This document shows positions 1 to 64,000 of a stretch of DNA of 64,000 nt, in pieces. Under the pieces are notes generated by a model. That model had not been told where the DNA came from and did not search any database. It saw only the letters and a list, made by a program, of their open reading frames with translations. The position numbers and the translations under genes were made by a program. The stretch is taken from the sequence record MN988561.1. One strand, given 5' to 3'. Numbering within the stretch: the stretch's first letter is position 1; the number at the start of each line of letters is the position of its first letter.

Positions 1-17
1 TGAACGAGATCCTGGAT

Positions 18-1355
18 ATGTATAAGTTCGTCTGGACTCAAGAGATGACGGTGGATGAATCGGACGATATCGTCAAGGTACTCGAATCACCTAACTACAT
101 TCTCCGTGATCGTGCAGGTGAAGAAGTTACTCTGAGAACATCAGGTATAAAGAAGTACTTCCCGAGTCTAGTAGTTGAAGACTTTATCGCTAAAGCTGCT
201 CAGATGCTAGGTGACGATAATGTTTCAGTCCTCGATAAAAGTATGATTCTTGCAGAACTTCAGTACAATGAAGTCACTGCATATCAGTCACTTGAGAAGG
301 CTGTCCGAGGAGTCATTCCTGGATCAATGCTTAAGCATATGGGATCAGGTCTTCGTGTATACTATACAGATCTGAGTAAGGCTTCAGTAGGTGCTGTTGA
401 CCTTGATCAACTAGTTATGGAACTCTCGGATAATGAAATCCGTAAGGTTCTGAACAAGATGATCTCAAGATCTGAGGCTTCGAAGACTAATGACGTTATC
501 AAGAGTGCTATCATTGCTCTTGGTCAGGCTAATGAGATCTCTGTCGATTATATCAACAAGATTCTCAGTCTGTACAAGTCAGTAGTTCCAACATCTACGA
601 TCAGTCTTGTTGATATCTTGAATCAGATTCCAGACGAGAATATCGTCAGTGGAGGATCTGAGATTGTATTCAACTTCATAGATCTTGCTGCATTCCCTGA
701 ACGTGATGTCATCTTGCAGTCAGGTTCTGTCTCAGTAGGTACACCAGTTTCGACTAATCCTACTGATTATAAGTTCCTGAGCTACTTGAAGGTTCCACTT
801 GAATTTGGATCTGTTAATCTTGGATCTAAATATGAGAAGGATCAGAGACTTTACATTCGAAATATCATTCCTAACTGCTTCAGAATCATCTGTAATGCTG
901 ATGCACTACAAGCGTACTATCGTTATGAGTTTACGATTTCTGATGCATTCTGGAAGATCGACACTATCAAACCTTCGACTAAACGATTTGAATACAATAT
1001 CGAATACGTAGCGAAGATCAAAGGTGTCAGCTTCAGAATGAAGATTGATAATATTCGTCATCCTGTAGCTCACAAGGACGGTGATCTGACTAAGCCTCTG
1101 ACTAAGGATACAATTATCCAACGTGATACGACAGTCTTGTCGGGTATGCTGGCTACACAAGCAGTGGTATCTGATTCTTCTGTTAGTAACTTGACTAAGA
1201 ATCTATCAGACGTTCTGACGGATGACGATATCACAGTCATCAAGAGTACAGTGATGAAGAAGAAGGCAGATACTGCCAAGATGTCACTCACTAATGACTA
1301 TATGCAACTCATCCTTGTCGGATGGCGTAAAGTCGAGCCTAAGTTCTCATTCTAA
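18..1355 (+). CDS. hypothetical protein (445 aa; possibly 5-prime partial)
   Basis: Long ORF. The frame is also open from position 3 to the window edge, so the true start may be upstream. No motif recognised. Confidence 0.7.
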   Translation: MYKFVWTQEMTVDESDDIVKVLESPNYILRDRAGEEVTLRTSGIKKYFPSLVVEDFIAKAAQMLGDDNVSVLDKSMILAELQYNEVTAYQSLEKAVRGVIPGSMLKHMGSGLRVYYTDLSKASVGAVDLDQLVMELSDNEIRKVLNKMISRSEASKTNDVIKSAIIALGQANEISVDYINKILSLYKSVVPTSTISLVDILNQIPDENIVSGGSEIVFNFIDLAAFPERDVILQSGSVSVGTPVSTNPTDYKFLSYLKVPLEFGSVNLGSKYEKDQRLYIRNIIPNCFRIICNADALQAYYRYEFTISDAFWKIDTIKPSTKRFEYNIEYVAKIKGVSFRMKIDNIRHPVAHKDGDLTKPLTKDTIIQRDTTVLSGMLATQAVVSDSSVSNLTKNLSDVLTDDDITVIKSTVMKKKADTAKMSLTNDYMQLILVGWRKVEPKFSF

Positions 1356-1364
1356 GGTGCAACC

Positions 1365-2066
1365 ATGCTTGTTTATTCTTACATCTTATACGGATGGGCA
1401 CAATCCACTATTACAGGTGGAGATGGCAGTAGTGCTAAGCGTCTAACTCTGATCAGAAAGCTTAATCAGGAGTTCAATCTGCTACCCGACTCTCTCAGAG
1501 GGAAGGGTGGCAAGAATGACTTTGATACAGCTAGAGCATTGACGACATATCTATGTCAAATGTTGAAGGTACCTCCTATCAAGTTTCCTGATCCTGCTAG
1601 TTCTATCAAGTCTATAGACCAGGCTGTACTTGTATCTGATAAACTCAGTATTGATGTCATCAACAAAGGTAGCCCAGTCTACTTTACGATGACTAAGATC
1701 ATGCAGACGATTCAGAGTTCAGGTACAGATGCTCACAGAGCATATTTCTTGTCAGCTATCATCAATATGATGTTGGCAGGTAGTAGAATGTTCTTCACAC
1801 TTGCAGCATCTCAAGGTAGCTATAACTACGATGAGTCTACTGCAATAACATCGTACATCAATCGATTTACGAAGATGAAGATCAGTACTTTTGGTAAGTC
1901 AATGACGTTCATGGAATTGAATTTCACTTCTATGACTGAACAGTTCAATAACTGCTACAGAGCTCTTGTCAGAGACTATCCGAATCTTCAGATAAGTGAT
2001 CCTAACGCATTGATTGCATCAATTCGTCAGAACATCATTCTGTATCGTATGCAGGAGATCAAATGA
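1365..2066 (+). CDS. hypothetical protein (233 aa)
   Basis: ORF tightly coupled to its neighbours (ATGA overlap with the next gene). Confidence 0.7.
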   Translation: MLVYSYILYGWAQSTITGGDGSSAKRLTLIRKLNQEFNLLPDSLRGKGGKNDFDTARALTTYLCQMLKVPPIKFPDPASSIKSIDQAVLVSDKLSIDVINKGSPVYFTMTKIMQTIQSSGTDAHRAYFLSAIINMMLAGSRMFFTLAASQGSYNYDESTAITSYINRFTKMKISTFGKSMTFMELNFTSMTEQFNNCYRALVRDYPNLQISDPNALIASIRQNIILYRMQEIK

Positions 2067-3478
2067 CCGAAACTATTTCATTGAATGAAGTAGATCATTG
2101 GGTCGAGACTAATCTTGAGGTCGAGAGCATCGTTGATGCTCTCGGTCTTAGATACAAAGAGCCTGTTGAGAAGGACTATGGATACAGCTCAAAAGTTGAA
2201 TTCACAGTAAATATCTCTCTGAACTCTGAAGGTCAAGATCTCATGATCATTGACGGTGGGTATTCATATAATAAACTCAAGATCCATGACCTGCCTGACA
2301 ATGCTCCTGTCCAACTTCAAGGTGCTATGAGAGCAGTATCGACAGATACTGACTTCAGACTGAAAACTCAGATTCCTATCCAGAATTATATTGAAGGAAT
2401 CCTTGATAAACTACCTAATTTGATCATCACTAAAGAAGACATTATCTTCTCGTCAATTTATGTATCCAATGTGACTGGATTCAAGACATTTGCTAACGAT
2501 ATGAATCGATTCGAGACAATCGAAATCGATTCCAATCCTCATGTGACATTATATGTTACTAAGGATCCTCTCGATCGTTACGTTTTAAGGTATAATCCAA
2601 CGTTCATTTTGAAGACGATTATTCATGATTGGATCTTCAAGGCTACTGGATTCAAACTGATGGCTAAGTATGGTGGAGCGATGTCGACCTTTGCATATAT
2701 GCTAGGTCATGAGATTCTTCACTATCGATTTGACCACTTCAATCCTGTTGTATCTGCAGCAATTGATTCCAAGTGTGTTGATGTAATTGCTCTTAAGAAA
2801 GCTGTCAATCCTAAAATGGCTAAGTCGATTGTAAGATCGATGAGAACTGTTGCTGAAGAAATCATGGTTAATTCCTTGATGAGTCAGCTTATGGATATGC
2901 CAGCAGTCGATAGTGGTCTAACGACAGGATCTAATGGATCAGAAGACTTTAGTTACAAGAATAAATATTATCTTGTGATTGAAGGTCGAAAGATGTATTC
3001 TCAGGATCGCAAAGGTCGTACGACTTCTCATCTTCAGCCTTTAGATATTAATTCTGAAAAATTTAGTCGTAGAATAGCGTACAGTCTTAGTCTGACTAAG
3101 TATCAGGATGATGAACAGTATCCATATGGTAAAGTAATACTTAAACCAGGACATACTCATGTAGCTATACCTGTTGCAGGTAACTATGTGACATACCCTG
3201 ATATTGTCTATCTGATGAATCTGTATGCTTCATTGACTACAGACGATTACTTCGGTAAGAAATATAAACCTAAGCCTCCGAAGATTGAGTATAAGATCGG
3301 TGATATTGTATCGACCTTCAATCATGAGATTTGCATCGTCTGTAATATAGTCAAAGCTAAAGGTGATGAACCTGACAACTTGACTCTTTCTAGACTGAGT
3401 GAACAACATCTCGACGATCTACGTAATCGTAGAGTAACAATTGAACAACTCGTTGAGATAGGGAAGAAAGATGGCTAG
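2063..3478 (+). CDS. putative zincin metallopeptidase (DUF2201 N-terminal-like)
   Basis: HEXXH motif in YMLGHEILHYRFDH followed by VAEEIMVN; sits directly upstream of a vWA gene. Confidence 0.6.
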   Translation: MTETISLNEVDHWVETNLEVESIVDALGLRYKEPVEKDYGYSSKVEFTVNISLNSEGQDLMIIDGGYSYNKLKIHDLPDNAPVQLQGAMRAVSTDTDFRLKTQIPIQNYIEGILDKLPNLIITKEDIIFSSIYVSNVTGFKTFANDMNRFETIEIDSNPHVTLYVTKDPLDRYVLRYNPTFILKTIIHDWIFKATGFKLMAKYGGAMSTFAYMLGHEILHYRFDHFNPVVSAAIDSKCVDVIALKKAVNPKMAKSIVRSMRTVAEEIMVNSLMSQLMDMPAVDSGLTTGSNGSEDFSYKNKYYLVIEGRKMYSQDRKGRTTSHLQPLDINSEKFSRRIAYSLSLTKYQDDEQYPYGKVILKPGHTHVAIPVAGNYVTYPDIVYLMNLYASLTTDDYFGKKYKPKPPKIEYKIGDIVSTFNHEICIVCNIVKAKGDEPDNLTLSRLSEQHLDDLRNRRVTIEQLVEIGKKDG

Positions 3479-4994
3479 ATTCGTTGTAAGTTCTGACGTT
3501 GTTAATCCGTACAAGGTTATCTATCACGATGAGATGCCTACAGATGATGGTGGAGATAAAGATCAAGAATATCAGGATGCTACTGATGAGTACAGTGGTG
3601 ACGTAGTTAAATCTAAATCGCCTAAACTGAAACCTCCAGAAGAAGCTCCTATTCCTGGTATGGAGAATAAAAGACCTCAGACTCAAACGATTCTAGGGTC
3701 TAATAATCCTCCAGAAGAAGATCCTCCGCCACCTCCTCCTGGTCCAACTATGGATGAGCCTGACGATACTTCTGATCCATCTCAACCTCCTTCACCTGAT
3801 GCTCAATCATCTAATGATAAGACGACTCAGGATCTGTTGAATCAAAATCCTCCTACTCCTTCAGATGACTCTGATAGTGAATTTGATGACGATGATTTCG
3901 AAGATGGAGGAGACATTGAAGGGGATGATCCAGATGCTCTACCTGATCCTTCACGACCGTCTAATCGTAAGCCAGGTGATTCGTCTATAGATAGTAATCC
4001 TGATGATACTGGATTTACTTATCCGACTTCTTTCGATGATCTCGAAGATAGTGACGGTGAAGCAGGTGAGAGTGGAGATATAGAGTCTGAAGATAGTGAA
4101 CCTGATCCATTCGATGGTATGTCTGATGAAGAAATTCGTAAGGCTATCGAAAATGCTCAGGATGACATGTCAGATGATGTCAAAGATACTCAACAGCAGA
4201 TCGATCAATCTAAAGAAGATCTAGCTTCTATGAAACGTGTCGGCAATGGTGTGAGTGGAGGAGGTGCCTCTGGTATCAGTCTTCTATCTCGTGCTAGTGC
4301 TGAGAAATTCACTAATCTTATGAAGCCATTCGATCAGTGGATCCGAGATCTGAAAGGTAAAGCTGGTCAGAATCTTGTTTACAGTACTGATACTGTTTCA
4401 AGACGTGTCAAAGGACTATTTGGACGTGAGATCGACTCTGATAGTCACAAGGGTAAGGAACTGGACAAGGTTCTAGCTATTGTGTACGATACCTCAGGCT
4501 CGATGAACGCTAAGTTGATGACCAAAATCAGTAGTAGTCTGTTCTACAAATTGACTCGTGAGAAGATTGTCAAGTATATCTTGCCAATTCACTTCGACGG
4601 TAGATTGCCTACAAAATTCTATCGTGCTATTGAAGCTACTCCTGAGATCGAGAAGATGCTCAAGAATGGTTCAGGGTCATACATCCAACCTGCATATCGT
4701 CAGTTGGAGAAATTGATCCGTGAGAATAAAAGCAAGATGAAGGTATCAGGTATTGTTATCATCTCAGACTATGATATCTTCGATGCTGTAAAGCTACCAG
4801 ACGATTTGTACAAAGAGTTGAAGGATATTCCGATCTTCTGCTTGCTAGTGGCAGATGGGAAACTGACTCCAACTAATACGTCATTAGCTACTAAGTATAA
4901 GAATCAGTCTGGTCTAGATAGCAAGATGACTTTTGCTCTATTCGATGGATTGAACGTGAAAATGTTCATGAGAAACGGAAAAGTTTTGTCATGA
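3471..4994 (+). CDS. vWA (MIDAS) domain protein with long acidic/Pro-rich N-terminal linker
   Basis: IVYDTSGSM (DxSxS) and VIISDY motifs; about 250 aa of D/E/P-rich low-complexity sequence precedes them. Confidence 0.75.
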   Translation: MARFVVSSDVVNPYKVIYHDEMPTDDGGDKDQEYQDATDEYSGDVVKSKSPKLKPPEEAPIPGMENKRPQTQTILGSNNPPEEDPPPPPPGPTMDEPDDTSDPSQPPSPDAQSSNDKTTQDLLNQNPPTPSDDSDSEFDDDDFEDGGDIEGDDPDALPDPSRPSNRKPGDSSIDSNPDDTGFTYPTSFDDLEDSDGEAGESGDIESEDSEPDPFDGMSDEEIRKAIENAQDDMSDDVKDTQQQIDQSKEDLASMKRVGNGVSGGGASGISLLSRASAEKFTNLMKPFDQWIRDLKGKAGQNLVYSTDTVSRRVKGLFGREIDSDSHKGKELDKVLAIVYDTSGSMNAKLMTKISSSLFYKLTREKIVKYILPIHFDGRLPTKFYRAIEATPEIEKMLKNGSGSYIQPAYRQLEKLIRENKSKMKVSGIVIISDYDIFDAVKLPDDLYKELKDIPIFCLLVADGKLTPTNTSLATKYKNQSGLDSKMTFALFDGLNVKMFMRNGKVLS

Positions 4995-4996
4995 GA

Positions 4997-5024
4997 AGCG
5001 AAGAGGAGGGTGCATAGCCTTCCT
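4997..5024 (+). promoter_or_regulatory. bipartite motif AGCGAA-N13-AGCCTTCCT, copy 1 (candidate phage promoter)
   Basis: Exact match; ends 9 nt upstream of tRNA-Ser. The motif is seen directly; promoter function is inferred. Confidence 0.6.
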
Positions 5025-5033
5025 CTCTTGTCA

Positions 5034-5123
5034 GGAGAGGTGCCCGAGTGGTTTAAGGGACTCGTCTACTAAACGAGCGTACGTGAAAGCGTACCATGGG
5101 TTCGAATCCCATCCTCTCTGCCA
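5034..5123 (+). tRNA. tRNA-Ser (anticodon ACU)
   Basis: GGAGAGG/CCTCTCT acceptor, G73-CCA, long variable arm, CTCGT-ctACTaa-ACGAG anticodon arm. Confidence 0.9.
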
Positions 5124-5145
5124 ATTATTAAGAATTGACTTACAT

Positions 5146-5568
5146 ATGTCTATTAGTTTGTATAACTACAAGATCAACGTCATTCGAGTTATCGATGGCG
5201 ATACGATTTATGCAGAAATTGATCTAGGATTCAATATTCGCATCAAAGATTACATTCGATTTGATGGAGTTGATACTCCTGAGACTCGAGGATCAACAGC
5301 TACTGACTTAGGTCAGTGGGCTAAGATGTATACTAGTCTTTGGCTCAGAGGTCTTGAGGGACAATTTGATGAGTTGAAGACTCTGAATCTGGATGAGGCT
5401 TGGTCTAAAGTACCTCGTTCGGATACTGGTCCATGGCTTACTAATCTTTATCTGGATAGTAAGTCATATAATGATCGTGAGAAATACGGTAGGATCCTTG
5501 GATATATCTACCGTAATGAAGCTCTGTCTTTGAATACCAGACTACTCCAAGAAGGTCTCAAGAAATAG
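5146..5568 (+). CDS. thermonuclease (SNase-like) family nuclease
   Basis: RVIDGDT, FDGVDTPE and DREKYGRILG motifs. The ORF-track start at 5083 lies inside the tRNA, so the later Met was used. Confidence 0.85.
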   Translation: MSISLYNYKINVIRVIDGDTIYAEIDLGFNIRIKDYIRFDGVDTPETRGSTATDLGQWAKMYTSLWLRGLEGQFDELKTLNLDEAWSKVPRSDTGPWLTNLYLDSKSYNDREKYGRILGYIYRNEALSLNTRLLQEGLKK

Positions 5569-5661
5569 GAGAACTCTAATGGGTGACGACTCTAGCATCA
5601 TACTTTAACCTGTAGGTTCATACAGAAGAGGACTTCCTCTTTACCTGCAGGTAAGGAGAGT

Positions 5662-5946
5662 ATGATGGATAAGTTCAATCGAGCAGTACGTAGACATCAT
5701 CGTAAACGTCTACGTGAAAATAGAAAGATCTACCACGGAGGACTCCAGTGGGTGATCGATCGTGAGAAAGCTAAGTCTTTCAGAGTAAATACTCCTACGC
5801 CATGTTCATGTCATATGTGTGGCAATCCTCGTAAGTTCTTTAAAGAACTCACAATTCAGGAGCGTAAATTCGCCTTAGATTACGCGAAGTCGAGCTCCAT
5901 TAACCTTCCTTATTGTCAGGAGGAATTGTCCTCCGATGATTTCTGA
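5662..5946 (+). CDS. small basic protein with TPTPCSCxxCGNPR motif
   Basis: AGGAG Shine-Dalgarno, Arg/His-rich N-terminus, Cys cluster. Confidence 0.7.
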   Translation: MMDKFNRAVRRHHRKRLRENRKIYHGGLQWVIDREKAKSFRVNTPTPCSCHMCGNPRKFFKELTIQERKFALDYAKSSSINLPYCQEELSSDDF

Positions 5947-5974
5947 ACCACTGAAAACTTATTCGGTTGGATTC

Positions 5975-6002
5975 AGCGAAGTCAGGGTTGGTTAGCCTTC
6001 CT
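5975..6002 (+). promoter_or_regulatory. bipartite motif copy 2
   Basis: TTC-AGCGAA-gtcagggttggtt-AGCCTTCCT, intergenic, upstream of tRNA-Lys. Confidence 0.6.
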
Positions 6003-6077
6003 TGTTACGAGGTCGAGGTTTTCGATCTTGAAGAATTCGATTTTTAGAGTACAAGTTTATAAAGAATCTCGTAATAT

Positions 6078-6154
6078 GTACGCTTAACTCAGCTGGATAG
6101 AGTAGCGACCTTTTAAGTCGTTGGTCATCGGTTCAAGTCCGATAGCGTACACCA
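6078..6154 (+). tRNA. tRNA-Lys (UUU)
   Basis: Full cloverleaf, ctTTTaa loop, CCA end. Confidence 0.95.
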
Positions 6155-6281
6155 TATTGCATACATTAGAAGACATAGTTTTTAGAGTAAATTTTGAGTG
6201 GTGTGCCTGTACCTATGGTACAGAGTGCTCGGAGATCCTCAGGTAGTTGGCGACTTGAGGATCTCTGCTACACTTTATGAC

Positions 6282-6359
6282 GGTCCTGTACGTTCAATTG
6301 GATAGACGGCTGGATTTCTACTCCGGAGGTTGGGTGTTCGAGTCACTCCAGGATCGCCA
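6282..6359 (+). tRNA. tRNA-Arg (UCU)
   Basis: Full cloverleaf, ttTCTac loop, CCA end. Confidence 0.93.
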
Positions 6360-6377
6360 TAAATTGTAGGTTATATT

Positions 6378-7016
6378 ATGGAATGCCCTTATTGTTCTAA
6401 GCTCTTTAAGAGTGAGAGATCAATGTCTGGACATAAGGGATTCTGTAAATCAGGACCCTATCGTGCAGATACGATTGATCGTAATGCAAAAGCTAAGTTT
6501 AAATTAAGAAAAGTCAGACAACCTAGAGGTGTCGACAAGAGGACTCTTCCTGCGTCTTGTAAATTCTGTGACCGAGAATTTGAAAATCTATTTCAGAAGA
6601 ATGGTCATCAAGTTAGATGTGAGAAGAATCCTAATCCAGCTGAATCGTCAGGTCCAATAGGATATAAACACACTGAAAGTACTCGAAAGAAGCTCTCTGA
6701 CGCTCGAAGAGCCTTCCTTATTGAGAACCCAGATAAGCAATTCTTCAATTATCGTGATTCTAAAGCAGAGCACGATCTTGCTAAGAAATTTGATGAAGTA
6801 GGTATCCTCTACGTAAGACAGTATCGAGGATCTGACTGGAAGAGAGCTTACAAGGCAGACTTCTATCTTCCAGAGTTTAATTACATCATTGAAGTTAATG
6901 GTGAGTTCAAGTATGAGAACGGTAAGCTGCATCAGTATTACCTAAACCGACAGAGATATATTGAATCATTTGGATATAAAGTGATTCAAGTACACGCGTA
7001 TGAAGTGTACGAGTAG
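6378..7016 (+). CDS. putative homing endonuclease (Zn fingers + NUMOD3-like + DUF559/Vsr-like nuclease)
   Basis: CxxC..H..C repeats, KHTESTRKKLS motif, YKADFY...IIEVNG nuclease motif. Confidence 0.7.
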   Translation: MECPYCSKLFKSERSMSGHKGFCKSGPYRADTIDRNAKAKFKLRKVRQPRGVDKRTLPASCKFCDREFENLFQKNGHQVRCEKNPNPAESSGPIGYKHTESTRKKLSDARRAFLIENPDKQFFNYRDSKAEHDLAKKFDEVGILYVRQYRGSDWKRAYKADFYLPEFNYIIEVNGEFKYENGKLHQYYLNRQRYIESFGYKVIQVHAYEVYE

Positions 7017-7023
7017 TTAAAGT

Positions 7024-7201
7024 ACATCTTGGACATAGCTAGTGAGTTGGTTCTTCGTGAGTCATATCGTTTCTCCTTTCGGTATGAGTGTATGACAAGC
7101 TATGAGTTCTGGCATTCTATCTACCTTTAATCCTTTTCTGTAGATAGAATAACGCACGCGTCAAGATGTTATCCTCGAAAGTCAGACAGAGGATCTCAGT
7201 T
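7024..7201 (+). ncRNA. structured RNA motif, copy A (multistem junction plus pseudoknot)
   Basis: P1 7024-32/7161-69, P2 7034-40/7098-104, P3 7114-24/7140-50, AACGCACGCG, P4 7171-76/7189-94. The P4 loop pairs with the junction TCTGGC. Confidence 0.7.
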
Positions 7202-7348
7202 TTATAATCTAGATAACGATATGCCCGATCGTTATGTTCCAGTAAGATCAAGTCTTCCTCCCAGACGTTACTCATTCCCCTCTTGAGTTTATCTTAACGC
7301 ACGCGCTAGATTATAGGTCTCTGAAAACTGGACAGGAGACCATCAGTT
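7202..7348 (+). ncRNA. structured RNA motif, copy B
   Basis: Same architecture with different stem sequences; shares AACGCACGCG, a GAAA-led 12-nt loop and TCAGTT. Confidence 0.7.
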
Positions 7349-7453
7349 CACTAGGGAGTCAGAAGTATGTAATTCCTTGTCTTACCTGGAGGTCACATGC
7401 GGGTGATCTCGGTTACTTTGAGGTTTACTACTTCTGACTCCTGCCGGATTTAT

Positions 7454-7529
7454 TCTAGGTTAGCCAAGTTGGTAAGGCACGAGTTTTTGGTGCTCGCATA
7501 CCTAGGTTCGAACCCTAGACCTAGAACCA
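7454..7529 (+). tRNA. tRNA-Gln (UUG)
   Basis: Cloverleaf, ttTTGgt loop, CCA end. Confidence 0.92.
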
Positions 7530-7574
7530 CTTTTTAGATGTTGATTAAGTTCCGTCTAACAATGAGAGAATACA

Positions 7575-7832
7575 ATGAGTAAAGCATCTGAAGTTATCAA
7601 GAAGCTGAATGAGACTAAACCTTCAGAAGATCTTCTGAAGAGCGAGGTCCAGGAAATTAAGCAGAAGATGATTAATCAAGGCATCGTCAGACCTGACTAT
7701 GCTGTTGAAAGATTTAGTCTGGTTAGTGATAGATTCAGAAATGTCTTGATACACGGTATTGTTCATGGAACAAATACTGCAGGATGGAGAGATCAGATTA
7801 AAGATTTGAGATCTCAGAATTTGATTAGTTAG
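7575..7832 (+). CDS. small protein with MSKA...LNE N-terminal peptide
   Basis: ORF between tRNAs; N-terminus shared with six other ORFs. Confidence 0.7.
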   Translation: MSKASEVIKKLNETKPSEDLLKSEVQEIKQKMINQGIVRPDYAVERFSLVSDRFRNVLIHGIVHGTNTAGWRDQIKDLRSQNLIS

Positions 7833-7906
7833 CGGACGTAACTCAGAGGTAGAGTGCAATCCTTCCAAGTTTGAAGTCGTGGGTTCGATTCCCATCGTCC
7901 GCTCCA
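7832..7906 (+). tRNA. tRNA-Gly (UCC)
   Basis: Cloverleaf, ctTCCaa loop, U73-CCA. Confidence 0.95.
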
Positions 7907-7907
7907 T

Positions 7908-7984
7908 GCATCCTTAGCTCAGTTGGTTAGAGCATCAGTTTTACATACTGAGGGTCACTAGTTCAAGTCTAGTAGGATGTACCA
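7908..7984 (+). tRNA. tRNA-Val (UAC)
   Basis: Cloverleaf, ttTACat loop, CCA end. Confidence 0.95.
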
Positions 7985-8003
7985 GTTATATTAAACTATT
8001 CGT

Positions 8004-8079
8004 GGGAGATTAGTTCAGTGGTTAGAACCGTCAGCTCATAACTGATTAAACAGAGGTTCGAATCCTCTATCTCCTACCA
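8004..8079 (+). tRNA. tRNA with CAU anticodon (elongator Met or Ile2)
   Basis: Cloverleaf, ctCATaa loop, paired 1-72. Met versus Ile2 cannot be resolved by eye. Confidence 0.9.
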
Positions 8080-8082
8080 AGT

Positions 8083-8159
8083 ACCACCTTAACTCAGATG
8101 GATAGAGTACTCGACCGATAATCGAGTTGTCATTGGTTCAAGTCCAATAGGTGGTACCA
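8083..8159 (+). tRNA. tRNA-Ile (GAU)
   Basis: Cloverleaf, ccGATaa loop, CCA end. Confidence 0.93.
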
Positions 8160-8170
8160 ACTTACTTTAT

Positions 8171-8866
8171 GTGAATAAAATGGAATGTCCTTACTGTAAT
8201 AAGATGTTCAAGAATGAAAGATCAATGTCTGGTCATAAAGGTTACTGTAAATCAGGACCTTATAGACTAGAAACAATTGATCGTAATTCTACTGCTAAAT
8301 CAAAATTAAGAAAGCCTAGATCACCTCAAGGTCCTGATAAAAGAACTCTTCCTTCAAAGTGTAAATTTTGTGAGAAGGAATTTGAGACTCTTTACCAGAA
8401 GAATGGTCATCAAGTTTACTGCGAGTCAAATCCTGATAAATCCATTCCATGTGACTGGACAGGAAAATCTCATTCAGATGAGTCTAAGAAGAAGATCGCT
8501 GAGTCTGTAAGTCAGTACTATAAAGAAAATCCTGATAAGGCTTATTATGTTAGATACCATAAGTCCTCAGGTGAGTCTTATGCTGAGAAATACTTCAGAG
8601 AAGTCTTGCCAGGATTAGACTTTATCCAAGAGTATACTGTTGGACCTTATCGTCTGGATTTTGCATTCTTGAATAAGAAGATCGACCTCGAGATTGATGG
8701 TCAATTTCATTACAGAGATCCTCGAACTATCGAGACAGATCGTAAGCGAACTGAGTATCTTCAAAGTCAAGGATGGACTGTGATCAGAGTAAACTGGTCA
8801 GAGTTTAAGAAGTTAAATCTTGAGTCTAGAACTTCTTTTATAGAAGATCTAAAGAGTCAATTATAA
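8171..8866 (+). CDS. putative homing endonuclease (Zn fingers + NUMOD3-like + DUF559)
   Basis: Paralogue of 6378-7016 over the N-terminal ~85 aa; YRLDFA...LEIDGQFH...DRKRTEYLQSQGWTVIRV is DUF559-like. Confidence 0.8.
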   Translation: MNKMECPYCNKMFKNERSMSGHKGYCKSGPYRLETIDRNSTAKSKLRKPRSPQGPDKRTLPSKCKFCEKEFETLYQKNGHQVYCESNPDKSIPCDWTGKSHSDESKKKIAESVSQYYKENPDKAYYVRYHKSSGESYAEKYFREVLPGLDFIQEYTVGPYRLDFAFLNKKIDLEIDGQFHYRDPRTIETDRKRTEYLQSQGWTVIRVNWSEFKKLNLESRTSFIEDLKSQL

Positions 8867-8942
8867 CGCAGGGTATTTCAGTGGTCAGAAGGCGAGATTC
8901 ATAACCTCGAGGTCATCGGTTCGAATCCGATCCCTGCAACCA
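8867..8942 (+). tRNA. tRNA-fMet-like (CAU)
   Basis: C1:A72 mismatch typical of initiators. The anticodon stem lacks the canonical three G-C pairs. Confidence 0.85.
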
Positions 8943-9208
8943 GTTTCAGTTAACGGAGCCAGCGTATCTAGACTATAACATCTATCTCACAGATGTCTAG
9001 ATCGTAGTGAGTTTGAGCGTAGCCTTATGGTATCGTTCTGGCTGCACCGTTTCATATATGCGGTCCTGAGATGGGATAGGACTCTATCTGAGTGCACAAG
9101 GATAGATGCACCTAAGCGGTCTCTGCGATGAGATCCACCGCTCCATAATCTGTAATCTTGATGTGAACAGTGTCGTAGATATCTCATCAGTAATATCGAG
9201 TTAATGAG

Positions 9209-9709
9209 ATGATGTATATCCGATACGCTTTATACTTACCAGTTAATCTACTACTTGTACTGTCAGCATATGTGTTCTCACCTATTCTAGCAGCACTTTC
9301 TCTAATTACAGGTCCGACGCTCCCTGGAGTACTTCAATGGTTCTCTACTACGGATGACAATCTAGACGGTGGAATTCATCAGAATGTCTCAGGCTATAAG
9401 TCTGGACTGAAAGGATTCTCACTATGGTGGCAACGTACATGTTGGATCTGCAGAAATCCTGCTCATGGATGGCAGTCTAACTTACTAGGTATGTCTGTTG
9501 ATGGATTCGAATTTATCGAGAAGATCGATATTTCTACTCCTAAATGGTATCTGATGAAGAATAATAAGCATACGTTCTTCATGTGGAAGAAGGATCAACC
9601 ACTCTTCTCCAAGTATTATCTGAAACTATGGTTCGGATGGCTGAATACTGCATATGATGGTAAGAATCATCATTATGAATTTCAGATCGGACTGAAGAGT
9701 AAAAATTAA
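9209..9709 (+). CDS. hypothetical membrane-anchored protein
   Basis: N-terminal hydrophobic helix; Trp-rich WFSTTDDNLDG and WICRNPAHGW motifs. Confidence 0.75.
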   Translation: MMYIRYALYLPVNLLLVLSAYVFSPILAALSLITGPTLPGVLQWFSTTDDNLDGGIHQNVSGYKSGLKGFSLWWQRTCWICRNPAHGWQSNLLGMSVDGFEFIEKIDISTPKWYLMKNNKHTFFMWKKDQPLFSKYYLKLWFGWLNTAYDGKNHHYEFQIGLKSKN

Positions 9710-9719
9710 TATAGGTTAA

Positions 9720-9797
9720 GTCGCTATGACGGAGTGGTCCAACGTAATGGTCTGCAAAACCATATAACCGCTGGTTCGAATCCAGCTAGCGACTCCA
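9720..9797 (+). tRNA. tRNA-Cys (GCA)
   Basis: Cloverleaf, ctGCAaa loop, U73-CCA. Confidence 0.92.
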
Positions 9798-9807
9798 AGG
9801 TTAAACT

Positions 9808-9918
9808 ATGAAGTATGTAATCATTCTAGGATTGCTTCTAGCAGGGTGTAAAACTGCTGAAGAGCGTTACTACTCAGATTTGTCTACAGGTGTAGGCATA
9901 GTTCTAAAGGATAAATAA
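9808..9918 (+). CDS. small lipoprotein (36 aa; not in ORF track)
   Basis: Translates MKYVIILGLLLAGCKTAEERYYSDLSTGVGIVLKDK; canonical lipobox LAGC. Confidence 0.6.
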   Translation: MKYVIILGLLLAGCKTAEERYYSDLSTGVGIVLKDK

Positions 9919-10035
9919 ATGTCAACTATTATTGTTGCAGTTGTAGCATTCATTGCAGGTGGATACGCTAGTAAGAATTTTGGATTCGATCTAGTTGAGT
10001 ATGCCAAGGCTGCTTATAACAAGTTTAAGGCATAA
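9919..10035 (+). CDS. small single-TM protein (38 aa; not in ORF track)
   Basis: [38 protein letters not shown]; starts immediately after the lipoprotein stop codon. Confidence 0.55.
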
Positions 10036-10044
10036 TGCCTTTGT

Positions 10045-10121
10045 CGGAGCGTAGCGCAGCCAGGTAGCGCAATAGTTTTGGGTACTATGGGTCGTCTGTT
10101 CGAATCAGACCGTTCCGACCA
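10045..10121 (+). tRNA. tRNA-Pro (UGG)
   Basis: Cloverleaf, ttTGGgt loop, CCA end. Confidence 0.95.
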
Positions 10122-10123
10122 AT

Positions 10124-10200
10124 ATTCCCTTGGACAAGCGGTTTAAGTCATCTCACTTTCACTGAGAAGATCACGGGTTCAAATCCCGTAGGGAATACCA
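10124..10200 (+). tRNA. tRNA-Glu (UUC)
   Basis: Cloverleaf, ctTTCac loop, CCA end. Confidence 0.93.
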
Positions 10201-10205
10201 ATTTC

Positions 10206-10233
10206 AGCGAAGTTAGGCTCTTGTAGCCTTCCT
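10206..10233 (+). promoter_or_regulatory. bipartite motif copy 3
   Basis: TTC-AGCGAA-gttaggctcttgt-AGCCTTCCT, intergenic. Confidence 0.6.
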
Positions 10234-10298
10234 TCTTGTATCGGTTAGTAGTGTCAATCCGAGCTATTAATGTGAGTATTAAGTATCGGATTCTATGA

Positions 10299-10395
10299 TC
10301 GAGAGTGGTGGAACGGTAGACACATCCAGATAAAAGAGCAGTTTCTGGACGCTACTTAAATATGCGTGCTAGTTCAAGTCTAGCCTCTCGAACCA
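10299..10395 (+). tRNA. Leu-type tRNA with aberrant 15-nt anticodon loop (identity undetermined)
   Basis: TCGAGAG/CTCTCGA acceptor, A73-CCA, Leu-type D arm, long variable arm and normal T arm. The anticodon stem TCCAG/CTGGA closes ATAAAAGAGCAGTTT. Confidence 0.7.
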
Positions 10396-10429
10396 ATATT
10401 ATATGCTCATTCTTAGATAGGGATTACCA

Positions 10430-11191
10430 ATGGGTAAATTACATGAAATCCTCGCGGTTGAAGGTGACCTCGTAGGTGTAGCCAAGAAAGTTACTGAAGA
10501 AGCTATCGCTACGTTCAGCAAGCGTGCAGATCACTTCAGTGAGACTACTACTGAACAGAAATACTTTGCAGACGATGAGCAGCATCTCAATACGTCTGAA
10601 TCCAAGGCAATGGTGACCACTGTACCTGACAAGCTCAAGTACATTGTTGATCCTATTGCTAAGTTCTTCGATGCGTATTACTCGAAGGAAGCTACCAATC
10701 AGATCGCTAAGGCTGATGTAGAAGTCAAGGGTACGACGATCTTTGCAGATGTTCCAGCAACGGTTCTCCTAGGTATGGAGACTAAGCTTCGTGAACTCCG
10801 TAAGGTCTATGAATCGATTCCGACTCTCGCTCCTGGTGTATTCTGGGAGAAGGATGTTAATCGTCCGGCAGGTGTATACCGTGCTCGTGAACCTGAAGTC
10901 CGATTCGTTACGAAGAAGACTGTACGTCCGATCACTCTTTCACCTGCTACTGACAAGCATCCTGCTCAGATTGAGAAGGTCAATGAAGATCTTCCTGTCG
11001 CTAAGAAGACGATTACTACCTGGAGTAGTATGATGTCGTCAGCTGACAAGAGCAAGGTTCTCGAACGTATCGATACTCTGATCCGTGCAGTTAAGACTGC
11101 TCGTCAGCGTGCAAATGGTACTGAGGCAGTATCTGCTTCATCCTTCGGTGATAAGATTTTCGACTTTATCCATCAAGGTATCGTCGACTAA
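10430..11191 (+). CDS. conserved uncharacterised coiled-coil protein (KLHEILAVE / ATDKHPAQ family)
   Basis: 253 aa ORF with SD. It resembles, from memory and unverified, a widespread hypothetical family of bacteria and phages. Confidence 0.8.
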   Translation: MGKLHEILAVEGDLVGVAKKVTEEAIATFSKRADHFSETTTEQKYFADDEQHLNTSESKAMVTTVPDKLKYIVDPIAKFFDAYYSKEATNQIAKADVEVKGTTIFADVPATVLLGMETKLRELRKVYESIPTLAPGVFWEKDVNRPAGVYRAREPEVRFVTKKTVRPITLSPATDKHPAQIEKVNEDLPVAKKTITTWSSMMSSADKSKVLERIDTLIRAVKTARQRANGTEAVSASSFGDKIFDFIHQGIVD

Positions 11192-11349
11192 GAATTGAAT
11201 GTTGAGGCTACCAGCATAGCCTCCATTCTCCGACTCCCATAGGGACAAACTCAGCCTTAAACTTATTGTGAGTATCAAGAATTTATCTTCTGCTCAAGAT
11301 AAACAAACTAGCTTTGTATCCCTAAAACTTAGACAAGATTTACCAGATC

Positions 11350-11494
11350 CAGTCGCAGCATATCTCTATTTTCCCGGAAGGTCGTGAGTTCGAGTCTCAT
11401 CACCGCACCCAATTACCTACAATTGGACTGATGCGGTGTAGCTCAGTGGTAGAGCGTTCGTTTTATCTTGAAGATATTCTGTCGATGATGACTG
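11350..11494 (+). ncRNA. circularly permuted tRNA-like RNA
   Basis: T arm 11384-11400, then acceptor 3-prime strand CACCGCA-C-CCA, a 20-nt linker, acceptor 5-prime strand TGCGGTG and D arm; closed by CAGCATATCT/AGATATTCTG and CAGTC/GACTG. Confidence 0.8.
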
Positions 11495-11645
11495 TATGAA
11501 TCTATCGTAACGATTAAATATGCTCCGCGATAGGAGTGTATGTTACATTAACAAGAACAGGGTGGTTCCATGCGGAATGTGGTTCCACCCACCTCTTCTT
11601 ATATAAGATCATTCGGATTTTATATAATAAGAATTTGAGGTTTAC

Positions 11646-11933
11646 ATGAGTAAGGCATCAAAATTACTTAGCAAGATCAATGAATTGGACGGTGGATCTA
11701 AGGACCCTCTGGTTCAATCAGGTTGTGCTAAGATTGTAGCTTATTGTCAGAAGAAGAGTCTTAGTGCTGCTGAGATTGAGCAGATTAAGGATCAGATTCT
11801 TGACGATGAGCCTCTTCACAATCATACTGCAGATACACTAGCTGCAATCGGTCTTGATATGAATATCAAGTCTGAGCTTGTAGCGATTGGTCTCAGTAGT
11901 GATGAAGCTGATGCGATTATGAATGTAACCTAA
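11646..11933 (+). CDS. small protein with MSKA...INE N-terminal peptide
   Basis: GAGG SD; shared N-terminal motif. Confidence 0.75.
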   Translation: MSKASKLLSKINELDGGSKDPLVQSGCAKIVAYCQKKSLSAAEIEQIKDQILDDEPLHNHTADTLAAIGLDMNIKSELVAIGLSSDEADAIMNVT

Positions 11934-11940
11934 CAGACAT

Positions 11941-12014
11941 GCTCCTATAGTTAAGTGGTATAACTTCGCCTTTGTAACGCGAGTTCCTCAGTTCGATTCT
12001 GGGTGGGAGCACCA
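11941..12014 (+). tRNA. tRNA-Thr (UGU)
   Basis: Cloverleaf, ttTGTaa loop (one mismatch in the anticodon stem), CCA end. Confidence 0.9.
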
Positions 12015-12066
12015 TGATTTCTTGAATCCTAACTCATAGTGAGTTAGAGATAACAAGGAAGATAAA

Positions 12067-12363
12067 ATGAGTGATGAAGTTAATAAGACTGTCGTAACTA
12101 GAGAAGAACATCGAGGTACTGCTTGTAAGTACTATGATACTCGTGGTAAAGCATACGATGCTATTATCACTGAAGTATGGGGACCTCAATGCGTCAACCT
12201 TGTCTATGTCAATGATGTAGAAGGTCAGAAAGATTCTTATGGTCAGAAATTGATCAGATCATGTTCTGTGATGCATGGTAGTGTTCAGCAAGCTCATGGC
12301 AACTATTGGATGTTACCAGGAGAGACTCGAGTTTCTAAATATGTTCATGATTCAGCTATTTAA
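12067..12363 (+). CDS. hypothetical protein (98 aa)
   Basis: ORF with AAGGA SD. Confidence 0.75.
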   Translation: MSDEVNKTVVTREEHRGTACKYYDTRGKAYDAIITEVWGPQCVNLVYVNDVEGQKDSYGQKLIRSCSVMHGSVQQAHGNYWMLPGETRVSKYVHDSAI

Positions 12364-12437
12364 TTAACTTCTGTGATCTTCCGACCTTGACGCGACGAAG
12401 TAGCAGATAACTCCATCTTCCATAATTGTTATCACGT

Positions 12438-12513
12438 GGGACCGTAGCTCAGATGGGAGAGCGTCTGATTTGCATTCAGAAGGTCATCGGTTCGATCCCG
12501 ATCGGCTCCACCA
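12438..12513 (+). tRNA. tRNA-Ala (UGC)
   Basis: Cloverleaf, G3:U70, ttTGCat loop, CCA end. Confidence 0.95.
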
Positions 12514-12523
12514 CTTTTTATAT

Positions 12524-12606
12524 GCTCCTCCGAAAGGTGGATCCTTGATCTCTCTGAGGTAATACTCTGTCCTGGATCTAGTAGTTAATAGCTACTGGGA
12601 GCGCCA
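12524..12606 (+). ncRNA. degenerate tRNA-like element (acceptor + T-like arm + CCA)
   Basis: GCTCCT/GGGAGC stem ending G-CCA and an AGTAG-ttaatag-CTACT hairpin; no recognisable D or anticodon arm. Confidence 0.35.
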
Positions 12607-12658
12607 CATTAGGTCGTATCAACCTGAGGTTAACCGTAGTTACTCAAACTGATACAAT

Positions 12659-12745
12659 GGGATTTCAGACGTGTTGGAGTGCGATCGGCAGACTGTAAAT
12701 CTGTCCTCTTAGAGCTACTAGGTTCGAATCCTAGAAGTCCCACCA
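12659..12745 (+). tRNA. tRNA-Tyr (GUA)
   Basis: GCAGA-ctGTAaa-TCTGT, long variable arm, CCA end; divergent D arm. Confidence 0.88.
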
Positions 12746-12750
12746 TATTT

Positions 12751-12792
12751 ATAGCCTCATATCGGAGCAATCTGGTATGAGGCTATTTCTTT
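12751..12792 (+). terminator. intrinsic terminator
   Basis: 16-bp stem followed by TTCTTT. Confidence 0.65.
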
Positions 12793-12866
12793 CATGTTAA
12801 AGAGAGGAGCGATGTATTATGATCGTTACGACATCTTCTAGGTAAAACAACCTAGGAGTATAAAGC

Positions 12867-13169
12867 ATGAAGTCGCATTATATTAAGTCTGAGAAGTTTC
12901 GTTGGAATCGAGACGATAAGATCGAATATATTTACAAGCTCAGAGCTGGTAATTATTACCGTGATCTTAAGACCTTTCAGGAGATCTCTGCGAATGAGTT
13001 CGTTAAGTTTGATCCTGACTGTATCGAGTATAAGATTCCTCCTCGTTATGGACGACTTAATCATTACTTGAACAAGTGGAATCTTGAGAGATTTCCTTCT
13101 AAGTCTTATAAGAAGTCTTGGAAGTTTGCTCACAGATGCCGTAAGCAATGGATGATCAATCTTGAATAA
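12867..13169 (+). CDS. small basic protein (KSWK...RKQW C-terminus)
   Basis: AGGAG SD; 100 aa. Confidence 0.7.
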   Translation: MKSHYIKSEKFRWNRDDKIEYIYKLRAGNYYRDLKTFQEISANEFVKFDPDCIEYKIPPRYGRLNHYLNKWNLERFPSKSYKKSWKFAHRCRKQWMINLE

Positions 13170-13347
13170 GATGACATTCGATGATTGGTGTGATCAGGTC
13201 GATACTGTAGCGAGTAAAGCTATGGGAGGACCTGAATCATACACTAAGGCCACTGGCAGAGAATGCTGGATGGATATGTATAACGATGGATTCACTCCTG
13301 AAGATGCATGGACTGAAGAGTCTTTATGTATTCAGGAGTCCCTTTAA
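13162..13347 (+). CDS. small acidic hypothetical protein
   Basis: Coupled to the upstream ORF; 61 aa. Confidence 0.6.
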   Translation: MNKMTFDDWCDQVDTVASKAMGGPESYTKATGRECWMDMYNDGFTPEDAWTEESLCIQESL

Positions 13348-13365
13348 TTCTAGATGGATAAGTTA

Positions 13366-13509
13366 ATGAATTTTCTCGGTAAAATCTTTTCTGCAGATTC
13401 TAAGAAGCTGGATGACGCGAAGGCTCTTCTTGCAGAAGTAACTGCATCGAAGAATCGTATCATCAATAATGATCTTAAGGGTCGTATTGAGACTTTCTTG
13501 AGTGCATGA
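13366..13509 (+). CDS. small hypothetical protein (47 aa; not in ORF track)
   Basis: MNFLGKIFSADSKKLDDAKALLAEVTASKNRIINNDLKGRIETFLSA. Confidence 0.5.
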   Translation: MNFLGKIFSADSKKLDDAKALLAEVTASKNRIINNDLKGRIETFLSA

Positions 13510-13548
13510 GATAGAAGGCTAAAAGACGCGAATTATTCGCCTAGATTG

Positions 13549-13576
13549 AGCGAACTTAGCGTCTGATAGCCTTCCT
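13549..13576 (+). promoter_or_regulatory. bipartite motif copy 4
   Basis: AGCGAA-cttagcgtctgat-AGCCTTCCT; ends 17 nt upstream of tRNA-Asn. Confidence 0.6.
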
Positions 13577-13593
13577 TCTTTGTCAGACGGTGA

Positions 13594-13669
13594 TGGCTAG
13601 TAGCTCAGTTGGTAGAGCATTGCACTGTTAATGCGACGGTCGTAGGTTCGAGCCCTACCTAGTCAGCCA
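13594..13669 (+). tRNA. tRNA-Asn (GUU)
   Basis: Cloverleaf, ctGTTaa loop, G73-CCA. Confidence 0.95.
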
Positions 13670-13692
13670 GTCTGCTTATAAAGGATTCTTAG

Positions 13693-13899
13693 ATGGAACG
13701 TGTATATAGTTTAGTTTATGTTGCTATCATTACAGCAGGTGTAGTCGCAGGTATCACAGCACTCACTCTACCTTTGTACTATGGTACGATTGATAGTAAT
13801 CGTAAACAATCTGAGTTGTCAAGTAAGTGTGTTGACTCAGGAGGGTCCTGGATCGTAGGTCCTAATGGATACTACCAGTGTATTGCTGGTCGTAAGTAA
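13693..13899 (+). CDS. small membrane protein
   Basis: N-terminal TM helix and a C-terminal Cys pair. Confidence 0.65.
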   Translation: MERVYSLVYVAIITAGVVAGITALTLPLYYGTIDSNRKQSELSSKCVDSGGSWIVGPNGYYQCIAGRK

Positions 13900-13908
13900 T
13901 GTGAATAA

Positions 13909-14000
13909 GGATAGTTGGCTGAGTCTGGTCTAAGGCGCTCGACTTGAAATCGAGAGGACGTGAGAGCGTTCCGTGGGTTCGAATCCTACACTATCCGCCA
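13909..14000 (+). tRNA. tRNA-Ser (UGA)
   Basis: Cloverleaf, ctTGAaa loop, long variable arm, G73-CCA. Confidence 0.95.
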
Positions 14001-14018
14001 TATTTATTATTGAGTATA

Positions 14019-14405
14019 ATGGATCAAATAGTAAAGAAAAAGAGGACTAGACGTCCTGTTTCTTTAGAGACTAGAATGAAATTATCTGCTGCTCTTAAGG
14101 GTAAACCTCAGAGTAAAGTTTCTAATGAAGAGATTTTTGCAGATAATACTACTCATCCTAGACATCGTATTAAAGAAAGAATAATTCGAGATAATCTTAT
14201 TCCATACGAGTGTGCAATCTGTGAAAATGATGGTACATGGAATGGTGAACCTTTATCTTTACATCTAGACCATGAAAATGGTAAGAATAATGATAATCGT
14301 CTTGAGAATCTTAGATTCTTATGTCCTAACTGTCATAGTCAAACAGATACTTATGCAGGTAAGAATAAGAAACGTAAGAGAATCAAGAGAGAAGAGCGTG
14401 TTTAG
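14019..14405 (+). CDS. HNH homing endonuclease
   Basis: CAIC...LHLDHENGKNNDNRLENLRFLCPNCHSQT. The start was moved out of the tRNA to the Met at 14019. Confidence 0.9.
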   Translation: MDQIVKKKRTRRPVSLETRMKLSAALKGKPQSKVSNEEIFADNTTHPRHRIKERIIRDNLIPYECAICENDGTWNGEPLSLHLDHENGKNNDNRLENLRFLCPNCHSQTDTYAGKNKKRKRIKREERV

Positions 14406-14469
14406 TTCAATGGTAGAATGCGAGTCTCCAAAACTTGATATGAGAGTTCGATTCTCTCAGCACGTGCCA
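14396..14469 (+). tRNA. tRNA-Trp (CCA)
   Basis: Cloverleaf, ctCCAaa loop, G73-CCA; overlaps the last codons of the HNH gene. Confidence 0.92.
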
Positions 14470-14505
14470 ATTCTAGATATTAAATAAACACTTGGATAAG
14501 AAGAA

Positions 14506-15150
14506 ATGTCAAAAGCAAGAGATTTACTTAATACCTTGAATGAAGCTGATGATTGGAATATTCACAAGAAAGAGTTGAAGAAGGCTGGATTTGATCTCCA
14601 TCCTAATCATCACGCTAATGTGAATATCAATCGTAACAACTATCCTCAGAATCGTGATATCTATACGGGTAAAATGAGTAATGGTCATACGATGGTTATT
14701 ACTCAATTAACTCCGATTGATATGGATCGATACGCATCTGTTAAGGATGCTTCTGGTAAATTTATCAAGCACTACTACGTAGCTCCTGTTAAACCTACAC
14801 TGAGTAAAAGTCCTGTATTAAAGTCTACAGCGATCGGTAATGATCCTAAGACAGTACTTGAAGAAATCAAAGCAGCTATGAGAATGGTTCCAGAAGGACG
14901 TCAGGCTACCTTTAGATCTGTTGAACAGAATGGTAAGTACTATGAGTTCGATGTCAGATACTGGGGAAGCTGGGAAGTTCCTGATGGTGAAGACGATGAT
15001 GGAGACTACGACTTTGAAGTCTTGACATCTAAATCGTCTAAGTCACTTCAGAACATTGTTGAGCCTATCATTAAGAAATATCCAAGTCTAGATATCTACT
15101 ATCAAACTGGAGAGAAGAATTATATTACTGTTCATGCTACTGTAAAGTAG
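14506..15150 (+). CDS. hypothetical protein with MSKA...LNE N-terminal peptide
   Basis: 214 aa ORF; shared N-terminal motif. Confidence 0.8.
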   Translation: MSKARDLLNTLNEADDWNIHKKELKKAGFDLHPNHHANVNINRNNYPQNRDIYTGKMSNGHTMVITQLTPIDMDRYASVKDASGKFIKHYYVAPVKPTLSKSPVLKSTAIGNDPKTVLEEIKAAMRMVPEGRQATFRSVEQNGKYYEFDVRYWGSWEVPDGEDDDGDYDFEVLTSKSSKSLQNIVEPIIKKYPSLDIYYQTGEKNYITVHATVK

Positions 15151-15160
15151 TTGACAGTAT

Positions 15161-15245
15161 GTCGGTATGGCGGAATTGGTAGACGCCCTGGTTTTAGGTA
15201 CCAGTGTCGAAAGACGTGTAGGTTCGAGTCCTATTACCGACACCA
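15161..15245 (+). tRNA. tRNA-Leu (UAG)
   Basis: Cloverleaf, ttTAGgt loop, long variable arm, CCA end. Confidence 0.95.
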
Positions 15246-15251
15246 AATTAT

Positions 15252-15386
15252 GACTTGATGTTGCGAAAGAAATGGTTACTTCGTATTCCAAACGAGAAAT
15301 GTAGGTATCGAATCCTGCTATCCTAATAGGATATCGTCTAAGATAGGACGCTAAAATTTCCATTTCTGACACTATCTCATCAAGTC
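15252..15386 (+). ncRNA. Y-RNA-like unit 1 (permuted tRNA module)
   Basis: GACTTGATG/CATCAAGTC stem, GTTGCGA...ATCTC, TTACTTCG; T arm precedes TATCC/GGATA acceptor and D arm. Confidence 0.8.
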
Positions 15387-15394
15387 TCATATTC

Positions 15395-15477
15395 AGATCT
15401 TGACGTTGCGACTAGTATCGGATACTTCGCTTTGGTTGCTAAAAACTCCGATGCAATATACTATCTCGTCAAGATCT
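15395..15477 (+). ncRNA. Y-RNA-like unit 2 (no tRNA module)
   Basis: AGATCTTGACG/CGTCAAGATCT stem, GTTGCGA...ATCTC, TACTTCG, short loop. Confidence 0.75.
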
Positions 15478-15487
15478 TTCAGTTTAT

Positions 15488-15632
15488 CCTAACGTTGCGA
15501 ATTAAACAGTTACTTCGATATCAAGCAGAAGGTCAATGGTTCGAATCCATTCATGCGACACGCGTTGCATGTAGCTCAGTTGGTTAGAGCGTCCGCCACC
15601 ACAAGATCTGTTTAAGTCATTATCTCGTTAGG
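15488..15632 (+). ncRNA. Y-RNA-like unit 3 (permuted tRNA module)
   Basis: CCTAACG/CGTTAGG stem; T arm AATGG-TTCGAAT-CCATT, looped acceptor CATGCGA/TTGCATG, D arm TAGCTCAGTTGGTTAGAGC. Confidence 0.85.
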
Positions 15633-15641
15633 TCCTTATAA

Positions 15642-15786
15642 CCTAGTGTTGCGATCGGTACAACTTCATCGCATTGTAAGCCCTGTGTCATTGGTTCAAA
15701 TCCAATTCCTCCGTCCATCTATCGGAGGATAGCTCAGTCTGGTAGAGCAAGGAAAGTATGTTGTATCAATATACCATCTCACTAGG
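15642..15786 (+). ncRNA. Y-RNA-like unit 4 (permuted tRNA module, internal CCA)
   Basis: CCTAGTG/CACTAGG stem; T arm, TCCTCCG-T-CCA, CGGAGGA, D arm. Confidence 0.85.
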
Positions 15787-15924
15787 ATCCTTATCTCATC
15801 CACCAACCTCGGTGTAAGAGTGGAAAGAGTTACGTGATCGTATGAGAATACGATCACAGTCATTTAGGTCATGTACCATGTGTACAAGGATCATTCGAAG
15901 GTGCTCGTCATCTTCAGCAAATAA

Positions 15925-16068
15925 TGTAGAGTTGCGAATATATCAAGTTCATCGCTTACCATATACCAAGCGGGTAGCTCAGTGGTTAGAGCACTAGGAT
16001 GTAACAGTCGTAGAGGTCGTCGGTTCGAATCCGACTCTAACTTCTTGATATAGACTTATCTCTCTACA
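15925..16068 (+). ncRNA. Y-RNA-like unit 5 (D arm before T arm)
   Basis: TGTAGAG/CTCTACA stem, GTTGCGA...ATCTC; the tRNA arms are in normal order and the acceptor pairs poorly. Confidence 0.8.
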
Positions 16069-16077
16069 ACTTTTATA

Positions 16078-16212
16078 TGTACTGTTGCGACTAATACGGT
16101 TACTTCGTTGCAAATGAAACATAGGTTCGAATCCTATCCAGAGGATTGTCGTAAGATGACATCTGGCTGAGCATTGGTGAGCTCATCTCCGTATTAACTA
16201 CATCTCAGTACA
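16078..16212 (+). ncRNA. Y-RNA-like unit 6 (permuted tRNA module)
   Basis: TGTACTG/CAGTACA stem; ATAGG-TTCGAAT-CCTAT, CCAGA/TCTGG, GAGC/GCTC D arm. Confidence 0.85.
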
Positions 16213-16222
16213 ATTACAATTC

Positions 16223-16379
16223 GTACCGTTGCGAATGATATGAATACATCGCTGTAGAACCGACGTCGTAAGACATGCTAGTTCAAGTCTAGCTCTCCGT
16301 CCCAATACTATGACGGAGATGGTGAAATTGGTAGACACATCGGTAGATAAATCTTCATATCGGCTTACAATCTCGGTAT
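16223..16379 (+). ncRNA. Y-RNA-like unit 7 (near-complete permuted Leu-type tRNA)
   Basis: GTACCG/CGGTAT stem; CTGTAGA-ACCGA, long variable arm, T arm, TCTCCGT-C-CCA, ACGGAGA, Leu-type D arm, TCGGT. Confidence 0.85.
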
Positions 16380-16388
16380 ATCTTAGAC

Positions 16389-16413
16389 GCTATGTTGCGA
16401 TAGTCCTCATAGC
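16389..16413 (+). promoter_or_regulatory. mini GTTGCGA hairpin in the Ro60 gene leader
   Basis: GCTATG-TTGCGA-TAGTCCT-CATAGC; ends 20 nt before the ATG. Confidence 0.5.
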
Positions 16414-16433
16414 ATTATCATAGGGAAAATGTC

Positions 16434-18002
16434 ATGGCTTCGATCAATAATAAGTCAGTTGCTAATCTTGCACGTACGGTTGCTCCTAAGGCAGTTGTAG
16501 CACCTCGTACATTCACTGGTTTATCTCATAACATTCGTAACAATAATGGTGCGATGGCGTATGATATCACTCCTATCGAGCAATTGAGACGTACTGTTCT
16601 CTCTTGCATGCTCTGGGAGGATTCTGCATATGAGTCTGGTGAACAGATTGCTAATCGTATTGAAAGATTGATCGGAGAGTGTGATCCCTCTGATGTAGCA
16701 CATCTTGCTCGTGAAGCAAGACATATCATGAAGCTACGTCATGTTCCTCTCTTTATGTGCATCACGATGCTGAAGTATCCCGAACATAAGAAATATGTTC
16801 GTAAGACACTCGCATCAGTTATTGAGCGTCCTGATGAGCTTGGTCAAGCTCTCGCTCTCTACTGGAAGGATGCTCTTTCTCCTGCTCGTACTACTGAAGA
16901 TACTGAAATCGGACCTCGAGTTACTTACGTTTCTCAGAGAAAGTCTGATCTGAATCTTCCTCTCCAACTACGTAGAGGTCTTGAAGATGCTCTACAGAAG
17001 TTTGACTCTTATCAGTTGAAGAAGTACCTTATGAAGGACAAGCCTGTCTCTATGGCTGACATTCTTCGTATCGTCCACCCTAAGGGTAAGACTGATGAGA
17101 TCAAAGCTACCTATGGCGAAATCGTCAAGGGTACTGCTACTGCACCTGATACATGGGAGTCTCGTCTCTCATCTTCTGGTAGATCTGAGAAAGCTACAAT
17201 CTTCACAGATATGCTCGAACGTAACAAATTAGGTGCAATGGCTCTACTGAAGAATCTGCGTGGTATGACTGAGGCTGGTGTTGATACCAATCTTATTAAT
17301 ACTGCGATTCAGAAGATGAATACTGAACGTGTTCTTCCTTTCAGATTCCTCACAGCTGCTCGTCATGCTCCTCAGTTCAAGTCTAGTCTCGGTGAGGCTA
17401 TGCTAAAATCTCTGAAGGACATTCAGAATCTGCCTGGTCATACAGTACTACTGATTGACATCTCAGGTAGTATGGGTGGACGTATTTCAGGTAAGTCTGA
17501 TCTGAGACGTATTGATGCTGCAGCTGCTATTGCTATCATGTTGAAGGAAATTTGTCAGTCTTCTGATATGTTTGTCTTCAATTATGGTACGTATCAAGTA
17601 CGTAACGATAACGTCTTCTGCGTGAATCAACCTACTGCTAACAATCACGGATACTCCAGGATTGTTGAGAGTACGAGGATCTACAATTACGAAGAAGATG
17701 CTGTAGTGAAGAGAGGATTTGATCTATCAGATCTTATCGTCAATTCAGTAGTTGGTGGAACTGATCTCCAGCAAGCTGTCAGTTACATCAATAATACTGT
17801 AGAGTATGATCGTATGATTATCTTTACAGATGACGAATCATCTACTGTTCCGCCAGCTCCTAGAGGTCTTTCCTATTCGATCAATGTATCGACTGGAAAC
17901 TATGGAGTGACGTACGGTGATTATGTCCACATCAACGGATTCTCTGAAGGTGTGATCGGCTATGTCACTGAGTACGACAAGTACGTGAAGAGTCAGAATT
18001 AA
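16434..18002 (+). CDS. rsr: Ro60/TROVE domain RNA-binding protein (TROVE + vWA)
   Basis: LRHVPL, IERPDEL, PDTWESRLSS, LGAMALLKNLRGM, RVLPFRFLTAA and LIDISGSM motifs typical of Ro60 orthologues. Confidence 0.93.
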   Translation: MASINNKSVANLARTVAPKAVVAPRTFTGLSHNIRNNNGAMAYDITPIEQLRRTVLSCMLWEDSAYESGEQIANRIERLIGECDPSDVAHLAREARHIMKLRHVPLFMCITMLKYPEHKKYVRKTLASVIERPDELGQALALYWKDALSPARTTEDTEIGPRVTYVSQRKSDLNLPLQLRRGLEDALQKFDSYQLKKYLMKDKPVSMADILRIVHPKGKTDEIKATYGEIVKGTATAPDTWESRLSSSGRSEKATIFTDMLERNKLGAMALLKNLRGMTEAGVDTNLINTAIQKMNTERVLPFRFLTAARHAPQFKSSLGEAMLKSLKDIQNLPGHTVLLIDISGSMGGRISGKSDLRRIDAAAAIAIMLKEICQSSDMFVFNYGTYQVRNDNVFCVNQPTANNHGYSRIVESTRIYNYEEDAVVKRGFDLSDLIVNSVVGGTDLQQAVSYINNTVEYDRMIIFTDDESSTVPPAPRGLSYSINVSTGNYGVTYGDYVHINGFSEGVIGYVTEYDKYVKSQN

Positions 18003-18050
18003 GTAGTGAGAATTGGGAGTGAAATACCTCCCAATTCCATTTATCTAAAT

Positions 18051-18134
18051 GCCCACTTGATGGAATTGGTAGACATAAGGCACTTAAAATGCCTAGCTTA
18101 ATGCGTACCGGTTCGAGTCCGGTAGTGGGTACCA
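18051..18134 (+). tRNA. tRNA-Leu (UAA)
   Basis: Cloverleaf, ctTAAaa loop, CCA end. Confidence 0.95.
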
Positions 18135-18398
18135 TCAAACTCAACCCCAAAATCACCTAGCCAAACTCATTATAAATCATAGGCTTCATGAAGAGACCGA
18201 TGTATCAGATAAGCTGACAAGCTATCTTGATTTCGTAGAAGGGATTCTCAACATGCCTAGTCTTGACTTTGCACAGATAGTACCTGTTGAAGCGACTATT
18301 CTGAAAATTGTAGTCATGCCAAAGGATGGGACTTGTTCAGTCTGGTATAGTATTCGCAACACTGTACATAAGACTGATCTAATCAGAGAAGAAGACAA

Positions 18399-18650
18399 AT
18401 GGACGAGAGTAGTAACAGTACATTAGATGAGTTAGATATCCGTATCTGGATTGCCCTATCTAACTTAAAAAGTGCTGTTAATGCTAAAATGAAAGATAGA
18501 GGTATATCAAACTATCTTGTTGATCTGAACCTTAAGATCAGCGAACGAGATATTTTGACAGACGGAAAATTTCACTCTGAATTTCCCATACCTGACTACA
18601 AAGATATTGATCCTCAAATCCTGAGCGTTTACATGAGCGAGGATCGTTAG
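18399..18650 (+). CDS. hypothetical protein (83 aa)
   Basis: ORF followed by a terminator. Confidence 0.55.
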   Translation: MDESSNSTLDELDIRIWIALSNLKSAVNAKMKDRGISNYLVDLNLKISERDILTDGKFHSEFPIPDYKDIDPQILSVYMSEDR

Positions 18651-18678
18651 TCAATTAGTCAATGTATTGTAATGAATT

Positions 18679-18729
18679 AGCCTAGTTAATATTGATTCTT
18701 CGAATTAGTATTAACTAGGCTTTCTTTTT
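18679..18729 (+). terminator. intrinsic terminator
   Basis: Stem of about 19 bp followed by TTCTTTTT. Confidence 0.75.
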
Positions 18730-18798
18730 GTCCGATAGGTTCAGTTACGCATTATAAGGGATTCTTTCTTGAAGAAGGTTCCCTCTTGGAGAAGTTAG

Positions 18799-20697
18799 AT
18801 GCTAGAATTTGCAGGTAAGTATGAAGATCTGAAGGGTATCGTACCCTCGTCTGTTCATACGATTGAGGATCTGGAGAATCAGGTCATCGCATGGGCTAAG
18901 GCCTATTACGAGAAAGAATCAGAGTTGATTTCTGATGAAGAATTCAATCTCGTTACAGAATATATTGCAGAATTCTATCCTAATAGTCTCGTCTTGAAGA
19001 CTGGATGGGGCTATAGACCTGAAGCTACCGACCATCTTCAGGAGTATCCTCACAAGATTCACGCTGGATCTCTTGCTAAGATCAAGTATGCGGACGTTAA
19101 GTCTGGTAATACGACTTATGATCCTCTATTACGATTCTCTTTGATGCCTAAGGGTGATGGAGGTAGTGTCGTTGCATACTACCACGAAGGCCTCCTGGAA
19201 AGAGCTTTGTCTCGAGGAGATGGAAATGTAGGTCTCGACATCACGAAGAATCTGGTAGCATCTGGATCTCTTCCTACCAAGATCGAGAACAAGAATATCG
19301 AATGGGTACGAGCAGAGTTGATGCTTACCTGGACTGACTATGAAGCTATCGGAGGTAAGCATCCTCGTAACAAGGCAGTAGGACTTAGTCAGTCTGAGAA
19401 TGCTGATCCTGAAGAACTAGCATGCTTGAAGTTCGTAGCTTATCAGTCTAATCTAGACTTCGACTTCGGTATGGAATTGACTCTTCTCAGGAATCTTGGA
19501 TTCACAACTGTCAATCATGTCGAGATGAACTGGTCTGAATTCCTTCAGAAGATTGACGATCAAGTATTCCTAAAGTTATTGAATGAAGATTATCCAACGG
19601 ATGGTCTTGTCCTTCGATTCAGTGACGATGCTGCAATCGCATTCAAGTTTCCTGATGAACGAGTTAAGACTAAGATCAAAGACATTGAATGGAATCTGTC
19701 GAGAACTGGTCGTATGGTTCCTAAGGCAATCCTGGAACCTGTCAATCTAGCAGGAGCTACGATTTCCAGAGCGACCTTGAACAACTATGAGTACTTGACT
19801 GAACTAGGATGCGGTCCAGGATCTGAAGTTGAGATCATTCGATCTAATCTGATTATCCCTAAGATTGTGAAGGTTCTGAATAAGGAACCTGCGAGACGAC
19901 CACTTGTATGCAATAGATGCTATGAGGTATTGGAGGTCGTAAAGACTGATTTGATGTGCGTCAATGAAATGTGCGCATGTCGAGTTATGTCGTCAGTCAA
20001 TCGTCTCTTTTCATTGACGAAACCTGACGGTATCGGTGGTAGTGCTTGTACGACTCTCGTTAATGGTCTTGCAATCGATAGTTGGGAGACTGCTAAGTCA
20101 AGACTCATAGATCAAGACGTAACTGGTTTGGATAAGATCTTCGGTACAAAGACTGAGACTAAGATTCAGGAAATGATCTCGAAGATCAAGAGTCTGAATC
20201 AGATAATCACTGTCAAAGGTGCACTTTATCTCGCGAATATTCCTAAGCTTGGTAATTCGAGTACAGGACCTATCGCTGAGAATGTCTCAGTGGATGAATT
20301 CTTGACTGCTATTCGTGAAGATGAGATTCCTGTTTCATGGAAGCAGTACTGTGCATCTGAACCTGCATTCAACAATCTTCGTAAGTCGATTCAACGAATT
20401 CGACTGATATTAGACTTCCTTAATTGGAAGGTCAATGCTGTAGTGAAAGTTGAGAAAGTAGAAACTCGTCTGAAGTACTGCATGACAGGAACATTTAGTA
20501 AGAAGAGATCTGAGCTACAAACTGAGTTCTCTAAGTTAGGTCTTGAATTCGTCGATGTCAAGAAAGCTCAAGTCTTGATGTGGGATGGAGAAGATCAGAA
20601 GAATAAGTATCATACTGCCAAGAAGCTCGGGATTGAGATTATCTCCGAGAAGGAATTCAGAAGTCGATATGTCCAATCAGAAGAAGCCATCGTATAA
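18799..20697 (+). CDS. ligA: NAD-dependent DNA ligase
   Basis: PKGDG (KxDG), PTDGLV, AIAFKF, WNLSRTGRMVP, ISRATLNN, Zn-finger cysteines and C-terminal BRCT. Confidence 0.93.
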   Translation: MLEFAGKYEDLKGIVPSSVHTIEDLENQVIAWAKAYYEKESELISDEEFNLVTEYIAEFYPNSLVLKTGWGYRPEATDHLQEYPHKIHAGSLAKIKYADVKSGNTTYDPLLRFSLMPKGDGGSVVAYYHEGLLERALSRGDGNVGLDITKNLVASGSLPTKIENKNIEWVRAELMLTWTDYEAIGGKHPRNKAVGLSQSENADPEELACLKFVAYQSNLDFDFGMELTLLRNLGFTTVNHVEMNWSEFLQKIDDQVFLKLLNEDYPTDGLVLRFSDDAAIAFKFPDERVKTKIKDIEWNLSRTGRMVPKAILEPVNLAGATISRATLNNYEYLTELGCGPGSEVEIIRSNLIIPKIVKVLNKEPARRPLVCNRCYEVLEVVKTDLMCVNEMCACRVMSSVNRLFSLTKPDGIGGSACTTLVNGLAIDSWETAKSRLIDQDVTGLDKIFGTKTETKIQEMISKIKSLNQIITVKGALYLANIPKLGNSSTGPIAENVSVDEFLTAIREDEIPVSWKQYCASEPAFNNLRKSIQRIRLILDFLNWKVNAVVKVEKVETRLKYCMTGTFSKKRSELQTEFSKLGLEFVDVKKAQVLMWDGEDQKNKYHTAKKLGIEIISEKEFRSRYVQSEEAIV

Positions 20698-21613
20698 AAA
20701 GACTTATGAGATTCTAGATCCTAATGATCCTCCTACTCTAGCTAAAGAGACGGAGGATCATTATGTATTCTATTGTCCTAATTGTGTTGAGAAAAGAGGA
20801 AAGCCTGACAAAGATGGTAGGCTTTATTGGAGTAAGCCTAAGCAGGTAGGCTACTGCTTCAAATGCGTCACTTCATTCTTTCCTGCAGCAGATGAAAATC
20901 TGACTCCTGAGGAGAATGAGCTCTTCCATATGATTGGACGAACTCTTTCAAAGATGGATAAAGACGAGTCAATCGTTGATCCTCCACCTATGGACTTCTC
21001 ATTCGATGCCCTGGATTACGATCTTCTTACTTATTTGAAGAATCGTAATCCATTTTTGCCGTCTCTAGTGAAATTGCTCGGATGTAGAGCGTGGTATGGC
21101 AAGATTAATGGCGTAGCATTTCCATTTATCTACAAAGATTACGTAGGTAAATTCCAGGTCCGATTTGATACCAAGATCAAGGATAAGAGATATTATACAT
21201 CTCCTGGCAAGGACAAGCTACCGTACTCTCCTACAGGTCTGTTCACTGACTTCAAGTTGAGAGATGAACCTACAATCACAATCTGTGAAGGTGTATTCGA
21301 TGCTATTGCATTGATGATTCTTGGTTATCCTAATCCAATAGCTGTTCTAGGTAAGACATTGACAGCATTCCAAATCAGACTGTTGAGAACTATGATGCCT
21401 TCTAATGCATTCGTAGTAATGGATGATTGGGAGATCTCAAAGGCTATTAAAGGTCAGTTGATGAGCAATGTAATCTCAATGGAAGATGTTCGAATCGTTT
21501 CATACGGTGACGACGTTGATCCTGAAGAGTACCTAGTTGAAGAGATTAAGGATCCTGAGAAATTCAAAGTATACGCTAGTAATGTCGCAGAGATTATCAA
21601 AACGTATTCATAA
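20669..21613 (+). CDS. DNA primase (Zn finger + TOPRIM)
   Basis: CPNC...CFKC; ICEGVFDAI, AVLGK, MDD, DVDPEE. The start was moved to MSNQKK. Confidence 0.85.
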   Translation: MSNQKKPSYKKTYEILDPNDPPTLAKETEDHYVFYCPNCVEKRGKPDKDGRLYWSKPKQVGYCFKCVTSFFPAADENLTPEENELFHMIGRTLSKMDKDESIVDPPPMDFSFDALDYDLLTYLKNRNPFLPSLVKLLGCRAWYGKINGVAFPFIYKDYVGKFQVRFDTKIKDKRYYTSPGKDKLPYSPTGLFTDFKLRDEPTITICEGVFDAIALMILGYPNPIAVLGKTLTAFQIRLLRTMMPSNAFVVMDDWEISKAIKGQLMSNVISMEDVRIVSYGDDVDPEEYLVEEIKDPEKFKVYASNVAEIIKTYS

Positions 21614-22317
21614 TGAAATTCAATATTGTTGAAATGCAAATTGATGGATATCTTCGGAAAGGCTCACTTCTTCTGACTAAAGAAGATCTGAAGATCCATA
21701 TTCCTCGTAAGAAACGAGATCATTATATCGGTATCTCGACTATCACAGGATGTGGTAGAATGCTATGGATGAATTATTTTCATCCAGAACTCATTAAGTG
21801 GCCTGATAATTCCAATAATGATCATAAGAGTGCAAGAATATTTGATTACGGTCATATCGTTGAAGACATTGTCGTTCAATGTCTTCTTCTAGGTGGAGCT
21901 GAGATCACAGGAACTCAAGATCGATACTCAGACTTTGGTGGAGTATTCAAAGGTCACTCAGATGGTATTATCAACGGGAAGCTCGTTGGTGAAATCAAGT
22001 CAATGAACGAAGACTCATTTAATGACTGGATAGAACGAGGTACTCGTAAGTCTAAGTGGGGATATTATGTTCAGACTTTGATGTACGAATACTACTCCAA
22101 AACGTATGATGGAGTACTCATCTCGGCTAACAAGAATCGTGCCATCATGAAGTGCGAACACATTCCCTATGACGAAGAAGTAGTCAATTTTCATCTAGAG
22201 AAAGCTAAGAATATCGCTGAAGCTAAAAGCATGTGGCATATCGAGAAAGAATTCATTGAACAAGATATCGATAAGTGCACATTCTGTCCTCTGAGGAAAG
22301 CTTGTCATGGTTACTAA
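21613..22317 (+). CDS. Cas4-like PD-(D/E)XK exonuclease
   Basis: GCGR, GHSDG..GEIKS, YVQTLMY and C-terminal CTFCPLRKAC. Confidence 0.8.
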   Translation: MKFNIVEMQIDGYLRKGSLLLTKEDLKIHIPRKKRDHYIGISTITGCGRMLWMNYFHPELIKWPDNSNNDHKSARIFDYGHIVEDIVVQCLLLGGAEITGTQDRYSDFGGVFKGHSDGIINGKLVGEIKSMNEDSFNDWIERGTRKSKWGYYVQTLMYEYYSKTYDGVLISANKNRAIMKCEHIPYDEEVVNFHLEKAKNIAEAKSMWHIEKEFIEQDIDKCTFCPLRKACHGY

Positions 22318-22612
22318 AGTAGTCAATATGCACAAAGATCGTCATTTTGATATCGATATCACACGCAATGGAATGTATGGCAACCCATTTATTCTTGGTA
22401 AAGATGGTGATCGAGTAAATGTAATTAACAAATTTAGAGACTGGATCAAAGGTATTAGTTGTCAAGAAGTGGAGCCAATTCGACGTAGAAGCATAGTTGA
22501 AAGCCTTCCTTCTATGAAGGATAAGGTACTAGGATGTGTATGTGCTCCTAATCCTTGTCATGGTGATGTTTATGTGGATTTCATTGAAGGAGTTGAAGAG
22601 ATAATATGTTGA
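22307..22612 (+). CDS. DUF4326-like protein
   Basis: KVVN..K, YGNPF, LGCVCAPNPCHGDV. Confidence 0.8.
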   Translation: MVTKVVNMHKDRHFDIDITRNGMYGNPFILGKDGDRVNVINKFRDWIKGISCQEVEPIRRRSIVESLPSMKDKVLGCVCAPNPCHGDVYVDFIEGVEEIIC

Positions 22613-23109
22613 AATGGCGTAAGAGATTTCTTAGGTTGGCTAGAGAGGTCGCATCCTGGAGTAAAGATCCTTCGACAAAAGTTGGATGTGTAGTAGTCGA
22701 CCCTAAGACTAAGAAGATTATCTCACTCTCATACAATGGATTTCCTCGCAATCATCCTGACGATGAAGAGTTGTACAAAGACCGACAGTATAAGCTTGAT
22801 AATATTATCCATGCAGAGATGAATTCGGTCATCGGTAATGATGTCAACGGGATGGATTTATATGTCTGGCCATTCTTCTGTTGTTCAAATTGTGCTAAAC
22901 ATGTAGTTCAATCAGGTATTAAGATGGTATGTTCATCTAATCTTACACCTGAAAGATGGATAGATGATCTTAACAAATCTAAGAGTATATTTGAAACTAG
23001 TGAAGTTGAATATATTATCTTCAAAGATAAATTCCTAGATATGTCCGAAGATGAAATAGAAATCGAAGTCATAGTAGATGAAGGTTATATTAAACCTGCA
23101 AGTTGGTAA
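22606..23109 (+). CDS. dCMP deaminase
   Basis: SWSKDPSTKVG, YNGFPR, HAEMN, CCSNC. Confidence 0.9.
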   Translation: MLKWRKRFLRLAREVASWSKDPSTKVGCVVVDPKTKKIISLSYNGFPRNHPDDEELYKDRQYKLDNIIHAEMNSVIGNDVNGMDLYVWPFFCCSNCAKHVVQSGIKMVCSSNLTPERWIDDLNKSKSIFETSEVEYIIFKDKFLDMSEDEIEIEVIVDEGYIKPASW

Positions 23110-23111
23110 TA

Positions 23112-24824
23112 ATGGCATCTCGTAGAATTTACAGTCAGCAAGAAATTGATAAGATTACTCCAATGGTCTGGAGGGAGATTGATAAACAATTTCCTTTCGA
23201 TAGTGCTCGTTCAGGTCAGAAAGATCTGATTTTCAGAATTGTTAAAGCTTATATGGAAGGCAAGAAGTACTTCATTCTTGAAGCTCCTACTGGTACAGGT
23301 AAGTCAGTTATTGGTACAACTGCTGCAAAAGTGATTTCAGCACTATTCACTCTAGAAGCAGAAGACGATAAGAAGGCTCCTCCTAGCAATAGTTGTGTAT
23401 GTACTAAGACGAAAGCACTTCAGAAACAGTACTCTGACTCCTTTCCAGATATCGTTACACTCTGGTCAAAGACAGGATATCCTTGTAACCTAGAACCGTA
23501 CAATCCGGATGCTTATTACGGATCGTATACATGTTCCAAGAAGTACTGCAAGCTATTCAATGAATGTAATTTCAGAGTAGCTCGTGAGAAGTTTAACAGT
23601 GCTAGTACTGGTACACTCAACTATGCGTACTACTTGAATTTTCGTCATTATCGATCAAAAGTACTAGTGCTTGACGAATGCCATACACTAGAGCAAGTTC
23701 TATGCAATCACCTGAGTGTTAAGTTCAATGTAGAATTCACTCATCGTACTCTACAAGTTATGCTTAAGTACGATTTGATATCCTCTGAACTAGCTTCTAA
23801 ACTTTATGCACTGCTGACTAATGCGATTTCTATCAAGGATACAATGCCGAGATGGTTTCTTGTTATGAAGTCGATCATTCAAGCTATGAAGCCTATTGTA
23901 TCCCTGATGGTATCGAATTTTAATAGTCTTCAGGATGAAATTGATATGGGTAACTATACAATTGATCCTACGGCTAAGAAGAATCTGTACCATCATGCTG
24001 GTTTAGTGAATACTCTAGAAGGTAAGTTACAGAAGCTACTTCATTCTTCTGTTGAATGGGTTATTTCTGAACGTAAGGACAATGACTTCATTGAATTGAA
24101 GCCTGTGGAATTGCATGAAGAGGCACATATTCTATTCAATAGATGTGAGTTCGCAATCTTAATGTCTGCTACGATCTGTGGTATTCAAGTCTTCGCAGAG
24201 AATCTTGGCATCAAGTTACATGAGTATTCATCAACTCAGTTGAATTCTACTGTACCTATTGAGAATCGTCGAGTATATTCTGTTGGACTACCTTCATTCT
24301 CTCGTGAAACTAAAGAAGAAGTATTTCCACTTTATGTCCATGTTATGGACGAGTTGATTAGTCAATTTGCACCTAATGATCGAGGAATCATTCATAGTGT
24401 ATCTTACGATAATGCGAGATTTATCGTTGATAATTCTAAGCATTCTCACCGTATGAAGATTCCTGAATCTTACGAATTGATGCATATCAAAGACTATATG
24501 TCAATGGAAGATGATCGTATTATCGTGACTCCTGCAGCAATCGAAGGTCTTGATCTTGAAGGTGATCTATCCAGATTTCAAGCATTCTTGAAAGTACCTT
24601 ATCCATATCTTGGAGACAAGTGGGTAGCTCGTAAGAAAGAAATCAGTAATGATTGGTACCTGCGAGAGACTATCTCAGCTATCGTACAAGGTGCTGGACG
24701 AAGCGTTCGTGGTGGTGATGATTATGCTACCACTTTTATTATGGATAGTAATTTTGATCGCTTAACTTATCGAGGAGATTTGATTCCTCAATGGTTCAGT
24801 GAAGCTATTGTTAAATTAGGTTAA
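23112..24824 (+). CDS. DinG/XPD-family SF2 helicase
   Basis: EAPTGTGKS, LDECH, MSAT, EGLDLEG, KVPYP, QGAGRSVR; Fe-S-type Cys cluster. Confidence 0.88.
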   Translation: MASRRIYSQQEIDKITPMVWREIDKQFPFDSARSGQKDLIFRIVKAYMEGKKYFILEAPTGTGKSVIGTTAAKVISALFTLEAEDDKKAPPSNSCVCTKTKALQKQYSDSFPDIVTLWSKTGYPCNLEPYNPDAYYGSYTCSKKYCKLFNECNFRVAREKFNSASTGTLNYAYYLNFRHYRSKVLVLDECHTLEQVLCNHLSVKFNVEFTHRTLQVMLKYDLISSELASKLYALLTNAISIKDTMPRWFLVMKSIIQAMKPIVSLMVSNFNSLQDEIDMGNYTIDPTAKKNLYHHAGLVNTLEGKLQKLLHSSVEWVISERKDNDFIELKPVELHEEAHILFNRCEFAILMSATICGIQVFAENLGIKLHEYSSTQLNSTVPIENRRVYSVGLPSFSRETKEEVFPLYVHVMDELISQFAPNDRGIIHSVSYDNARFIVDNSKHSHRMKIPESYELMHIKDYMSMEDDRIIVTPAAIEGLDLEGDLSRFQAFLKVPYPYLGDKWVARKKEISNDWYLRETISAIVQGAGRSVRGGDDYATTFIMDSNFDRLTYRGDLIPQWFSEAIVKLG

Positions 24825-24826
24825 TT

Positions 24827-25135
24827 ATGAGCAAATATCGTACAGTACATACTCTCAAAACGCTTGCACCATTCTACTATGCTGTAATGGGTGGTGAGAA
24901 GACATTTGAGATTCGTAAGAATGACCGACAATTTCAGAAGGGTGATCTTCTAGTCCTTGATCTTTACGAACCAGATGCTCAAACAAAGAATAGTGTGATT
25001 AGACCAGTATCTATTTACTGTGAAGTAACTTGGGTACTCGCTGGAGGTCAATTTGGTATTGAGCCAGGATATGCAGGACTAGCTATTCGTAATCTTGTTT
25101 TGCAGGAATTCAACGAATTAAGAGGTCCTTTCTGA
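24827..25135 (+). CDS. DUF3850 / ASCH-like protein
   Basis: HTLKTLAPFYYAVMGGEKTFEIRKNDRQFQKGD. Confidence 0.8.
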   Translation: MSKYRTVHTLKTLAPFYYAVMGGEKTFEIRKNDRQFQKGDLLVLDLYEPDAQTKNSVIRPVSIYCEVTWVLAGGQFGIEPGYAGLAIRNLVLQEFNELRGPF

Positions 25136-25143
25136 TATTATTC

Positions 25144-25171
25144 AGCGAATCTGACGTCTAAAAGCCTTCCT
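25144..25171 (+). promoter_or_regulatory. bipartite motif copy 5
   Basis: TTC-AGCGAA-tctgacgtctaaa-AGCCTTCCT; ends 32 nt upstream of the HD gene. Confidence 0.6.
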
Positions 25172-25203
25172 TTCTACGACCCCTTAGATGAGATCGATAC
25201 TTT

Positions 25204-25863
25204 ATGAAAGACATTGTCTTTAATCCTCTCCTTAAGATCTCTAGTGTGAACCGGTATTCCGGAGTTTATCTGACCAAGAATGAGTCAGTTTCAGATCACA
25301 CTACTCAAACTGGATTACTATGTATTCTAGTTGGCAACGAGATCAATAAACGTCTTGCGAAATTGAAATCCTCTGTTAGAGTGAATCTCGAGAAATTAGC
25401 CTACAAGGCTTTAATCCACGATCTCGAGGAATCCAAGACTTGTGACACTCCTAGAAATGTTAAATACTTCAATGACTTGATTTATCAAGAATTTGAGAGA
25501 AAGGGTGATGAACTATCTGAACTCTATGAATTTCCTGAGCTCTATGAGCAATGGAAAAATGCTAAGGATAAGACTCTAGAAGGGTATATTCTTAAAATCT
25601 GCGATATGATTCATGTCGTACGTAAACTAGTTGATGAAGTTGTACTTCTTGGAAATCTTAACATGCTTCAGGTAGCACTGGAGTTGAAGGATCATCTGAA
25701 GAAGACTCACGATTATATTAATAAGATTACAGATCTACCTGCTGAAGCGATTGACGTCTTTAATGAATTGACGATTTTCTCATTGGATACCGTTAACTAT
25801 ATTCTTAAGAAACATCAATCGGAGATTACAGATTATAACTTTACATCTCTGAAGAGCGCATAA
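25204..25863 (+). CDS. HD-domain 5-prime-deoxynucleotidase (YfbR-like)
   Basis: NRYSG..ESVSDH, ALIHDLEE..CDTP..VKY, KICDM. Confidence 0.8.
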   Translation: MKDIVFNPLLKISSVNRYSGVYLTKNESVSDHTTQTGLLCILVGNEINKRLAKLKSSVRVNLEKLAYKALIHDLEESKTCDTPRNVKYFNDLIYQEFERKGDELSELYEFPELYEQWKNAKDKTLEGYILKICDMIHVVRKLVDEVVLLGNLNMLQVALELKDHLKKTHDYINKITDLPAEAIDVFNELTIFSLDTVNYILKKHQSEITDYNFTSLKSA

Positions 25864-28800
25864 TGTCCTTAGAAATTGAATCCATTATTAACAAAGTTGA
25901 TCTGACTAGTGATGTTCGTGTATGTCACATGTGCCCACTAGCTGAGAAGTTTGGTGGATGTGATAATCTTGGACGAGTATCTTTTGAGATTGTAGGTCAG
26001 AATCCTAAGGTTCTACTTGTAGGTGAAGCACCTGCAGCTGAGGATCTGAAATCTGAACGACCATTCAGTAGTCAGTCTGGTTCATTCTTGAGAATGGCGA
26101 TGGCTGAAATTGGCATTAATGATTACGCTCTAGCGAATGTGATCATGTGTCAACCTAAGAGTGTAAATATCTACACTCCGACTCCTGAAGAGTCCGCTCA
26201 CTGTAAAGCACATATTCAAAGATTTGTTGAAAAGTACAAACCTGAGACAGTCATCTTGCTCGGACGAGGAGCATATGAAGTCATTCTACCAGAGAGTTAC
26301 TTCGCAGGTCAGTCAGTTACGAATGTAACCAAGAAGAAGGCTATCGAAATTGATGGTGTACGTTATGGAGCAGCATTTCATCCATCGTATATCTTCCGTA
26401 ATGGTGGTAAAGAATCACCACAGTACATCGACTTCTTGAATCGATTGAGACGACTGACTCAGAATAGTGTTGATGCAGAATTCATCGTACCGTTTAAGAT
26501 CGTTAATCTCGATCAACTAGATGAGACTCTCGAAGAGTTTGATGTCTACAAAGAACTAGGCTTCGACTATGAAGGTACCTCGCTTGATCCGTATGACGTC
26601 AATTATCAGGTTCTCGGACTTGGTATGTCATCGATGGACAAGGCAGTTTATATCGACTTTCATCGAGAGCCTACTCAAGAAGAAAAGAATAAGATATCTG
26701 ACTTCATTCGTAAGAAGCAGATGTGGGTTTATAACGTCAACTATGAAACCAAAGTTACATGGTCTAAGTTGAGTAATGATCTTATTCGATTCCACGATGC
26801 GATGACTCTTGTAAAGATCGACTGTTCTCCTGGATCACTGAAGGACAATGCTCGTAAATATCTGAATGCAGAAATCTGGGAAGAGATCGTAGGTAACTTG
26901 ACTACCTTGTTCTACGATATCTTCCAATTTATGAAGAAGATTGAGGAGAAATCTCCTAAACTATATAATGCTTGTAGACAAGCTAATATGGAGGCGATCT
27001 ATCTTCTTAAGGAAGATACTGCTGAGAAAATCACTGGTGGTAAGAAGAATCCTAAGGTTACGAGATATCGTACCAAGCAGGCAGATCATGCAGACTACAT
27101 ATCTGCTAAGATCTCTGCACTTAGAGAATTCTGCTCTGATGAAGATATCCAACGTGGATTTACTAAGTTTCCTTACGAGTGGGCAGCTGTTCCTCCGAAG
27201 ATTCTAGGTGAATACTGCTGCTACGACTCTTATTACACACTAGGTCTTAAGAATCATCTGTGGGATAAGTATAAGAGCGTTTACCAGTATTATATCACCC
27301 AAGGGTGGCTAGGCTCTACGATGGAGAGCTATGGTCTGAATTGGGATGATGATAAAGCTTCTGAGCATGAACGATTCTATCTCGTTGAAGCTACGACATG
27401 CTTGAATCAGATCATTCAGAAATTGGATTTTGGTGAGAAAACTCTTGATATTCATACAAGAGCAAGCATGATTTTCAATGACTCTAGTCTTCCTGATGCT
27501 AGGAAACTCATTGATCTGAAAGGTATCTTTAATCCAGGTACTCCAGATAAACTTAAACAGAAACCCTTCTGGGATAAGTACGTAACTGACTTTACGACTG
27601 CAATATCCATCTATCTTGTTCTCAGTGAACAGATTCTAATGTCTCCAATCATTCCTGACCAAGCGATTGAGTTAGTCGATCGTCAAGATCTCAATAAAGC
27701 TATTGAGAATTTGATGTCAGTAGATTGGACTAAGTACGATGGAGTTGATCTTAAGACTGCCAAGTCAATTCAGAAATTGATGATGGATCTTATTGGTACA
27801 CTCGATGAGAAGATCGGATGGAAGCTATATGCATTCAGAAGTGATGTTCTAGAGTGGCAATATAAAGCTCACGAAACGTACGGTGGACTAGATATCGACA
27901 ATCGTGAGACTTGGACTCCTGAGTTCGAGTTGTTATATCTTCTGAGAAGATATAAAAAGGTTGAGAAGAGTAAGAATACGTACATCAATGGTAAGGTAGG
28001 TAGAGCACGAGTATGGTTGTCGACAGTCGATGATTACCAGAAGCCTCCTGTTCGACTGAAGCGTTACTTTGATGTTATGGAAGAGAGACAGTGGAAGAAG
28101 TATGAACTTCAGCATAACGAGAGATGGATTCTTGATACAGAATTCAATGTTGCTGGTGCAAATACTAAACGATGGAAAGCAGCTATTCATACTGTTCCAT
28201 GGGGATCAGAACTCCGAGAGATCTATGCATCTCGTTGGTGGGATGGTCTGTTTATGCATTACGACTACTCTCAGGCAGAAGTTCGAATTCTAGCAGCTAT
28301 CTCTCAGGATAGAGCACTACTGGAAGCATTCGCTGATCCTGATACTGACATTCACATGTTCGTTGCATCTCGAATCTGGAAGAAAGATCCTAAGGATGTG
28401 ACTCCAGCTGAGCGTCGATATGCTAAGGTCTGCTCGTTCTCGATTTTGTACGGTAAGTCTATCGAAGGATTTGCTACTGAACATACCAAGGGTGATGTTG
28501 CAGCAGCTAAGCGTATCTTTGATGACTTCTATGCAGCATTCCCTCAAGTTAAGGAGTGGATTGAGAAACAGCATAGAGATGCGAAAGTATCTGGTAAGGT
28601 CTTTACCTTATTCGGAGATCCTCTGTATCTTGATATGTCGGACCCTAATGGTGCTATGCGTGATGCTCAAAACTGGCCAATTCAGTCCTCGAGCAGCTGT
28701 GTAGCAGGATGGGCTATCTGGATGAACTACGAGTTTTCTAGAAATAGAAACATTCCGATTCTTCCAATGGTCTTTACTCACGACTCTCACGATATGGAAT

Positions 28801-29192
28801 TCAGATGTCAACATCTATTCGAGACGATTGATACTGTTCTCGAAACTGCAGTTGATCTACCTAAGCGTAGATTTAATCTTCCGATGAAGATCGACTGGGA
28901 AATCGGTGTTAATCAGTCTGATGCAATTGAGTTCAAAGAAACATCTCGATTTGATGAAGGTCGAGGTCGTACGTATCACTTTGAATGCAATGAAAATGCA
29001 ATGATGCCTGTATTCGATCGTCTAAAGAACTACTTTGACATCGAATATGAAGTCACTTCTAGAGAGACTGAGAGAGCATCGCTGAAAGAAATGTTCGTTG
29101 CAAGACGAGCATTCTCTAAGTATCTTGGTACAGATGTAACCGTCGTAGGTGGTAACCTCAAACTAGTGAAGAAAAATGGGATAAAAATATGA
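25863..29192 (+). CDS. polA: family A DNA polymerase with N-terminal family-4 uracil-DNA glycosylase domain
   Basis: CxxC and GEAP...PF, FHPSY (UDG); FDYEGT and YCCYDS (3-5 exonuclease); DYSQAEVRILA, RRYAKVCSFSILYG, THDS (polymerase motifs A, B, C). Confidence 0.92.
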   Translation: MSLEIESIINKVDLTSDVRVCHMCPLAEKFGGCDNLGRVSFEIVGQNPKVLLVGEAPAAEDLKSERPFSSQSGSFLRMAMAEIGINDYALANVIMCQPKSVNIYTPTPEESAHCKAHIQRFVEKYKPETVILLGRGAYEVILPESYFAGQSVTNVTKKKAIEIDGVRYGAAFHPSYIFRNGGKESPQYIDFLNRLRRLTQNSVDAEFIVPFKIVNLDQLDETLEEFDVYKELGFDYEGTSLDPYDVNYQVLGLGMSSMDKAVYIDFHREPTQEEKNKISDFIRKKQMWVYNVNYETKVTWSKLSNDLIRFHDAMTLVKIDCSPGSLKDNARKYLNAEIWEEIVGNLTTLFYDIFQFMKKIEEKSPKLYNACRQANMEAIYLLKEDTAEKITGGKKNPKVTRYRTKQADHADYISAKISALREFCSDEDIQRGFTKFPYEWAAVPPKILGEYCCYDSYYTLGLKNHLWDKYKSVYQYYITQGWLGSTMESYGLNWDDDKASEHERFYLVEATTCLNQIIQKLDFGEKTLDIHTRASMIFNDSSLPDARKLIDLKGIFNPGTPDKLKQKPFWDKYVTDFTTAISIYLVLSEQILMSPIIPDQAIELVDRQDLNKAIENLMSVDWTKYDGVDLKTAKSIQKLMMDLIGTLDEKIGWKLYAFRSDVLEWQYKAHETYGGLDIDNRETWTPEFELLYLLRRYKKVEKSKNTYINGKVGRARVWLSTVDDYQKPPVRLKRYFDVMEERQWKKYELQHNERWILDTEFNVAGANTKRWKAAIHTVPWGSELREIYASRWWDGLFMHYDYSQAEVRILAAISQDRALLEAFADPDTDIHMFVASRIWKKDPKDVTPAERRYAKVCSFSILYGKSIEGFATEHTKGDVAAAKRIFDDFYAAFPQVKEWIEKQHRDAKVSGKVFTLFGDPLYLDMSDPNGAMRDAQNWPIQSSSSCVAGWAIWMNYEFSRNRNIPILPMVFTHDSHDMEFRCQHLFETIDTVLETAVDLPKRRFNLPMKIDWEIGVNQSDAIEFKETSRFDEGRGRTYHFECNENAMMPVFDRLKNYFDIEYEVTSRETERASLKEMFVARRAFSKYLGTDVTVVGGNLKLVKKNGIKI

Positions 29193-29920
29193 GTCGAGCA
29201 AAATCACTGATCGACATGATTAAAGGAACCAAGAACGAGTCTGGTGACGATGACGACGAAATCTCAAATCGTCGTCGTGGTGGTACTTGGATTGATCCTC
29301 ATCATGTTGACGCAGCATCCAAGAATCTGAAGCGTACTCAGTCATTCTACAAGAAGGCTAGTAATGCTAGCTCAGTTGAAGATCAAGAGTATTGGTTAGC
29401 TCGAGTCTTTAACAAGAATGCTGTTGCTAAGAGAATCTCCTCTGGATTCTATAACAAGGAAGCTAAGGCAGGAGTCGTAGGCGTCGATGACGTTGAAGAT
29501 CTGTCAGCATCTCTTGTTACAGGTAATCCAAGAGCATCGGGTCGTGTTACGACTAAGGATCACACACGTAATCCTGAAGAGATCTTTGCTGCTAACCAGA
29601 TCGTTAAAGCTCTCTACGATACGATTGACAAGAAGTGGCCTGGACGTCCTCAGAACAAGATGGTTCTGACATACTTCCTCAAGGTCAATAAAGCTGATCA
29701 TCTTATTAACTTTAAGCTTCCATACGATGATCGTGTGGAAGAAATCATCTCTTCTATTGAGAAATATGCTAAAGACAATAACTCCAAGATTACTTGGACT
29801 ACTCCTAAGCAGTTTCAGAATTTTTCAGGTATTGAAGACAGAATGTATGCAAAGGTCATGCAGTTCCTAGCAGATAATGCTGTAGAATTGGGTGCTCTTA
29901 TCATTCGAGGTAAGAAATAA
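29189..29920 (+). CDS. hypothetical protein (MSRA... N-terminus)
   Basis: 243 aa ORF overlapping the polA stop. Confidence 0.75.
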   Translation: MSRAKSLIDMIKGTKNESGDDDDEISNRRRGGTWIDPHHVDAASKNLKRTQSFYKKASNASSVEDQEYWLARVFNKNAVAKRISSGFYNKEAKAGVVGVDDVEDLSASLVTGNPRASGRVTTKDHTRNPEEIFAANQIVKALYDTIDKKWPGRPQNKMVLTYFLKVNKADHLINFKLPYDDRVEEIISSIEKYAKDNNSKITWTTPKQFQNFSGIEDRMYAKVMQFLADNAVELGALIIRGKK

Positions 29921-30267
29921 TGGACCAGAGAGTACTTGACGTTCTAGCTCAAGGATATATTAATCGTGAGCTTACACTACCAGCCGCTGATCTATCTAAG
30001 GCTGTTATTTATATTGTTAATTATCATGTTAGACATAAGACAAGTGGACTGGCAGATCTAAAGACTGCTTATGGTAGTCCTGAGTCTTCTAATCTGGCAG
30101 TTAGGTTCTACTCTACAGGTCTATTTAATGGTGTTGTAGATAATGATTCTAAGAGCTCAGATCTATTCTGGTCTCTATTCAATTCGATGACTACATCTCT
30201 GATGATTGAGTCCATCAATGAATCGTTAGCTGAATCCTCGAAAGAAGTTGAAGTGATCGCCGAATAA
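29920..30267 (+). CDS. hypothetical protein
   Basis: 115 aa, translationally coupled. Confidence 0.7.
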   Translation: MDQRVLDVLAQGYINRELTLPAADLSKAVIYIVNYHVRHKTSGLADLKTAYGSPESSNLAVRFYSTGLFNGVVDNDSKSSDLFWSLFNSMTTSLMIESINESLAESSKEVEVIAE

Positions 30268-30362
30268 AGGCGCTTACTTGTTGGGTAAATGGGTGCAGTT
30301 AGGCTCTTGGAGGGATTCTTATTCGGTGAGCCCTCCAAGGCTTCCAGAAAGAGGGTAATGTA

Positions 30363-31019
30363 ATGGCTAGCGATAGACAGATGAAAGGTTACATCTGGGG
30401 AGAGCAAATCCTGGATCATGCTCACATTGAGCATTATGCAAGGGCGATGAGATCCGATGATGTACGTACCGAGGAGTACTGGTACCAGGCAGTATTTCAT
30501 GGGAAGAACCACTCTAAGGTTCTTCAGTCGGAAGTCTTTCATAAGAAAATCCGCAACAACGTTACAAATAAAGTAGAAGTTGAGACTCTGGTTTCTACTT
30601 CTAACTCTGACGTCGTTAATGATGTTCTAGCAGAGGAGAGAAAGAATGAAGTAAAATATTCTCGAGTTATCGAGGATGATAAGGTCGGTAATATGTCCGA
30701 CTATCTTCCCGATGCAACTGTTGGGTTCTCAGTTATTATCAGAGAAATAGCTGACAAATGCAACGATGATGAAATCAAGGTCCTGAGCTACTTTGTATGT
30801 CAGGAACATCTGGATAATATCCTATTCGAGGGGAATTCGATTCATTCATCAAACGATCGCTTCAATCGTACGATCCTAGGTATCTGGGAAAAGAATGTGA
30901 AGAGCATCAATGATCTGAATCGATTTGTAGGTACTCGTGCTCGTGCTGATAAAGCTAGGTGGAGACTCTGCAATCTCTTGAAGAAGGAGTATCCTGAACT
31001 CTTGTCAGGAAAACGATGA
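30363..31019 (+). CDS. hypothetical protein, possibly a divergent sigma-like factor
   Basis: 218 aa with SD. The C-terminal TRARADKARWRLCNLL loosely resembles sigma region 4.2, and the gene lies just before the RNAP gene. Confidence 0.45.
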   Translation: MASDRQMKGYIWGEQILDHAHIEHYARAMRSDDVRTEEYWYQAVFHGKNHSKVLQSEVFHKKIRNNVTNKVEVETLVSTSNSDVVNDVLAEERKNEVKYSRVIEDDKVGNMSDYLPDATVGFSVIIREIADKCNDDEIKVLSYFVCQEHLDNILFEGNSIHSSNDRFNRTILGIWEKNVKSINDLNRFVGTRARADKARWRLCNLLKKEYPELLSGKR

Positions 31020-31255
31020 GTCCATCTAACAAGCCCTATGACCCAAAGTTAGACACAATCATCTACGAAAATAGACATCCTGAAACGGGTTTGTGCATCT
31101 CGGTGCATAAATACGGAAGCAGTGAACCGAAGATCAAGTTAGGTCCAAGAATCGTCGGTGACGACTCCAAACCTGTCTACTTGAAATTAGGTAGAATATC
31201 TATAAACGAGTTTTTGTGGATATCCGAGGTCCTAAAACCCTACGTTAAATCTTAG
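31016..31255 (+). CDS. small protein, possibly PC4-like ssDNA-binding
   Basis: ISVHKY..KIKLGPR..LKLGRISINEF pattern resembles the PC4 fold; weak. Confidence 0.45.
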   Translation: MSPSNKPYDPKLDTIIYENRHPETGLCISVHKYGSSEPKIKLGPRIVGDDSKPVYLKLGRISINEFLWISEVLKPYVKS

Positions 31256-31267
31256 AGGATCTAAAAC

Positions 31268-34200
31268 ATGCAACTTTCTCTGAAGCCAGTCTCTCCAGAA
31301 TCTGTACTCTTGACTTCACAAGGAGAGGTCAAGTCGTATGAGACTCTGAACTTCAAGACAGGTCTACCTGTTCGAGACGGTCTCTTGTGCCAGAAGGTAT
31401 TCGGACCGATTAGAGACTACGTATGTGAATGCGGCAAGTACGATGGTAAGAAATACCAGGGACATACTTGTGAGAAGTGCGGTGTTACGGTAGCGAGTTC
31501 ACGTGCTCGTACTGTGAGAATGGGTCATATTGATCTTCAAGTTCCCATTCTTAATCCGTTGATGATCGAGTCGATCGAATCGATTATAGGTCTCCCATCC
31601 AGAAAGATGGAGGACTTTATGAAGAACAAGATCTGCCTGAAATTTTCAGCATCTGGTACAGGTAATCTTGTTCGTAAGGACGGTACACGAGGTATCGCGT
31701 ATTTTGTAGATCCTAAGGAATCTGATCCTCGATCTCCTACTCTGCAGCATACGAAGTCGTCTCTGGTTCTTTATGAACTCTTGACGGATCTCGATATTGA
31801 AGAGACGCTCAAAGTCAATGGATCCAAGATCCTGAAGACCTATGTGCAGAAGAACTTCCCTCTTTCTAATCTCTTCATTCGTTATCTACCGGTATCTCCA
31901 GCAGGATACCGTCCAGTCACTCGTATGAGAAACTACTATTCTCAGCATCCCAAGAATGACCTTTATCAGAAGATCATTCGACGTACTCTGCGAGTGAAGG
32001 AACTGGTTAATATCAATGCAGACTCAATGATTCTTCAGGAAGAGGCAGGCATTCTGTATAAGTCTGTCGATCAACTCTTCACTGGAGGAGCTCGAGATGG
32101 CGATGGGAACCCTCTTCCTGGAACCATTGAGAAGATGATGGGTAAGAGAGGTATTCTCCGAGGAAATCTTCTCGGTAAGCGTACCGACTACTCTGGACGT
32201 TCAGTTATCACTTCAGCAGGTGATCGTGTAGAAGTGGACCAGATTGGTCTACCTCGTAAGATGGCATACATCTTGTTTCGTCCTTTCATTCTCCGTTATC
32301 TGATGACGGAGTATCTGGATCATTATACTGAAGCACTGAAGCACTACGAGAAGAAGACTGTTATCGCACTGAAGTCTCTCGAGATGGTAGCTAAGGATTA
32401 TCCGATCATCATGAATCGTGCTCCTACGCTTCATAGATACGGTGTAATGTCTTTCCGTACCAAGTTGGTAAATGGTAAGGCTATCCTCGTTCATCCGATT
32501 GTATGTTCTCCATTCAATGCAGACTTCGACGGAGATACTGTAGCTATCCACTTGCCTCTTTCAGCTAAGTCTGTTCAGGAGTGCAAAGATTATCTCATGC
32601 CTCAGAACAATCTCCTGTCTTCACTTGATGGTGATCCGATCATCAATATGTCGCACGAGATGGTTATCGGTCTTGCTATCATGTCTCGTATTAAGGATCA
32701 TGATAAGGGATTCGGTACATTCCGACGTATGGATGAGCTCGAGTATCTTCATACTGTCACCAATCCTCAGACTAGCCGTCCTACACTTGAGATCTACGAT
32801 AGAATCAAGTGGAAAGATGAACGAGGAGTGACAGAGACGTGCTATGGTCGACTTCTTCTCGAGCAGACATTCAAGACCAAGAATCTTCCGAAGGACTTCT
32901 CTAAGAAGACTATTCGTCGGATGATCAGTGATGCGTACGACAAGCTTGGACCTGATGAACTGATTAAGGTACTGGATGTAGCTACTCAGCTTTCATTCAA
33001 GTATGCTACGAACTCTGGTTTCTCAGTTTCGATTGATGATTGTAAGGTACCTTCTACGAAACCTGCTAAGATTGCGAAAGCTAGAGAGCAGGAAGCTGAG
33101 AATTATCGTCAATTCGATAACAATGAAATCAATCTTGCAGAGCGTCGAGAGAACAATATTCGTCTCTGGAACGATGTCTTTGAAGATCTTCATCACGATT
33201 GGATGAAAGAAGCAGGTGAGGACAATCCGGTAGTTCTTATGTATACTACTGGTGCTCGTGTTAGTAAGTCTCAGGTCAATCAGATCGGAGTCGCTAAGGG
33301 TCTTGTATCCAATGCACTCAATCAGATCATCGAGAAGCCTATGGTTAACTCCTTCCGTGAAGGATTGTCGACGTTTGAGTACTTTGCATCTTGCTCTGGA
33401 TCTCGTAAGTCCATGGCAGACAAGAAGAATCTGACTCCCAAGTCTGGTTATCTTACACGTCGAATGATTACTGCTAGCCGAGATTTCTTCATTAATTCAG
33501 ATGATTGTGGTACCGATAAGGGTATCATGCGTACGATGAAGTCCTCGTATGGACGTTATCGTTGCGACAATGGTGAGATGATTGGTACGAACAATAGTGA
33601 AGAACTCGTTAAGGTTCGTAGTCCGATTCATTGTGAGTCGCATGGTGGTATCTGCGTTAAGTGCTACGGTATTGATCCTGCTAAGCGTAAGATCGTCACG
33701 AAGGGGTCCAACGTAGGAGCTATTGCAGCTCACTCGTTGACTGAATCTACAACTCAGATGACGATGCGTACCTTCCATACATCTGGTGCAGTCGTTCTGA
33801 AGGATAGTCCGATGGTCATTACTGCCCAGAAGGATGGTAAGATCAGCTGGGATACTCTTCATCCTGTCTACAGCAAGATTCATGTTGTTGCAGATATGGA
33901 AGATTGGGATACACCTCTCAATGATCGATTGACGTATACAGTTCATAACAAGATGTCTCGCATTCTTGTTAAGGATGGTCAGTCTGTCAAGAAGGGTGAT
34001 CCTCTAGCGATCTACGTTGATGAAGATCTTGAGAGCGACGACGTCAGTGGATCGCTCCCTAAGATTGAATCTCTGTATGAAGGTCGAGTACCTCCGAAAG
34101 CGTACAAGTCAGTTATCTCGAAGGTAGCTGGTAAGATTGGTATTAACATCGGAGATGAAGGTCTTAAGATCTTCGTTGATGGTGAATACCAAGGTACTGC

Positions 34201-34651
34201 TCATCCTAAGACTCCGGTATTCGTTGCTCAAGGTCAGTATGTTGAAGCTGGTCAGACTCTCTCGTTTGGTTCTCCAGACGTAGTAGGTTTGTTCAAGGAG
34301 ACAAAGGATCTTGATCTCGCTTACAAGGTCTTTGAGAAGACTCTGATGGATATCTACAATAAGGAAGGTCTCCAGCCAGTACCAACTCATTCGGAGATGA
34401 TCTTCAGAGCGATGTCTAATCTGGTATACACCGAGAGTGGTCCTTATGGTCTTCGATCCCATGGAGACAAGGGTAGCATTATGCTGAAGGGTATTACTCA
34501 GATTGGTGCGAATCATCCGTCCTGGTTGAAGTCAATCGGATTCGGATGGGTAGCTCAGACGATCAGAACTTCTGCTGTGAATCTTGCTACCACGTACGAT
34601 CTTCCTACCGAACGTCTGATGTCTGGTGAATTGATTTACGAGGATAAATAA
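31268..34651 (+). CDS. rpoC: DNA-directed RNA polymerase beta-prime subunit (bacterial-type, phage-encoded)
   Basis: DGLLCQKVFGP..CECGKY..CEKCGV, RMGHI, LLGKRTDYSGRSVI, NRAPTLHR, catalytic NADFDGD, GYLTRR, QMTMRTFH. Confidence 0.95.
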   Translation: MQLSLKPVSPESVLLTSQGEVKSYETLNFKTGLPVRDGLLCQKVFGPIRDYVCECGKYDGKKYQGHTCEKCGVTVASSRARTVRMGHIDLQVPILNPLMIESIESIIGLPSRKMEDFMKNKICLKFSASGTGNLVRKDGTRGIAYFVDPKESDPRSPTLQHTKSSLVLYELLTDLDIEETLKVNGSKILKTYVQKNFPLSNLFIRYLPVSPAGYRPVTRMRNYYSQHPKNDLYQKIIRRTLRVKELVNINADSMILQEEAGILYKSVDQLFTGGARDGDGNPLPGTIEKMMGKRGILRGNLLGKRTDYSGRSVITSAGDRVEVDQIGLPRKMAYILFRPFILRYLMTEYLDHYTEALKHYEKKTVIALKSLEMVAKDYPIIMNRAPTLHRYGVMSFRTKLVNGKAILVHPIVCSPFNADFDGDTVAIHLPLSAKSVQECKDYLMPQNNLLSSLDGDPIINMSHEMVIGLAIMSRIKDHDKGFGTFRRMDELEYLHTVTNPQTSRPTLEIYDRIKWKDERGVTETCYGRLLLEQTFKTKNLPKDFSKKTIRRMISDAYDKLGPDELIKVLDVATQLSFKYATNSGFSVSIDDCKVPSTKPAKIAKAREQEAENYRQFDNNEINLAERRENNIRLWNDVFEDLHHDWMKEAGEDNPVVLMYTTGARVSKSQVNQIGVAKGLVSNALNQIIEKPMVNSFREGLSTFEYFASCSGSRKSMADKKNLTPKSGYLTRRMITASRDFFINSDDCGTDKGIMRTMKSSYGRYRCDNGEMIGTNNSEELVKVRSPIHCESHGGICVKCYGIDPAKRKIVTKGSNVGAIAAHSLTESTTQMTMRTFHTSGAVVLKDSPMVITAQKDGKISWDTLHPVYSKIHVVADMEDWDTPLNDRLTYTVHNKMSRILVKDGQSVKKGDPLAIYVDEDLESDDVSGSLPKIESLYEGRVPPKAYKSVISKVAGKIGINIGDEGLKIFVDGEYQGTAHPKTPVFVAQGQYVEAGQTLSFGSPDVVGLFKETKDLDLAYKVFEKTLMDIYNKEGLQPVPTHSEMIFRAMSNLVYTESGPYGLRSHGDKGSIMLKGITQIGANHPSWLKSIGFGWVAQTIRTSAVNLATTYDLPTERLMSGELIYEDK

Positions 34652-34654
34652 AGG

Positions 34655-34852
34655 ATGCAAGACCTATCTCAACTATGTGAAGTTGAGATGGAGAAGTTAG
34701 TTGAAATACTAATGAGATCGACTCACTTGACACTCGACGGTGTTGAGCTGAGTCGATCTCATGAATATCATAATAGCCCATCTGTCTCTACAATTAAAAC
34801 TCATAAAGTCCTTGATGACTCATACATTACAGTTAGACTGAAATATGTATAA
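34655..34852 (+). CDS. hypothetical protein
   Basis: 65 aa with AAGGA SD. Confidence 0.55.
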   Translation: MQDLSQLCEVEMEKLVEILMRSTHLTLDGVELSRSHEYHNSPSVSTIKTHKVLDDSYITVRLKYV

Positions 34853-35558
34853 CTTGCAATACGATGATGGAATTCTTAAATCAAATAGGGAGTCTCTCGT
34901 AAACATACGAGCTCCATTCTTCAAACGGATTGATCGACGATCTCGCAAGTCGTCCATCGAGAGATTAATGATCTCACCTGATACAACAAGAAATTGTAGT
35001 CAGATTAAGAGATTTCTCGTTCCGTTCAACGATAAGTACTTGTACAGCATGCATGTGACTTATCGTGACGACTTAAAGTGTCAATCTATTTATGACACTA
35101 ACAAGTCTCTCAAGCGAATCCTCCGATCTAAAATGTTAATGTCAGCTGTGAACAGGATAAATGAGTATCCTCAACTCAAAGCAGACATATTGTCTGTAAT
35201 CAAGCTTGTAGTTAATTCTTGGGAGTTTGATGGTCTTATCACAGACATTGAATGGCTCCAGGATGAAAATCTACTGGATACTGTGATATCTAAGTGGAAA
35301 CTGAAGAAGTACGAATCCTCTACAGAGCGAGGGTCAGTGATCAATCTCTTAATAAAGAGTTTTGATGGAGTTCCACTTAATCTTCTATCTCATCTAGAGA
35401 TGAAGAAAATCAGTATTGAGGATACTGACATTGAGGACGTTAAGTTTAAATGTCCTCTGATATTAATGCGATCGAATTCATCTTGTGCAGGATTCATATC
35501 TAAGTCCTTGGATAAAGGACTACCTGTGAGTCTGTTCAAGATTGATATAAAAGAGTAA
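34845..35558 (+). CDS. hypothetical protein
   Basis: 237 aa, last gene of the + strand block. Confidence 0.7.
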   Translation: MYNLQYDDGILKSNRESLVNIRAPFFKRIDRRSRKSSIERLMISPDTTRNCSQIKRFLVPFNDKYLYSMHVTYRDDLKCQSIYDTNKSLKRILRSKMLMSAVNRINEYPQLKADILSVIKLVVNSWEFDGLITDIEWLQDENLLDTVISKWKLKKYESSTERGSVINLLIKSFDGVPLNLLSHLEMKKISIEDTDIEDVKFKCPLILMRSNSSCAGFISKSLDKGLPVSLFKIDIKE

Positions 35559-35615
35559 AAATAAAGGCCACTAGGCGGGACCCTTCTCGGAGGATTCACC
35601 TAGTGGCCTATTTTT
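35557..35615. terminator. bidirectional terminator at the strand switch
   Basis: AGGCCACTAGG/CCTAGTGGCCT inverted repeat flanked by an A tract and a T tract, between convergent genes. Confidence 0.8.
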
Positions 35616-35620
35616 GTGTC

Positions 35621-35875
35621 TTATGGAAGAAGTGGTACGAAACTCTTCAGCTTATTGTACACATCATCCTGCTTACCCATTTCAGTCGAATACTTATCAA
35701 GAATCGTCTGATTATCTGGGAATTCATTACCTTGATTAGCTACCCAGTCGACATAATCATGCCAATCCTGGTCATCGTGAAGATCACGATGCTGCTTAAT
35801 CAGATTTGCATATTCAGCATCTGTGAATTCATGCAATGATGAAAGCTTCTCAAGAATGTCTTTAGCTCTACTCAT
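35621..35875 (-). CDS. small acidic protein (MSRAKDILEKLSSLHE), putative internal head protein
   Basis: Shared N-terminal motif; downstream of the gp68-like gene. Confidence 0.7.
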   Translation of the reverse strand: MSRAKDILEKLSSLHEFTDAEYANLIKQHRDLHDDQDWHDYVDWVANQGNEFPDNQTILDKYSTEMGKQDDVYNKLKSFVPLLP

Positions 35876-35886
35876 ATTAATCTCCG

Positions 35887-36342
35887 TCAAGCTACTACAG
35901 CGAGTTCATTACTTGGTACTTCATGAACGTCACCATCGACTTCGATCATGCAGATTTCACCGTTCACTTTAAGAACAGTGCCTGTACCGTGAACTGATTC
36001 AACAGTGTTATTAAGAAGGATCTCACGACCATTCTTATCTTCGCATTCGATGAATGCTCTCTGACCATTGTCAGGAGTGTAATCAGGAGCTTTACCTGTT
36101 ACGCCATCTGCATTCACATTGTTCCAGTGACCGTATGCGTCAAAGTATAGTACGTCGAGATCCGAACTATCTTGGAACTTGTCACGTTCAGCCATAGCAT
36201 CCTTGAAAGGCATTGCTAGAGGACCTAGGATAACTTTATTGTTGGTACGATTAACAATGTACGTACCAATGCGTTTACTGGTATCTTCGTCGATACCTGT
36301 GATCTTTGACAGATCACTAATCAGACCTGATGCTCTGCTCAT
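35887..36342 (-). CDS. hypothetical protein (MSRAS...DE N-terminus, SH3-like C-terminus)
   Basis: 151 aa; shared N-terminal motif. Confidence 0.7.
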   Translation of the reverse strand: MSRASGLISDLSKITGIDEDTSKRIGTYIVNRTNNKVILGPLAMPFKDAMAERDKFQDSSDLDVLYFDAYGHWNNVNADGVTGKAPDYTPDNGQRAFIECEDKNGREILLNNTVESVHGTGTVLKVNGEICMIEVDGDVHEVPSNELAVVA

Positions 36343-36370
36343 ATTAAATATCCTTGTTAGCGTTTATGAC

Positions 36371-36670
36371 TTAGAGACCAGCAGCCTTGCGCTTTCTCAT
36401 AGTCATTTGACGCTTACGAGAGATAGCAGCTTGCTGTCCTCTCTTCTTACGAGCACCCATCTTCGCAGCCTTACGCTTAGCGATGATCTCACCGGCACTC
36501 ATCTTGACGCAAGTCTTACCATCAATCTTGTAACCTGGAGGGCAATCAAGAATAACACTCTTGGCTCCACCTCTGAATGTTACTTTCTTCTTAGGAGCAG
36601 CTTCACTAGCTGGAATAGAAGACTCATAGTAAGCATCAATTTTAGTGATCAAATCTGCAGATTTAGACAT
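36371..36670 (-). CDS. prohead core protein, T4 gp68-like
   Basis: CPPGYK..CVKMS and basic C-terminus RKRQMTMRKRKAAGL, resembling the gp68 tail RKRKKALKRRKALGL. Confidence 0.6.
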   Translation of the reverse strand: MSKSADLITKIDAYYESSIPASEAAPKKKVTFRGGAKSVILDCPPGYKIDGKTCVKMSAGEIIAKRKAAKMGARKKRGQQAAISRKRQMTMRKRKAAGL

Positions 36671-36738
36671 AATGTACATCCATTTTAGTTTATTTAATGA
36701 GGATTATCACTTTACACAATTATAAAGTGTGCACAAAG

Positions 36739-36766
36739 AGGAAGGCTTATGTCGCCTTCCTTCGCT
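36739..36766 (-). promoter_or_regulatory. bipartite motif copy 6
   Basis: On the - strand: TTC-AGCGAA-ggaaggcgacata-AGCCTTCCT, co-oriented with and upstream of the gp68-like gene. Confidence 0.6.
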
Positions 36767-36782
36767 GAATCCTTAGCTTTAT

Positions 36783-38627
36783 TTACGTTATTAACTTATT
36801 CTTCTCACTAGCAGGTATCCCATTAGCGATTCGATCCATCATTATAGGATACGGATGAACACCATCTTGTGTAACACTAGGTCGTACAATAGATCCTACA
36901 GGTAAAATTGCAGCACGTGGAATTGAGAGTATAAGAGTATTTCCACTAACACTTAGAATAGTAGTCGTAGATAGTCTAGCAATTCCATCAGGCGCTGCAT
37001 AAGTATTGATTTCTTGTTCTCCTCTAAACAAGTTAGCATTAGCAACTTGAATAGATGAATAAGTTTCTACTCCATCAGTACCAGCTTGGACAGTGACAGT
37101 TGTGCTAGGTAGTTCTAACGTACCTGGCCATGCACCACCCTTTACACTTGATACCCATGCGTAATAAGTATCAATAGAATCATCGCAACATGATGATGTC
37201 TTTGCTAAGATATCATTTCTCAGGCGCCATTTACCACTATTGTCTGTTCCATCAGCAGGCCATGAATTCTGAGATGAGTATGTCTGGAATTCTGCCTGAA
37301 GATATAGATTACTAGCAGTGATCGACCCTGTAGCAGGAGTCGTAGCAGACCCTGCAAAGTTATAAGTGAAACTATTTGGACCTGTGACTGTTATAATCAC
37401 ATTACCATTGTACTCAGTTTGAGTAGCTCCACCAATCGTAACTGTTTGACCTGTTACAAGTCCGTTAGTACCAGAAGCGATAGCCGCAGTTACAACAGTT
37501 CCTACAGATGTCAATGTGACAGTACGTGTAGTCACTGTACGACCGAGAGGGGTCGTCGCAACGATCTTAACACCTGGATAACGTGCACGTAGTCTGGTAA
37601 CCAAGCTGCGGTAATTGGTATTGAAGAATGTCGTATAAACTGTACTAGTATCATTCTGACCCATCTGATTCAAGATAACAGTAAAAGGTTTCTTATTGTT
37701 ATTGAATGCAGTGATTTCATCAAGAATTGCCCATCGACGAGTAGCAATCGTACTACCACTACCTGTAAGTTCGAGTACAGAGTGTGATCCTGGCATACCA
37801 ATCATAAAGTGAGGAAGACGTCCAATACCGTCTGCTTTATCTAGCCATCTACGTAACCATCCTAAGTTACCTCGAGCATCAGCACCTGCACTATATTCTT
37901 GACGAGCTTCACCGATACTATCAACGACTGCTAGTACTACAGGTCGACCATCCCAGTCACCTTTAGCAACCATAAAATCAGGACCGTAGTATGCTGGTTG
38001 AGTTACTAGAATGTAATTTATATCGAGTGATGCAGTGCAGTCTGCAAGTGGTGTATCTTTATAAGCTAGAAGTGTATTGAGATCACTAGCGCCCCATATT
38101 CTTTCACCACGATGTTTCTGAATACGATATACTGGCCAGACTTTCTCACCTACTGCAGTATGATAGAAAGTCCAAATTTCCATCTCACTTTCAGGAGCAA
38201 CATCGCGTAGAACTAATTCATCCGTCCATGCACCATTACTCTGGTCAGCAATTGTTATAGTATCTAGACCTGAGAACTTGCACTGATAGAATACGCCAGC
38301 AACTTTGATAAACAAAGCATCGACTACTACAGAGTTACCAGGAGTACCAATTGTACCAGTTACAACTGTTTCTTGAGGTGAATTTCCACCTTCTGTTGCA
38401 GCGAATCCAGATAGATGGAATTTGAATGAACGTGTTGCATATGAAGGAGTATTTACAATAATCTTACTGCAAAGATAGTTCGTGCCAGATGCTGCTGTAA
38501 CTAAGTTACCAGATGGTACACGATTTCTAGTTGCAAAGAACATATAGCGACTAGGATCAACTGGACGAGCTCTTCGTCCATTAAATGCAGTATTAACAAT
38601 TTTTAATGATTTTTTGGATATAGCCAT
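36783..38627 (-). CDS. SGNH/GDSL-hydrolase-domain virion protein
   Basis: AVVDSIG, QMGQND and DGVHP motifs, with an inserted Thr-rich beta domain. Confidence 0.7.
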   Translation of the reverse strand: MAISKKSLKIVNTAFNGRRARPVDPSRYMFFATRNRVPSGNLVTAASGTNYLCSKIIVNTPSYATRSFKFHLSGFAATEGGNSPQETVVTGTIGTPGNSVVVDALFIKVAGVFYQCKFSGLDTITIADQSNGAWTDELVLRDVAPESEMEIWTFYHTAVGEKVWPVYRIQKHRGERIWGASDLNTLLAYKDTPLADCTASLDINYILVTQPAYYGPDFMVAKGDWDGRPVVLAVVDSIGEARQEYSAGADARGNLGWLRRWLDKADGIGRLPHFMIGMPGSHSVLELTGSGSTIATRRWAILDEITAFNNNKKPFTVILNQMGQNDTSTVYTTFFNTNYRSLVTRLRARYPGVKIVATTPLGRTVTTRTVTLTSVGTVVTAAIASGTNGLVTGQTVTIGGATQTEYNGNVIITVTGPNSFTYNFAGSATTPATGSITASNLYLQAEFQTYSSQNSWPADGTDNSGKWRLRNDILAKTSSCCDDSIDTYYAWVSSVKGGAWPGTLELPSTTVTVQAGTDGVETYSSIQVANANLFRGEQEINTYAAPDGIARLSTTTILSVSGNTLILSIPRAAILPVGSIVRPSVTQDGVHPYPIMMDRIANGIPASEKNKLIT

Positions 38628-38658
38628 AACATCAACTCTCAGATTTATCCATGATTAC

Positions 38659-39936
38659 TTATAGAGGAGCAAGTCTCACGTAGTTAGGTGGGACCCAATA
38701 AGGATCTAGCATAGGAGCCATAGCTGCAGCGAAGTATGGTGCCATGTTAGCATGATCTGTTTGCCCAGGGTGAATTGTATCTGACGGATACGAATTAGGA
38801 TCTCCCTGATATGGTCTCATATCGATCGCAACATCACAATATCCATCAGCTCCTGATAGAATCCAATTGTTGTAATCATTCTTTACAGTATTCTGAGCAC
38901 CTGTGAACGTTCCACGATTCAAGCAGCAGACTGCTACCATAAGTAGCGGGAGTCCATAAGGTCCGATTGTATTCTTAACTGCAGTAGCAATTGAGATGAA
39001 GTCAGCTTTGATCGCTGCTAATGTTCTATTTGCTGCAATATCGTTAGTAATACATTGTAGAATTACACAAGTTAGCAGGTCAAGATTGACCCATTGAAGA
39101 GGAGCGAGTGCAGGAGTCTGAAGTTGCATTTTATTAGCATCAACAGCAGCAAACTGCCATACAAACGTCTCTCCATTAATATTATTTAATCCACGTTTGA
39201 TGTAACCACCAGTCGTTCCTGTATTGGTATCATTGAGATACTGAGCAATACTGTCACCGATGACTCTACAAGCAGCCATAGGAACATCAGGAATTCCTGT
39301 AATCATCCATGGCCATACAGCGTTACCTCCACCAGATCCAGATGCATTCATAGCACCTACGCTATTAACCTGAGCACCACCTACTGTACGAAATCCTTGT
39401 GATGATGGGCCAACCATGTTGACACCATTAATATTGTCAAGCGCTGGATCGAATACTCCAGTCGTAGCATTCTTTACAGTTCTAGTACCTCTGGTGAAGA
39501 TCTGACTATTAGCAAGAGCAAATGCTCCAACAATATTGTCAGTTTCAATCAATCCACCACTGACTAGATCTTTAGATATCGCACCACTATAGGTTGCAGG
39601 ATACGTAGTTGATCCAATTTCAATTGCACGCCTCCAGATACTTGTAGCAGCAGGAGATGCAACTTCTGCTCCAGATCCAGGTGTCAGTCTTGCTTGTATA
39701 TCCTGAATTCTAAGATCTTTAATATTAGCTCGCCCGATTTTATGAGCATTTCTAACTTGGTTAGCAGTATACGATCCACCTGAAGCCATTAATGATGGAG
39801 CTAGGTTAGGAGTTGCGCACCAACTAGCTACAAGTTGTCTTTTAGTAGGTGTAGGTCGAACTAAAGGTCGATTATTGTTGCGAGGATTTATTAAGATTAA
39901 TTTTGACTTCAATAATCTGGTTTTAGAGATTGCCAT
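38659..39936 (-). CDS. SGNH/GDSL-hydrolase-domain virion protein
   Basis: IGDSI, CITND and DTIHP motifs. Confidence 0.75.
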   Translation of the reverse strand: MAISKTRLLKSKLILINPRNNNRPLVRPTPTKRQLVASWCATPNLAPSLMASGGSYTANQVRNAHKIGRANIKDLRIQDIQARLTPGSGAEVASPAATSIWRRAIEIGSTTYPATYSGAISKDLVSGGLIETDNIVGAFALANSQIFTRGTRTVKNATTGVFDPALDNINGVNMVGPSSQGFRTVGGAQVNSVGAMNASGSGGGNAVWPWMITGIPDVPMAACRVIGDSIAQYLNDTNTGTTGGYIKRGLNNINGETFVWQFAAVDANKMQLQTPALAPLQWVNLDLLTCVILQCITNDIAANRTLAAIKADFISIATAVKNTIGPYGLPLLMVAVCCLNRGTFTGAQNTVKNDYNNWILSGADGYCDVAIDMRPYQGDPNSYPSDTIHPGQTDHANMAPYFAAAMAPMLDPYWVPPNYVRLAPL

Positions 39937-39955
39937 AATGCTATCCTTAATGAGA

Positions 39956-39993
39956 TATAAATGTTAGTAGGTGAAATTTTCCACCTACTAACA
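39956..39993 (-). terminator. hairpin terminator
   Basis: 12-bp perfect stem TGTTAGTAGGTG/CACCTACTAACA. Confidence 0.55.
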
Positions 39994-40007
39994 GATTTGA
40001 GAGTCTA

Positions 40008-42368
40008 TTAACTCTGTATGTATCTCCAGCAATATCCGTCATCATAACGAGCAGGTACAGCTACTGTTGCTCCATTTGAGAGCGTATAAACTACAGCACA
40101 TGATACAGTTGGTGTGTTACGATATGTTGGCATATTCGGATTAACAACTTGTCCAGCAGGAATAATGAACGTCAATCCTGTTTCATTAAGGACTTTCTGG
40201 TCATTAATTAGCCATTGAACAACAGATGTTGCTCCAGCAATTTCAGGAACAGTCACTGTCAGAGTAGATCCTGCAGTCATCGTACCAGAGATTGTAGGTT
40301 TAACTACAGGATCAGTAGTCGTTACTGAATTAACGAAATTAGGACCCTTCGTGAATGCAGGGTAGTCTGGTGTGACGAATGTACCACTAGCGTTTGTATA
40401 ACCGGTAGCTGCTCCACCACTTCCTGAGAATCCATTATTGTTATTCTGTTCAGCGATATTGTCTGTAACGAACCCTGTTGCAGGACGGTCTTGCTTGAAG
40501 AATGCTTTATTCTTACGCGTATGGTTATAAAGGATTTCATAGTCCATACGCTGCCATCCACCGTCTGGGTCATCATATCCAGATAGTGCCATAGCAAACC
40601 AGTTACCTTCGATACGATTGAAAATCCATCGTTGATCACGAGTATGAATGATTGCACCAGTACCGATACCGAATGAGTTATCATTCAATATAGCACCACG
40701 AAGATAGTTATCACGTACGGTAACGAGACTTGATAGTGATGACAAGCAGAAGTAGTTACCTTCACAGTCGTTACGTTCGAATAGAACTCTACTTGCACCT
40801 TCAATAACGCAGTTACCTTTAAGAGCATTCGAAAGTACTGAGTGTCTGAAGATATTGTCTGAGACTTCTACGTCAGCAGGTTCCATACCAGACTTGCGTT
40901 CGGAGGTGATCTGAAGATTATCTGCTCCAGTACCTGTAGGAATACCAAACTTACACCAACGAACTCGACCTTGTCTCCATTTACGGAGATACATTCCGTC
41001 ACCGTCAATACCATCAACAAGTGTACAATGATAGATATTACTATTAACGAATCCATGTAAGTAGATACCGTTACCGTACTGACTATTCTTCTCAATCTGG
41101 AGTCGCAAGAATGTACTTCCTGTACCATCCGTAAGACTGATCGCTCGTTGTGTGCCAGTAATCTTCAGATCTTTAAGAATAACGTTAGTTAATGTACCAG
41201 ATACTGATGCACCAATTGCAAATCCACTTGGAACTGTGGTTATAAAGTGAGGAGGTGGTTGTGAAGGGTCACCATAAGCTTGAATTGTTGTATAATTGCG
41301 AAGTGCGTGACCTGTTGTAGTCGTAGGAGTATCGTAAACAGTACCACGCTTATACATCGTGATATATGTACTGAAAACGTCTGCTCCTCGAATACCATTA
41401 GCCTTACCAAAGGTCTTGAATGGAGTAGCAGGAGTCTTACCATTGTTAAGACTATCGTCACCATTGACACTATCAACGAAGTAGGTTCTTGTTAGTCCAG
41501 CAGTCGGTACAAGAGTAATAGGAACAATTGTGCTCTGACTTCCAGCAATATTAGATGCTGTGATCGTTACATAATAAGTTCCTGCAGCTTTTGCTGAATT
41601 GACAAGAGTGATCATACCTGTACTTGCATCAATAGCAAAATCAACATCATCAATTGAATAAGTGACTGCAGGTTTAGGTGAATTCAATGCAAGGACACGT
41701 CCTACACTCGTACCAGATGCAGCACCTTGAGTTATATACATATAACCTAGGTATCCATACTTACCATTCTTCTCACTATCAACCCATGTCGTATAAGAAG
41801 GAGGCATCTGAGGAGCTTCATTAGGCTTATCTGTAGTAACACTAATCGTATTACTGATGATTTCGATGAATCCACTAGCTACCGTACCAGCAGTTACACG
41901 GAATTGATAAGTACCATCTTCTAACACGTCTTGGAATACGTGAGTAGAATTACCAGAAATATCTGACAATTCTGAACCGTCAACGATCCATTCTGTATTA
42001 CCGAAAACTCTATATTCATAAACTATGATTCTATCATTGACAGGAGCGCCATTCTCTAGATATAGATTAGAACTAAGAGTAGGGTGGATAGTATTTTGCG
42101 GACTAGTACCTGTAATTTTTAGACGTGCCAAGGAGATCTCCATATCTGTAACTTTAGGAATATTGATTTTGTCGTATTCACGAGCTTTAATCTCAACACT
42201 TCCTGGTGGTAAATTTGAGAACGATACAGACCAGTCCCCATTCTCGTCTGCTACGATAGAATAAGTATTTGATCCTATCGTACCCTTAACGCGCTTCCCA
42301 GGAGTAGCTTTACCATGGACTGTTGCAGTATTACCTGAAGCATTTTTAGATGTAATTGATATAGCCAT
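40008..42368 (-). CDS. Ig/cadherin-like + right-handed beta-helix virion protein (putative depolymerase/adhesin)
   Basis: ADENGDWS Ig motif, FAIDASTGMI cadherin motif, YFVDSVNGDD..G.TPATPFKT followed by parallel beta-helix repeats. Confidence 0.75.
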   Translation of the reverse strand: MAISITSKNASGNTATVHGKATPGKRVKGTIGSNTYSIVADENGDWSVSFSNLPPGSVEIKAREYDKINIPKVTDMEISLARLKITGTSPQNTIHPTLSSNLYLENGAPVNDRIIVYEYRVFGNTEWIVDGSELSDISGNSTHVFQDVLEDGTYQFRVTAGTVASGFIEIISNTISVTTDKPNEAPQMPPSYTTWVDSEKNGKYGYLGYMYITQGAASGTSVGRVLALNSPKPAVTYSIDDVDFAIDASTGMITLVNSAKAAGTYYVTITASNIAGSQSTIVPITLVPTAGLTRTYFVDSVNGDDSLNNGKTPATPFKTFGKANGIRGADVFSTYITMYKRGTVYDTPTTTTGHALRNYTTIQAYGDPSQPPPHFITTVPSGFAIGASVSGTLTNVILKDLKITGTQRAISLTDGTGSTFLRLQIEKNSQYGNGIYLHGFVNSNIYHCTLVDGIDGDGMYLRKWRQGRVRWCKFGIPTGTGADNLQITSERKSGMEPADVEVSDNIFRHSVLSNALKGNCVIEGASRVLFERNDCEGNYFCLSSLSSLVTVRDNYLRGAILNDNSFGIGTGAIIHTRDQRWIFNRIEGNWFAMALSGYDDPDGGWQRMDYEILYNHTRKNKAFFKQDRPATGFVTDNIAEQNNNNGFSGSGGAATGYTNASGTFVTPDYPAFTKGPNFVNSVTTTDPVVKPTISGTMTAGSTLTVTVPEIAGATSVVQWLINDQKVLNETGLTFIIPAGQVVNPNMPTYRNTPTVSCAVVYTLSNGATVAVPARYDDGYCWRYIQS

Positions 42369-42374
42369 CTTATG

Positions 42375-43874
42375 TTATCCATGACTCTTAAGTTCAACTG
42401 TAATAAGCATACTATCTGTACCGCTATTAGTGAATGCTGACTGCGGATCTGTATTAACAGGTCCATTAGTATCATAAACTGCTAGTCTTGATGTAGACGA
42501 TGAGTTAGTATGGTCTTGTCTGACTGTCCATGAAGCTCCTATACTACCTAACGTGGTACTACGGATAGCAGCCATACAAATCAACCATGAGGTACTATCA
42601 GTATTCTGAAGTGCCATAACATCAGCATTCTTACGCGTAGTTCCTGAAGCTGCGAATACAGTATTAATTGCACCTATTGGTGCAGCATTGTTTGCACCTC
42701 TATACACCATTACTACAGTATCTGTAGCACTTGTTGAAACGATAGAAGGTTCTGAGCTAGTAGCAGCCACCTTCCAGAAGACTCTACCTAGATAACCACC
42801 AGCACTTAAGAAAGCACTAGTAGCAGTCCAACCTGAAGGTAGTGTGAATGTTCCTCCATCACGGAATACACATGCTACAAATAGGTCACCCGCTTGGTGA
42901 GTAGGCATAGCTACAGTAGAAACACCCATTGCAGATGATACGAACGTAATTGCATCATCGATCGTAATAGAGTCGAGTGCTTCTTCACCTACTGGAAAGT
43001 CAGTAACCATCAAGTCAGCTAGATTGTAGCTACCTGCTGGTAGATCTTCTGTGTATGTATAAGTCCAATCACCTTCTGCATCTGTAACTGCTGTGCCATT
43101 TTCTGTACCACTAGGCATAAGGAAGTGAATCGTAAGACCTGATACACCTGTATTTGATCGAACGTAACCTGTTAATGTAGGTCTAGTATTCGTTGTGATA
43201 TTACCTGAAGAAACCGGTACACCGTCAATCGCAGATAGGTACAGACCTTCTACTTCAGTAGCTGTAATCAAAATTGTCAATGTTCTACCTGCTGTCGTAG
43301 TAACAAGTAGTTCAGTCGACCCTACTGTTACTGGACTCTCTCCTTTAAGAATTCTATTAGTAGTATCACTGAATGTGAATCGGCCATCATCTGGAGAGAT
43401 GCTAAAGATCTTCTCATCAGCACCTATATCAAGACCTGTCAAGGTAGCGATAGTTGTTCCTTCGAGATCGTCAATGGTAAGAGTACCAGTAGTAGGTCCT
43501 AATACACCTTCGATCGTATTAACAACGTTAATTGTAAAGGTACGGATAACAGGAAAATCTATTCCGTTATCAGCTTGAATCGTGACTGTGTGTGAACTAT
43601 TAGTTTCAAAATCTAATGAGCCACTAAGTCGTAGAGTTTTATTAACTAGAGAGAATTTGTTGTCTGGATCATCAATTTTAGTAAAGATATAATTAGCTTG
43701 TCCACCTGTAATTGACAGATGTCCAATGACTGAATTATTCAAAGAATTCTCGAATATTGTAGCATTAGAAAGATAAATTGTACCAGGCAGTCTCGTAGAT
43801 TTAACGATACTGTTACCGAGAATTCTAATAAATTTCTTGGATATAGTCATTTCAGGTATCTTACCTCCGAACAT
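42375..43874 (-). CDS. cadherin/Ig-repeat virion protein
   Basis: LDFETNSSHTVTIQADNG cadherin motif and Big-like TNTRPTLTG..GDWTYT. Confidence 0.7.
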   Translation of the reverse strand: MFGGKIPEMTISKKFIRILGNSIVKSTRLPGTIYLSNATIFENSLNNSVIGHLSITGGQANYIFTKIDDPDNKFSLVNKTLRLSGSLDFETNSSHTVTIQADNGIDFPVIRTFTINVVNTIEGVLGPTTGTLTIDDLEGTTIATLTGLDIGADEKIFSISPDDGRFTFSDTTNRILKGESPVTVGSTELLVTTTAGRTLTILITATEVEGLYLSAIDGVPVSSGNITTNTRPTLTGYVRSNTGVSGLTIHFLMPSGTENGTAVTDAEGDWTYTYTEDLPAGSYNLADLMVTDFPVGEEALDSITIDDAITFVSSAMGVSTVAMPTHQAGDLFVACVFRDGGTFTLPSGWTATSAFLSAGGYLGRVFWKVAATSSEPSIVSTSATDTVVMVYRGANNAAPIGAINTVFAASGTTRKNADVMALQNTDSTSWLICMAAIRSTTLGSIGASWTVRQDHTNSSSTSRLAVYDTNGPVNTDPQSAFTNSGTDSMLITVELKSHG

Positions 43875-43918
43875 AGAATAGTGACGCTACTTACATCGTG
43901 TAAGTAGCGTCATATTAC

Positions 43919-44584
43919 TTACACTTCGATGGTATGAAGAGTTACCTTATAAACTTCGCTATTAGCTGCAGGTGTATAAGCTCCAGCAGTAACAAGATAA
44001 GCGAATAGATCTGTACCTGTGGTACGAATCTGCTTACCAATGTTATTAACTTCGACGTATAGAGTTGAACCGATCAGAACAGGCGTACCTAGATCGACGT
44101 ATCCAAGGAATGATGGACGATCAGTTGCATCGAATACGAATGCTCCATTATCTGCAACAGCAGATCCTGGTGTTGCACTGTAAAGATATAGTCTGAAAGA
44201 AGTCATACCTGCTGGAACAGATGCAATATCGAGTTCCAGCTGTGTACCTGTAACAAGGAGAGCTCCTGCAGCAGATCTTACAGCAGCAAACGTAAGAGGT
44301 CCACCTACAACGTCGTTAGCAGCATATGCGTTCATATCTGCAGGACGTGTAATAGTTAGAGCAACATCCTTAGCAGATGATGTCTGGTTGACAGGTAGAG
44401 TATCTTGGTTACTTGCGAGAACTACAGGTAGAGATGCAGTCTTAGTCTGTTGACCAAACGTCAGATCTGCTGCTGCACCATCAGCTCCAATAGCTACCTT
44501 AATTCTTTGATAGAGTACGCCACCAACATCGTCAGCAGCGATTGTTGCACCATTACCTGGTGTTACACTCATATTATCAGCCAT
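43919..44584 (-). CDS. putative virion structural protein
   Basis: 221 aa; MADN..GATIAADDVGGVLYQRIK and YAANDVVG motifs. Confidence 0.65.
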   Translation of the reverse strand: MADNMSVTPGNGATIAADDVGGVLYQRIKVAIGADGAAADLTFGQQTKTASLPVVLASNQDTLPVNQTSSAKDVALTITRPADMNAYAANDVVGGPLTFAAVRSAAGALLVTGTQLELDIASVPAGMTSFRLYLYSATPGSAVADNGAFVFDATDRPSFLGYVDLGTPVLIGSTLYVEVNNIGKQIRTTGTDLFAYLVTAGAYTPAANSEVYKVTLHTIEV

Positions 44585-44598
44585 TTTCGTATCCTAAT

Positions 44599-44910
44599 TT
44601 AGCTGTTTAACAATAGAAGACCACGGTATGTACTACCGGAGGTCGGTGGTGAAGTATTTTGACCTGCATAGGTCATGAGTAGTGTTAGTCCCATAGGACG
44701 TCCTACTCTGTCATCTACAGGAGGCGTGTCACCTGCTGTATAAGTCAATAACAATAGAAGTCCTAGAGACTTACCTGTTAAACTCGGATCTGGAGGATCA
44801 GGAGGATCTACAGGCGTTCCAGGACTATCAATTGTAGTCGAAGAGTATTGGTAGCCGTAACTGAACACTCCTTTGACTCCTTGGAATTCGTTAAATATAA
44901 CGCCAACCAT
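44599..44910 (-). CDS. hypothetical protein with repeated GLLLL motifs
   Basis: 103 aa ORF within the operon. Confidence 0.55.
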   Translation of the reverse strand: MVGVIFNEFQGVKGVFSYGYQYSSTTIDSPGTPVDPPDPPDPSLTGKSLGLLLLLTYTAGDTPPVDDRVGRPMGLTLLMTYAGQNTSPPTSGSTYRGLLLLNS

Positions 44911-44950
44911 CTTATGTCCTACTCAGAGATTTGAATCTCTATAAGATTCA

Positions 44951-45292
44951 TTAGTCGTGTTCTACGTGAATTTCGACACCAGTACCTACAACTGATACAA
45001 TTCTTCTAACAAATTTTGGTAGAATCCATGCTCCTTGTGGACGTTTATATGTCTGAGGTTCACTATCTTCATTACTGATTGGGACTACAGTGATTTCAGC
45101 TACGATACCCGATGGAACATAGATATCCAATGCCTTACCATAAATTGGTAATTCTTTATTACCTATCATTTCCGATGTAAGTAGATATGATTTTGTAGAC
45201 TGATGAGTTCTTCTCTTCTCACCAAGGTTGTAGAGATTAGACTCTCTATCGCTATACCAACCAGATGGATCTTTTTCTATGTCGTAAGGCAT
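44951..45292 (-). CDS. hypothetical protein
   Basis: 113 aa ORF. Confidence 0.65.
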   Translation of the reverse strand: MPYDIEKDPSGWYSDRESNLYNLGEKRRTHQSTKSYLLTSEMIGNKELPIYGKALDIYVPSGIVAEITVVPISNEDSEPQTYKRPQGAWILPKFVRRIVSVVGTGVEIHVEHD

Positions 45293-45314
45293 CGAATCTA
45301 TTCCGTATCACTGA

Positions 45315-45584
45315 TTAAAATATTTTATGACACCATCGTAGANNNNNNNNNNNNNNNNNNNTACCAAGATGAACTTCGATAGCTAGATCCGGATTGATTT
45401 CGTTGATGCGAGTAACCTTGTCTAAAAGCTTACCTTCAACAACGTGAATCTGGTAAATCGACGGATCGAACTTAAGTTTTAATTGATCTACAATTTTGAC
45501 TACTTCGTCGTATTCGACGTAGCCATTTTTAGATACTCCACGATAATTCTCATAATGACCAGGACTGATGGCAATAACCTTCAT
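45315..45584 (-). CDS. N-acetylmuramoyl-L-alanine amidase (Amidase_3), interrupted by an assembly gap
   Basis: IAISPGH..E..LAIEVHL Zn-binding motifs; N-run at 45343-45361. Confidence 0.7.
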   Translation of the reverse strand: MKVIAISPGHYENYRGVSKNGYVEYDEVVKIVDQLKLKFDPSIYQIHVVEGKLLDKVTRINEINPDLAIEVHLGXXXXXXXLRWCHKIF

Positions 45585-45593
45585 TTTATATCT

Positions 45594-45911
45594 CTACTTT
45601 TTCTTCTTGTGACGGTATGCGTCTAATTGTGTTTCTAATCTACCAGCGTAGTTAGAAAGAATTTCTATAGACATTAATGCAGCTTTAGCTACACTAGGTG
45701 AACTTGTATCGAAGTCTTCAGTACTTAAACTTGTGATAGGTAGCTTAGGTCTGACATTCTTAGGTGGCTCAGGCCAGTCTTGTACAACGACTTTCTCGAC
45801 GACCTTGACTGGAGGCGGGAGAGGCGTCCGTGACTTGCTCGTACTTACACAAGAACTCAGAAGAATTACAGGAATCATTGCATATACGTACTTCATTGTC
45901 CTGATTCCCAC
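45594..45911 (-). CDS. o-spanin-like lipoprotein
   Basis: MKYVYAMIPVILLSSC lipobox, Pro-rich; overlaps the end of the upstream coiled-coil gene. Confidence 0.7.
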   Translation of the reverse strand: MGIRTMKYVYAMIPVILLSSCVSTSKSRTPLPPPVKVVEKVVVQDWPEPPKNVRPKLPITSLSTEDFDTSSPSVAKAALMSIEILSNYAGRLETQLDAYRHKKKK

Positions 45912-46219
45912 TTATTACCTAGCTTATTACCCTCTTCTTTGAGCCATTTCATAGATTCTTGACAAGAATTGCCAATAACTGCTGAAGATAGTTCACTTAG
46001 AAGGTGATTATGCTCGATATCTTTCTTATTAATGACCGTTTCAGAGTCTTCGAGATTCTTCATAAGATCTCTCTTATTCGCCTCAAGAGCGCTGATTTTC
46101 TCGTTATTAAGAGTGACAACTTCTGACATTTGATTGTAAGAATTCTGCCACTGTTTGATAGCTTCATCTTTGATTTCAATCGTCATAGCAGAATTAACTA
46201 ATTGAGTCTTAAGACTCTT
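45893..46219 (-). CDS. i-spanin-like coiled-coil protein, C-terminal part (N-terminus lost in gap)
   Basis: Coiled coil ending in C..SMKWL, immediately before the lipoprotein gene. Confidence 0.55.
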   Translation of the reverse strand, partial: KSLKTQLVNSAMTIEIKDEAIKQWQNSYNQMSEVVTLNNEKISALEANKRDLMKNLEDSETVINKKDIEHNHLLSELSSAVIGNSCQESMKWLKEEGNKLGNKWESGQ

Positions 46220-46238
46220 NNNNNNNNNNNNNNNNNNN

Positions 46239-46450
46239 GTTGCCAGAAGCATACGAATCTTCGAACCACTTAATTTGTTATCCTGAGGATCAACAATTAA
46301 ATCTGTAAGATCGATGTTAGGATACTTTCTGGATGAATGCAATTTGAGGATAACCATGATAGCTACCACAAGAACTACAACGAGACTGAATGCTCGCTCT
46401 GACATCCACCCAGAGATGTCATGAATTAAATTGAATAGTGCGTCATCCAT
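46239..46450 (-). CDS. membrane protein (holin-like), N-terminal part
   Basis: TM helix and DLTDLIVDPQDNKLSGSK; truncated by an N-run. Confidence 0.45.
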
Positions 46451-46458
46451 AATAGTTC

Positions 46459-47238
46459 CTATGAATATTTCTCCTTGAGAGTTTTCATGGAGATCATTTG
46501 ATGGTCGATGATCTTACCTTCACCAACTCGTAATCTACAAATTCCGTATGTCCAACCAGTAGCACTTAGTCCAGCGTAGTGTTCAACTTCTCCATCAGGT
46601 AGAGAGGTGCCGACATTGAACACTTGAACAGATTGATTAGAACCAATCTTAGCTTCATGGTGAATACGGTGACGATGAGTGTGTCCTAGAACGACTGAGA
46701 AGAGAGTATCTCTTGCGATCGCTGCTTCGACATTCTTACCTTTATAAGGTACACCCATCGTATTGAATGGAACATGAGTAAATCCTACTCCACCTAAGAA
46801 TAGAAATTTACCGTATGCGGATACATTAAAATTGTATCTGGCGTATAATTGCTCGATGAGAAGACCGAAATGACCACACTCCTTTGGTCTAGCTTTAGCT
46901 TCTCGATGAGCTCTGTCCTCGTGATTTCCTAGTGTAATATGGCGTTCGACTTCTGTATGAGATGGAGCTTCTTTATCAAACATATAAAGAGCTTCTTCAC
47001 CAGCACTAATATCGTCCATAAAAGTTGGACGTTCAAGATCCTCTTTGGATCCAGGCAATTGATGCCTAGACAAACTATCGAGAGATAGAAAGTCACCTAT
47101 GCTAACAACACAGTCAGATGGATTGGCAGATAGATAACGACCGATCCAAGTCATTCTTTCATTGGATCTTTTGGGACTGACGTGAGCATCAGCGATGACC
47201 ACCACGTCTTGAGATTTGTCGTCAGTAGATTTAATCAC
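46459..47238 (-). CDS. calcineurin-like metallophosphoesterase
   Basis: IADAH, SIGDF, LGNHE, FTH and LGHTH motifs. Confidence 0.88.
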   Translation of the reverse strand: MIKSTDDKSQDVVVIADAHVSPKRSNERMTWIGRYLSANPSDCVVSIGDFLSLDSLSRHQLPGSKEDLERPTFMDDISAGEEALYMFDKEAPSHTEVERHITLGNHEDRAHREAKARPKECGHFGLLIEQLYARYNFNVSAYGKFLFLGGVGFTHVPFNTMGVPYKGKNVEAAIARDTLFSVVLGHTHRHRIHHEAKIGSNQSVQVFNVGTSLPDGEVEHYAGLSATGWTYGICRLRVGEGKIIDHQMISMKTLKEKYS

Positions 47239-47302
47239 GGAATAATCCTTAAGGAGACATTAGAGAGGTCACAAGAATGTGACCTCTCCCTCGTCAATTC
47301 AA

Positions 47303-47908
47303 CTACGCAAGTACTGAATTAAACTTCTGAGCGTAAGTTGCTACATCTTTGGCTCGATCGAGACCATTGATGATTCTTCTTGCATTTACCCAGTCAGTTG
47401 TATTAGAGTTAAAGTAATTCTCTAGAGATACTCCTGTGAAGTCACCTCTAGTGCTCTGCCCCTTAGTCATTCCTTCAATCATGATTCTAGCAGCGATCTT
47501 AGGATCCATTGCTAGTTCAGGATTGCCTACCAGATCAACTCCTAGGAGTTTACCCATATTTAAATAGTTATTGTACCATGTAAGTTGTACATATCCTCGT
47601 CCACAGTACTTAGCTCCATCGCCTGGATTTTTATTACCCATTTGAAGAGCTAACTTAGGACGAGTCCCCTTGATGTCGTACATCTTGGTATAATAAGCAT
47701 TGCCACCATACTCCTTAACAGGGAGCATAGTCTTAGCAGTTTCATGATAAGCAGTTGCTAACATGTAAGCTGCCCATCTTGTATCTTCTACTTCAGCCTC
47801 GATTTCTCCAAGAATGAAGTTTAATCCATTAACTTGAGATTGAGTCAATGAAGTGAAGAGACCATTCTTCTTAATGCCATCGTAAAATTTTTCACGATTG
47901 ATTAACAT
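47303..47908 (-). CDS. GH19 chitinase-like endolysin
   Basis: YMLATAYHET, YCGRGYVQLTWYNNY, ARRIING. Confidence 0.88.
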   Translation of the reverse strand: MLINREKFYDGIKKNGLFTSLTQSQVNGLNFILGEIEAEVEDTRWAAYMLATAYHETAKTMLPVKEYGGNAYYTKMYDIKGTRPKLALQMGNKNPGDGAKYCGRGYVQLTWYNNYLNMGKLLGVDLVGNPELAMDPKIAARIMIEGMTKGQSTRGDFTGVSLENYFNSNTTDWVNARRIINGLDRAKDVATYAQKFNSVLA

Positions 47909-47921
47909 ATTGCACCTATCG

Positions 47922-48275
47922 CTAAGGGTTAATCTTACTGTTCAAGGTCTGGATCTGTACCTTCAGATTATCATTCTCTAATTTAAGATCACTGATTTCA
48001 TCTAGAAGAAACTTAACTTGCATCTCTAATTTGGCACTATCTGCAATAGCCTTGTTACGCTCTTCATTCAGCTTGTCAGTTCTAGCTTCAAGTTCTAGTA
48101 CTCTTTTAACGAGACTATCTCTGTAACTATCAAATGACTCCGTGGCACGATCATCTCTCAGATCTCGCTTAACCATACGGAATGCTTTGTAAGAACCTCC
48201 AATTATTAGAGCAGCACACGATCCGACTGCAGCCCAGAATCCTCCTGAAGCATCGGTCGGTAAAAAGTCCACCAT
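47922..48275 (-). CDS. TM + coiled-coil protein (holin/antiholin-like)
   Basis: One N-terminal TM helix and a long coiled coil; directly upstream of the endolysin. Confidence 0.55.
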   Translation of the reverse strand: MVDFLPTDASGGFWAAVGSCAALIIGGSYKAFRMVKRDLRDDRATESFDSYRDSLVKRVLELEARTDKLNEERNKAIADSAKLEMQVKFLLDEISDLKLENDNLKVQIQTLNSKINP

Positions 48276-48277
48276 GG

Positions 48278-48739
48278 CTATTCTCCAACAGATTTATCGA
48301 TTTTATTTTTATCAAATCTTAAGAAGTCCCACCAAGCAGCAACCATAACAATTGCAGTATCCATTACTGCAGCAGCTGGAGGATATTTAGAGCTGATACA
48401 GGATAGAGATACAAATGTCCATACTGCACATGAAAAGAATTTGATGAGGAGTTCAAATTTGAATGTCTTCTTACTCGATACACGATAAAATCTCCACAAT
48501 TGAATCGATGCGAGAAAGAAGAATAGCAATACCCATTGAATCTCAGACAGGATAGAACTCATTAATCCGTAGACAGGTCTGTCAGGACTCATTGTCTGTC
48601 CAGGTAAAGCTAATGAAATTGCCCAGAGATATCCTGACATAATCGAACAGATTATGGCAGGACTTGTGTCAGCATTTTTAACTGTTGATGAGAATGCATA
48701 ATATATCTCAAATATATTATTTTTAAAATGGCTTAACAT
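48278..48739 (-). CDS. multi-pass membrane protein (MLSHFKNN...)
   Basis: Several hydrophobic helices. Its ATG overlaps the TGA of the DAEL end of the upstream gene. Confidence 0.6.
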   Translation of the reverse strand: MLSHFKNNIFEIYYAFSSTVKNADTSPAIICSIMSGYLWAISLALPGQTMSPDRPVYGLMSSILSEIQWVLLFFFLASIQLWRFYRVSSKKTFKFELLIKFFSCAVWTFVSLSCISSKYPPAAAVMDTAIVMVAAWWDFLRFDKNKIDKSVGE

Positions 48740-49660
48740 CACAACTCCGCATCTAAGCTGAATGCAAACGTATTTGTAACCGAATGAGTAAAGTACATCC
48801 CCAGTCGCGAATACTTGTGTATTTCCATTTGCAGCCGTACCAATCCATGAAATCGATGGAACTGTTCTCATTGGAGTTGGCGTGATATGGACTGTATAGT
48901 TTCCAGCATTACCAACAGTTACAGGATATTTTATATAGTATCTGTAGCAGAGCAAAGTTTCAGTTATAAGTGGACGCTCATAGAATGGATCCGACTCACT
49001 TGTGGCATCACCTTCAACTAGAGATACTCTAGCGATATCGAATGTCCCTGACTGTTGACCTAAGCTGACAGTATTCGCGTTCCAATTTGATCCTGCATCG
49101 AACCAAAATCTTAACCCTAAATAATTATCAGGATTCGATCCTAAAGTTTTACCGCTGATCGACGGGATATTAACAGTATACGAGAATTTCTGCCAGCTAG
49201 TACTCAGAAGAACTTTCTTAGGAGCAAAATCAACATTCGATGAGGGAGATCCACCAGTACCGAATACTTGAACTAGATCTACAGCAATATTTTTAGCTGA
49301 GTCAGCCTTAGCATAAAATGTAATAGTAGCTCTCTTTCCGACGAGCGTTCGTACATTTTCAATCTTTTGATGCTTTAATACATAATTTCCTGCACCTGCA
49401 ACTGATGTTACTACTGTTCTTGAGAAGTAAATCGGTTCGCCAGGTACTTCAGTCTGACCTACTGTAAATGGTTGCTGCGAATGAGTCTTTGTTGATCCTA
49501 CATGAGTATTAGCCCATCTATCGTCAGATCCATAGTCTGCAGTTGTCTGAGAAGTAGCACGTTGCCAGATTCTAAAATCACCATTAATAATTTTATTTCT
49601 TGATGGATCTGAGATCGGTATACTAGCTCGACCTGCTAATAATGTATTTTTACTAGTCAT
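48739..49660 (-). CDS. tail-fibre-type carbohydrate-binding domain protein, apparent frameshift near 48800
   Basis: RNKIINGDFRIWQR domain. The expected ...SLDAEL stop is in a different frame beyond a GGGG run. Confidence 0.65.
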
Positions 49661-49680
49661 TTAATTATCCTCAGGTCCGA

Positions 49681-50988
49681 TCAGAATTCCCACATCACAT
49701 TAGCATTACCTGTCATCGTAGGAGTACCACTAACAGTAGTTAATCTTAGTGATGCTAACTCACCTGGTAGTGTGACTTGAGCATTACCTCGAGAGTTACC
49801 ACTACCTTGATAAGTTCCATCCACTGTCATCATCCAAGTACTAGCACCTGCCGATCCAGTTACTCTATTAATGACTACAGTCACTGATGCATAAGTAGAG
49901 ACTGTAGTTCCACTAATAAAATTTAATCCTAGTGTATTCATAACAGCACTGCTCATACTACTAACACCTAAATTAGTAATAACCCCAGTGTAGCCTGTAG
50001 TAACAATACCGGTTGAAATTCCCAATTGGAGAATAGGAATCTGATTAGCACTTAATGTTAATGTAGGAATTATAACAGTAAGTCTATTAATCGCAGGAGG
50101 TAGATTCGGCCAATCAATGAAAGTACCTGACAAAGTTGTCACTGCATTTCTCTTTAGACCTTTAGTAGTCTGGAGATTTACGACATCATTAGTCAGATTT
50201 GATAAGTTGATTGTTGCGATGTCGACTGGTGCATTATAAGCTTTAATCCAGTAAGTAACAGTAATGTTAACAGGTCGAGTTTCACTAGCAGTACGTGGAG
50301 TACCATTAACACCATCAGTTACAGGATCTCCTGTACTTCTTGAGCCACTACCGTACGAGTTAGGATCGTTTGAACCTGCTTGGACAATACCTGTAGTCGT
50401 CGATACGTTACTAACTACGAATCTATGACCTTGGAATGCATCCTGTTGAGTTGATCCAAATACACGACCTGAGTCAACAGTCTGACCAGGAGTCCATCCT
50501 CGCATGAAGTAACCACCCATGTCGGGAAGGAGAGGATCTCCATTTCCATTTAAGGGTCTACCAATCGTGATCAGATGAGCTCTGAGTTCAGGATATGTAC
50601 TCGTAACTGCTGCACCATTCATCAGTAGACATCCAGGAGGAGGCGTCGTGTCACTACCAAACATAGTAACGATCTCACCTACTCTACGTCCAACAGATGC
50701 CTGAAGATCTGATACTGACTTAGTTATAGCAGTTGATCCATATGATCTAATGACAACATTGTCATTTGCATTTCGACCATCAATTAAAGTAACAGTTGAT
50801 GGAGTAGCGAATACGATATCTGACTGGAGAATCAGAATACCATTGATGAAGATATCGTAATTGTAAGGATCTATACTTAAAATTCTGCCGTCATTTGAGA
50901 CGCCACTGAATACAGTTTGACCCTCGGTCGCAGTAAATGAATAGTCAGATCGAGCTACTAAATTTGGTCTATTTCCGAGATAGGTCAT
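49681..50988 (-). CDS. tail fibre protein with collar domain
   Basis: ATEGQTVF, VGEIVTMF..PPGCLLMNG, LPDMGGYFMRGW..GRVFGSTQQDAFQGH, ETRPVNI. Confidence 0.85.
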   Translation of the reverse strand: MTYLGNRPNLVARSDYSFTATEGQTVFSGVSNDGRILSIDPYNYDIFINGILILQSDIVFATPSTVTLIDGRNANDNVVIRSYGSTAITKSVSDLQASVGRRVGEIVTMFGSDTTPPPGCLLMNGAAVTSTYPELRAHLITIGRPLNGNGDPLLPDMGGYFMRGWTPGQTVDSGRVFGSTQQDAFQGHRFVVSNVSTTTGIVQAGSNDPNSYGSGSRSTGDPVTDGVNGTPRTASETRPVNITVTYWIKAYNAPVDIATINLSNLTNDVVNLQTTKGLKRNAVTTLSGTFIDWPNLPPAINRLTVIIPTLTLSANQIPILQLGISTGIVTTGYTGVITNLGVSSMSSAVMNTLGLNFISGTTVSTYASVTVVINRVTGSAGASTWMMTVDGTYQGSGNSRGNAQVTLPGELASLRLTTVSGTPTMTGNANVMWEF

Positions 50989-51005
50989 TGATCAAAATCC
51001 AATTA

Positions 51006-51512
51006 TTAATCAGTCCAGTATTCATCGTCTGCAAAATTATAAGGAATAGGATCCATTGCTTTAATCGTCCAAGATTTGTCGTAAAGATACGATACATATG
51101 CAGTGGACTTTAAGAATAATTCAACGATTTGACCAGGAGTGAGATTCTGAGTTGCGTTATTGGCATCTCTAAAAGGTGTGATTGTTGTTGTATCACCCAT
51201 AGCGATTCGACTAGAAGCTACAGAGAATAGTGACTGAAGATTTCTGGTATCTTGTGTCGTACCTGTTATAGGAATAGTCCCTATTCCAGTTACTTGAATC
51301 GAAATCCCTTGAGCAATACGTCTCTCTCGTTCTGCGTTAATTTGATTAGAAGTAGGTCTAGGTGGAGCGTATGGAGCAATCTCATTTCCTTGATTTACCC
51401 AATCTTCTACCATTTGACGATAACGATTTCCCATATCATCAGGAATCACGAAAGTCTGACCATCAATATCTGCTTGAATGGACCCACTTTCTAAGTATCT
51501 TACATTTTCCAT
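51006..51512 (-). CDS. tail fibre assembly/chaperone protein (DUF4376-like)
   Basis: IPDDMGNRYRQMVEDWVNQGNEIAPY, INAERERRI, FRDANN. Confidence 0.75.
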   Translation of the reverse strand: MENVRYLESGSIQADIDGQTFVIPDDMGNRYRQMVEDWVNQGNEIAPYAPPRPTSNQINAERERRIAQGISIQVTGIGTIPITGTTQDTRNLQSLFSVASSRIAMGDTTTITPFRDANNATQNLTPGQIVELFLKSTAYVSYLYDKSWTIKAMDPIPYNFADDEYWTD

Positions 51513-51525
51513 CTGNNNNNNNNNN

Positions 51526-52571
51526 ATTCAGCATCAGCTGTGTAGTTAAATTGGTAATAACCACTCGAACTTGTTGCATTAGCAGTTTGATACACTCTAA
51601 AATGTCGAGGATTCTGGTCATCAACAAACACTGAACTAGGAAAACTACTAACATTTGTTATACTGACCCCAACCGTAGGTATTGTTCTCATCTGAACAGG
51701 AAGATAGACCATTTGAGTATATGCAGCACCTGATGATACATCACCTTGCCATGTTATATTATATAGTGAATTTACATAATATCTTTGACATAGCATAATT
51801 TCTTGAGTAATGGGTCTAGCAGAAAAAGGATCAGTCTCAAATTGAGCATCACCTTCGACAACTGATACGTGAGATAAATCAAAAGTCCCAGACTGTTGAC
51901 CTAAATTACTAGCACGTGCTGCGAATGTCGACCCTGCATCAAACCAGAATCCTAGAATCAATGAGTGATTTCCATCGCTACCTAGAGTTTTCCCTGAGAT
52001 TGATGGAAGACTCGTAACTATAGTATACTTCTTCCATGAAGATGTAAGTGCAACTAGACCTAGTGGAATCGAAACTGCAGCTGAAGGTGATCCACCACTA
52101 CCAAAACTCTGATAAAATTCAACAGCGATGTTTCGACTGGTATCAGCTTTAGCATAAAATGTAAGTGTTACAGTTTTATTAGCTAAATAGTGAACACCTT
52201 CGATTGCCTGTGACTTTAGTGCGTAATTTCCAGATCCTGCAACAGATGTGACCACTGTACGACTGAAGTAAGACGGACTATTAGGAACCTCAGTATGTCC
52301 TAGTGTAAATGATTGACGAGAGGCTGTCTTAGTCGATCCGATATTAAGATTATTCCATCTATCATCTGAACCATAACCAGAAGATGTCTGTNNNNNNNNN
52401 NCTAAACCATATATCAAAATTACCGTTGATAATCTTATTTCTAAATCCTGATACATTATCAATTAAGAGATTAGCACGTGATTTAGGAAGAGATACGAGG
52501 TCACTTAGATTATTAGAACTATCTAATTTACCATAAGCAACTTCAGGAGTTTCTGCTCCAATATATGACAT
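51526..52571 (-). CDS. second tail-fibre-type domain protein (paralogue of 48739-49660), spans gaps
   Basis: MSYIG..NNLSDL..FRNKIINGNFDIW then YGSDDRW..YTADAE; interrupted by N-runs. Confidence 0.7.
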
Positions 52572-52584
52572 TAACTACTCTCCA

Positions 52585-52902
52585 TCAAAGATACATAAGC
52601 ATCAATCGATGCAGCTGTACTGGATACAATATATAANNNNNNNNNNNNNNNNNNNNNNNNNNNNNNNNNNNNNNNNNNNNNNNNNNNNNNNNNNNNNNNN
52701 NNNNNGGAGCATTCTTAACAATATAAATATTGTTAGTTCCATCGTTGACATACACGTCGACATTTACAGATGCGATCAGTAGGTTAGCGACTGAAAATCC
52801 GATAACTGTAGCTGTAGTACTAGCTGGTACGTTGTAGTTAGAAATCTTAACAGGAGTCGTACCGATTACTCTACTGTTAATAGATTTAAATACAGTAGCC
52901 AT
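52585..52902 (-). CDS. small virion protein (partly N)
   Basis: YNVPASTTATVIGFSVAN..VDV..IVKN. Confidence 0.55.
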   Translation of the reverse strand: MATVFKSINSRVIGTTPVKISNYNVPASTTATVIGFSVANLLIASVNVDVYVNDGTNNIYIVKNAXXXXXXXXXXXXXXXXXXXXXXXXYILYPVQLHRLMLMYL

Positions 52903-52906
52903 TTTA

Positions 52907-53137
52907 TTATCCTAACGCAATAGCCATAGCAATTGCAGTTGAAGTATCCGATACAGAGTTCGCATCAATCGCAGTAGATAACTCTGCAAGTGTATCACGA
53001 CTAGCAGGTGCACTACCCTTGATCGTATTGATCTTATCTGTTACAACAGTATTAACAAATTCTGTCGTAGCTACTCGGCTGGAACTATTATTATTCTCAG
53101 CAGTTATTCCGACGAATGGTGGAACTGATAGTGGCAT
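52907..53137 (-). CDS. small tail-fibre-associated protein
   Basis: NNSSSRVATTEFV, APASRDTLAEL, AIAMAIALG motifs typical of fibre segments. Confidence 0.6.
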   Translation of the reverse strand: MPLSVPPFVGITAENNNSSSRVATTEFVNTVVTDKINTIKGSAPASRDTLAELSTAIDANSVSDTSTAIAMAIALG

Positions 53138-53141
53138 TGTA

Positions 53142-53827
53142 TTATCCTCTAATCCCTTCTAGAACAATATTTCCAGTGATGTTACCTGCAGATGCAATAA
53201 ATCTAATAGCATTTTGACTACCTGTTAAAGTAGCTGACTTAGACGCTAGTGTAACTCCTGCATGCAAGCTACTTGTAACTAGTCCTGTAAAGTGGGTAAT
53301 CATATACTTGATAGTTGATGCTTTATTAAGATTAATCAACGTTGCAGTAATCAGAGAAGGATCATTAGCCAATGTAGTAACTGTCATTTGATAACCAACT
53401 GCAGTACTTGAGGTACCATTTACAACTGCTGTACTATATCCATAATAAGCCAAAGAATGATTTCCACTCGTTGTGAATGTCGATCCGTTATCTGAACTTA
53501 ATTGAATAAATCCTAAACCACCTGAAGTCAGTGCTAAGTCACCAACAATTCTCAGAGTCTTAAATGCTGCTAGATTAGTAATAGGAAAGTTTGCAACGTT
53601 CGTAAATGAGTAAGATCCAATAAGTTCCCAGGCATTAGGTCTAAATACTTTCGTGCCAGTCCCATCACCTACTGCTATAGAGTTATCGTCGGTATCCCAT
53701 TCCATCACACCCTCTTCGGTTGGAAGAGATGATGTGCTTTGAGTGAGAATAATCTTAGGACTCGATAAAGTTTTATTAGTAAGTGTTTCAGATCCAGTCA
53801 AGGATGCTTTGGCGTCTAAACTTGACT
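53142..53827 (-). CDS. tail fibre C-terminal fragment (N-terminus in gap)
   Basis: TGSETLTNKTL repeat, LPTEEGVMEWDTD..GDG. Confidence 0.6.
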
Positions 53828-53893
53828 NNNNNNNNNNNNNNNNNNNCTCCTGAAGAGAAGGAGATAGGATTTAAGATCCTATCTCCTTATGTC

Positions 53894-54121
53894 TTAGACT
53901 TCGTCCCAGGTAAACTCACCCTTGTATCTAAATCTCTTACCAGTATCGTTTTCGACAACAATCGTACCGCGTACAGGATTCATTGTCTTACGATCTTCAG
54001 AAGATCTGTACAGAAGAGAAGGTTCACTTGCAGATACCTCTACGAATGTATGAGTGTACTCAATAACTCGCGTAGGATCTTCTTGTCCAAGTTCTGGTTT
54101 GACTTCAGTTTTCTTAGCCAT
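53894..54121 (-). CDS. small hypothetical protein
   Basis: 75 aa with SD; followed by a 13-bp hairpin at 53858-53888. Confidence 0.6.
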   Translation of the reverse strand: MAKKTEVKPELGQEDPTRVIEYTHTFVEVSASEPSLLYRSSEDRKTMNPVRGTIVVENDTGKRFRYKGEFTWDEV

Positions 54122-54130
54122 ATTTACACC

Positions 54131-57100
54131 TTAAGAGATTGTAAGTCTGATATTACGAATTGCAGGAGCAGTTGTAAAGTCAGTCTTGTCTAGAGTTAAT
54201 CTCAGTCGACTTGCGTTAGCAGCCAGACCTGTATACGTGTAGACTGAAGTCGTCCACTCGTTACCGATTTGAGTACTAGATACGAAAGTCATTGAGGCAA
54301 ACGATGAGTTAGCCAACTGGACTGATGGTTGGAAGGTTGACCCTGTAGGAACATACTGATCGATAACGAGCTTGAGAGTCGCTGGCGTAGTAGATCCATT
54401 AGGAATGTCAAACTGACGAGAAGTATACGTACCAGGCTTAACAGGTGTTCCACCATATAAGCAGAGACCCTTTCCGATAATCGGAGACTTGTTAGTAGAT
54501 GATGAGATCATATCTACTTTAAGTAGAACCGTACCAGAAAGTGGGACTGTATAGAGAGGAATACCAGGAGTGATATCGTACTGAGTACCTGCTTGATCCT
54601 GAAGATAGAATCTTGCTGTTGTACTCTGAGGAACCGTAATCGTCTCGTCTGATAGAACCCAATCAGAGATTGAGGTCAATCCTGTTAGAGTTAGAAGTGT
54701 AGCTGTCGCAGTTCCACTAGTGTAGACAGCTTTTCTCAGAATCATCGTCAAGTCAGAGTCCTGGAATGCAGTCCATGTAGACTCGTTAGCCGAGACTTGG
54801 AATACACCACCATAAGGCTGCTGAGTGACACGCTTCTGAGTAAGCATATCATTGTAACCGAGTTTAGCAATACCTACTGAACCAGCAGGTTGAGATGTAA
54901 GTACAACAAGTGCCTTTTCATCACCTCGGGATACAGGAATTGGAGACTCGAATGAAATCTTATTCCAACCTGCTACAACACTGGCTTTCTTGATACGACC
55001 AGACTCTGACTGCGTAGCAGATAGAGGAATACCGTATTCAGCTTCTGCTACCTTGGTAACGATATCGTCATCTGGCAGCTCTGTAACATACAATGATACA
55101 GATGTCAAGTCACCGTCATCTTCATCCAGAACGAATGTTTCAGCGATCGGATCGTAATAAACAACTTCAGTAGTAGCCGTCGTCATAACACGGAGGACCG
55201 CACTGGCAGTTGTATTACTCGACAGTCCTACACCTTTGATCTCGTAATTGTTAGTAGGCGTACCTGCTGCAACTGAGAGGTTATAAGTGTAAGCACCGCT
55301 ACCATCTGCTGTTACGTTCTGACTGATGGAACGATACGTAATATGAATCGTTTCACCTGGAGCAAATCCTAAGAATCGAGCCTGAACAGTTTCTGTTGTG
55401 ATCGTACTAGTCTTAGTTTGAGACGTCAACGGAGTTGAGAACAGATCACGAATTGTATTCCAAACGTTCTTCTTCCAAGATCCTGTAGCAGATGGAATTG
55501 TACGGTATTGATACCAGATCGTAGTCTGCGTGATATTGGATGGAGTTAACTGGAGCTGACCAATAGGAGGTGCACCTGCAACTGCATAAGGATTGATCTT
55601 CTGACTAGTCGTAACTTGTGTCTGACTAATTACATCAGTTTCCGTGAATGGAAGAGTTGTAGTAGCAGATGTAACACCAAGTCTGTTGTATGTTGAATCA
55701 AGAATCAGAGATTCAAGATACAGAATCATATTGTTAGTAAGACCCAGGTCTTGCTTAACATTCGACTTCAAGTTATCAACGAACAGATTTCTCTTGTTAG
55801 TTGTCGGATCTGTTGAACGTGCACTATCCATTAGCGATAGAGTTGCAACATTATCTTCAACTGAGAAGAGTCTTGATTTCAGACTATTCAGTTCTGACTG
55901 CGGAATATTAGTAACGGTATCTGCAGTAATTACAGGATTCGAACCATTGATCAATTCGATCGTGAACAGTGAAAGAGCATTGCTCAGATACTGCGGAGGA
56001 TTATAAGTTGTATAACCTGGAGTACCTCTACTGATAACGAACTGCTTGTTCTCAGTAATACTGAGACGATCAATACGTTTCAAGAAGTAGTCGTAGTCAA
56101 CGTAGAACACACTACCATTAACAAGAACGTTACTTGAATCAAGAACGACTCCTAGACCGTCACCTGAAATCGTAGGTACGAACGTCGAGATGTAAGTATA
56201 AGTTACAGTGTAGGTTGAACCTGGAGCAGGTTCAGCACCACCTGGAGACCAGTTAATACTATCACCTGATACAATGTAATCTGTGTTTACAACGTAAGTC
56301 GTACCACCTTGTGTAACGGATGATACTGCAAGAACTGGAGTATCTGGCAGTACGTCAATCGCTCCTGAGAAGCTACCGTGCGTAATCGTACGAGTTACAG
56401 ACTTAGTACCTTGAATACGAGTTACTGTATTGATCTTATTGTATCGAAGATTGTACGTTGCACTACCTGTGTAGGTATATGGTTCACCAGCTACTGCACG
56501 ATTGTCAACAACAGGGTCGAATAGAACCTTCTGCTGAGTTTCAATGATAACTGGTACACCATTCACACGAGCTTTACCAGAACTGATATTAACAATCGCA
56601 GAATTACTACCATCGAATGAGTCAAACGATGCACTCATACCATAAAGAACAGTACTACCACGAGTTTCTCTATCGTACTGGTTAAGAAGCTTATTCATAA
56701 CCAAGGATACATCATCAGTCTGACGAGAGATCGTCTGAATGACACCATCAACAATAGTGATAATCGGGAAGAATACTTCATCACCGGTTAGCTCACCTTG
56801 TGCGATCCATCTTGCAGACATCTTCTCGCGCATAGCACCTGGCTGACCTACGTTAGGAGATGCAGGATCTGGCTCGAGAATGAGAGGATCTTCAAGTTCA
56901 GTGATGAGAACAGTCTTAGCAGCAACACCTACAACGTAGGTGCCAGTTGCAGTAATCGGAACTACTCGAGTAGGTACTTGAGCGGTTACACCATCAAGAT
57001 ATACCGTAGCATTCTTAAGAGTGATACCTGTAGTTGTAACAGCTTCAACTTCACCACCAGTAAGAATGCTACCGTTAGTGACAAGCTGAGTTAGAATGAG

Positions 57101-57241
57101 CTTTAGATCGTTTCTAATCGACTCCTGAATTTCATTCAATTCAGCTGCTTGTAGACCACTACCTGCAAGGAATAGAAGACGACTATAATTCTTAGTCGCA
57201 TCAAATCTATTAAAATATGCGTTAGGAGGCGTATATGTCAT
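54131..57241 (-). CDS. large baseplate/tail-fibre attachment protein (DUF4815-like)
   Basis: YFNRFDATKNY..LF..G..LQAAELNEIQ, GQPGA.R, YDRETRGS, YYDPIAETF. Confidence 0.8.
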   Translation of the reverse strand: MTYTPPNAYFNRFDATKNYSRLLFLAGSGLQAAELNEIQESIRNDLKLILTQLVTNGSILTGGEVEAVTTTGITLKNATVYLDGVTAQVPTRVVPITATGTYVVGVAAKTVLITELEDPLILEPDPASPNVGQPGAMREKMSARWIAQGELTGDEVFFPIITIVDGVIQTISRQTDDVSLVMNKLLNQYDRETRGSTVLYGMSASFDSFDGSNSAIVNISSGKARVNGVPVIIETQQKVLFDPVVDNRAVAGEPYTYTGSATYNLRYNKINTVTRIQGTKSVTRTITHGSFSGAIDVLPDTPVLAVSSVTQGGTTYVVNTDYIVSGDSINWSPGGAEPAPGSTYTVTYTYISTFVPTISGDGLGVVLDSSNVLVNGSVFYVDYDYFLKRIDRLSITENKQFVISRGTPGYTTYNPPQYLSNALSLFTIELINGSNPVITADTVTNIPQSELNSLKSRLFSVEDNVATLSLMDSARSTDPTTNKRNLFVDNLKSNVKQDLGLTNNMILYLESLILDSTYNRLGVTSATTTLPFTETDVISQTQVTTSQKINPYAVAGAPPIGQLQLTPSNITQTTIWYQYRTIPSATGSWKKNVWNTIRDLFSTPLTSQTKTSTITTETVQARFLGFAPGETIHITYRSISQNVTADGSGAYTYNLSVAAGTPTNNYEIKGVGLSSNTTASAVLRVMTTATTEVVYYDPIAETFVLDEDDGDLTSVSLYVTELPDDDIVTKVAEAEYGIPLSATQSESGRIKKASVVAGWNKISFESPIPVSRGDEKALVVLTSQPAGSVGIAKLGYNDMLTQKRVTQQPYGGVFQVSANESTWTAFQDSDLTMILRKAVYTSGTATATLLTLTGLTSISDWVLSDETITVPQSTTARFYLQDQAGTQYDITPGIPLYTVPLSGTVLLKVDMISSSTNKSPIIGKGLCLYGGTPVKPGTYTSRQFDIPNGSTTPATLKLVIDQYVPTGSTFQPSVQLANSSFASMTFVSSTQIGNEWTTSVYTYTGLAANASRLRLTLDKTDFTTAPAIRNIRLTIS

Positions 57242-57337
57242 TTTATCCTCAGAATGTCATAACTATTTCGTAGAACTCTCTAGTTGAAGAGTTTCTAATA
57301 ATAGGAGAAACGTTCTCANNNNNNNNNNNNNNNNNNN

Positions 57338-58086
57338 GAACCCTTATCGGAGACTTCACTTGGTATTAGGTATTGCTTATTCTCATTACCTGCTGTAGGT
57401 ACTGTACTAATAAATATACCGTATTGATAGATAGTATTATTAGGCGCATCTGTGAGATCGTAAGCAATATAAGCGTAGATATATTTCGTCGGAGTTAATG
57501 ACTCAGCCCATCGTCCCTGGTTTGTAACATACGCACCATTCACATCAGGTTTAACATACTTAACACTCATAACTTTTCTACGACCAAGTTCTCTATAAAG
57601 ACCTTCATAGGTCAATAGAGGACTTGGAGGGGATGTAGTCCAAAGTGCAGAAGAAGTAGTGTTAACAGTCGGTATTGAAACAGTACCGACTGTAACTGAA
57701 CCGTTATCAATCCATTCAGCAGCAGTAACTGTTACAAGATACTTGTAATCATTTGATGCTGTTCTACCATAAACTTTGTAGGATTTAGCACCAGATACTG
57801 CACTCCAAGTCAACTTGATTGAACTACCAACTGAACTTAGAGTGAATGCAATAGCAGAAGATCCCGTAGTTTCTCCAGCATCTGTCGTACAAGTAACCTT
57901 GTAAGTATAACTTCCCAGAGGAAGCGTTCCTGCAACAGCTGATAGTGTGGCAGCTCCACTTGTCGGAGGGTCCATGTAAGGAGGGATATCTCCCCATGCA
58001 AGGTACAGTTGCTGATCTTTAATCGATTTAGCGATCGCAACGTGACCTGTATTGGTTAGCACCATAAAAGCCATAATTAACTCCAA
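57338..58086 (-). CDS. baseplate wedge protein (3-prime end lost in gap)
   Basis: VLTNTGHVAIAK..LYLAWGD, ELGRRK, PTKYIY. Confidence 0.6.
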
Positions 58087-58410
58087 TTATAGAACAGTAA
58101 GATAGATACTGTTGAACTTCTTACCAAAATTCAAGGTACCTCCACTGCTCTGATCGCCAGCGAGTGTAGGTGTTGTAATCGCATCTACATCTGCACTAAT
58201 ACCATGTCGATACATCGCGATGTGATTAGTTCTTAAAGTTTCAGCTCTATCTAGCATCGACTTACCGAGTACGAAGTTATGCGAAAGTGATTTATCTTGC
58301 CATGAATAATTTATGTTACCATCAAGTGGTCTTAGATCCTGGTCAAGCTTACTTTCATCAAGTGTGAAAGCATAGATATTATGACGTCTACGTCTGATAT
58401 CGAATGCGAA
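58087..58410 (-). CDS. C-terminal fragment of an unseen baseplate gene (not in ORF track)
   Basis: 108-codon open frame FAFDIRRRR...SIYLTVL-stop beginning at the N-run. It implies the gap hides more than 19 nt. Confidence 0.5.
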   Translation of the reverse strand, partial: FAFDIRRRRHNIYAFTLDESKLDQDLRPLDGNINYSWQDKSLSHNFVLGKSMLDRAETLRTNHIAMYRHGISADVDAITTPTLAGDQSSGGTLNFGKKFNSIYLTVL

Positions 58411-58431
58411 CTNNNNNNNNNNNNNNNNNNN

Positions 58432-59417
58432 TAACTGAGAAGTGGTCTTTTCTGGTCTGTAACGTATGCGAGATCAACAGTACAACACGTATTTTGTCTC
58501 TTCACTGCATAACTTGAGATGATACCTGCATAAGATAGCGAGATGCTATTATAGTCCGCTAGTGTAATTAGACGTCTTTTAGTCGTGAAGTATCCTGGAG
58601 CGACTGATTTCAGTTTCTCGAGACTGTCTTCATTAGATCCATAAGAGAGAATTGTACCAGATAAGACTTCACCAGCATTGAATGTCAACTGAGATAGATC
58701 CAAACTCAGATCTTCAGTAGCTGCTCCAGGTTGAATGTATTCAACTTTAACGATATCGCCATTGTTAAGTTTCATCCCTAGATCGTCATCACCAAAGATG
58801 AAGTAGGTACCTGCCGTATAAGTTCTTTCTAGAACATCAGCATCAACTAGATCTTCAGCATTTCGTACAACAGTTACAAGTTCGTCATTTACCATGACGT
58901 TGTAGAGATTGTTGTCAATGGTGTCTTCAACAAGAAATCGTTCGAATACTTTCGTACTTGTAGAAGTGAATTGTACTGACTTCCAGAGACCAATAACTAC
59001 ATCAACAGTATTCTGACCAGCAACAAATCCTGTATCAGATAGAATCGAAAGAAACTCACCTCGATAGTTACCGATCGGAGTCTCTTTGGTCCACTGAACA
59101 GGATTAGTTAATGTGAATGTAATTCTGAATCTAGGTGCTGCCATTCTATTGACATTGTAACCTAGAGTCGTTGACAATCCTACTACTGAAGATCGTAGTC
59201 GAGCAGTATCAATGTAGGCCTCTCTACGATTAGCAGATGCCATGTAGCTCAAGAATGATCCAAGACCTGCAGCGAGTTCGATGGTGGTCATACCAGCACC
59301 ACCCTCGTAGAAGTCTTTCCATCTTCTCTGGTAGTCGTTCAGTGACTGAACATATGTCTTCAAGTCGTTTCTGATAGACTCAAAGGAGATTGAAGTAGGA
59401 TTGATAATATTACTCAT
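58432..59417 (-). CDS. baseplate wedge protein, T4 gp6-like (truncated by gap)
   Basis: SISFESIRNDLKTY..WKDFYEGGAG..LGYNV, RLITLADY. Confidence 0.8.
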
Positions 59418-59782
59418 TTGGACAGTCCTATGACTTGTTCAAATCTATCGTCTCCTAGTCCGACGACCTCAAATACAAGATATACTCGATAGATATGATT
59501 ATCGTAATCCGGATCAACACTAGATCTTGATGTGTCCAGAATTACTCTAGGCTCCCATCTGTAGATAGCTTCGACGATTTCGTTATACATCTGAAACGCG
59601 AGAGCTTCAGTCATAGGTTCGAAAAGTAAGTCTTCCAGATTAGATCCGAAGTCTGCTAGGAATAGTCTCGTATTTTTACTCGTGGTTAGGATCGATATGA
59701 TTGATTGTTTGATCGAATCAATATCGTAAACGTAATTAGATTTCAACGATTGATTGATATCGGAGTAAACATAATACTGCAT
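59414..59782 (-). CDS. baseplate/sheath initiator, T4 gp25-like
   Basis: YSDIN..IKQSIISILTT..RLF..FGS..LFEP..WEPRV. Confidence 0.88.
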   Translation of the reverse strand: MQYYVYSDINQSLKSNYVYDIDSIKQSIISILTTSKNTRLFLADFGSNLEDLLFEPMTEALAFQMYNEIVEAIYRWEPRVILDTSRSSVDPDYDNHIYRVYLVFEVVGLGDDRFEQVIGLSK

Positions 59783-59783
59783 G

Positions 59784-60392
59784 TCAATTCAGATTAATCT
59801 TATCACCAGTAACATTGATTTCTCCATTACTGGTAACATTAATCTCTCCCTCTGCACTAATGTTAATCGTACCTTTGAGACTGAGACTCAAGGAGCCATC
59901 CTTCTCAATTTTCATATTCAACTTAGGCTCGTCAGACGATTGAGTAGAAGAAGACCCTTCATCTTCTTCAGTAGCCATGTGGATGTACTCTGCAGTACCT
60001 TTCTTCTTATTCTGTCGATAGACATTACCAGAAGTATCTCTCCAACCATAGCTCTCAGGATAATCTTCGTCGAAATCTCCTGTAGACTCTTTCTCACTCT
60101 GCCAATGACCTGAGTAGAATGGCTGATAAACATTACCATGAGGAAAGGTAACAGATAGATGTGATCCAATCACTGGCACACTAAACTGACTACCTTTTCC
60201 AGACCCTCCTTGGAAGGTAGGTTGATTAGGATAAACCCATGGAAGGTCTTCAGTATTACCTTTGTAAATACCATCAATCGTGACTTTAACTCGACCTAGC
60301 TTCTTAGGGTCTTTGTTGTCAACAACAGTACCCTTCTGAGGCTTATTCAAATTATTAGTCTTGCTCATCCACTCTGCTGGTTTTAGAAGCAT
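59784..60392 (-). CDS. baseplate spike, gp5/VgrG OB-fold protein
   Basis: GTVVDNKDPKKLGRVKV..LPW..VPVIGS. Confidence 0.85.
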   Translation of the reverse strand: MLLKPAEWMSKTNNLNKPQKGTVVDNKDPKKLGRVKVTIDGIYKGNTEDLPWVYPNQPTFQGGSGKGSQFSVPVIGSHLSVTFPHGNVYQPFYSGHWQSEKESTGDFDEDYPESYGWRDTSGNVYRQNKKKGTAEYIHMATEEDEGSSSTQSSDEPKLNMKIEKDGSLSLSLKGTINISAEGEINVTSNGEINVTGDKINLN

Positions 60393-60450
60393 TAATTATT
60401 TCCTACTGCACCGTTCATAGCTTCACGATTCNNNNNNNNNNNNNNNNNNN

Positions 60451-60969
60451 AGGAAAATTCTTAGACCCTAAGTCGGATCTCGTCCACAATTCATTAACGA
60501 ATGATTTATCTGTGATACTATGTTGGATCCAATTTTGAATATCTGAAGATGCTGAGATATCGAAATCTGGAATAAAGTGCTTGCTAACAATTTGACTCAT
60601 TGTAGCAATAGCTGACTGCTTAGGGGTGACCATAACATCGGTACCAGTTAGGTATTCGATTCTATCGTACAACCCCTTCACAGTCATAATATAACTCGAA
60701 CCTGAACGTCTTGAAAGCTCTTTCTTCATAGGCTTCAATCTCATGTTCGACAGTTCTAAGGTATCCAATCCCATCGCGGCGTTGATGACAGATTTCTCAT
60801 TCATATGAGAGATAACTTCGTCACTATCAGACTCGAATGTCAACTCGAAAGTTGGTAAAGTATTACCAGCTTCTTCGACGACCATGAATCTCTTTAGATC
60901 TGAGTTACCGAGAAAGTTACGTCCATTGATATCGAATGATGCGACATACTGACCTTTAACACCTATCAT
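60451..60969 (-). CDS. putative baseplate hub protein (truncated by gap)
   Basis: Position between the gp53-like and gp5-like genes. Confidence 0.5.
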
Positions 60970-60979
60970 CTTAAGTCCT

Positions 60980-61327
60980 CTACGATGAAACTCCTGGCAC
61001 TAGCGAGAAGTAGATATTCTCAAGCGTTGATACACTTGGATAACGGATAACTGTACCTGTAACAATATCCTCAGGATCTACAATATCGTTGTAGAGCATG
61101 AGGATCCACCAATACTGAGAATAACCTAGACCATAGATCTTCTCAGAAATCAGGTCAGGACGACCGTCCTCACTCGTGACAGTGAAGACACCATATTTAC
61201 CGATAGTTCTCAGTTTATCCATAAATGTCGAATCAAGGATATCGTACATGTCCTCTGAATAAGGCATAAACTTTGCTTGATCGTATCTATTGATAACATT
61301 AGCGTCGTAATTGATTTTGAATGCCAT
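60980..61327 (-). CDS. baseplate wedge protein, T4 gp53/LysM-like
   Basis: GRPDLISEKIYG..YWWILMLYNDIVDP. Confidence 0.8.
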   Translation of the reverse strand: MAFKINYDANVINRYDQAKFMPYSEDMYDILDSTFMDKLRTIGKYGVFTVTSEDGRPDLISEKIYGLGYSQYWWILMLYNDIVDPEDIVTGTVIRYPSVSTLENIYFSLVPGVSS

Positions 61328-61336
61328 TTACGACTC

Positions 61337-62020
61337 CTAACGAATGTTGTCCAAGAACCATCCTTGTACTTCCTTCTTAGTAGGAAGTATTGCAGGTTGG
61401 AATTGGAGAGTTACCTTAGCATAAAGTGGTTTATTCGTACCCTTCACAGTCTCTTTCGAGAATACTGTAGATACACTCATCAGTACGAGACGACTAGCTC
61501 TAAACCAATTGGCATATTGGATTGACCATGTCCCACGTAATGAATTTCTGAATGAGTCTTCTCCAACATTAGCATCAATATCTGGTGTCCATCCGTCCAT
61601 ACTAATATCAACAATCTTCGAGCTATATCCATAAGGTGCTTGAAGGAGTGGAAAGGAGTATTCAGGAGTAACACCACCATAGAGATATTTAATATCGTCA
61701 AAGATATTAACATTTCTATTGTAAGTGATGAGAGTGATAGGGATTACGAACGTCGGTTTACTTGAACCATTCCATCTCGATAGTGTCTGCTGGAGTGACT
61801 TAACAACTCTCTGAGTCATACCGAATGGATTGGTAGCTGCATTTAAGAATTTACTGGCTGCTTCACCTAGACTGGCTGAGTCTGCATCGCTGAATTCACT
61901 AGTAATGTCGAAGCCAAAATCGGCTTCGACAAGTGCAGTGATGGCTCTACCTGGACCAGCAATCATAACTGTAGCATTTCCATTTTTCTTAAGAGATTCT
62001 ACATAGAGAGATTTTGTCAT
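61337..62020 (-). CDS. putative tail-tube initiator / baseplate protein
   Basis: Position after the tape measure gene; tube-like KVTLQFQP C-terminus. Confidence 0.45.
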   Translation of the reverse strand: MTKSLYVESLKKNGNATVMIAGPGRAITALVEADFGFDITSEFSDADSASLGEAASKFLNAATNPFGMTQRVVKSLQQTLSRWNGSSKPTFVIPITLITYNRNVNIFDDIKYLYGGVTPEYSFPLLQAPYGYSSKIVDISMDGWTPDIDANVGEDSFRNSLRGTWSIQYANWFRASRLVLMSVSTVFSKETVKGTNKPLYAKVTLQFQPAILPTKKEVQGWFLDNIR

Positions 62021-63999
62021 CCTAGAAACATCTGTTGGAACATAGATATACCAAGATCGTCGATAGAGTTCTTCGTGTCCTTAGCAGTGGATGTATTCAT
62101 AGCAGTCTGAAGACTAGCTGGAGCAGCTGCAGCAGGAGCTTGAGATATATTTGGTGCAACAGTAGGTGGTTGTATTCTGTTGACGTTAGGCATATCCATC
62201 TGAGGGACAACTGTAGTTCTCACTTTTCTAGGATCTGTACCCTGAGGAGTGAAATTAGGTCCGTTCAGATAAGCATCTGCTTCAGCATCAGTATACTTGT
62301 ACTCAGGATTGACTCCTGCAAGACCTTGATCAATAAGTCTCTGAGACTCCTTCGATACAATAGGTCCACCTTCGTTATTGTAATTCCAGAATTTAGCACG
62401 ATCGGTATGTTTATCCATATGGATACCACCACCGCTCATCTGCATTCCTACTCCACCATAACCTGAAGCAATATATCCTTGACTTACTCTTGCATATTCT
62501 TCTTGAGAGATCTGCTTGCCATCAGGTCCGATAATCTTAAGGTCTGCAGCACCTCCATGGTCGTGACGAGTTGATCCTGTACGAGGACCTCCTTCTTCCT
62601 TACCATTTTGACCGCCACTATATACCTCTACACGGTATCCTGGACCTAGAGTCTTGTAAACACTTCTGGCAATATTTCTCTTCAGATCAGGTTCAATACC
62701 TTGCTTACGAATACCAGCTGTCTGACCTTGATTCTCTGAAACAATCTTATCTACACCTGCTGATCCTTGACCTGGACCAAAGTTAGGCATCATAAGGGAC
62801 ATTCCAGATCCAGGACTTGCACCTAATAAATTGAAATTAGGCTTACCAGAAGCTTGAGTATCGTTAAGATACTGGCTACGTTTACCTATTTCACCTGAAG
62901 GATTCTGAGGTCTCTCAAACCCACTAATATGTGCAGACATTGCCTCTGCAGCAGTTGTGGCAGACATGATCTTAGCATTGGCTCTAGATTCAGATCCTAA
63001 CATCTCTTGACGATAGTACTGTTGTTGAACACCAACGTCAGTCCAATCTTTTCCTTGAGATGCAGCGAACTTCTTCAGATCAGTGAATCTCGTAGATCCA
63101 TTTCTGGAACTATCGTGCCACTGAGCAGTACCACCTGATTCACCGTCAACGTCATTAGCATTGTAAGCAGCAGAATTCAGACCAGATCCACTCTCGCCTC
63201 TCATCGAAGCGATTTCACCTCTAGCTTGTTCAGGAGTTCTTCCTAGTCCACCTTGAGATACTGGTTTGGTTAAGAAATCATACCAACTCTTAACGTTGTC
63301 ATTAGCGCCTGATCCACTGATACCTGGTTTAGACAAGTCTTGAGCAGATGCTCCTAACATCTTGAAGTTACTACCAGATGATCCTGAGAATCCTGCAGAT
63401 TGAGGCATATTGCTATTGGAGAAACTCCCTTTACCATCTCCTAAGAATCCGGAGTTGAATAAGTTAGCTCTCTGTCTTTCAGCAGCAATCTGTTGAGGAG
63501 TCTTAGCTGAACGACCTGATCTTCTTGATCGACCTGATCCTCCACCACCTCCAGATCCTGTCGAACTTGATCCTCCTAATCCAGGAAGACCATCTGCAGG
63601 ATTATAACTGATTCCTGATGCAGATACACCTGCTCCAGGATAATTAGGTAAACCTGAATTGAAATTCAAGCGAGGATTAAGTTCTTTAGCTATCTTCTTA
63701 GCTAAGTCTTCTCTTTCCTTCTCTCTTTCTCTATTCAATTGACTTTCAGATTTACGAGAATCTTCAAGTGACTTCTGACCGAGTCCGAGCCAGCTTCTAG
63801 GAGTACCTATATTGTCAAGGATCCATTTGTCCAGACCTTCAGCACTCTTACTGTTCTTCTCAATAAACTTCTGAAGTTCTTTAGGGTCAGTAGGTATTTC
63901 ATCTACAAGACTGTATGCTGTATAAGCTCCGATGAGTGGAACTGCTTTACCTAGGACCTTACCAAGTATAGAAGACGATCCTTTGAAGATACCTCCAAC
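62017..63999 (-). CDS. tape-measure-like tail protein with lysozyme and M15-like peptidase domains (5-prime partial)
   Basis: The frame is open to the window edge. MRGESG..GTAQWH (phage tail lysozyme-like) and STRHDHGGAAD..GIHMD (M15-like) motifs. Confidence 0.75.
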   Translation of the reverse strand, partial: VGGIFKGSSSILGKVLGKAVPLIGAYTAYSLVDEIPTDPKELQKFIEKNSKSAEGLDKWILDNIGTPRSWLGLGQKSLEDSRKSESQLNREREKEREDLAKKIAKELNPRLNFNSGLPNYPGAGVSASGISYNPADGLPGLGGSSSTGSGGGGGSGRSRRSGRSAKTPQQIAAERQRANLFNSGFLGDGKGSFSNSNMPQSAGFSGSSGSNFKMLGASAQDLSKPGISGSGANDNVKSWYDFLTKPVSQGGLGRTPEQARGEIASMRGESGSGLNSAAYNANDVDGESGGTAQWHDSSRNGSTRFTDLKKFAASQGKDWTDVGVQQQYYRQEMLGSESRANAKIMSATTAAEAMSAHISGFERPQNPSGEIGKRSQYLNDTQASGKPNFNLLGASPGSGMSLMMPNFGPGQGSAGVDKIVSENQGQTAGIRKQGIEPDLKRNIARSVYKTLGPGYRVEVYSGGQNGKEEGGPRTGSTRHDHGGAADLKIIGPDGKQISQEEYARVSQGYIASGYGGVGMQMSGGGIHMDKHTDRAKFWNYNNEGGPIVSKESQRLIDQGLAGVNPEYKYTDAEADAYLNGPNFTPQGTDPRKVRTTVVPQMDMPNVNRIQPPTVAPNISQAPAAAAPASLQTAMNTSTAKDTKNSIDDLGISMFQQMFLG

Positions 64000-64000
64000 A

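Follow-up and report, generated by a model that had tools for sequence, protein, structure and literature searches.

The bipartite motif AGCGAA-N13-AGCCTTCCT (class A), which recurs in the genome of Rhizobium phage RHph_TM61 (TM61), is very probably a phage-specific promoter, judging from its sequence, placement and conservation. The window analyzed here is a 64,000-nucleotide stretch of this genome (MN988561.1, bases 124001–188000). A pattern search of the window returned six exact copies of the motif, at the coordinates and on the strands given in an earlier note on this DNA, as compared to 0 expected from 100 dinucleotide-preserving shuffles of the window, none of which contained a match. 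According to the GenBank annotation, every one of the six copies is intergenic and has the orientation of the next gene, and four of the six are directly preceded by TTC, both as previously described. The minus-strand copy lies upstream of the last three minus-strand genes of its block, the ‘prohead core protein’ gene and two others. The 13-nt spacer was likewise confirmed, but, contrary to what had been claimed, the spacers are not entirely unrelated: a weak consensus, roughly nTnAnGg (TTAGGnTC-like), is discernible in them and is common to class A and to a second class of sites, class B.

The genome-wide motif scan that the earlier note had proposed as a check was performed with a class A weight matrix and yielded 35 matches versus 0.4 in shuffles. 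Every one of these matches was co-oriented with genes, and 26 of them touched intergenic DNA. The box AGCCTTCCT alone occurs 27 times in the genome (~1.7 expected), always co-oriented with transcription, and 20 of these occurrences touch intergenic DNA, which comprises 8.6% of the genome. Class A sites front nucleotide-metabolism, replication and tRNA genes, and one copy heads a plus-strand gene block (genome position 202699). The late structural block contains neither class A nor class B sites; CTCTAAGTAAT-like strings are found 30–40 nt upstream of several late genes and are too short, relative to background, to define a late-promoter motif.

Table 1. Motif sites and transcription-related genes in the window (window coordinates; scores in bits).
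Feature	Position	Strand	Description
Class A site	4997–5024	+	Exact match, 28.1 bits; 9 nt before tRNA-Ser (5034)
Class A variant, CGCGAA-N13-AACCTTCCT	5883–5910	+	2 mismatches, 38.8 bits; in 3′ end of a small CDS
Class A site	5975–6002	+	Exact match, 46.3 bits (highest score genome-wide); tRNA-Lys 75 nt downstream
Box-only copy	6691–6718		Degenerate
Class A site	10206–10233	+	Exact match, 40.1 bits; 6 nt past tRNA-Glu, CDS at 10430, 196 nt on
Class A site	13549–13576	+	Exact match, 41.9 bits; tRNA-Asn 17 nt downstream
Class B site, ATAGGTTCA-N13-AGGGATTCTTTCTTG	18733–18776	+	43.8 bits; upstream of DNA ligase gene
Weaker class A-like site, AACGAA-N13-AGACTTCCT	20393–20420	+	26.7 bits; in 3′ end of ligase gene, upstream of primase gene
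Class A site	25144–25171	+	Exact match, 41.2 bits; 32 nt before 5′-nucleotidase ATG; heads 5′-nucleotidase/UDG-PolA/gp321 operon
gp321	29189–29920	+	243 aa; distant gp323 paralogue (hhalign probability 82%, E 1e-5; hmmsearch E 1.2e-5)
Class B site	30287–30330	+	50.9 bits; upstream of gp323–gp324–beta-prime operon
gp323	30363–31019	+	218 aa, all-alpha; uncharacterised family, syntenic with beta-prime
RNA polymerase beta-prime homologue	31268–34651	+	1127 aa; Pfam Rpb1 domains 1–5
Class A site	36739–36766	−	Exact match, 45.2 bits; 68 nt before ‘prohead core protein’ gene

The three degenerate copies in Table 1 (5883–5910, 6691–6718 and 20393–20420) had been missed by the earlier note. The first of them lies 92 bp upstream of the exact copy at 5975–6002. 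The site at 20393–20420 is a candidate internal promoter, with the weakest evidence among the listed sites.

Orthologous sites in relatives were located through protein matches. Both blocks and the 13-nt spacing are kept at these sites in relatives whose proteins are 45–70% identical, while the spacer and flanks drift. Between TM61 and its relative Y65, nine orthologous sites differ at 0 of 54 hexamer positions, 1 of 81 box positions, 13 of 117 spacer positions and 16–20% of flanking positions. The orthologue of 25144–25171 in Y65 keeps the exact spacing with a spacer changed at 8 of 13 positions, and a JGI contig with 70% aa identity and Logan contig L155 with 45% likewise have this site with the exact spacing. 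In Y65, the 10206–10233 motif is identical despite a different upstream flank, and a single chimeric copy replaces the pair at 5883–5910 and 5975–6002. Contig L155, whose beta-prime is 55% identical, keeps the motif on both strands, with the minus-strand site AGCGAA-N13-AGCCTTCTA matching 36739–36766. Exact-pattern scans of IMG/VR and metagenome contigs gave, among the matches listed, only single, chance-level matches per contig. Similar intergenic, co-oriented boxes are present in Va2 (host Vibrio; AACCTTGCT-TCTTGA) and IME392 (host E. coli; AGCCCGTTC-TTTTGGG), both of which encode beta-prime and no detectable beta. The box family is common to phages of three host genera, and the recognised transcription gene that they share is that of beta-prime.

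Several established identities were considered for the motif and rejected. None of the six copies was called by a scan for sigma-70 promoters, and sigma-70-like sites were at or below the shuffle expectation (46 vs. 52.9; 34 vs. 52.7 ± 6.8); no T4 late promoter was found by scan at the copies, in agreement with the mismatch to both types noted earlier. A T7-like promoter, a contiguous block of ~23 bp, is inconsistent with the variable spacer. RNAalifold predicted 0 pairs and no covariation on 20 sites, contrary to an intrinsic terminator, and Rfam matches in the window comprised tRNAs only.

The bipartite promoter reading put forward in the earlier note is well supported by the orientation and intergenic bias, the conserved blocks and spacing, the lack of RNA structure and the lack of a sigma-70 match. 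Like a promoter of the alternative-sigma type, the motif lies upstream of genes, is co-oriented with them and has two blocks at a fixed distance that are kept at orthologous sites; a cognate sigma-family factor was found in none of ~65 proteins. We infer both promoter function and the start site. A class A promoter would consist of a −35-like (TTC)AGCGAA, exactly 13 bp, a pyrimidine-rich −10-like AGCCTTCCT and then YYTTG. Transcription is predicted to start inside YYTTG, which would position the blocks at about −33/−28 and −14/−6. Since the copy at 4997–5024 ends only 9 nt before tRNA-Ser, its start site should be within 9 nt of the box, and the box sits where a −10 element would. It is without the A/T-rich character of typical −10 elements.

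Class A is one of two parallel classes, which the earlier note had not recognised. The class B consensus, ATAGGTKCA-N13-AGGGATTCTTCTTTG, has the same geometry, and the two classes share the N13 arrangement and positions A0 G1 T5 C7 T8 T9 T11 T12. Class B sites precede the early gene block as well as the beta-prime operon. The site at 18733–18776 directly follows a strong terminator hairpin (18679–18721), and Logan contig L031 retains a class B site (39.1 bits) in front of its gp323 orthologue.

The phage beta-prime is 33% identical to E. coli RpoC and retains the Zn finger, clamp helices, NADFDGD, bridge helix and trigger loop, and is apparently catalytically intact. Searches of the whole TM61 genome with E. 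coli RpoB, Acinetobacter RpoB and YerA41 beta found no beta at E ≤ 1, while beta-prime was recovered at E 1e-75 to 1e-99. The same beta queries matched nothing in the IME392 genome either, and beta matches in the phage collection include no Rhizobium phage. With no beta encoded, there is no complete phage polymerase, and a ‘phage polymerase’ would require an unprecedented hybrid with host subunits. The full phage beta plus beta-prime set that characterizes phiKZ/AR9-type systems is absent. Pfam and PHROGs searches of ~65 proteins revealed no Sigma70 or gp55 domain and no MotA/AsiA-like or gp33 homologue; the sole transcription-factor match was that of a 70-aa protein to a PC4-like coactivator domain, and the protein annotated as ‘Rho’ had no match. 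The putative ‘sigma factor’ of YerA41, picked by gene order only, has no homologue in TM61, and a single-subunit (T7-like) polymerase domain is absent from the large ORFs scanned. The literature searched contains no mention of these motifs or of a beta-prime-only phage polymerase.

By their synteny with beta-prime, gp323 and gp321 are the only candidates for a specificity factor. This family (two paralogues, ~220 aa) adjoins beta-prime in all four lineages examined (TM61, L155, Va2 and IME392). A gp323 model built from 32 sequences is all-alpha with two domains (pLDDT 77), an earlier model from 2 sequences having been poor; neither model matched a solved structure in the PDB, sigma included, and a gp323 profile search against PDB sequences returned nothing. 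A Foldseek search against BFVD matched a 243-aa protein, probably gp321, at E 3.7e-5.

Taken together, we hold it slightly more probable than otherwise that some 25–35 class A promoters are read by a multisubunit polymerase reprogrammed by the phage. We infer the composition of this enzyme and the identity of its factor: the reader would be of bacterial type, most likely host beta, alpha and omega with the phage beta-prime replacing that of the host, directed by an unrecognised specificity factor for which the gp323/gp321 family is the only candidate. The earlier note had invoked the phage beta-prime with its own specificity factor, which the apparently intact beta-prime and the related boxes make plausible, and which the missing beta and sigma homologue count against; beta-prime may also have no role in recognition. 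Because class B fronts the early block and the beta-prime operon and class A other genes, a cascade is suggested: beta-prime, gp323 and other class B products would enable class A. An early class B that is not host-like would need a reader before any phage gene expression, so the virion would have to bring in a factor or enzyme, for which TM61 provides no support. More tentatively, a whole clade of beta-prime-only phages, probably with T-hypermodified DNA (Rhizobium, Vibrio, E. coli, perhaps Ralstonia), might use such a hybrid polymerase, with gp321/gp323 replacing sigma and reading hexamer-N13-A-G-NNN-T-N-C-T-T..TTG, and the paralogous factors producing the B/A cascade.

Alternatively, class A promoters could be read by an unmodified host core that is redirected by a phage sigma-like or sigma-appropriating factor (cf. 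SPO1 gp28, T4 AsiA/MotA), with beta-prime serving, e.g., late-gene-only transcription or elongation on modified DNA. We consider this rather unlikely. In its favor, a sigma-family holoenzyme would fit the geometry, the host core has to contribute subunits in any event with no beta encoded, and a late structural block free of class A and B sites means that a third transcription mode must exist. However, sigma, MotA and AsiA-like domains were not found among the ~65 proteins, and the box family spans three host genera with beta-prime as the recognised common transcription gene.

It is improbable that a DNA-binding regulator of the phage, rather than the polymerase, recognises the motif, which would then adjoin promoters as a repressor, activator or anti-terminator loading site. 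The two blocks do lie two helical turns apart on one DNA face, and a variable inverted repeat brackets the box in ~20–26% of sites. Yet the sites have no other conserved promoter-like element, the 9-nt gap before one tRNA is too short to accommodate a separate downstream promoter, and the strict co-orientation and the YYTTG initiation-like tail better fit a core promoter. A role at the RNA level, be it in termination, in processing or in pairing with ribosome-binding sites as a pyrimidine-rich 16S 3′-end mimic, is very improbable: two of the six copies do register as weak terminator-like sites (5-bp stems with T-rich tails) and CCUUCCUUCUU resembles, by eye, the anti-Shine-Dalgarno sequence, but the other four have no hairpin, as the earlier note had said of some copies, there is no consensus structure or covariation, such models do not account for an upstream hexamer at fixed distance, copies also stand in front of tRNA genes, where a ribosome-binding site is lacking, and one copy heads the plus-strand gene block.

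The class A and class B consensus sequences allow operon and timing annotation in a genome most of whose genes are ‘hypothetical’. Should the hybrid-enzyme reading hold, it would represent a previously undescribed takeover of bacterial transcription, with one catalytic subunit swapped, and would define a new family of promoter-specificity factors. TM61 lends itself to the study of how a virus re-tools bacterial transcription, and its E. coli-infecting relative IME392 eases experiments.

Among known systems, T4 middle promoters combine a MotA box at −30 with a sigma-70 −10 element, and T4 late promoters consist of TATAAATA. TM61 resembles T4, also a large myovirus, in a phage-specific element near −30 and in its suggested temporal promoter classes, but its sites have neither a TAnnnT −10 element nor TATAAATA, and homologues of MotA, AsiA, gp55 and gp33 were not detected. 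SPO1 middle and late promoters are read by the phage sigma factors gp28 and gp33/34 on hydroxymethyluracil DNA. The likeness to SPO1 comprises phage-private bipartite promoters of the −35/−10 type, several classes with one geometry in a temporal cascade (suggested for TM61), a pyrimidine-rich −10 region and modified thymine in phage DNA (probable for TM61); the sequences, however, are unrelated, TM61 has no detectable sigma homologue, and beta-prime is encoded by TM61 and not by SPO1.

The promoters of phiKZ and AR9 are short single AT-rich elements rather than a −35/−10-like pair. Both jumbo phages possess non-virion multisubunit RNA polymerases (PMC7598289, PMC4666361). They share with TM61 phage-encoded polymerase subunit homologues and the lack of a canonical sigma, and AR9 depends on non-canonical bases, but they have full split beta and beta-prime sets, as against a single intact beta-prime and no beta in TM61. 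The phages of the YerA41/Carin-5 group have T-hypermodified DNA (PMC7354516, PMC9023294, PMC12686479), and the last of these sources counts TM61's clade among the candidates for such DNA. YerA41 and Carin-5 have capsid, UDG-PolA and beta-prime proteins related to those of TM61 and the same local gene order (5′-nucleotidase, PolA and polymerase subunit genes), but both encode beta as well as beta-prime. The authors of the YerA41 study found polymerase subunits and a protein that they call a sigma factor in virions, and the annotated YerA41 promoters are BPROM sigma-70 predictions, not the class A motif. Phage-private promoters as such are familiar; unusual in TM61 are an intact-looking beta-prime with no beta and no recognisable sigma, and two promoter classes built on one template.

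The promoter-like motif of the earlier note, AGCGAA-N13-AGCCTTCCT (class A: a hexamer, a 13-nt spacer and a box), was recovered as six exact copies at the positions first reported for it, compared with 0 matches in 100 shuffles, and by the deposited annotation all six, as claimed, lie between genes and are oriented like the gene that follows. Four of the six lie before or next to tRNA genes, another stands ahead of a 5'-nucleotidase/DNA polymerase operon, and the minus-strand copy is found ahead of the final three genes of that strand's block. When the window was joined with the rest of the MN988561.1 record for a genome-wide study, the exact pattern occurred 10 times and the box alone 27 times, versus ~1.7 expected under a second-order Markov model. 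All 27 boxes point in the direction of local transcription (binomial p 7e-9), and 20 of them touch intergenic DNA, which by a crude gene caller makes up 8.6% of the genome (p 2e-15). Aligned sites gave the consensus aTT.AGCGAA-(n t n a n g g ...)-AGCCTTCCT-t.TT(g), and a 25-site weight matrix returned, at a cut-off of at least 12 bits, 35 genome hits, all co-oriented, versus 0.4 in shuffled genomes.

The record of Rhizobium phage RHph_TM61 (203 kb, 40.6% G+C; filed under Kleczkowskaviridae, genus Cuauhnahuacvirus) carries genes 1-327 on the plus strand, running from a ~60-kb block of small unknown ORFs through nucleotide metabolism, replication and a tRNA array, and genes 328-376, mostly structural, on the minus strand. 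Its bases 124001-188000 match the window with 100% identity. Class A sites range over genome positions 52-161 kb, with one more at the head of the plus-strand block; the first 50 kb holds a few weak hits, mostly intragenic. Genes downstream of these sites include those for thymidylate synthase, helicase/primase, exonuclease and gyrase, together with tRNA clusters and the polymerase operon, while the 40-kb structural block has a single intergenic copy, the minus-strand one of the window. Within the tail-gene region (45343-60450) there are nine runs of N (10-69 nt), and the record is labelled a partial genome.

The G+C content of Rhizobium hosts is much higher than that of the phage, a gap that would fit a phage needing its own tRNAs. 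At 15245-16434 and 16434-18002 (+), a stretch of 1.2 kb of non-coding DNA runs ahead of a TROVE (Ro60-like) gene and holds a partial tRNA-like Rfam match at 15973-16037; the gene and the upstream element may form a phage Ro60/Y-RNA-like pair.

Motif copies and genes discussed in the text (window coordinates)
Feature	Position	Strand	Remark
Class A copy	4997-5024	+	
Class A copy	5975-6002	+	
Class A copy	10206-10233	+	
Class A copy	13549-13576	+	
Class A copy	25144-25171	+	
Class A copy	36739-36766	-	sixth copy
tRNA array	5034-18134	+	20 tRNA genes, homing-endonuclease genes interspersed
Class B site before ligase gene	18733-18776	+	directly after terminator with 20-bp stem
Family-A DNA polymerase	25863-29192	+	1109 aa
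gp321	29189-29920	+	
Class B site before gp323-gp324-beta-prime operon	30287-30330	+	
gp323	30363-31019	+	two genes upstream of beta-prime
RNA polymerase beta-prime	31268-34651	+	1127 aa; all five Rpb1 domains

The strongest evidence that the two blocks and their spacing are likely to be functional comes from comparison with three relatives. RHph_Y65 is about 98% identical to TM61 overall, and across nine orthologous sites the two differ at 0/54 hexamer, 1/81 box and 13/117 spacer positions and at 16-20% of flanking ones. At the polymerase-operon site the spacer has changed at 8 of 13 positions, with both blocks and the spacing intact. Between the same two genes, a JGI metagenome contig whose 5'-nucleotidase is 70% identical to that of TM61 carries TTCAGCGAA-N13-AGCCTTCCTT, with a different spacer and different flanks. 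More distant still is a 13.6-kb Logan contig (L155) with TM61 gene order (beta-prime 55% and nucleotidase 45% identical), which has GGCGAA-N13-AGCCTTCCT before the nucleotidase gene and, in reverse orientation ahead of the "prohead core" orthologue, AGCGAA-N13-AGCCTTCTA, mirroring the sixth copy of the window. Two class A copies lie 92 bp apart at 5883-6002 (+) in TM61; Y65 has in their place one chimeric copy that joins the flank upstream of one to that downstream of the other, a sign of recombination between promoter copies or of their duplication.

K-mers enriched in upstream regions pointed to a parallel class B, ATAGGT(T/G)CA-N13-AGGGATTCTTCTTTGAAGG, with 19 genome copies, all intergenic and co-oriented; two fall within the window, and others precede the early block of small ORFs. 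Class B is also retained ahead of gp323 in a contig whose orthologue of that protein is 63% identical. In the matrices of the two classes the upstream elements end alike and the downstream elements begin alike, so the 13-nt spacing is common to both. The downstream elements share A0, G1, T5, C7, T8, T9, T11 and T12, whereas positions 2-4 (CCT in class A, GGA in class B), position 6 and the upstream hexamer differ. Two such classes on one template are as expected of one polymerase with two related specificity determinants.

Sites of the sigma-70 type were not enriched, none coincides with any of the six copies, and sigma-70-like consensus sites are depleted at 24000-43999 (34 versus 52.7 ± 6.8 in shuffles); the motif is therefore unlike a sigma-70 promoter, in agreement with the earlier note. 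Its rejection of a terminator was likewise upheld: of the six copies the terminator scan flagged no more than two, both with a minimal 5-bp stem, and it placed the genuine long-stem terminators elsewhere, while RNAalifold predicted zero base pairs over 20 sites. Rfam returned only tRNAs over the window. The class A motif is a DNA sequence element and not an RNA structure, and on these computations it is very probably a promoter.

A gap of 9 nt separates the copy at the head of the tRNA array from the mature 5' end of tRNA-Ser. If this copy drives the tRNA, the start site would fall inside the conserved YYTTG; AGCCTTCCT would then span about -14 to -6 and AGCGAA about -33 to -28, where the -10 and -35 elements of sigma-family promoters sit. 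In both classes, 20-26% of sites have a spacer complementary over at least 6 nt to the box or to the sequence just after it, 3-4 times the rate in mismatched spacer/downstream pairs (5-8%); examples are the sixth copy (GGAAGGC...GCCTTCC) and 13549-13597. On the minus strand between 35900 and 64000, CTCTAAGTAAT- or CTCTATAAGTAAT-like strings stand 30-40 nt before several late-gene start codons (e.g., 36376 and 38666); the CTCTAAGTAAT-like string is a weak candidate for a late structural-gene promoter, being too short to tell from background.

Related motifs occur in other phages. In 21.5 kb of Vibrio phage Va2, GAACCTC-N4-AACCTTGCT-TCTTGAA occurs six times, always intergenic and co-oriented, and another class, ACAACCCTTAGKTGTGTAAGGC, stands before the beta-prime gene; in E. 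coli phage IME392, AAACGA-N17-AGCCCGTTC-TTTTGGG occurs six to seven times, again intergenic and co-oriented. The motifs of TM61, Va2 and IME392 have in common the core A(A/G)CC-N5-(C/T)-YYTTG, with an RGGNYC-like spacer element before it; the core thus follows phage lineage rather than host.

The TM61 beta-prime is 33% identical to E. coli RpoC and keeps the zinc finger, the clamp helices, NADFDGD, the bridge helix and the trigger loop, so that, judged from its sequence, it is apparently catalytically intact; its length indicates that the lineage-specific insertion of the trigger-loop region is missing. The clamp helices of beta-prime are the binding site of sigma region 2. Queries with E. coli RpoB, Acinetobacter RpoB and the beta subunit of phage YerA41 found no beta subunit in the whole genomes of TM61 or IME392 at E<=1; RpoC queries in TM61, by contrast, gave 1e-75 to 1e-99. 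Against the whole phage collection, YerA41 beta matched neither the Rhizobium phages nor Va2, IME392, EP_H11 or RP13. In IME392 the beta-prime gene is split, with the half encoding the C-terminal part upstream of that encoding the N-terminal part.

Among about 65 proteins scanned, none has a sigma, gp55, MotA or AsiA domain. The uncharacterised gp323/gp321 family is a candidate specificity factor by genomic context only, given its synteny with beta-prime. Four phage lineages have it beside beta-prime: Va2 has a gp323 homologue at the same place, L155 has both paralogues flanking the same genes as in TM61, and in IME392 a member (E 2e-8) lies immediately upstream of the beta-prime N-terminal half. 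The two TM61 proteins are distant paralogues (hhalign probability 82%, E 1e-5), gp321 being the sole other hmmsearch match to gp323 (E 1.2e-5) among six-frame ORFs of these genomes; a Foldseek match of gp323 (E 3.7e-5) to a 243-aa protein is probably also to gp321. The family consists of all-alpha proteins of about 215 aa; a search of 1.8 billion representative proteins found about 50 members of 205-280 aa, none with a Pfam domain, and the AlphaFold model of gp323 (pLDDT 77), all-alpha with two domains, has no PDB match. Of the earlier proposal that the motif is read by the phage beta-prime enzyme with its own factor, the enzyme part stands on the apparently intact beta-prime and the related motifs in beta-prime phages, but no factor was identified. 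Linking the motif to a beta-prime-containing enzyme is reasonable, and slightly favoured. A literature search found no description of class A or B motifs or of a beta-prime-only phage polymerase.

The relatives of TM61 by capsid are also its relatives by beta-prime, and they fall among the phages that combine UDG-fused family-A polymerases with T-hypermodified DNA (PMC9023294, PMC12686479). The TM61 polymerase is of this UDG-fused type, and the UDG domain is present in its orthologues in L152 and L155. The polymerase type, together with the listing of RHph_TM30 in PMC12686479, suggests that thymine in TM61 DNA may be modified, with possible consequences for how the T-rich box is recognised. 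In this group, YerA41 and Carin-5 encode both beta and beta-prime, whereas the branch of TM61, Va2 and IME392 has beta-prime only.

What the first reader, a model, noticed from the sequence alone, without database searches (positions are those of the whole stretch)
7024..7348. Tandem copies of an unrecognised pseudoknotted RNA with compensatory base changes
SEEN: two adjacent units (7024-7201 and 7202-7348) with almost unrelated stem sequences but identical architecture: P1-P2-[GTTCYRGY]-P3-[AACGCACGCG]-P1', then hairpin P4 with a 12-nt loop, then TCAGTT. The P4 loop pairs 6 bp with the junction: TCTGGC with GTCAGA in copy A and TCCAGT with ACTGGA in copy B, so the pseudoknot covaries between copies. 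I do not recognise it as hammerhead, twister, pistol, HDV/theta or glmS ribozyme, or as a common riboswitch. INFERENCE: a new ribozyme or ligand/protein-binding RNA class. Its position inside a tRNA operon would suit a self-cleaving processing element.
Basis: partly seen in the sequence, partly recalled or inferred. Interest (0 to 1): 0.85.

Follow-up and report, generated by a model that had tools for sequence, protein, structure and literature searches.

The report
Tandem pseudoknotted RNAs in phage tRNA operon
Two adjacent, strongly diverged copies of a compactly folded non-coding RNA sit inside the tRNA gene cluster of a Rhizobium phage; they match no known RNA family, I found them in no other virus or bacterium, and their function is unknown.

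Summary
Units A (7024-7201) and B (7203-7348) share one architecture. P1 encloses hairpins P2 and P3. The junctions GUUCYRGY and AACGCACGCG are invariant. A 3' hairpin P4 has a 12-nt loop, GAAA-NNNN-GACA, that pairs 6 bp with the first junction.

All 32 modelled pairs form in both copies, and 19 differ on both sides. The pseudoknot is the only non-nested 6-bp interaction conserved in both copies.

The window is a Cuauhnahuacvirus (Rhizobium phage RHph_TM30 group). Rfam 15 gives nothing, even at E<=10. A covariance model finds only these two copies in the whole 207-kb genome.

So this is a real structured RNA with no known family, but the evidence rests on two paralogues in one phage genus. Ribozyme or ligand binding is untested.

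New here: four of the five peripheral loops are pyrimidine-only (for example UCCUCCC and UUUCUCCUUU). They resemble the anti-Shine-Dalgarno loops of rhizobial sRNAs.

My best guess (0.38) is a pair of stable trans-acting RNAs cut out of the tRNA precursor, with a conserved partner-binding core and variable CU-rich arms. A new self-cleaving ribozyme remains possible (about 0.2).

The parts
7024..7201 (+). Unit A, whole module (178 nt)
   Evidence: CM hit 60 bits
7024..7032 (+). A P1 5' strand (pairs with 7161-7169; 9 bp including G7032.U7161)
7034..7104 (+). A P2 hairpin: base 7034-7039/7099-7104, 59-nt extension, apical loop 7070-7079 UUUCUCCUUU (pyrimidine-only)
7105..7113 (+). A J2/3 AGUUCUGGC; 7108-7113 is the pseudoknot 5' strand
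7114..7150 (+). A P3 hairpin (11 bp), loop 7125-7139 CUUUAAUCCUUUUCU (13 of 15 pyrimidines)
7151..7160 (+). A J3/1 AACGCACGCG (invariant)
   Evidence: the only two occurrences in the window
7161..7169 (+). A P1 3' strand
7171..7194 (+). A P4 hairpin (6 bp), 12-nt loop GAAAGUCAGACA; 7181-7186 is the pseudoknot 3' strand
7195..7201 (+). A tail CUCAGUU, single-stranded linker to unit B (possible AG/UU RNase E-type site; inference)
7203..7348 (+). Unit B, whole module (146 nt)
   Evidence: CM hit 97.8 bits
7203..7212 (+). B P1 5' strand (pairs with 7306-7315; 10 bp)
7213..7235 (+). B P2 hairpin (8 bp, loop AUGCCCG)
7236..7243 (+). B J2/3 GUUCCAGU; 7238-7243 is the pseudoknot 5' strand
7244..7295 (+). 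B P3: base 7244-7248/7291-7295 enclosing hairpin a (7252-7255/7263-7266, loop UCCUCCC) and hairpin b (7270-7274/7284-7288, loop UUCCCCUCU). The base helix is the least certain.
   Evidence: The only polymorphism among sequenced relatives (7269 T>C in TM30) lies unpaired here.
7296..7305 (+). B J3/1 AACGCACGCG (invariant)
7306..7315 (+). B P1 3' strand
7316..7341 (+). B P4 hairpin (7 bp including U7322.G7335), loop GAAAACUGGACA; 7327-7332 is the pseudoknot 3' strand
7342..7348 (+). B tail AUCAGUU
7354..7442 (+). Third structured element: an 89-nt extended hairpin between unit B and tRNA-Gln. It is not a copy of the motif, but it is part of the same 437-nt non-coding gap.
   Evidence: -46.1 kcal/mol, z = -5.7, 0/200 shuffles; no Rfam hit
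6378..7016 (+). Upstream neighbour: homing endonuclease (zf-C2H2 + NUMOD3 + DUF559); its stop codon lies 8 nt before unit A
7454..7529 (+). Downstream neighbour: tRNA-Gln(UUG)

Best explanation
These are two old, diverged paralogues of a lineage-restricted, compactly folded non-coding RNA.

Shown:
- Each copy is a three-way junction (P1/P2/P3).
- P1 is followed, after 0-1 nt, by hairpin P4.
- The P4 loop locks onto junction J2/3 through a 6-bp pseudoknot.
- About 30 junction and loop nucleotides are invariant, while nearly every helix has been rewritten.
- Four of the five peripheral loops are pyrimidine-only.

Inferred:
- The units are transcribed on the + strand as part of the phage tRNA operon. 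No promoter or terminator separates them from it.
- Host endonucleases cut them out at the single-stranded AG/UU linkers that precede each module.
- They accumulate as stable RNAs that act in trans.
- The invariant pseudoknot/junction core is the site recognised by a common partner. A protein is most likely; a small ligand is possible.
- The variable arms display CU-rich, anti-Shine-Dalgarno-like loops able to pair with purine-rich ribosome-binding sites of host or phage mRNAs. This is how the host's own AbcR and NfeR1/cuckoo sRNAs work.
For: - Structure and pseudoknot conserved through compensatory change.
- G.U pairs fix the + strand, the same strand as all the tRNAs.
- No sigma-70-like promoter or intrinsic terminator on the + strand around the units.
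- 100% identical in RHph_Y65, while the adjacent endonuclease gene carries 16 substitutions in 305 nt. In TM30 the single change lies in an unpaired peripheral position.
- Pyrimidine-only loops UUUCUCCUUU, CUUUAAUCCUUUUCU, UCCUCCC and UUCCCCUCU, against 54% pyrimidine overall. The product of the per-loop probabilities is about 1e-9, though this is a post hoc estimate.
- Other strong hairpins in the cluster do not have such loops.
- Rhizobial trans-acting sRNAs use exactly such loops: the cuckoo motif CCUCCUCCC on hairpins with hypervariable stems (PMC4615179), and tandem AbcR1/AbcR2 and NfeR1 (PMC7143759).
- Narrow phylogenetic distribution and tandem paralogy are typical of sRNAs, not of ribozyme or riboswitch classes.
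Against: - No transcript, RNA-end or partner data exist.
- Classical sRNAs carry their own promoter and terminator and rarely have a pseudoknotted core.
- In sRNA paralogues the seed is usually the conserved part. Here the loops vary and the core is conserved.
- The CU-only loops were noticed post hoc.
- The best phage target match is an 11-nt match of loop B_L3b to the RBS of TM30 gp172. About 0.6 such matches are expected by chance.
- The RNase E-type site is inferred from the enterobacterial consensus, and TCAGTT is a common hexamer.
Confidence: 0.38

Rival explanations
1. A new class of self-cleaving ribozyme. The pseudoknot-locked junction forms an active site that cuts the polycistronic transcript, in J3/1 or at a unit boundary, and separates the endonuclease mRNA from the downstream tRNAs.
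For: - Complex fold with about 30 invariant junction and loop nucleotides and a covarying pseudoknot.
- The topology equals a circularly permuted pistol ribozyme: a hairpin loop pairs 6 bp with the junction between the left shoulders of two stems (PMC4604425).
- Phage tRNA arrays are known to hold HDV-like theta ribozymes (PMC10879173).
- Ribozymes often occur in tandem.
Against: - No Rfam ribozyme family matches, even at E<=10.
- The pistol-defining 2-nt cleavage junction is 10 nt here.
- All known natural self-cleaving classes are widespread, whereas this motif was found in one phage genus only.
- Host RNase P, Z and E suffice for tRNA operon processing.
- The units do not abut a tRNA 3' end.
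Confidence: 0.2
2. A cis-acting, non-catalytic RNA element of the operon transcript. It would be a compact fold that blocks exonucleases (RNase J or 3'-exonucleases) or guides endonucleolytic processing. That would stabilise the endonuclease mRNA 3' end or the tRNA precursor 5' end, much as tandem three-way-junction/pseudoknot xrRNAs do in flaviviruses.
For: - Position in the 3' UTR of the ORF ending at 7016 and upstream of tRNA-Gln.
- A tandem three-way junction plus pseudoknot architecture.
- A third, very stable hairpin follows directly.
- The tRNA cluster is full of strong hairpins.
Against: - Simple hairpins do this job elsewhere in the same cluster.
- Ten invariant J3/1 nucleotides and CU-only loops are not explained by this reading.
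- The second, paralogous endonuclease gene (8171-8866) has no such element after it.
Confidence: 0.14
3. Tandem riboswitch aptamers that sense a metabolite and control read-through into the downstream tRNA genes.
For: Junction and pseudoknot conservation is aptamer-like. Tandem aptamers are known (glycine, glutamine).
Against: - No expression platform. P4 is not followed by a U-tract in B, and no terminator was predicted.
- The downstream genes are RNAs, not an ORF.
- No Rfam riboswitch match.
- No distribution beyond one genus.
Confidence: 0.05
4. A disguised member of a known family (unusual tRNA, tmRNA piece, group I intron fragment, RNase P-like RNA), or a functionless decaying duplication.
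For: - The phage lacks tRNA-Asp, -His and -Phe, and exactly three unassigned structured elements fill this gap.
- Copy A has GAAAGUC, as in RNase P CR-I.
Against: - ARAGORN and the Rfam tRNA, tmRNA, intron and RNase P models give nothing.
- There is no 7-nt anticodon loop with GUC, GUG or GAA, and no T-arm.
- Neutral decay would not preserve 32/32 pairs with 19 double changes.
Confidence: 0.05

Closest known systems
Pistol self-cleaving ribozyme (Rfam RF02679)
   Same: A hairpin loop forms a 6-bp pseudoknot with the junction joining the left shoulders of two stems. A conserved junction joins the right shoulders. It is found in phages (PMC4604425).
   Different: The hairpin lies 3' rather than 5' of the main stem (a circular permutation). 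An extra P2 hairpin is present. The right-shoulder junction is 10 nt, not the strictly conserved 2 nt. None of pistol's conserved nucleotides is present, and there is no CM hit.
HDV-like theta ribozymes in phage tRNA arrays (PMC10879173)
   Same: A pseudoknotted small RNA embedded in a phage tRNA gene cluster.
   Different: Theta ribozymes sit directly 3' of a tRNA and have the nested double-pseudoknot order P1-P2-P3-P3'-P1'-P4-P2'. Here the second pairing partner is inside the P4 loop, and the units follow a protein gene. No Rfam HDV hit.
Rhizobial anti-SD sRNAs: cuckoo/alpha-r14 (NfeR1) and alpha-r15 (AbcR1/AbcR2)
   Same: Same host clade, and a tandem paralogue arrangement like AbcR1/2. The hairpins have hypervariable stems and unpaired CU-rich loops. 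B_L3a UCCUCCC equals the last 7 nt of the cuckoo motif CCUCCUCCC (PMC4615179, PMC7143759).
   Different: Those sRNAs are simple rows of hairpins with their own promoter and terminator, and the loop motif is the conserved part. Here the loops vary, the conserved part is a pseudoknotted junction core, and the genes lie inside a tRNA operon. No Rfam hit to these families.
Stable non-tRNA RNAs of phage tRNA clusters (T4 species 1 and 2 RNAs, rnaC/rnaD; my own knowledge) and the large phage RNAs GOLLD/ROOL that lie next to tRNAs (my own knowledge)
   Same: Structured RNAs of unknown function, co-located and presumably co-processed with phage tRNAs.
   Different: No sequence or structure similarity. 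No GOLLD or ROOL Rfam hit. The T4 RNAs are extended hairpins, more like the third element at 7354-7442 than like units A and B.
Flavivirus xrRNAs
   Same: Tandem ~70-nt three-way junctions locked by pseudoknots in a 3' UTR.
   Different: An unrelated sequence and a different pseudoknot partner (5' end/junction and loop/3' flank). The ring topology cannot be assessed here. The host exonucleases differ.

Membership tests
Any Rfam 15 family (4227 models) | Covariance-model score at or near the gathering threshold | tested here: not met
   The only gathering-level hits in the window are tRNAs. At E<=10 on 161-661-nt slices only noise appears (8-16 bits against thresholds of 39-100).
Pistol ribozyme | P1 hairpin 5' of P2/P3, with its loop pairing to the P2-P3 left-shoulder junction | tested here: not met
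   The loop-junction pseudoknot exists, but the hairpin is 3' of the enclosing stem. The topology matches only after circular permutation.
Pistol ribozyme | [quoted passage not shown] | tested here: not met
   The junction is the 10-nt AACGCACGCG in both copies; criterion from PMC4604425.
Pistol or any self-cleaving ribozyme | Site-specific self-cleavage | not testable with these tools
   Needs an in vitro transcription and cleavage assay.
HDV-like / theta ribozyme | Nested double pseudoknot P1-P2-P3-P3'-P1'-P4-P2', placed directly 3' of a tRNA | tested here: not met
   The helix order is P1-P2-P2'-PK-P3-P3'-P1'-P4-PK'-P4'. The upstream neighbour is an ORF. No Rfam hit.
Hammerhead ribozyme | Three-way junction with CUGANGA, GAAA and UH core strands | tested here: not met
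   The junction strands are 0-1 nt, (A)GUUCYRGY and AACGCACGCG.
tRNA / tmRNA | Cloverleaf or tRNA-like domain detectable by ARAGORN or Rfam | tested here: not met
   no hit in 7017-7453.
Cuckoo / alpha-r14 sRNA | 2-4 adjacent hairpins (at least 6 bp, loops 9-27 nt), each carrying CCUCCUCCC | tested here: not met
   One loop, UCCUCCC, sits on a 4-bp stem. Three other loops are CU-only but not the motif. The hairpins are arms of a junction, not a row. The resemblance is functional, not membership.
Anti-SD trans-acting sRNA (functional kind) | Unpaired CU-rich loops complementary to SD sequences | tested here: met
   CUCCU, CCUCC, CCCCUCU and AUCCUUU lie in loops. Phage RBSs are mostly AGGA/GGAG-type.
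Anti-SD trans-acting sRNA (functional kind) | Demonstrated target pairing and regulation | not testable with these tools
   Only an 11-nt match to one phage RBS was found, at the chance level. The host genome is not at hand.
Riboswitch | Aptamer followed by an expression platform controlling a downstream ORF | tested here: not met
   No terminator or SD-sequestering helix. The downstream genes are RNAs.
   The CM finds 2 hits in the window and 0 in the rest of the genome and in related loci. Pattern scans returned chance matches only.

The most novel reading that the evidence does not exclude
Units A and B are the founding members of a previously undescribed catalytic or ligand/protein-binding RNA fold. 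It would be a pseudoknot-locked three-way junction with a pistol-like but permuted topology. One reading is a new self-cleaving ribozyme class that processes a phage tRNA-operon transcript.
Probability: 0.2. Interest if true: 0.85.

Novelty: categorically new. Interest (0 to 1): 0.6.

Why it matters
If the fold is functional, it adds a new structured RNA to the short list of non-tRNA RNAs carried in phage tRNA operons. Those RNAs have stayed unexplained since the T4 species 1 and 2 RNAs were found.

If it is a ribozyme, it would be a new natural class. If it is a trans-acting RNA with anti-SD arms, it would show a phage copying its host's own sRNA logic to reprogramme translation. It would do so from inside a tRNA precursor rather than from a separate sRNA gene.

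Either way it is small (a core of about 110 nt) and internally controlled by two diverged copies. It also comes from phages that grow on laboratory Rhizobium strains, so it is directly testable.

The main limit is that all the evidence comes from one phage genus.

Tried and rejected
**Rfam.** I ran gathering thresholds on the whole window, then E<=10 on 6900-7560, 7017-7205, 7195-7355 and 7340-7460. Nothing came up.

**BLAST.** blastn (word size 11) of 6900-7560 against 50,697 phage records returned only the ten near-identical Cuauhnahuacvirus genomes, plus a tRNA-Gln match in IG49.

**Covariance model R1.** I built it from trimmed cores. It finds only A and B in the window. It finds nothing in:
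- the remaining 145 kb of RHph_TM30;
- the IG49 and RHph_TM16 regions;
- three IMG/VR relatives of the 253-aa neighbouring protein;
- any pattern-derived locus.

**Exact-core pattern scans.** There were eight of viral contigs (plus the protein-guided), one of metagenome contigs and one of genome contigs.
- All hits failed checks for P4, P3, P1 or pseudoknot complementarity.
- The metagenome scan stopped at 120 rows. One recurrent human-gut sequence took 36 of them.

**Protein-guided retrieval.**
- The 85-aa ORF has no homologue at all.
- The endonuclease has homologues only within the genus, plus one remote ENA protein.
- DUF7338 homologues in other Rhizobium phages are not in tRNA clusters.

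**Ideas considered and dropped.**
- Hidden tRNA-Asp, -His or -Phe: no anticodon loop or T-arm.
- Group I intron housing the endonuclease: only 18 nt lie upstream of the ORF, and there is no Rfam hit.
- RNase P-like core: the GAAAGUC match occurs in copy A only.
- tmRNA D-loop resemblance: copy A only.
- Type III antitoxin repeats: wrong unit size, and no toxin gene.
- Pairing of the TCAGTT tail or of J3/1 with other parts of the unit: nothing covaries.
- A partner for AACGCACGCG elsewhere in the phage: no match longer than 8 nt.

Full report
**Where we are.** The window is 99-100% identical to the Rhizobium phages of the RHph_TM30/Y65 group (Kleczkowskaviridae, genus Cuauhnahuacvirus, about 207 kb).
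- The finding lies in a tRNA cluster of 20 tRNA genes, all on the + strand, between 5034 and 18134.
- It fills most of a 437-nt unannotated gap (7017-7453).
- Upstream is a homing-endonuclease gene (6378-7016; zf-C2H2 + NUMOD3 + DUF559). Downstream is tRNA-Gln (7454-7529).
- No sigma-70-type promoter or intrinsic terminator is predicted on the + strand around the gap. Co-transcription with the tRNAs is therefore the natural inference.

Reading the sequence base by base gives, for both units, the same order of elements:
- P1 5' strand, hairpin P2, junction (A)GUUCYRGY, hairpin P3, junction AACGCACGCG, P1 3' strand;
- then, after 0-1 nt, hairpin P4 with a 12-nt loop GAAA-NNNN-GACA;
- then N-UCAGUU.

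The last six bases of J2/3 pair with positions 5-10 of the P4 loop: UCUGGC with GUCAGA in A, and UCCAGU with ACUGGA in B. Exact coordinates are in the parts list.

Four independent checks support this model.
- Single-sequence MFE folding finds P1, P3 and P4 in A, and P1, P2 and P4 in B.
- RNAalifold on the core alignment finds P1-P4.
- The full model costs 1.5 kcal/mol (B) and 4.2 kcal/mol (A) more than the nested MFE. That is before adding the pseudoknot helices, worth -7 and -6 kcal/mol.
- Three G.U pairs and no A.C mismatch put the RNA on the + strand.

**More than chance.**
- On the gapless 112-column core alignment, 32 of 32 pairs form in both copies. Nineteen changed on both sides. Sliding the 3' partners by 1-3 columns leaves 34-44% paired and 1-2 double changes.
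- Of all 4851 antiparallel 6-column window pairs, only eight pair in both copies. Every one belongs to P1, P2, P4 or the pseudoknot. Column shuffles give 0.21 on average. The pseudoknot is thus the single non-nested interaction shared by the two copies.
- AACGCACGCG occurs nowhere else in the window.

Caveats:
- There are only two sequences, and I trimmed the alignment to the helices.
- P3 of unit B is the weakest helix.
- TCAGTT is a common hexamer, with 65 occurrences.

**Not a known family.**
- Rfam 15 returns only tRNAs at gathering level.
- At E<=10 on slices of 121-661 nt it returns only noise.
- ARAGORN sees no tRNA or tmRNA here.
- The topology is that of a circularly permuted pistol ribozyme. 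However, pistol's defining 2-nt cleavage junction (PMC4604425) is 10 nt here, and no conserved pistol nucleotide is present.
- The helix order is not that of HDV-like or theta ribozymes.
- The junction strands are not those of a hammerhead.

**Not found anywhere else.**
- A covariance model of the two cores scores 97.8 and 60 bits on B and A. It finds nothing else in the window or in the other 145 kb of the RHph_TM30 genome.
- It also finds nothing in regions of the Rhizobium phages IG49 and TM16, or in three IMG/VR contigs that encode relatives of a neighbouring protein.
- Seven pattern scans of about 11 Gb of viral contigs each required a different subset of the invariant blocks. They gave only matches lacking P4, P3, P1 or pseudoknot complementarity.
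- A genome scan of 185,579 species gave five chance hits.
- The 85-aa ORF next door has no homologue, and the endonuclease has none outside the genus, in a library of 5.8 billion proteins.
- The phage lineage is therefore isolated, and the RNA is so far genus-specific.
- Within the genus the RNA region is invariant, while the adjacent endonuclease gene differs at 16 of 305 positions in Y65. The one change in TM30 (7269 T>C) falls in an unpaired peripheral position.

Four of the five peripheral hairpin loops are made only, or almost only, of pyrimidines:
- A_L2 UUUCUCCUUU;
- A_L3 CUUUAAUCCUUUUCU (13 of 15);
- B_L3a UCCUCCC;
- B_L3b UUCCCCUCU.

The region as a whole is 54% pyrimidine, and other strong hairpins of the cluster lack such loops. 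These loops contain CUCCU, CCUCC and AUCCU, the complements of GGAG/AGGA-type ribosome-binding sites, which the phage itself uses.

The host's own trans-acting sRNAs work through exactly such loops:
- the cuckoo family carries CCUCCUCCC on hairpins with hypervariable stems (PMC4615179);
- AbcR1 and AbcR2 are tandem paralogues, and NfeR1 has three redundant anti-SD loops (PMC7143759).

The resemblance is functional only, because the membership criteria of those families are not met. A search for targets inside the phage found one 11-nt match of B_L3b to the RBS of TM30 gp172, which is at the chance level.

**What it most likely is.**
- Shown: a real, doubly represented, pseudoknot-locked three-way-junction RNA with an invariant core and variable CU-looped arms, on the tRNA strand.
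- Inferred: it is released from the tRNA-operon precursor and acts in trans. Single-stranded AG/UU linkers precede unit A, unit B and the third hairpin. The core would be the site for a common partner, and the arms would be able to pair with purine-rich RBSs. Confidence is 0.38.
- The conserved-core/variable-loop pattern is the reverse of ordinary sRNA paralogues. That is why a partner-binding or catalytic core must be part of any explanation.
- Rivals: a new self-cleaving ribozyme (0.2), a cis stability or processing element (0.14), a riboswitch (0.05), and a disguised known RNA or junk (0.05).
- The narrow distribution argues against a ribozyme or riboswitch class, all of which are widespread. 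It fits a fast-evolving phage regulatory RNA.

**Verdict.**
The RNA is structured, pseudoknotted and unrecognised. 'Class' and 'ribozyme' are unproven.
- By the tests available it belongs to no known RNA family, so I rate it categorically new as a fold.
- The explicit reservation is that the evidence is two paralogues in one phage genus and that no function has been shown.

Noticed in passing
window 7354-7442 (+): A third, very stable extended hairpin (89 nt, -46 kcal/mol, z = -5.7) fills the rest of the gap before tRNA-Gln. Its stem strands contain GUCAGA and UCUGAC, the same hexamers as (or one base from) unit A's pseudoknot strands. No Rfam match.
   Followed up: partly
window 5034-18134 and the whole RHph_TM30 genome (L023-L026): The phage encodes 20 tRNAs but none for Asp, His or Phe anywhere in its 207 kb. 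A tRNA-like sequence at 15973-16037 scores only 33.9 bits and lacks a proper acceptor stem.
   Followed up: partly
window 5034-5123 (+): tRNA-Ser with the unusual anticodon ACU (A34). Its 3' part is overlapped by the start of an SNase-like ORF as listed mechanically (5083-5568).
   Followed up: no
window 6378-7016 and 8171-8866 (+): Two paralogous homing endonucleases (zf-C2H2 + NUMOD3 + DUF559/Vsr-like) are inserted between tRNA genes. In RHph_Y65 the 5' part of the first one has been replaced and the protein is 169 aa.
   Followed up: partly
window 12751-12786, 13508-13580, 11560-11640 (+): Other very strong hairpins lie in the gaps of the tRNA cluster. One is a perfect 16-bp hairpin followed by UUUCUUUC directly after tRNA-Tyr, which looks like a terminator. 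None shares the motif.
   Followed up: partly
L024 17453-17463 (RHph_TM30 62453-62463): An 11-nt perfect complement (AAGAGGGGAAU) of loop B_L3b sits on the ribosome-binding site of gp172, 4 nt before its ATG. About 0.6 such matches are expected by chance in the genome.
   Followed up: partly
L023 10623-11873 (RHph_TM30): A gene annotated as a PurA-type ('2-aminooxy') adenylosuccinate synthetase. This could be a PurZ-like enzyme and hint at modified (2-aminoadenine) DNA in this phage.
   Followed up: no
window 45343-60450: Nine short runs of N (10-69 bases) interrupt the structural-gene region. They look like masked stretches rather than biology.
   Followed up: no
L027, L034, L039 and 33 other metagenome loci: A recurrent sequence in metagenome contigs, several of them labelled human gut (AACGCACGCGAGGCTTTCTTCGCGTGCGTT...GAAATTTTGACAGATCAGTT), matched the search pattern. 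It contains a 10-bp inverted repeat of the AACGCACGCG block but none of the motif's helices, so it is unrelated.
   Followed up: no

What the first reader, a model, noticed from the sequence alone, without database searches (positions are those of the whole stretch)
15252..18002. Array of seven Y-RNA-like genes built from different tRNA scaffolds, directly upstream of a phage Ro60 (TROVE) gene
SEEN: seven tandem units (15252-16379). Each is closed by its own 6-11 bp terminal stem, with invariant GTTGCGA on the 5-prime strand and ATCTC on the 3-prime strand. A second variable stem follows, then a TTACTTCG/TTCATCG-like motif, then a payload. The stems differ in sequence but keep pairing. Five payloads are circularly permuted tRNA modules (T arm, looped acceptor stem, D arm), one has the normal arm order and one is empty. 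D arms differ in type (GTCTAAG, TAGCTCAG, Leu-type GGTAGAC). The rsr ATG is 55 nt after unit 7. ESTABLISHED: Ro60/Rsr binds the bulged stem of Y RNAs; bacterial YrlA RNAs lie next to rsr and carry a tRNA-like module; in Deinococcus the Y RNA tethers Rsr to PNPase; in Salmonella rsr-yrl sits in the rtcBA RNA-repair operon. Loci I know have one or two Y RNAs. INFERENCE: this is a modular library of Ro60 adaptors or tRNA decoys, each recruiting a different tRNA-recognising enzyme or baiting host anticodon nucleases that would otherwise attack the adjacent phage tRNAs.
Basis: partly seen in the sequence, partly recalled or inferred. Interest (0 to 1): 0.95.

Follow-up and report, generated by a model that had tools for sequence, protein, structure and literature searches.

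The report
Seven-unit phage Y RNA array
A Rhizobium phage carries seven different small tRNA-mimicking "Y RNA" genes in a row in front of its Ro60 RNA-binding protein gene, and my survey shows that such unannotated arrays are common next to this protein in phages and bacteria, though what the RNAs do is still unknown.

Summary
Window 15252-16379 (+) holds seven tandem units. Each is closed by its own stem and carries GTTGCGA on the 5' side and ATCTC on the 3' side. A second unit-specific stem and a YUAC-like motif follow. The units lie 54 nt upstream of a genuine Ro60/Rsr gene (16434-18002).

Five units (U1, U3, U4, U6, U7) have the canonical YrlA layout: T arm, closed acceptor stem, D arm. 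A covariance model built only from other phages' units finds them at 36-91 bits. U2 is a minimal unit. U5 carries a D arm, an anticodon-like arm and a T arm in normal order.

The "permuted tRNA" design is not new; it defines YrlA (Chen 2014). The array is not unique either. Caulobacter phage CcrColossus has 8 units. Eighty IMG/VR loci and 80 bacterial loci mostly hold 2-4 units (range 0-7). None are annotated, and Rfam's YrlA threshold misses all those I tested.

Points that appear new:
- The size and mixed content of the array.
- A U·U variant of the Ro-site pair.
- Mosaic payloads that share arms with the phage's own tRNAs.
- Fast payload turnover with compensatory changes.

Function is inferred only. 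Ro60 adaptors acting on tRNA/RNA metabolism are most likely. A role as cleavable bait for anticodon nucleases is unlikely, because no unit has an anticodon loop.

The parts
15161..15245 (+). tRNA-Leu(UAG). It sits 6 nt upstream of U1 on the same strand and is the likely upstream neighbour in a shared precursor transcript.
   Evidence: ARAGORN; Rfam tRNA 53.7 bits.
15252..15386 (+). U1, a YrlA-type Y RNA. Stem 1 is 9 bp and stem 2 is AGAAAUGG/CCAUUUCU, followed by UUACUUCG. The T arm has an 8-nt loop, the acceptor-like hairpin is 6 bp, and the D arm is Glu-like (CGUCUAAGAUAGGACG).
   Evidence: R1 63.6 bits, E 7e-14, full length; fold z -4.26.
15395..15477 (+). U2, a minimal Y RNA of 83 nt. Stem 1 is 11 bp and stem 2 is 8 bp, followed by UACUUCG and a 17-nt A-rich loop. 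It has no tRNA-like module.
   Evidence: fold z -4.20. Only its core matches the short-unit model R2 (14.8 bits, E 0.004, filters off).
15488..15632 (+). U3, a YrlA-type Y RNA and the most canonical unit. It has T arm AAUGG-UUCGAAU-CCAUU and a 7-8 bp closed acceptor stem. Its D arm UAGCUCAGUUGGUUAGAGC is identical over 19 nt to that of phage tRNA-Val.
   Evidence: R1 90.8 bits, E 1e-20; Rfam YrlA 36.2 bits, full length. Compensatory T-stem change against Y65.
15642..15786 (+). U4, a YrlA-type Y RNA. Its T arm resembles that of tRNA-Ile. The 7-bp acceptor-like stem UCCUCCG/CGGAGGA is followed by U-CCA and a 5-nt linker. The D arm is canonical.
   Evidence: R1 63.5 bits; Rfam YrlA 37.3 bits; NCCA offset analysis; fold z -3.61.
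15787..15924 (+). Structured 138-nt spacer with four predicted hairpins. It has no Y-RNA scaffold and its role is unknown.
   Evidence: Fold z -3.07. Hairpin 15897-15915 keeps its pairing through two double changes against Y65.
15925..16068 (+). U5, a Y scaffold carrying a tRNA-like body in normal order: V-like hairpin, D arm, 7-bp anticodon-like stem with a 6-nt loop, and T arm. It has no acceptor stem.
   Evidence: Rfam tRNA 33.9 bits over model positions 6-65; no ARAGORN call. Compensatory change in the anticodon-like stem against Y65.
16078..16212 (+). U6, a YrlA-type Y RNA. Its T arm is identical over 15 nt to that of tRNA-Tyr. The acceptor-like hairpin is long and branched, and the D arm is atypical, with a 5-bp stem.
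   Evidence: R1 51.9 bits, E 6e-11.
16223..16379 (+). U7, a YrlA-type Y RNA. Its T arm is identical over 15 nt to that of tRNA-Val. The acceptor-like stem is 8 bp and the D loop is Leu-like (AAAUUGGUAGAC). This unit diverges most between strains.
   Evidence: R1 36.4 bits, E 4e-7. 14.6% divergence from Y65 with a compensatory D-stem change.
16380..16433 (+). rsr leader. It holds an eighth GTTGCGA (16394-16400) in the loop of a GCUAUG/CAUAGC hairpin. There is no partner ATCTC or terminal stem.
   Evidence: the sequence is identical in Y65.
16434..18002 (+). rsr, a Ro60/TROVE protein of 522 aa with a vWA domain and a DxSxS MIDAS motif.
   Evidence: Pfam TROVE E 2.8e-13; PDB phiLo Ro60 E 1.7e-12. 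AlphaFold model pLDDT 79.8; the 13 best Foldseek PDB matches are all Ro60/Rsr. MIDAS residues D342, S344 and S346 are invariant.
18010..18037 (+). Terminator-like hairpin after rsr, a possible 3' boundary or processing site.
18051..18134 (+). tRNA-Leu(UAA) flanking the locus downstream.
   Evidence: 16 clustered differences in sister phages.
11347..11497 (+). Orphan YrlA-like unit about 4 kb upstream. It has T arm, closed acceptor stem and D arm inside two nested stems, but lacks GTTGCGA/ATCTC.
   Evidence: R1 38.8 bits, E 1e-7, full length. It lies in an ORF-free 454-nt gap.

Best explanation
**What it is.** The locus is a Ro60-Y RNA module of a Rhizobium phage (Cuauhnahuacvirus, RHph_TM40 group). 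It is embedded in the phage's same-strand tRNA island.

**Proposed mechanism (inferred).**
1. The seven units are transcribed together with the flanking tRNAs and rsr.
2. The precursor is cut in the 8-10-nt AU-rich spacers.
3. This yields seven discrete Y RNAs.

**The constant module.** It consists of the terminal stem, a bulged U, a U·U and G-C step, an internal loop with 5'-GCGA, a second stem and a YUAC motif. It is the counterpart of the Ro60-binding bulged helix and should dock each RNA on the phage Ro60.

**The variable module.** It presents a different tRNA-shaped body in each unit:
- five with T-loop/D-loop elbows and a closed acceptor stem;
- one with D arm, anticodon-like arm and T arm;
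- one with no tRNA-like body.

**Likely function.** By analogy with Deinococcus, Salmonella and Thermus phage phiLo, the RNPs most likely couple Ro60 to host 3'-5' exoribonuclease (PNPase) and to tRNA-recognising factors. The phage would thereby gain a set of specialised RNA-surveillance or decay particles. These would act on tRNA or structured RNA during infection.

**What is shown.** Anatomy, homology, covariation and the Ro60 fold.

**What is inferred.** Co-transcription, processing, Ro60 binding and partner recruitment.
For: **Identity.**
- A covariance model built only from 26 units of other phage Ro60 loci hits U3, U1, U4, U6 and U7 full length at 90.8, 63.6, 63.5, 51.9 and 36.4 bits. 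In that alignment 30 of 33 pairs show compensatory changes.
- Rfam YrlA gives local E about 1e-6 for U3 and U4.
- Every unit has perfect unit-specific stems.

**The Ro-site is a real helix.**
- Across other loci the second residue of the 5' motif covaries with the last residue of the 3' motif: UGG[CU]G...UUCC versus UAG[CU]G...UUCU.
- All seven window units carry U·U at that position.

**Protein.** The fold is Ro60 and the MIDAS motif is intact.

**Selection on structure.** Against phage Y65 the changes keep pairing in the U3 T stem (A-U to C-G), the U5 anticodon-like stem (U-A to C-G) and the U7 D stem (U-A to G-C).

**Generality.**
- All 158 model hits in 56 phage loci lie on the rsr strand.
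- Arrays of 2-8 units occur in phages and bacteria.

**Layout.** No terminator-like site was found between tRNA-Leu(UAG) and the end of rsr.

**Published precedent.**
- phiLo Ro60 binds two upstream Yrl RNAs and host PNPase (PMC12135203).
Against: - There are no expression, processing or binding data for this phage.
- All units fall far below Rfam's YrlA gathering score (about 37 bits against 69).
- U2 and U5 are not found by the independent model R1.
- The published 5' motif GNCGAAN0-1G is matched only as UGCGA(A/C/U).
- No PNPase, RtcB or RtcA gene is annotated in the window, so any partner must come from the host.
- Nothing in the sequence says which partner each payload recruits.
- Bas63's Ro60-like gp130 counters the Ppl defence when expressed alone (bioRxiv 10.1101/2024.10.10.617714). 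A phage Ro60 can therefore act without its own Y RNAs.
Confidence: 0.6

Rival explanations
1. The units are tRNA-body mimics that act as sponges or competitive inhibitors. They would occupy host proteins that recognise the tRNA elbow or acceptor end. Such proteins include tRNA-targeting defence nucleases or toxins, and modification or processing enzymes. Ro60 would mainly cap and stabilise the RNAs. The diversity of the array would then reflect an arms race.
For: - Payload sequences turn over quickly between 97%-identical phages. U3, U5 and U7 differ by 11%, 5.6% and 14.6%, against 1.4% for rsr and at most 1.2% for U1, U2, U4 and U6. The scaffold stays invariant and the arms stay paired.
- The payloads are mosaics of arms shared with different phage tRNAs.
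- U4 has an acceptor-like stem followed by NCCA. This feature occurs in 22 of 156 long units elsewhere, against about 1/64 expected.
- Competitive inhibition of an anticodon nuclease by YrlA has been proposed (PMC7790460).
- A phage Ro60-like protein counters a defence system (bioRxiv 10.1101/2024.10.10.617714).
Against: - The YrlA-type units have no anticodon arm, and U5's loop is 5-6 nt and variable. They cannot be substrates of anticodon-loop nucleases.
- Similar arrays sit next to rsr in bacterial chromosomes, including Bradyrhizobium and Acidobacteria. An anti-defence role is not obvious there.
- The neighbouring real tRNA-Leu(UAA) shows the same clustered variation. Turnover may therefore reflect recombination among tRNA-like sequences rather than selection.
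- In Bas63 the protein alone sufficed.
Confidence: 0.2
2. The locus is a quality-control module for the phage's own tRNA island. Ro60 would capture misfolded or mis-processed phage pre-tRNAs through their 3' ends and hand them to an exonuclease. The Y RNAs would gate the Ro60 cavity, and their number would simply buffer Ro60 activity.
For: - rsr lies inside or at the head of same-strand tRNA islands in unrelated phages. This window has 20 tRNAs. IMG/VR loci L077, L059 and L042 have 25, 18 and 8 tRNAs. Bas63 is arranged the same way. Microcystis phage Mvi-JY20 and the Brevundimonas phages show the same association.
- Established knowledge: Ro60 binds misfolded ncRNAs in its cavity, and Y RNAs gate access.
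Against: - About two thirds of the viral loci examined have no tRNA within 3 kb.
- Simple gating does not explain seven diversified payloads, nor why payload structure is conserved.
Confidence: 0.15
3. The units are not functional RNAs. They are decayed or rearranged tRNA genes, or merely a long structured 5' UTR of rsr.
For: - The units share arms with phage tRNAs.
- No promoter or terminator separates the units.
- None is annotated.
Against: - The scaffold motifs are invariant in all seven units.
- Both stems are perfect and unit-specific.
- Compensatory changes are seen between strains.
- The same two-stem scaffold with strong covariation occurs in more than 150 loci, always on the rsr strand.
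Confidence: 0.05

Closest known systems
YrlA RNAs of Salmonella Typhimurium and Mycobacterium smegmatis (Rfam RF02553; Chen et al. 2014, PMC4201824)
   Same: - They lie upstream of and on the same strand as rsr.
- They have a 5' Ro-site motif with a CGA core and a YUAY motif.
- They have a tRNA-like domain ordered T arm, closed acceptor stem, D arm.
- The phage units U1, U3, U4, U6 and U7 have this layout.
   Different: - The 5' motif is GUUGCGA rather than GNCGAAN0-1G, and both strands of the Ro-site helix are recognisable.
- The best Rfam score is about 37 bits against a threshold of 69.
- There are seven units rather than one or two.
- The arms are mosaics of the phage's own tRNAs.
- There is no rtcBA operon.
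Thermus phage phiLo Ro60 with Yrl1 and Yrl2 (PMC12135203; PDB 9KOP, 9L5Y)
   Same: - It is a phage Ro60 with Y-like RNAs encoded directly upstream.
- It is the closest solved structure (phmmer E 1.7e-12; Foldseek E 6e-18).
- It provides a precedent for binding host PNPase.
   Different: - It has two RNAs identified by a CGAA motif, not seven.
- As far as the text I read goes, no tRNA-like payload diversity is described.
- The protein is about 20% identical over the structural alignment.
Deinococcus radiodurans rsr locus (Yrn1, Yrn2 and further upstream small RNAs)
   Same: - Several small RNAs are encoded upstream of rsr.
- Both strands of the Ro-site helix are retained.
- In Yrn1 the stem-loop between the D-like and T arms takes the anticodon-arm position, as in U5.
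   Different: - Up to four RNAs, and only some bind Rsr well (PMC4201824).
- The sequences are unrelated.
- The context is a bacterial stress response.
Unannotated arrays next to related Ro60 genes in other phages (this study): Caulobacter phage CcrColossus, Brevundimonas phages, Xanthomonas phage 10KY502B, crAss001
   Same: - The two-stem scaffold is the same (UGG[CU]G[UA]A ... YUACUUC ... GUUCC).
- Short and YrlA-type units are mixed.
- Arrays hold 5-8 units.
- D arms vary and include Leu-like types in the rsr-proximal unit of CcrColossus and Bambus.
   Different: - Those arrays have a G-C or A-U pair where the Rhizobium phage has U·U.
- In crAss001 the array lies downstream of the gene.
- None has a U5-type unit among those I read.
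Escherichia phage Bas63 gp130 (bioRxiv 10.1101/2024.10.10.617714)
   Same: - It is a Ro60-like gene at the head of a same-strand tRNA island.
- It is the only phage Ro60-type gene with a reported phenotype: it counters the Ppl defence.
   Different: - It has no detectable sequence similarity to this Rsr (BLASTP E 1.8).
- The protein alone was sufficient.
- Only one weak YrlA-core-like hit lies nearby.

Membership tests
YrlA / bacterial Y RNA (Chen et al. 2014; Rfam RF02553) | Encoded within 4 kb of a Ro60/Rsr gene and on the same strand | tested here: met
   The units lie 54-1180 nt upstream of rsr on the + strand.
YrlA / bacterial Y RNA (Chen et al. 2014; Rfam RF02553) | 5' motif GNCGAAN0-1G, the presumed Ro60 contact | tested here: inconclusive
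   All units have (G)UUGCGA followed by A, C or U. The CGA core is present and CGAA occurs in 4 of 7. The first G of the published motif is U.
YrlA / bacterial Y RNA (Chen et al. 2014; Rfam RF02553) | tRNA-like domain ordered T arm, acceptor-like stem-loop, D arm, preceded by YUAY | tested here: met
   Met for U1, U3, U4, U6 and U7. Not met for U2 (no domain) or U5 (D arm before T arm).
YrlA / bacterial Y RNA (Chen et al. 2014; Rfam RF02553) | Score at or above Rfam's gathering threshold (69 bits) | tested here: not met
   No hit at the gathering threshold. Best scores are 37.3 bits (U4) and 36.2 bits (U3). The threshold also misses every unit in the 20 bacterial loci I tested.
YrlA / bacterial Y RNA (Chen et al. 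2014; Rfam RF02553) | Expressed as a discrete RNA and bound by Rsr | not testable with these tools
   This needs RNA-seq, RIP or EMSA.
Phage/alphaproteobacterial/acidobacterial Y-RNA clade defined here (model R1) | Full-length match to a covariance model built without window sequences | tested here: met
   U3 90.8, U1 63.6, U4 63.5, U6 51.9 and U7 36.4 bits, all covering model positions 1-134. U2 and U5 are not matched.
Short (payload-less) Y-like units of the same clade (model R2) | Full-length match to the short-unit model | tested here: inconclusive
   U2 is not found with default filters. With filters off, only its stem 2, UACUUC and A-rich loop core match (14.8 bits, E 0.004). This is the top hit in the 5 kb searched.
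Ro60/Rsr protein | TROVE/HEAT-repeat ring plus a vWA domain with a MIDAS motif | tested here: met
   Pfam TROVE scores 50.3 bits against a cut-off of 23. The DxSxS residues are invariant in 31 relatives. The 13 best Foldseek matches are all Ro60/Rsr over more than 500 columns, TM 0.51-0.64.
Functional tRNA (considered for U5) | Acceptor stem with a free 3' end and a 7-nt anticodon loop | tested here: not met
   ARAGORN makes no call. The Rfam hit covers model positions 6-65 only. The loop has 6 nt here and 5 nt in Y65.
rsr-yrlBA-rtcBA RNA-repair operon (Salmonella type) | RtcB ligase and RtcA cyclase genes adjacent to rsr | tested here: not met
   The deposited annotation of the identical phage shows tRNAs, homing endonucleases and DNA-replication genes. 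It shows no RtcB or RtcA. This rests on that annotation, not on my own domain scan of every ORF.
RYPER-type complex (Ro60-Y RNA-PNPase) | Y RNA tethers Ro60 to PNPase | not testable with these tools
   No PNPase gene is annotated in the window, so host PNPase would be needed. The precedent is in phiLo (PMC12135203).

The most novel reading that the evidence does not exclude
Arrays next to Ro60 may be rapidly diversifying libraries of tRNA-body mimics. Some units, such as U4, would be cut in the acceptor loop to expose a genuine NCCA end. The RNAs would act as RNA-based inhibitors of host tRNA-targeting immunity or toxins, with Ro60 as their protective chaperone. This would be an RNA counter-defence class shared by many phage lineages.
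Probability: 0.15. Interest if true: 0.85.

Novelty: new variant of a known kind. Interest (0 to 1): 0.6.

Why it matters
Y RNAs and Ro60 have been known for decades, yet the purpose of the bacterial tRNA-like module is still unsettled.

- **A natural experiment.** One constant Ro60-docking scaffold carries seven different payloads: a minimal one, five permuted tRNA bodies and one in normal order. Sister phages differ almost only in some payloads.
- **Generality.** Multi-unit arrays turn out to be the rule next to this Ro60 clade, in phages from crAss-like to jumbo and in soil bacteria. They are invisible to current annotation and to Rfam's threshold.
- **A workable system.** The phage is cultivable and grows on laboratory rhizobia. 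This gives a tractable system and a covariance-model starting point for asking what Y RNA payloads recruit.
- **Open question.** It also allows a test of whether phage Ro60 modules serve tRNA quality control, RNA decay or counter-defence.

Tried and rejected
- **Rfam at the gathering threshold.** It finds only tRNAs in the window and no YrlA in 20 bacterial loci. It is useless for this clade.
- **Short-unit model R2.** It did not recover U2 full length. The window's divergent Ro-site costs too much score.
- **Model R1 on U2 and U5.** It finds neither.
- **Promoter and terminator scan.** Counts match those of shuffled sequence, so it gives no information on transcription units.
- **The 138-nt spacer.** I looked for a repeated motif, such as a phage promoter, by 9-mer matches across the window and found none.
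- **An operator in rsr leaders.** TTGCG[AG] also occurs in the leaders of CcrColossus and Xanthomonas phage 10KY502B, but not in Gurke. There is no consistent pattern, so I left it as unexplained.
- **'Leu identity' of U7.** I rejected it because the D loop differs in Y65.
- **Units as tRNA-tRNA junction artefacts.** The model does hit the real Gly-Val junction at 7851-7950. I rejected this reading for the array because no tRNAs are called there and the Y scaffold encloses each unit.
- **Literature access.** The supplement of Chen 2014, which lists YrlAs per phage, and the two Wolin-lab reviews could not be read. I cannot exclude that multi-copy phage loci are tabulated there.
- **Technical.**
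I redid it with IMG/VR relatives.
  - The first large alignment served only to move sequences into the scripting sandbox.

Full report
**Source.** The window is 100% identical over 15100-18100 to Rhizobium phages RHph_TM40, TM2_3B, TM3_3_6, TM21B and TM61. It is 97% identical to RHph_Y65. These are about 207-kb phages of the family Kleczkowskaviridae, genus Cuauhnahuacvirus. In the deposited records the stretch between tRNA-Leu(UAG) and the 'TROVE domain-containing protein' carries no feature at all.

- GTTGCGA occurs eight times on the + strand between 15260 and 16400. The whole window has 16 on both strands against 3.8 expected, and no shuffle reaches that number.
- Seven copies are matched by a downstream ATCTC and a flanking complementary stem. 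This defines U1 15252-15386, U2 15395-15477, U3 15488-15632, U4 15642-15786, U5 15925-16068, U6 16078-16212 and U7 16223-16379.
- The first G of GTTGCGA pairs with the last C of ATCTC, so terminal stems are 6-11 bp.
- A second 8-9-bp stem follows after 1-3 nt, then UUACUUCG, AUACUUCG, UUCAUCG or AUACAUCG.
- Both stems differ in sequence between units (46% and 34% identity). Each unit's own strands nevertheless pair at 35/35 and 49/49 positions, while strands from different units pair at only 60% and 46%.
- Thermodynamic folding alone recovers the nested stems and the internal arms. The z-scores run from -4.3 to -1.7 for U1-U6.
- Spacers are 8-10 nt and AU-rich, except for a structured 138-nt stretch between U4 and U5.

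**The gene downstream is a real Ro60.**
- ORF 16434-18002 (522 aa) scores 50.3 bits on Pfam TROVE against a cut-off of 23.
- It matches the Thermus phage phiLo Ro60 chains at E 1.7e-12.
- It keeps the DxSxS MIDAS motif that is invariant in 31 relatives.
- An AlphaFold model (pLDDT 79.8) has as its 13 best PDB matches only Ro60/Rsr structures: phiLo, Xenopus, human and Deinococcus. They align over more than 500 columns.

**What the units are.**
- Chen et al. (PMC4201824) define YrlA RNAs by four features: position next to rsr; a 5' GNCGAAN0-1G motif; a YUAY motif; and a tRNA-like domain ordered T arm, closed acceptor stem, D arm. That design is therefore the known hallmark of the family.
- Rfam's YrlA model gives only sub-threshold hits: U3 36.2 bits full length and U4 37.3 bits, against a threshold of 69.
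- I therefore made an independent test. I collected units from other phage Ro60 loci (see below) and aligned 26 YrlA-type ones, none from this phage. RNAalifold found compensatory changes in 30 of 33 predicted pairs.
- I built model R1 from that alignment and searched the window. It hits U3 (90.8 bits, E 1e-20), U1 (63.6), U4 (63.5), U6 (51.9) and U7 (36.4), each over the full model.
- U2 (83 nt) has the complete scaffold but only a 17-nt A-rich loop. About half of all units in other loci are of this short kind. A model of those short units matches only U2's core (14.8 bits, E 0.004, filters off).
- U5 carries the scaffold around a V-like hairpin, a canonical D arm, a 7-bp anticodon-like stem with a 6-nt loop, and a T arm. 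It has no acceptor stem. Rfam tRNA scores 33.9 bits over positions 6-65, and ARAGORN calls nothing there. This topology recalls Deinococcus Yrn1. I did not see it in the other loci I read.

**The Ro-site.**
- In the wider family the terminal stem is followed by a bulged U, two pairs and an internal loop. The consensus is UGG[CU]G[UA]A on the 5' side and GUUCC on the 3' side.
- The first of those two pairs covaries between loci: UGG...UUCC against UAG...UUCU. It is therefore a true pair.
- All seven window units have U·U at that position (GUUGCGA/AUCUC). This is a lineage-specific variant that the phage Ro60 presumably tolerates or requires.

**Arrays are common.** Unannotated gaps of about 1 kb precede or follow the Ro60 gene in distant phages, and they contain tandem units with the same scaffold.
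- Caulobacter phage CcrColossus has 8 units.
- Brevundimonas phage Gurke has about 6 and Bambus at least 5.
- Xanthomonas phage 10KY502B has about 5, in a genome of only 43 kb.
- crAss001 has at least 3 detected units, possibly about 5, downstream of its gene.
- My stem-plus-motif detector found 214 units on the rsr strand and 8 on the opposite strand across all phage-side loci held at that point (window, Y65, 8 annotated phages and 80 IMG/VR loci).
- In the 80 IMG/VR Ro60 loci it gave this distribution per locus: 0 units in 12 loci, 1 in 13, 2 in 30, 3 in 12, 4 in 9, 5 in 2, 6 in 1 and 7 in 1.
- R1 gave 158 hits at E<=1e-5 in 56 loci, all on the rsr strand.
- Eighty bacterial loci (Bradyrhizobium, Acidobacteriota, Hyphomonadaceae and others) gave 0 to 6 units per locus, mostly 2-4. 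There was one opposite-strand detection.
- Rfam at its threshold finds none of the units in the 20 bacterial loci I tested.

The searchable literature describes at most two Y-like RNAs in a phage (phiLo; PMC12135203). For bacteria it reports two Y RNAs in Deinococcus, plus two further upstream small RNAs that bind Rsr weakly. I found no description of such arrays. I could not read the supplementary tables of Chen 2014 or the Wolin-lab reviews.

**Payloads.**
- Arms are shared with the phage's own tRNAs in mosaic fashion:
  - U3 has the D arm of tRNA-Val (19 nt) and a T arm like that of tRNA-Cys.
  - U4 has a tRNA-Ile-like variable region and T arm (14 nt).
  - U5 has the T arm of one tRNA-Met and the D loop of the other.
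  - U6 has the T arm of tRNA-Tyr (15 nt).
  - U7 has the unusual T arm of tRNA-Val (15 nt) and a tRNA-Leu-like D loop.
- U1's D arm belongs to the Glu-like 'CGUCUA..GGAC' type, which recurs in other phages' units.
- U4's acceptor-like stem is exactly 7 bp and is followed by U-CCA, as in this phage's CCA-encoding tRNAs. NCCA at that offset occurs in 22 of 156 long units elsewhere, against about 1/64 expected, although many of those units are related. M. smegmatis YrlA is cut by RNase P and receives CCA. U4 may therefore mature into a nicked Y RNA with a tRNA-like 3' end. This is inference.

**Evolution.**
- Against Y65, rsr differs at 1.4% of positions.
- U1, U2, U4 and U6 differ at 0-1.2%.
- U3, U5 and U7 differ at 11%, 5.6% and 14.6%, almost all in the payload.
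- The changes keep structure. The U3 T stem changes A-U to C-G. The U5 anticodon-like stem changes U-A to C-G while its loop is replaced (6 nt to 5 nt). The U7 D stem changes U-A to G-C while its Leu-like loop becomes a different loop.
- The real tRNA-Leu(UAA) downstream shows similar clustered variation in three sister phages. The turnover may therefore reflect exchange among tRNA-like sequences as much as selection on the Y RNAs.

**Context.**
- The locus lies inside a same-strand island of 20 tRNAs, between tRNA-Leu(UAG) and tRNA-Leu(UAA), ahead of the DNA-replication genes.
- No RtcB, RtcA or PNPase gene is annotated in the window.
- Ro60 genes within tRNA islands recur in other phages: 17 of 48 IMG/VR loci have tRNAs within 3 kb, and some have 18-25. 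Bas63 is arranged the same way.
- No terminator-like site lies between tRNA-Leu(UAG) and the end of rsr, although the scan as a whole is no better than shuffled sequence.

**Mechanism.**
- Shown: a conserved protein-docking-type scaffold; diversified, structurally constrained tRNA-like payloads; and an adjacent intact Ro60.
- Inferred: co-transcription with the tRNAs, cutting in the AU-rich spacers, Ro60 binding through the bulged helix, and recruitment of host factors by the payloads.
- On this basis I favour a set of Ro60 adaptor RNPs acting on tRNA or structured-RNA metabolism.
- The decoy idea survives only as competitive inhibition (proposed in PMC7790460). The units lack an anticodon loop and so cannot be cleaved by anticodon nucleases.
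- A counter-defence role is plausible in principle, because Bas63's Ro60-like gp130 overcomes the Ppl system. That protein worked alone and shares no detectable sequence similarity with this Rsr.

**Verdict.** This is a real, well-formed and unusually large Y RNA array. It belongs to the known Ro60/YrlA kind. It is a new variant in array size, unit heterogeneity, Ro-site and payload dynamics. It also exposes a widespread class of unannotated arrays. Its function is open.

Noticed in passing
window 11347-11497 (+): A ninth, orphan YrlA-like unit lies in a 454-nt ORF-free gap of the tRNA island. It has T arm, closed acceptor stem with a 23-nt loop, and D arm inside two nested stems. A CUAUUUUC motif stands where the others have YUACUUC. 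It lacks GTTGCGA/ATCTC. R1 scores 38.8 bits, full length.
   Followed up: partly
window 15787-15924 (+): The 138-nt stretch between U4 and U5 folds into four hairpins (z -3.07). Hairpin 15897-15915 keeps its pairing through two double substitutions against phage Y65 (A-U to G-C and G-C to A-U). It is probably a functional RNA element of unknown role.
   Followed up: partly
window 16394-16400 (+), in the rsr leader 16380-16433: An eighth GTTGCGA sits in the loop of a GCUAUG/CAUAGC hairpin 34 nt before the rsr start codon. It has no ATCTC partner. It is identical in Y65. It could be a remnant of a unit or a Ro60 autoregulatory site.
   Followed up: partly
window 15703-15725 (+), within U4: The acceptor-like stem of U4 is 7 bp and is followed by U-CCA and a 5-nt linker, mimicking the CCA-encoding tRNAs of this phage. 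NCCA at the same offset occurs in 22 of 156 long units from other loci, including CcrColossus, Bambus and many Bradyrhizobium. This suggests that a subclass of units is cleaved to expose a tRNA-like 3' end.
   Followed up: partly
window 18051-18134 (+): tRNA-Leu(UAA) differs at 16 clustered positions in phages TM30, TM39 and Y65, while the neighbouring rsr differs by about 1%. This looks like an allelic replacement of a phage tRNA gene.
   Followed up: no
window 13944-14405 (+): An ORF with an HNH motif lies between tRNA-Ser(UGA) and tRNA-Trp. In phage Y65 those two tRNAs are only 3 nt apart. This looks like a strain-specific homing-endonuclease insertion in the tRNA island.
   Followed up: no
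L173 (Escherichia phage Bas63, MZ501086) 16811-16895: A T arm, acceptor, D arm core-like match (R1 35.6 bits) lies about 1 kb downstream of gp130, the Ro60-like anti-Ppl gene. It sits between annotated tRNAs, under two tiny opposite-strand ORFs. It may be the Y RNA whose existence the PhageMaP authors suspected.
   Followed up: no
L003 7789-8046 and L004 7357-7702 (Brevundimonas phages Bambus and Gurke): Permuted tmRNA genes (Rfam RF04321, about 58 bits) lie 2-3 kb downstream of the Ro60 gene, next to tRNA genes. IMG/VR locus L050 also has a tmRNA beside its Ro60 gene.
   Followed up: no
L046 661-850 and L086 2138-2332 (IMG/VR): Two unrelated viral contigs share a roughly 190-nt unit. It has the Y scaffold but a large, conserved payload of several hairpins that is not tRNA-like. 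This payload class is neither YrlA-type nor minimal.
   Followed up: no
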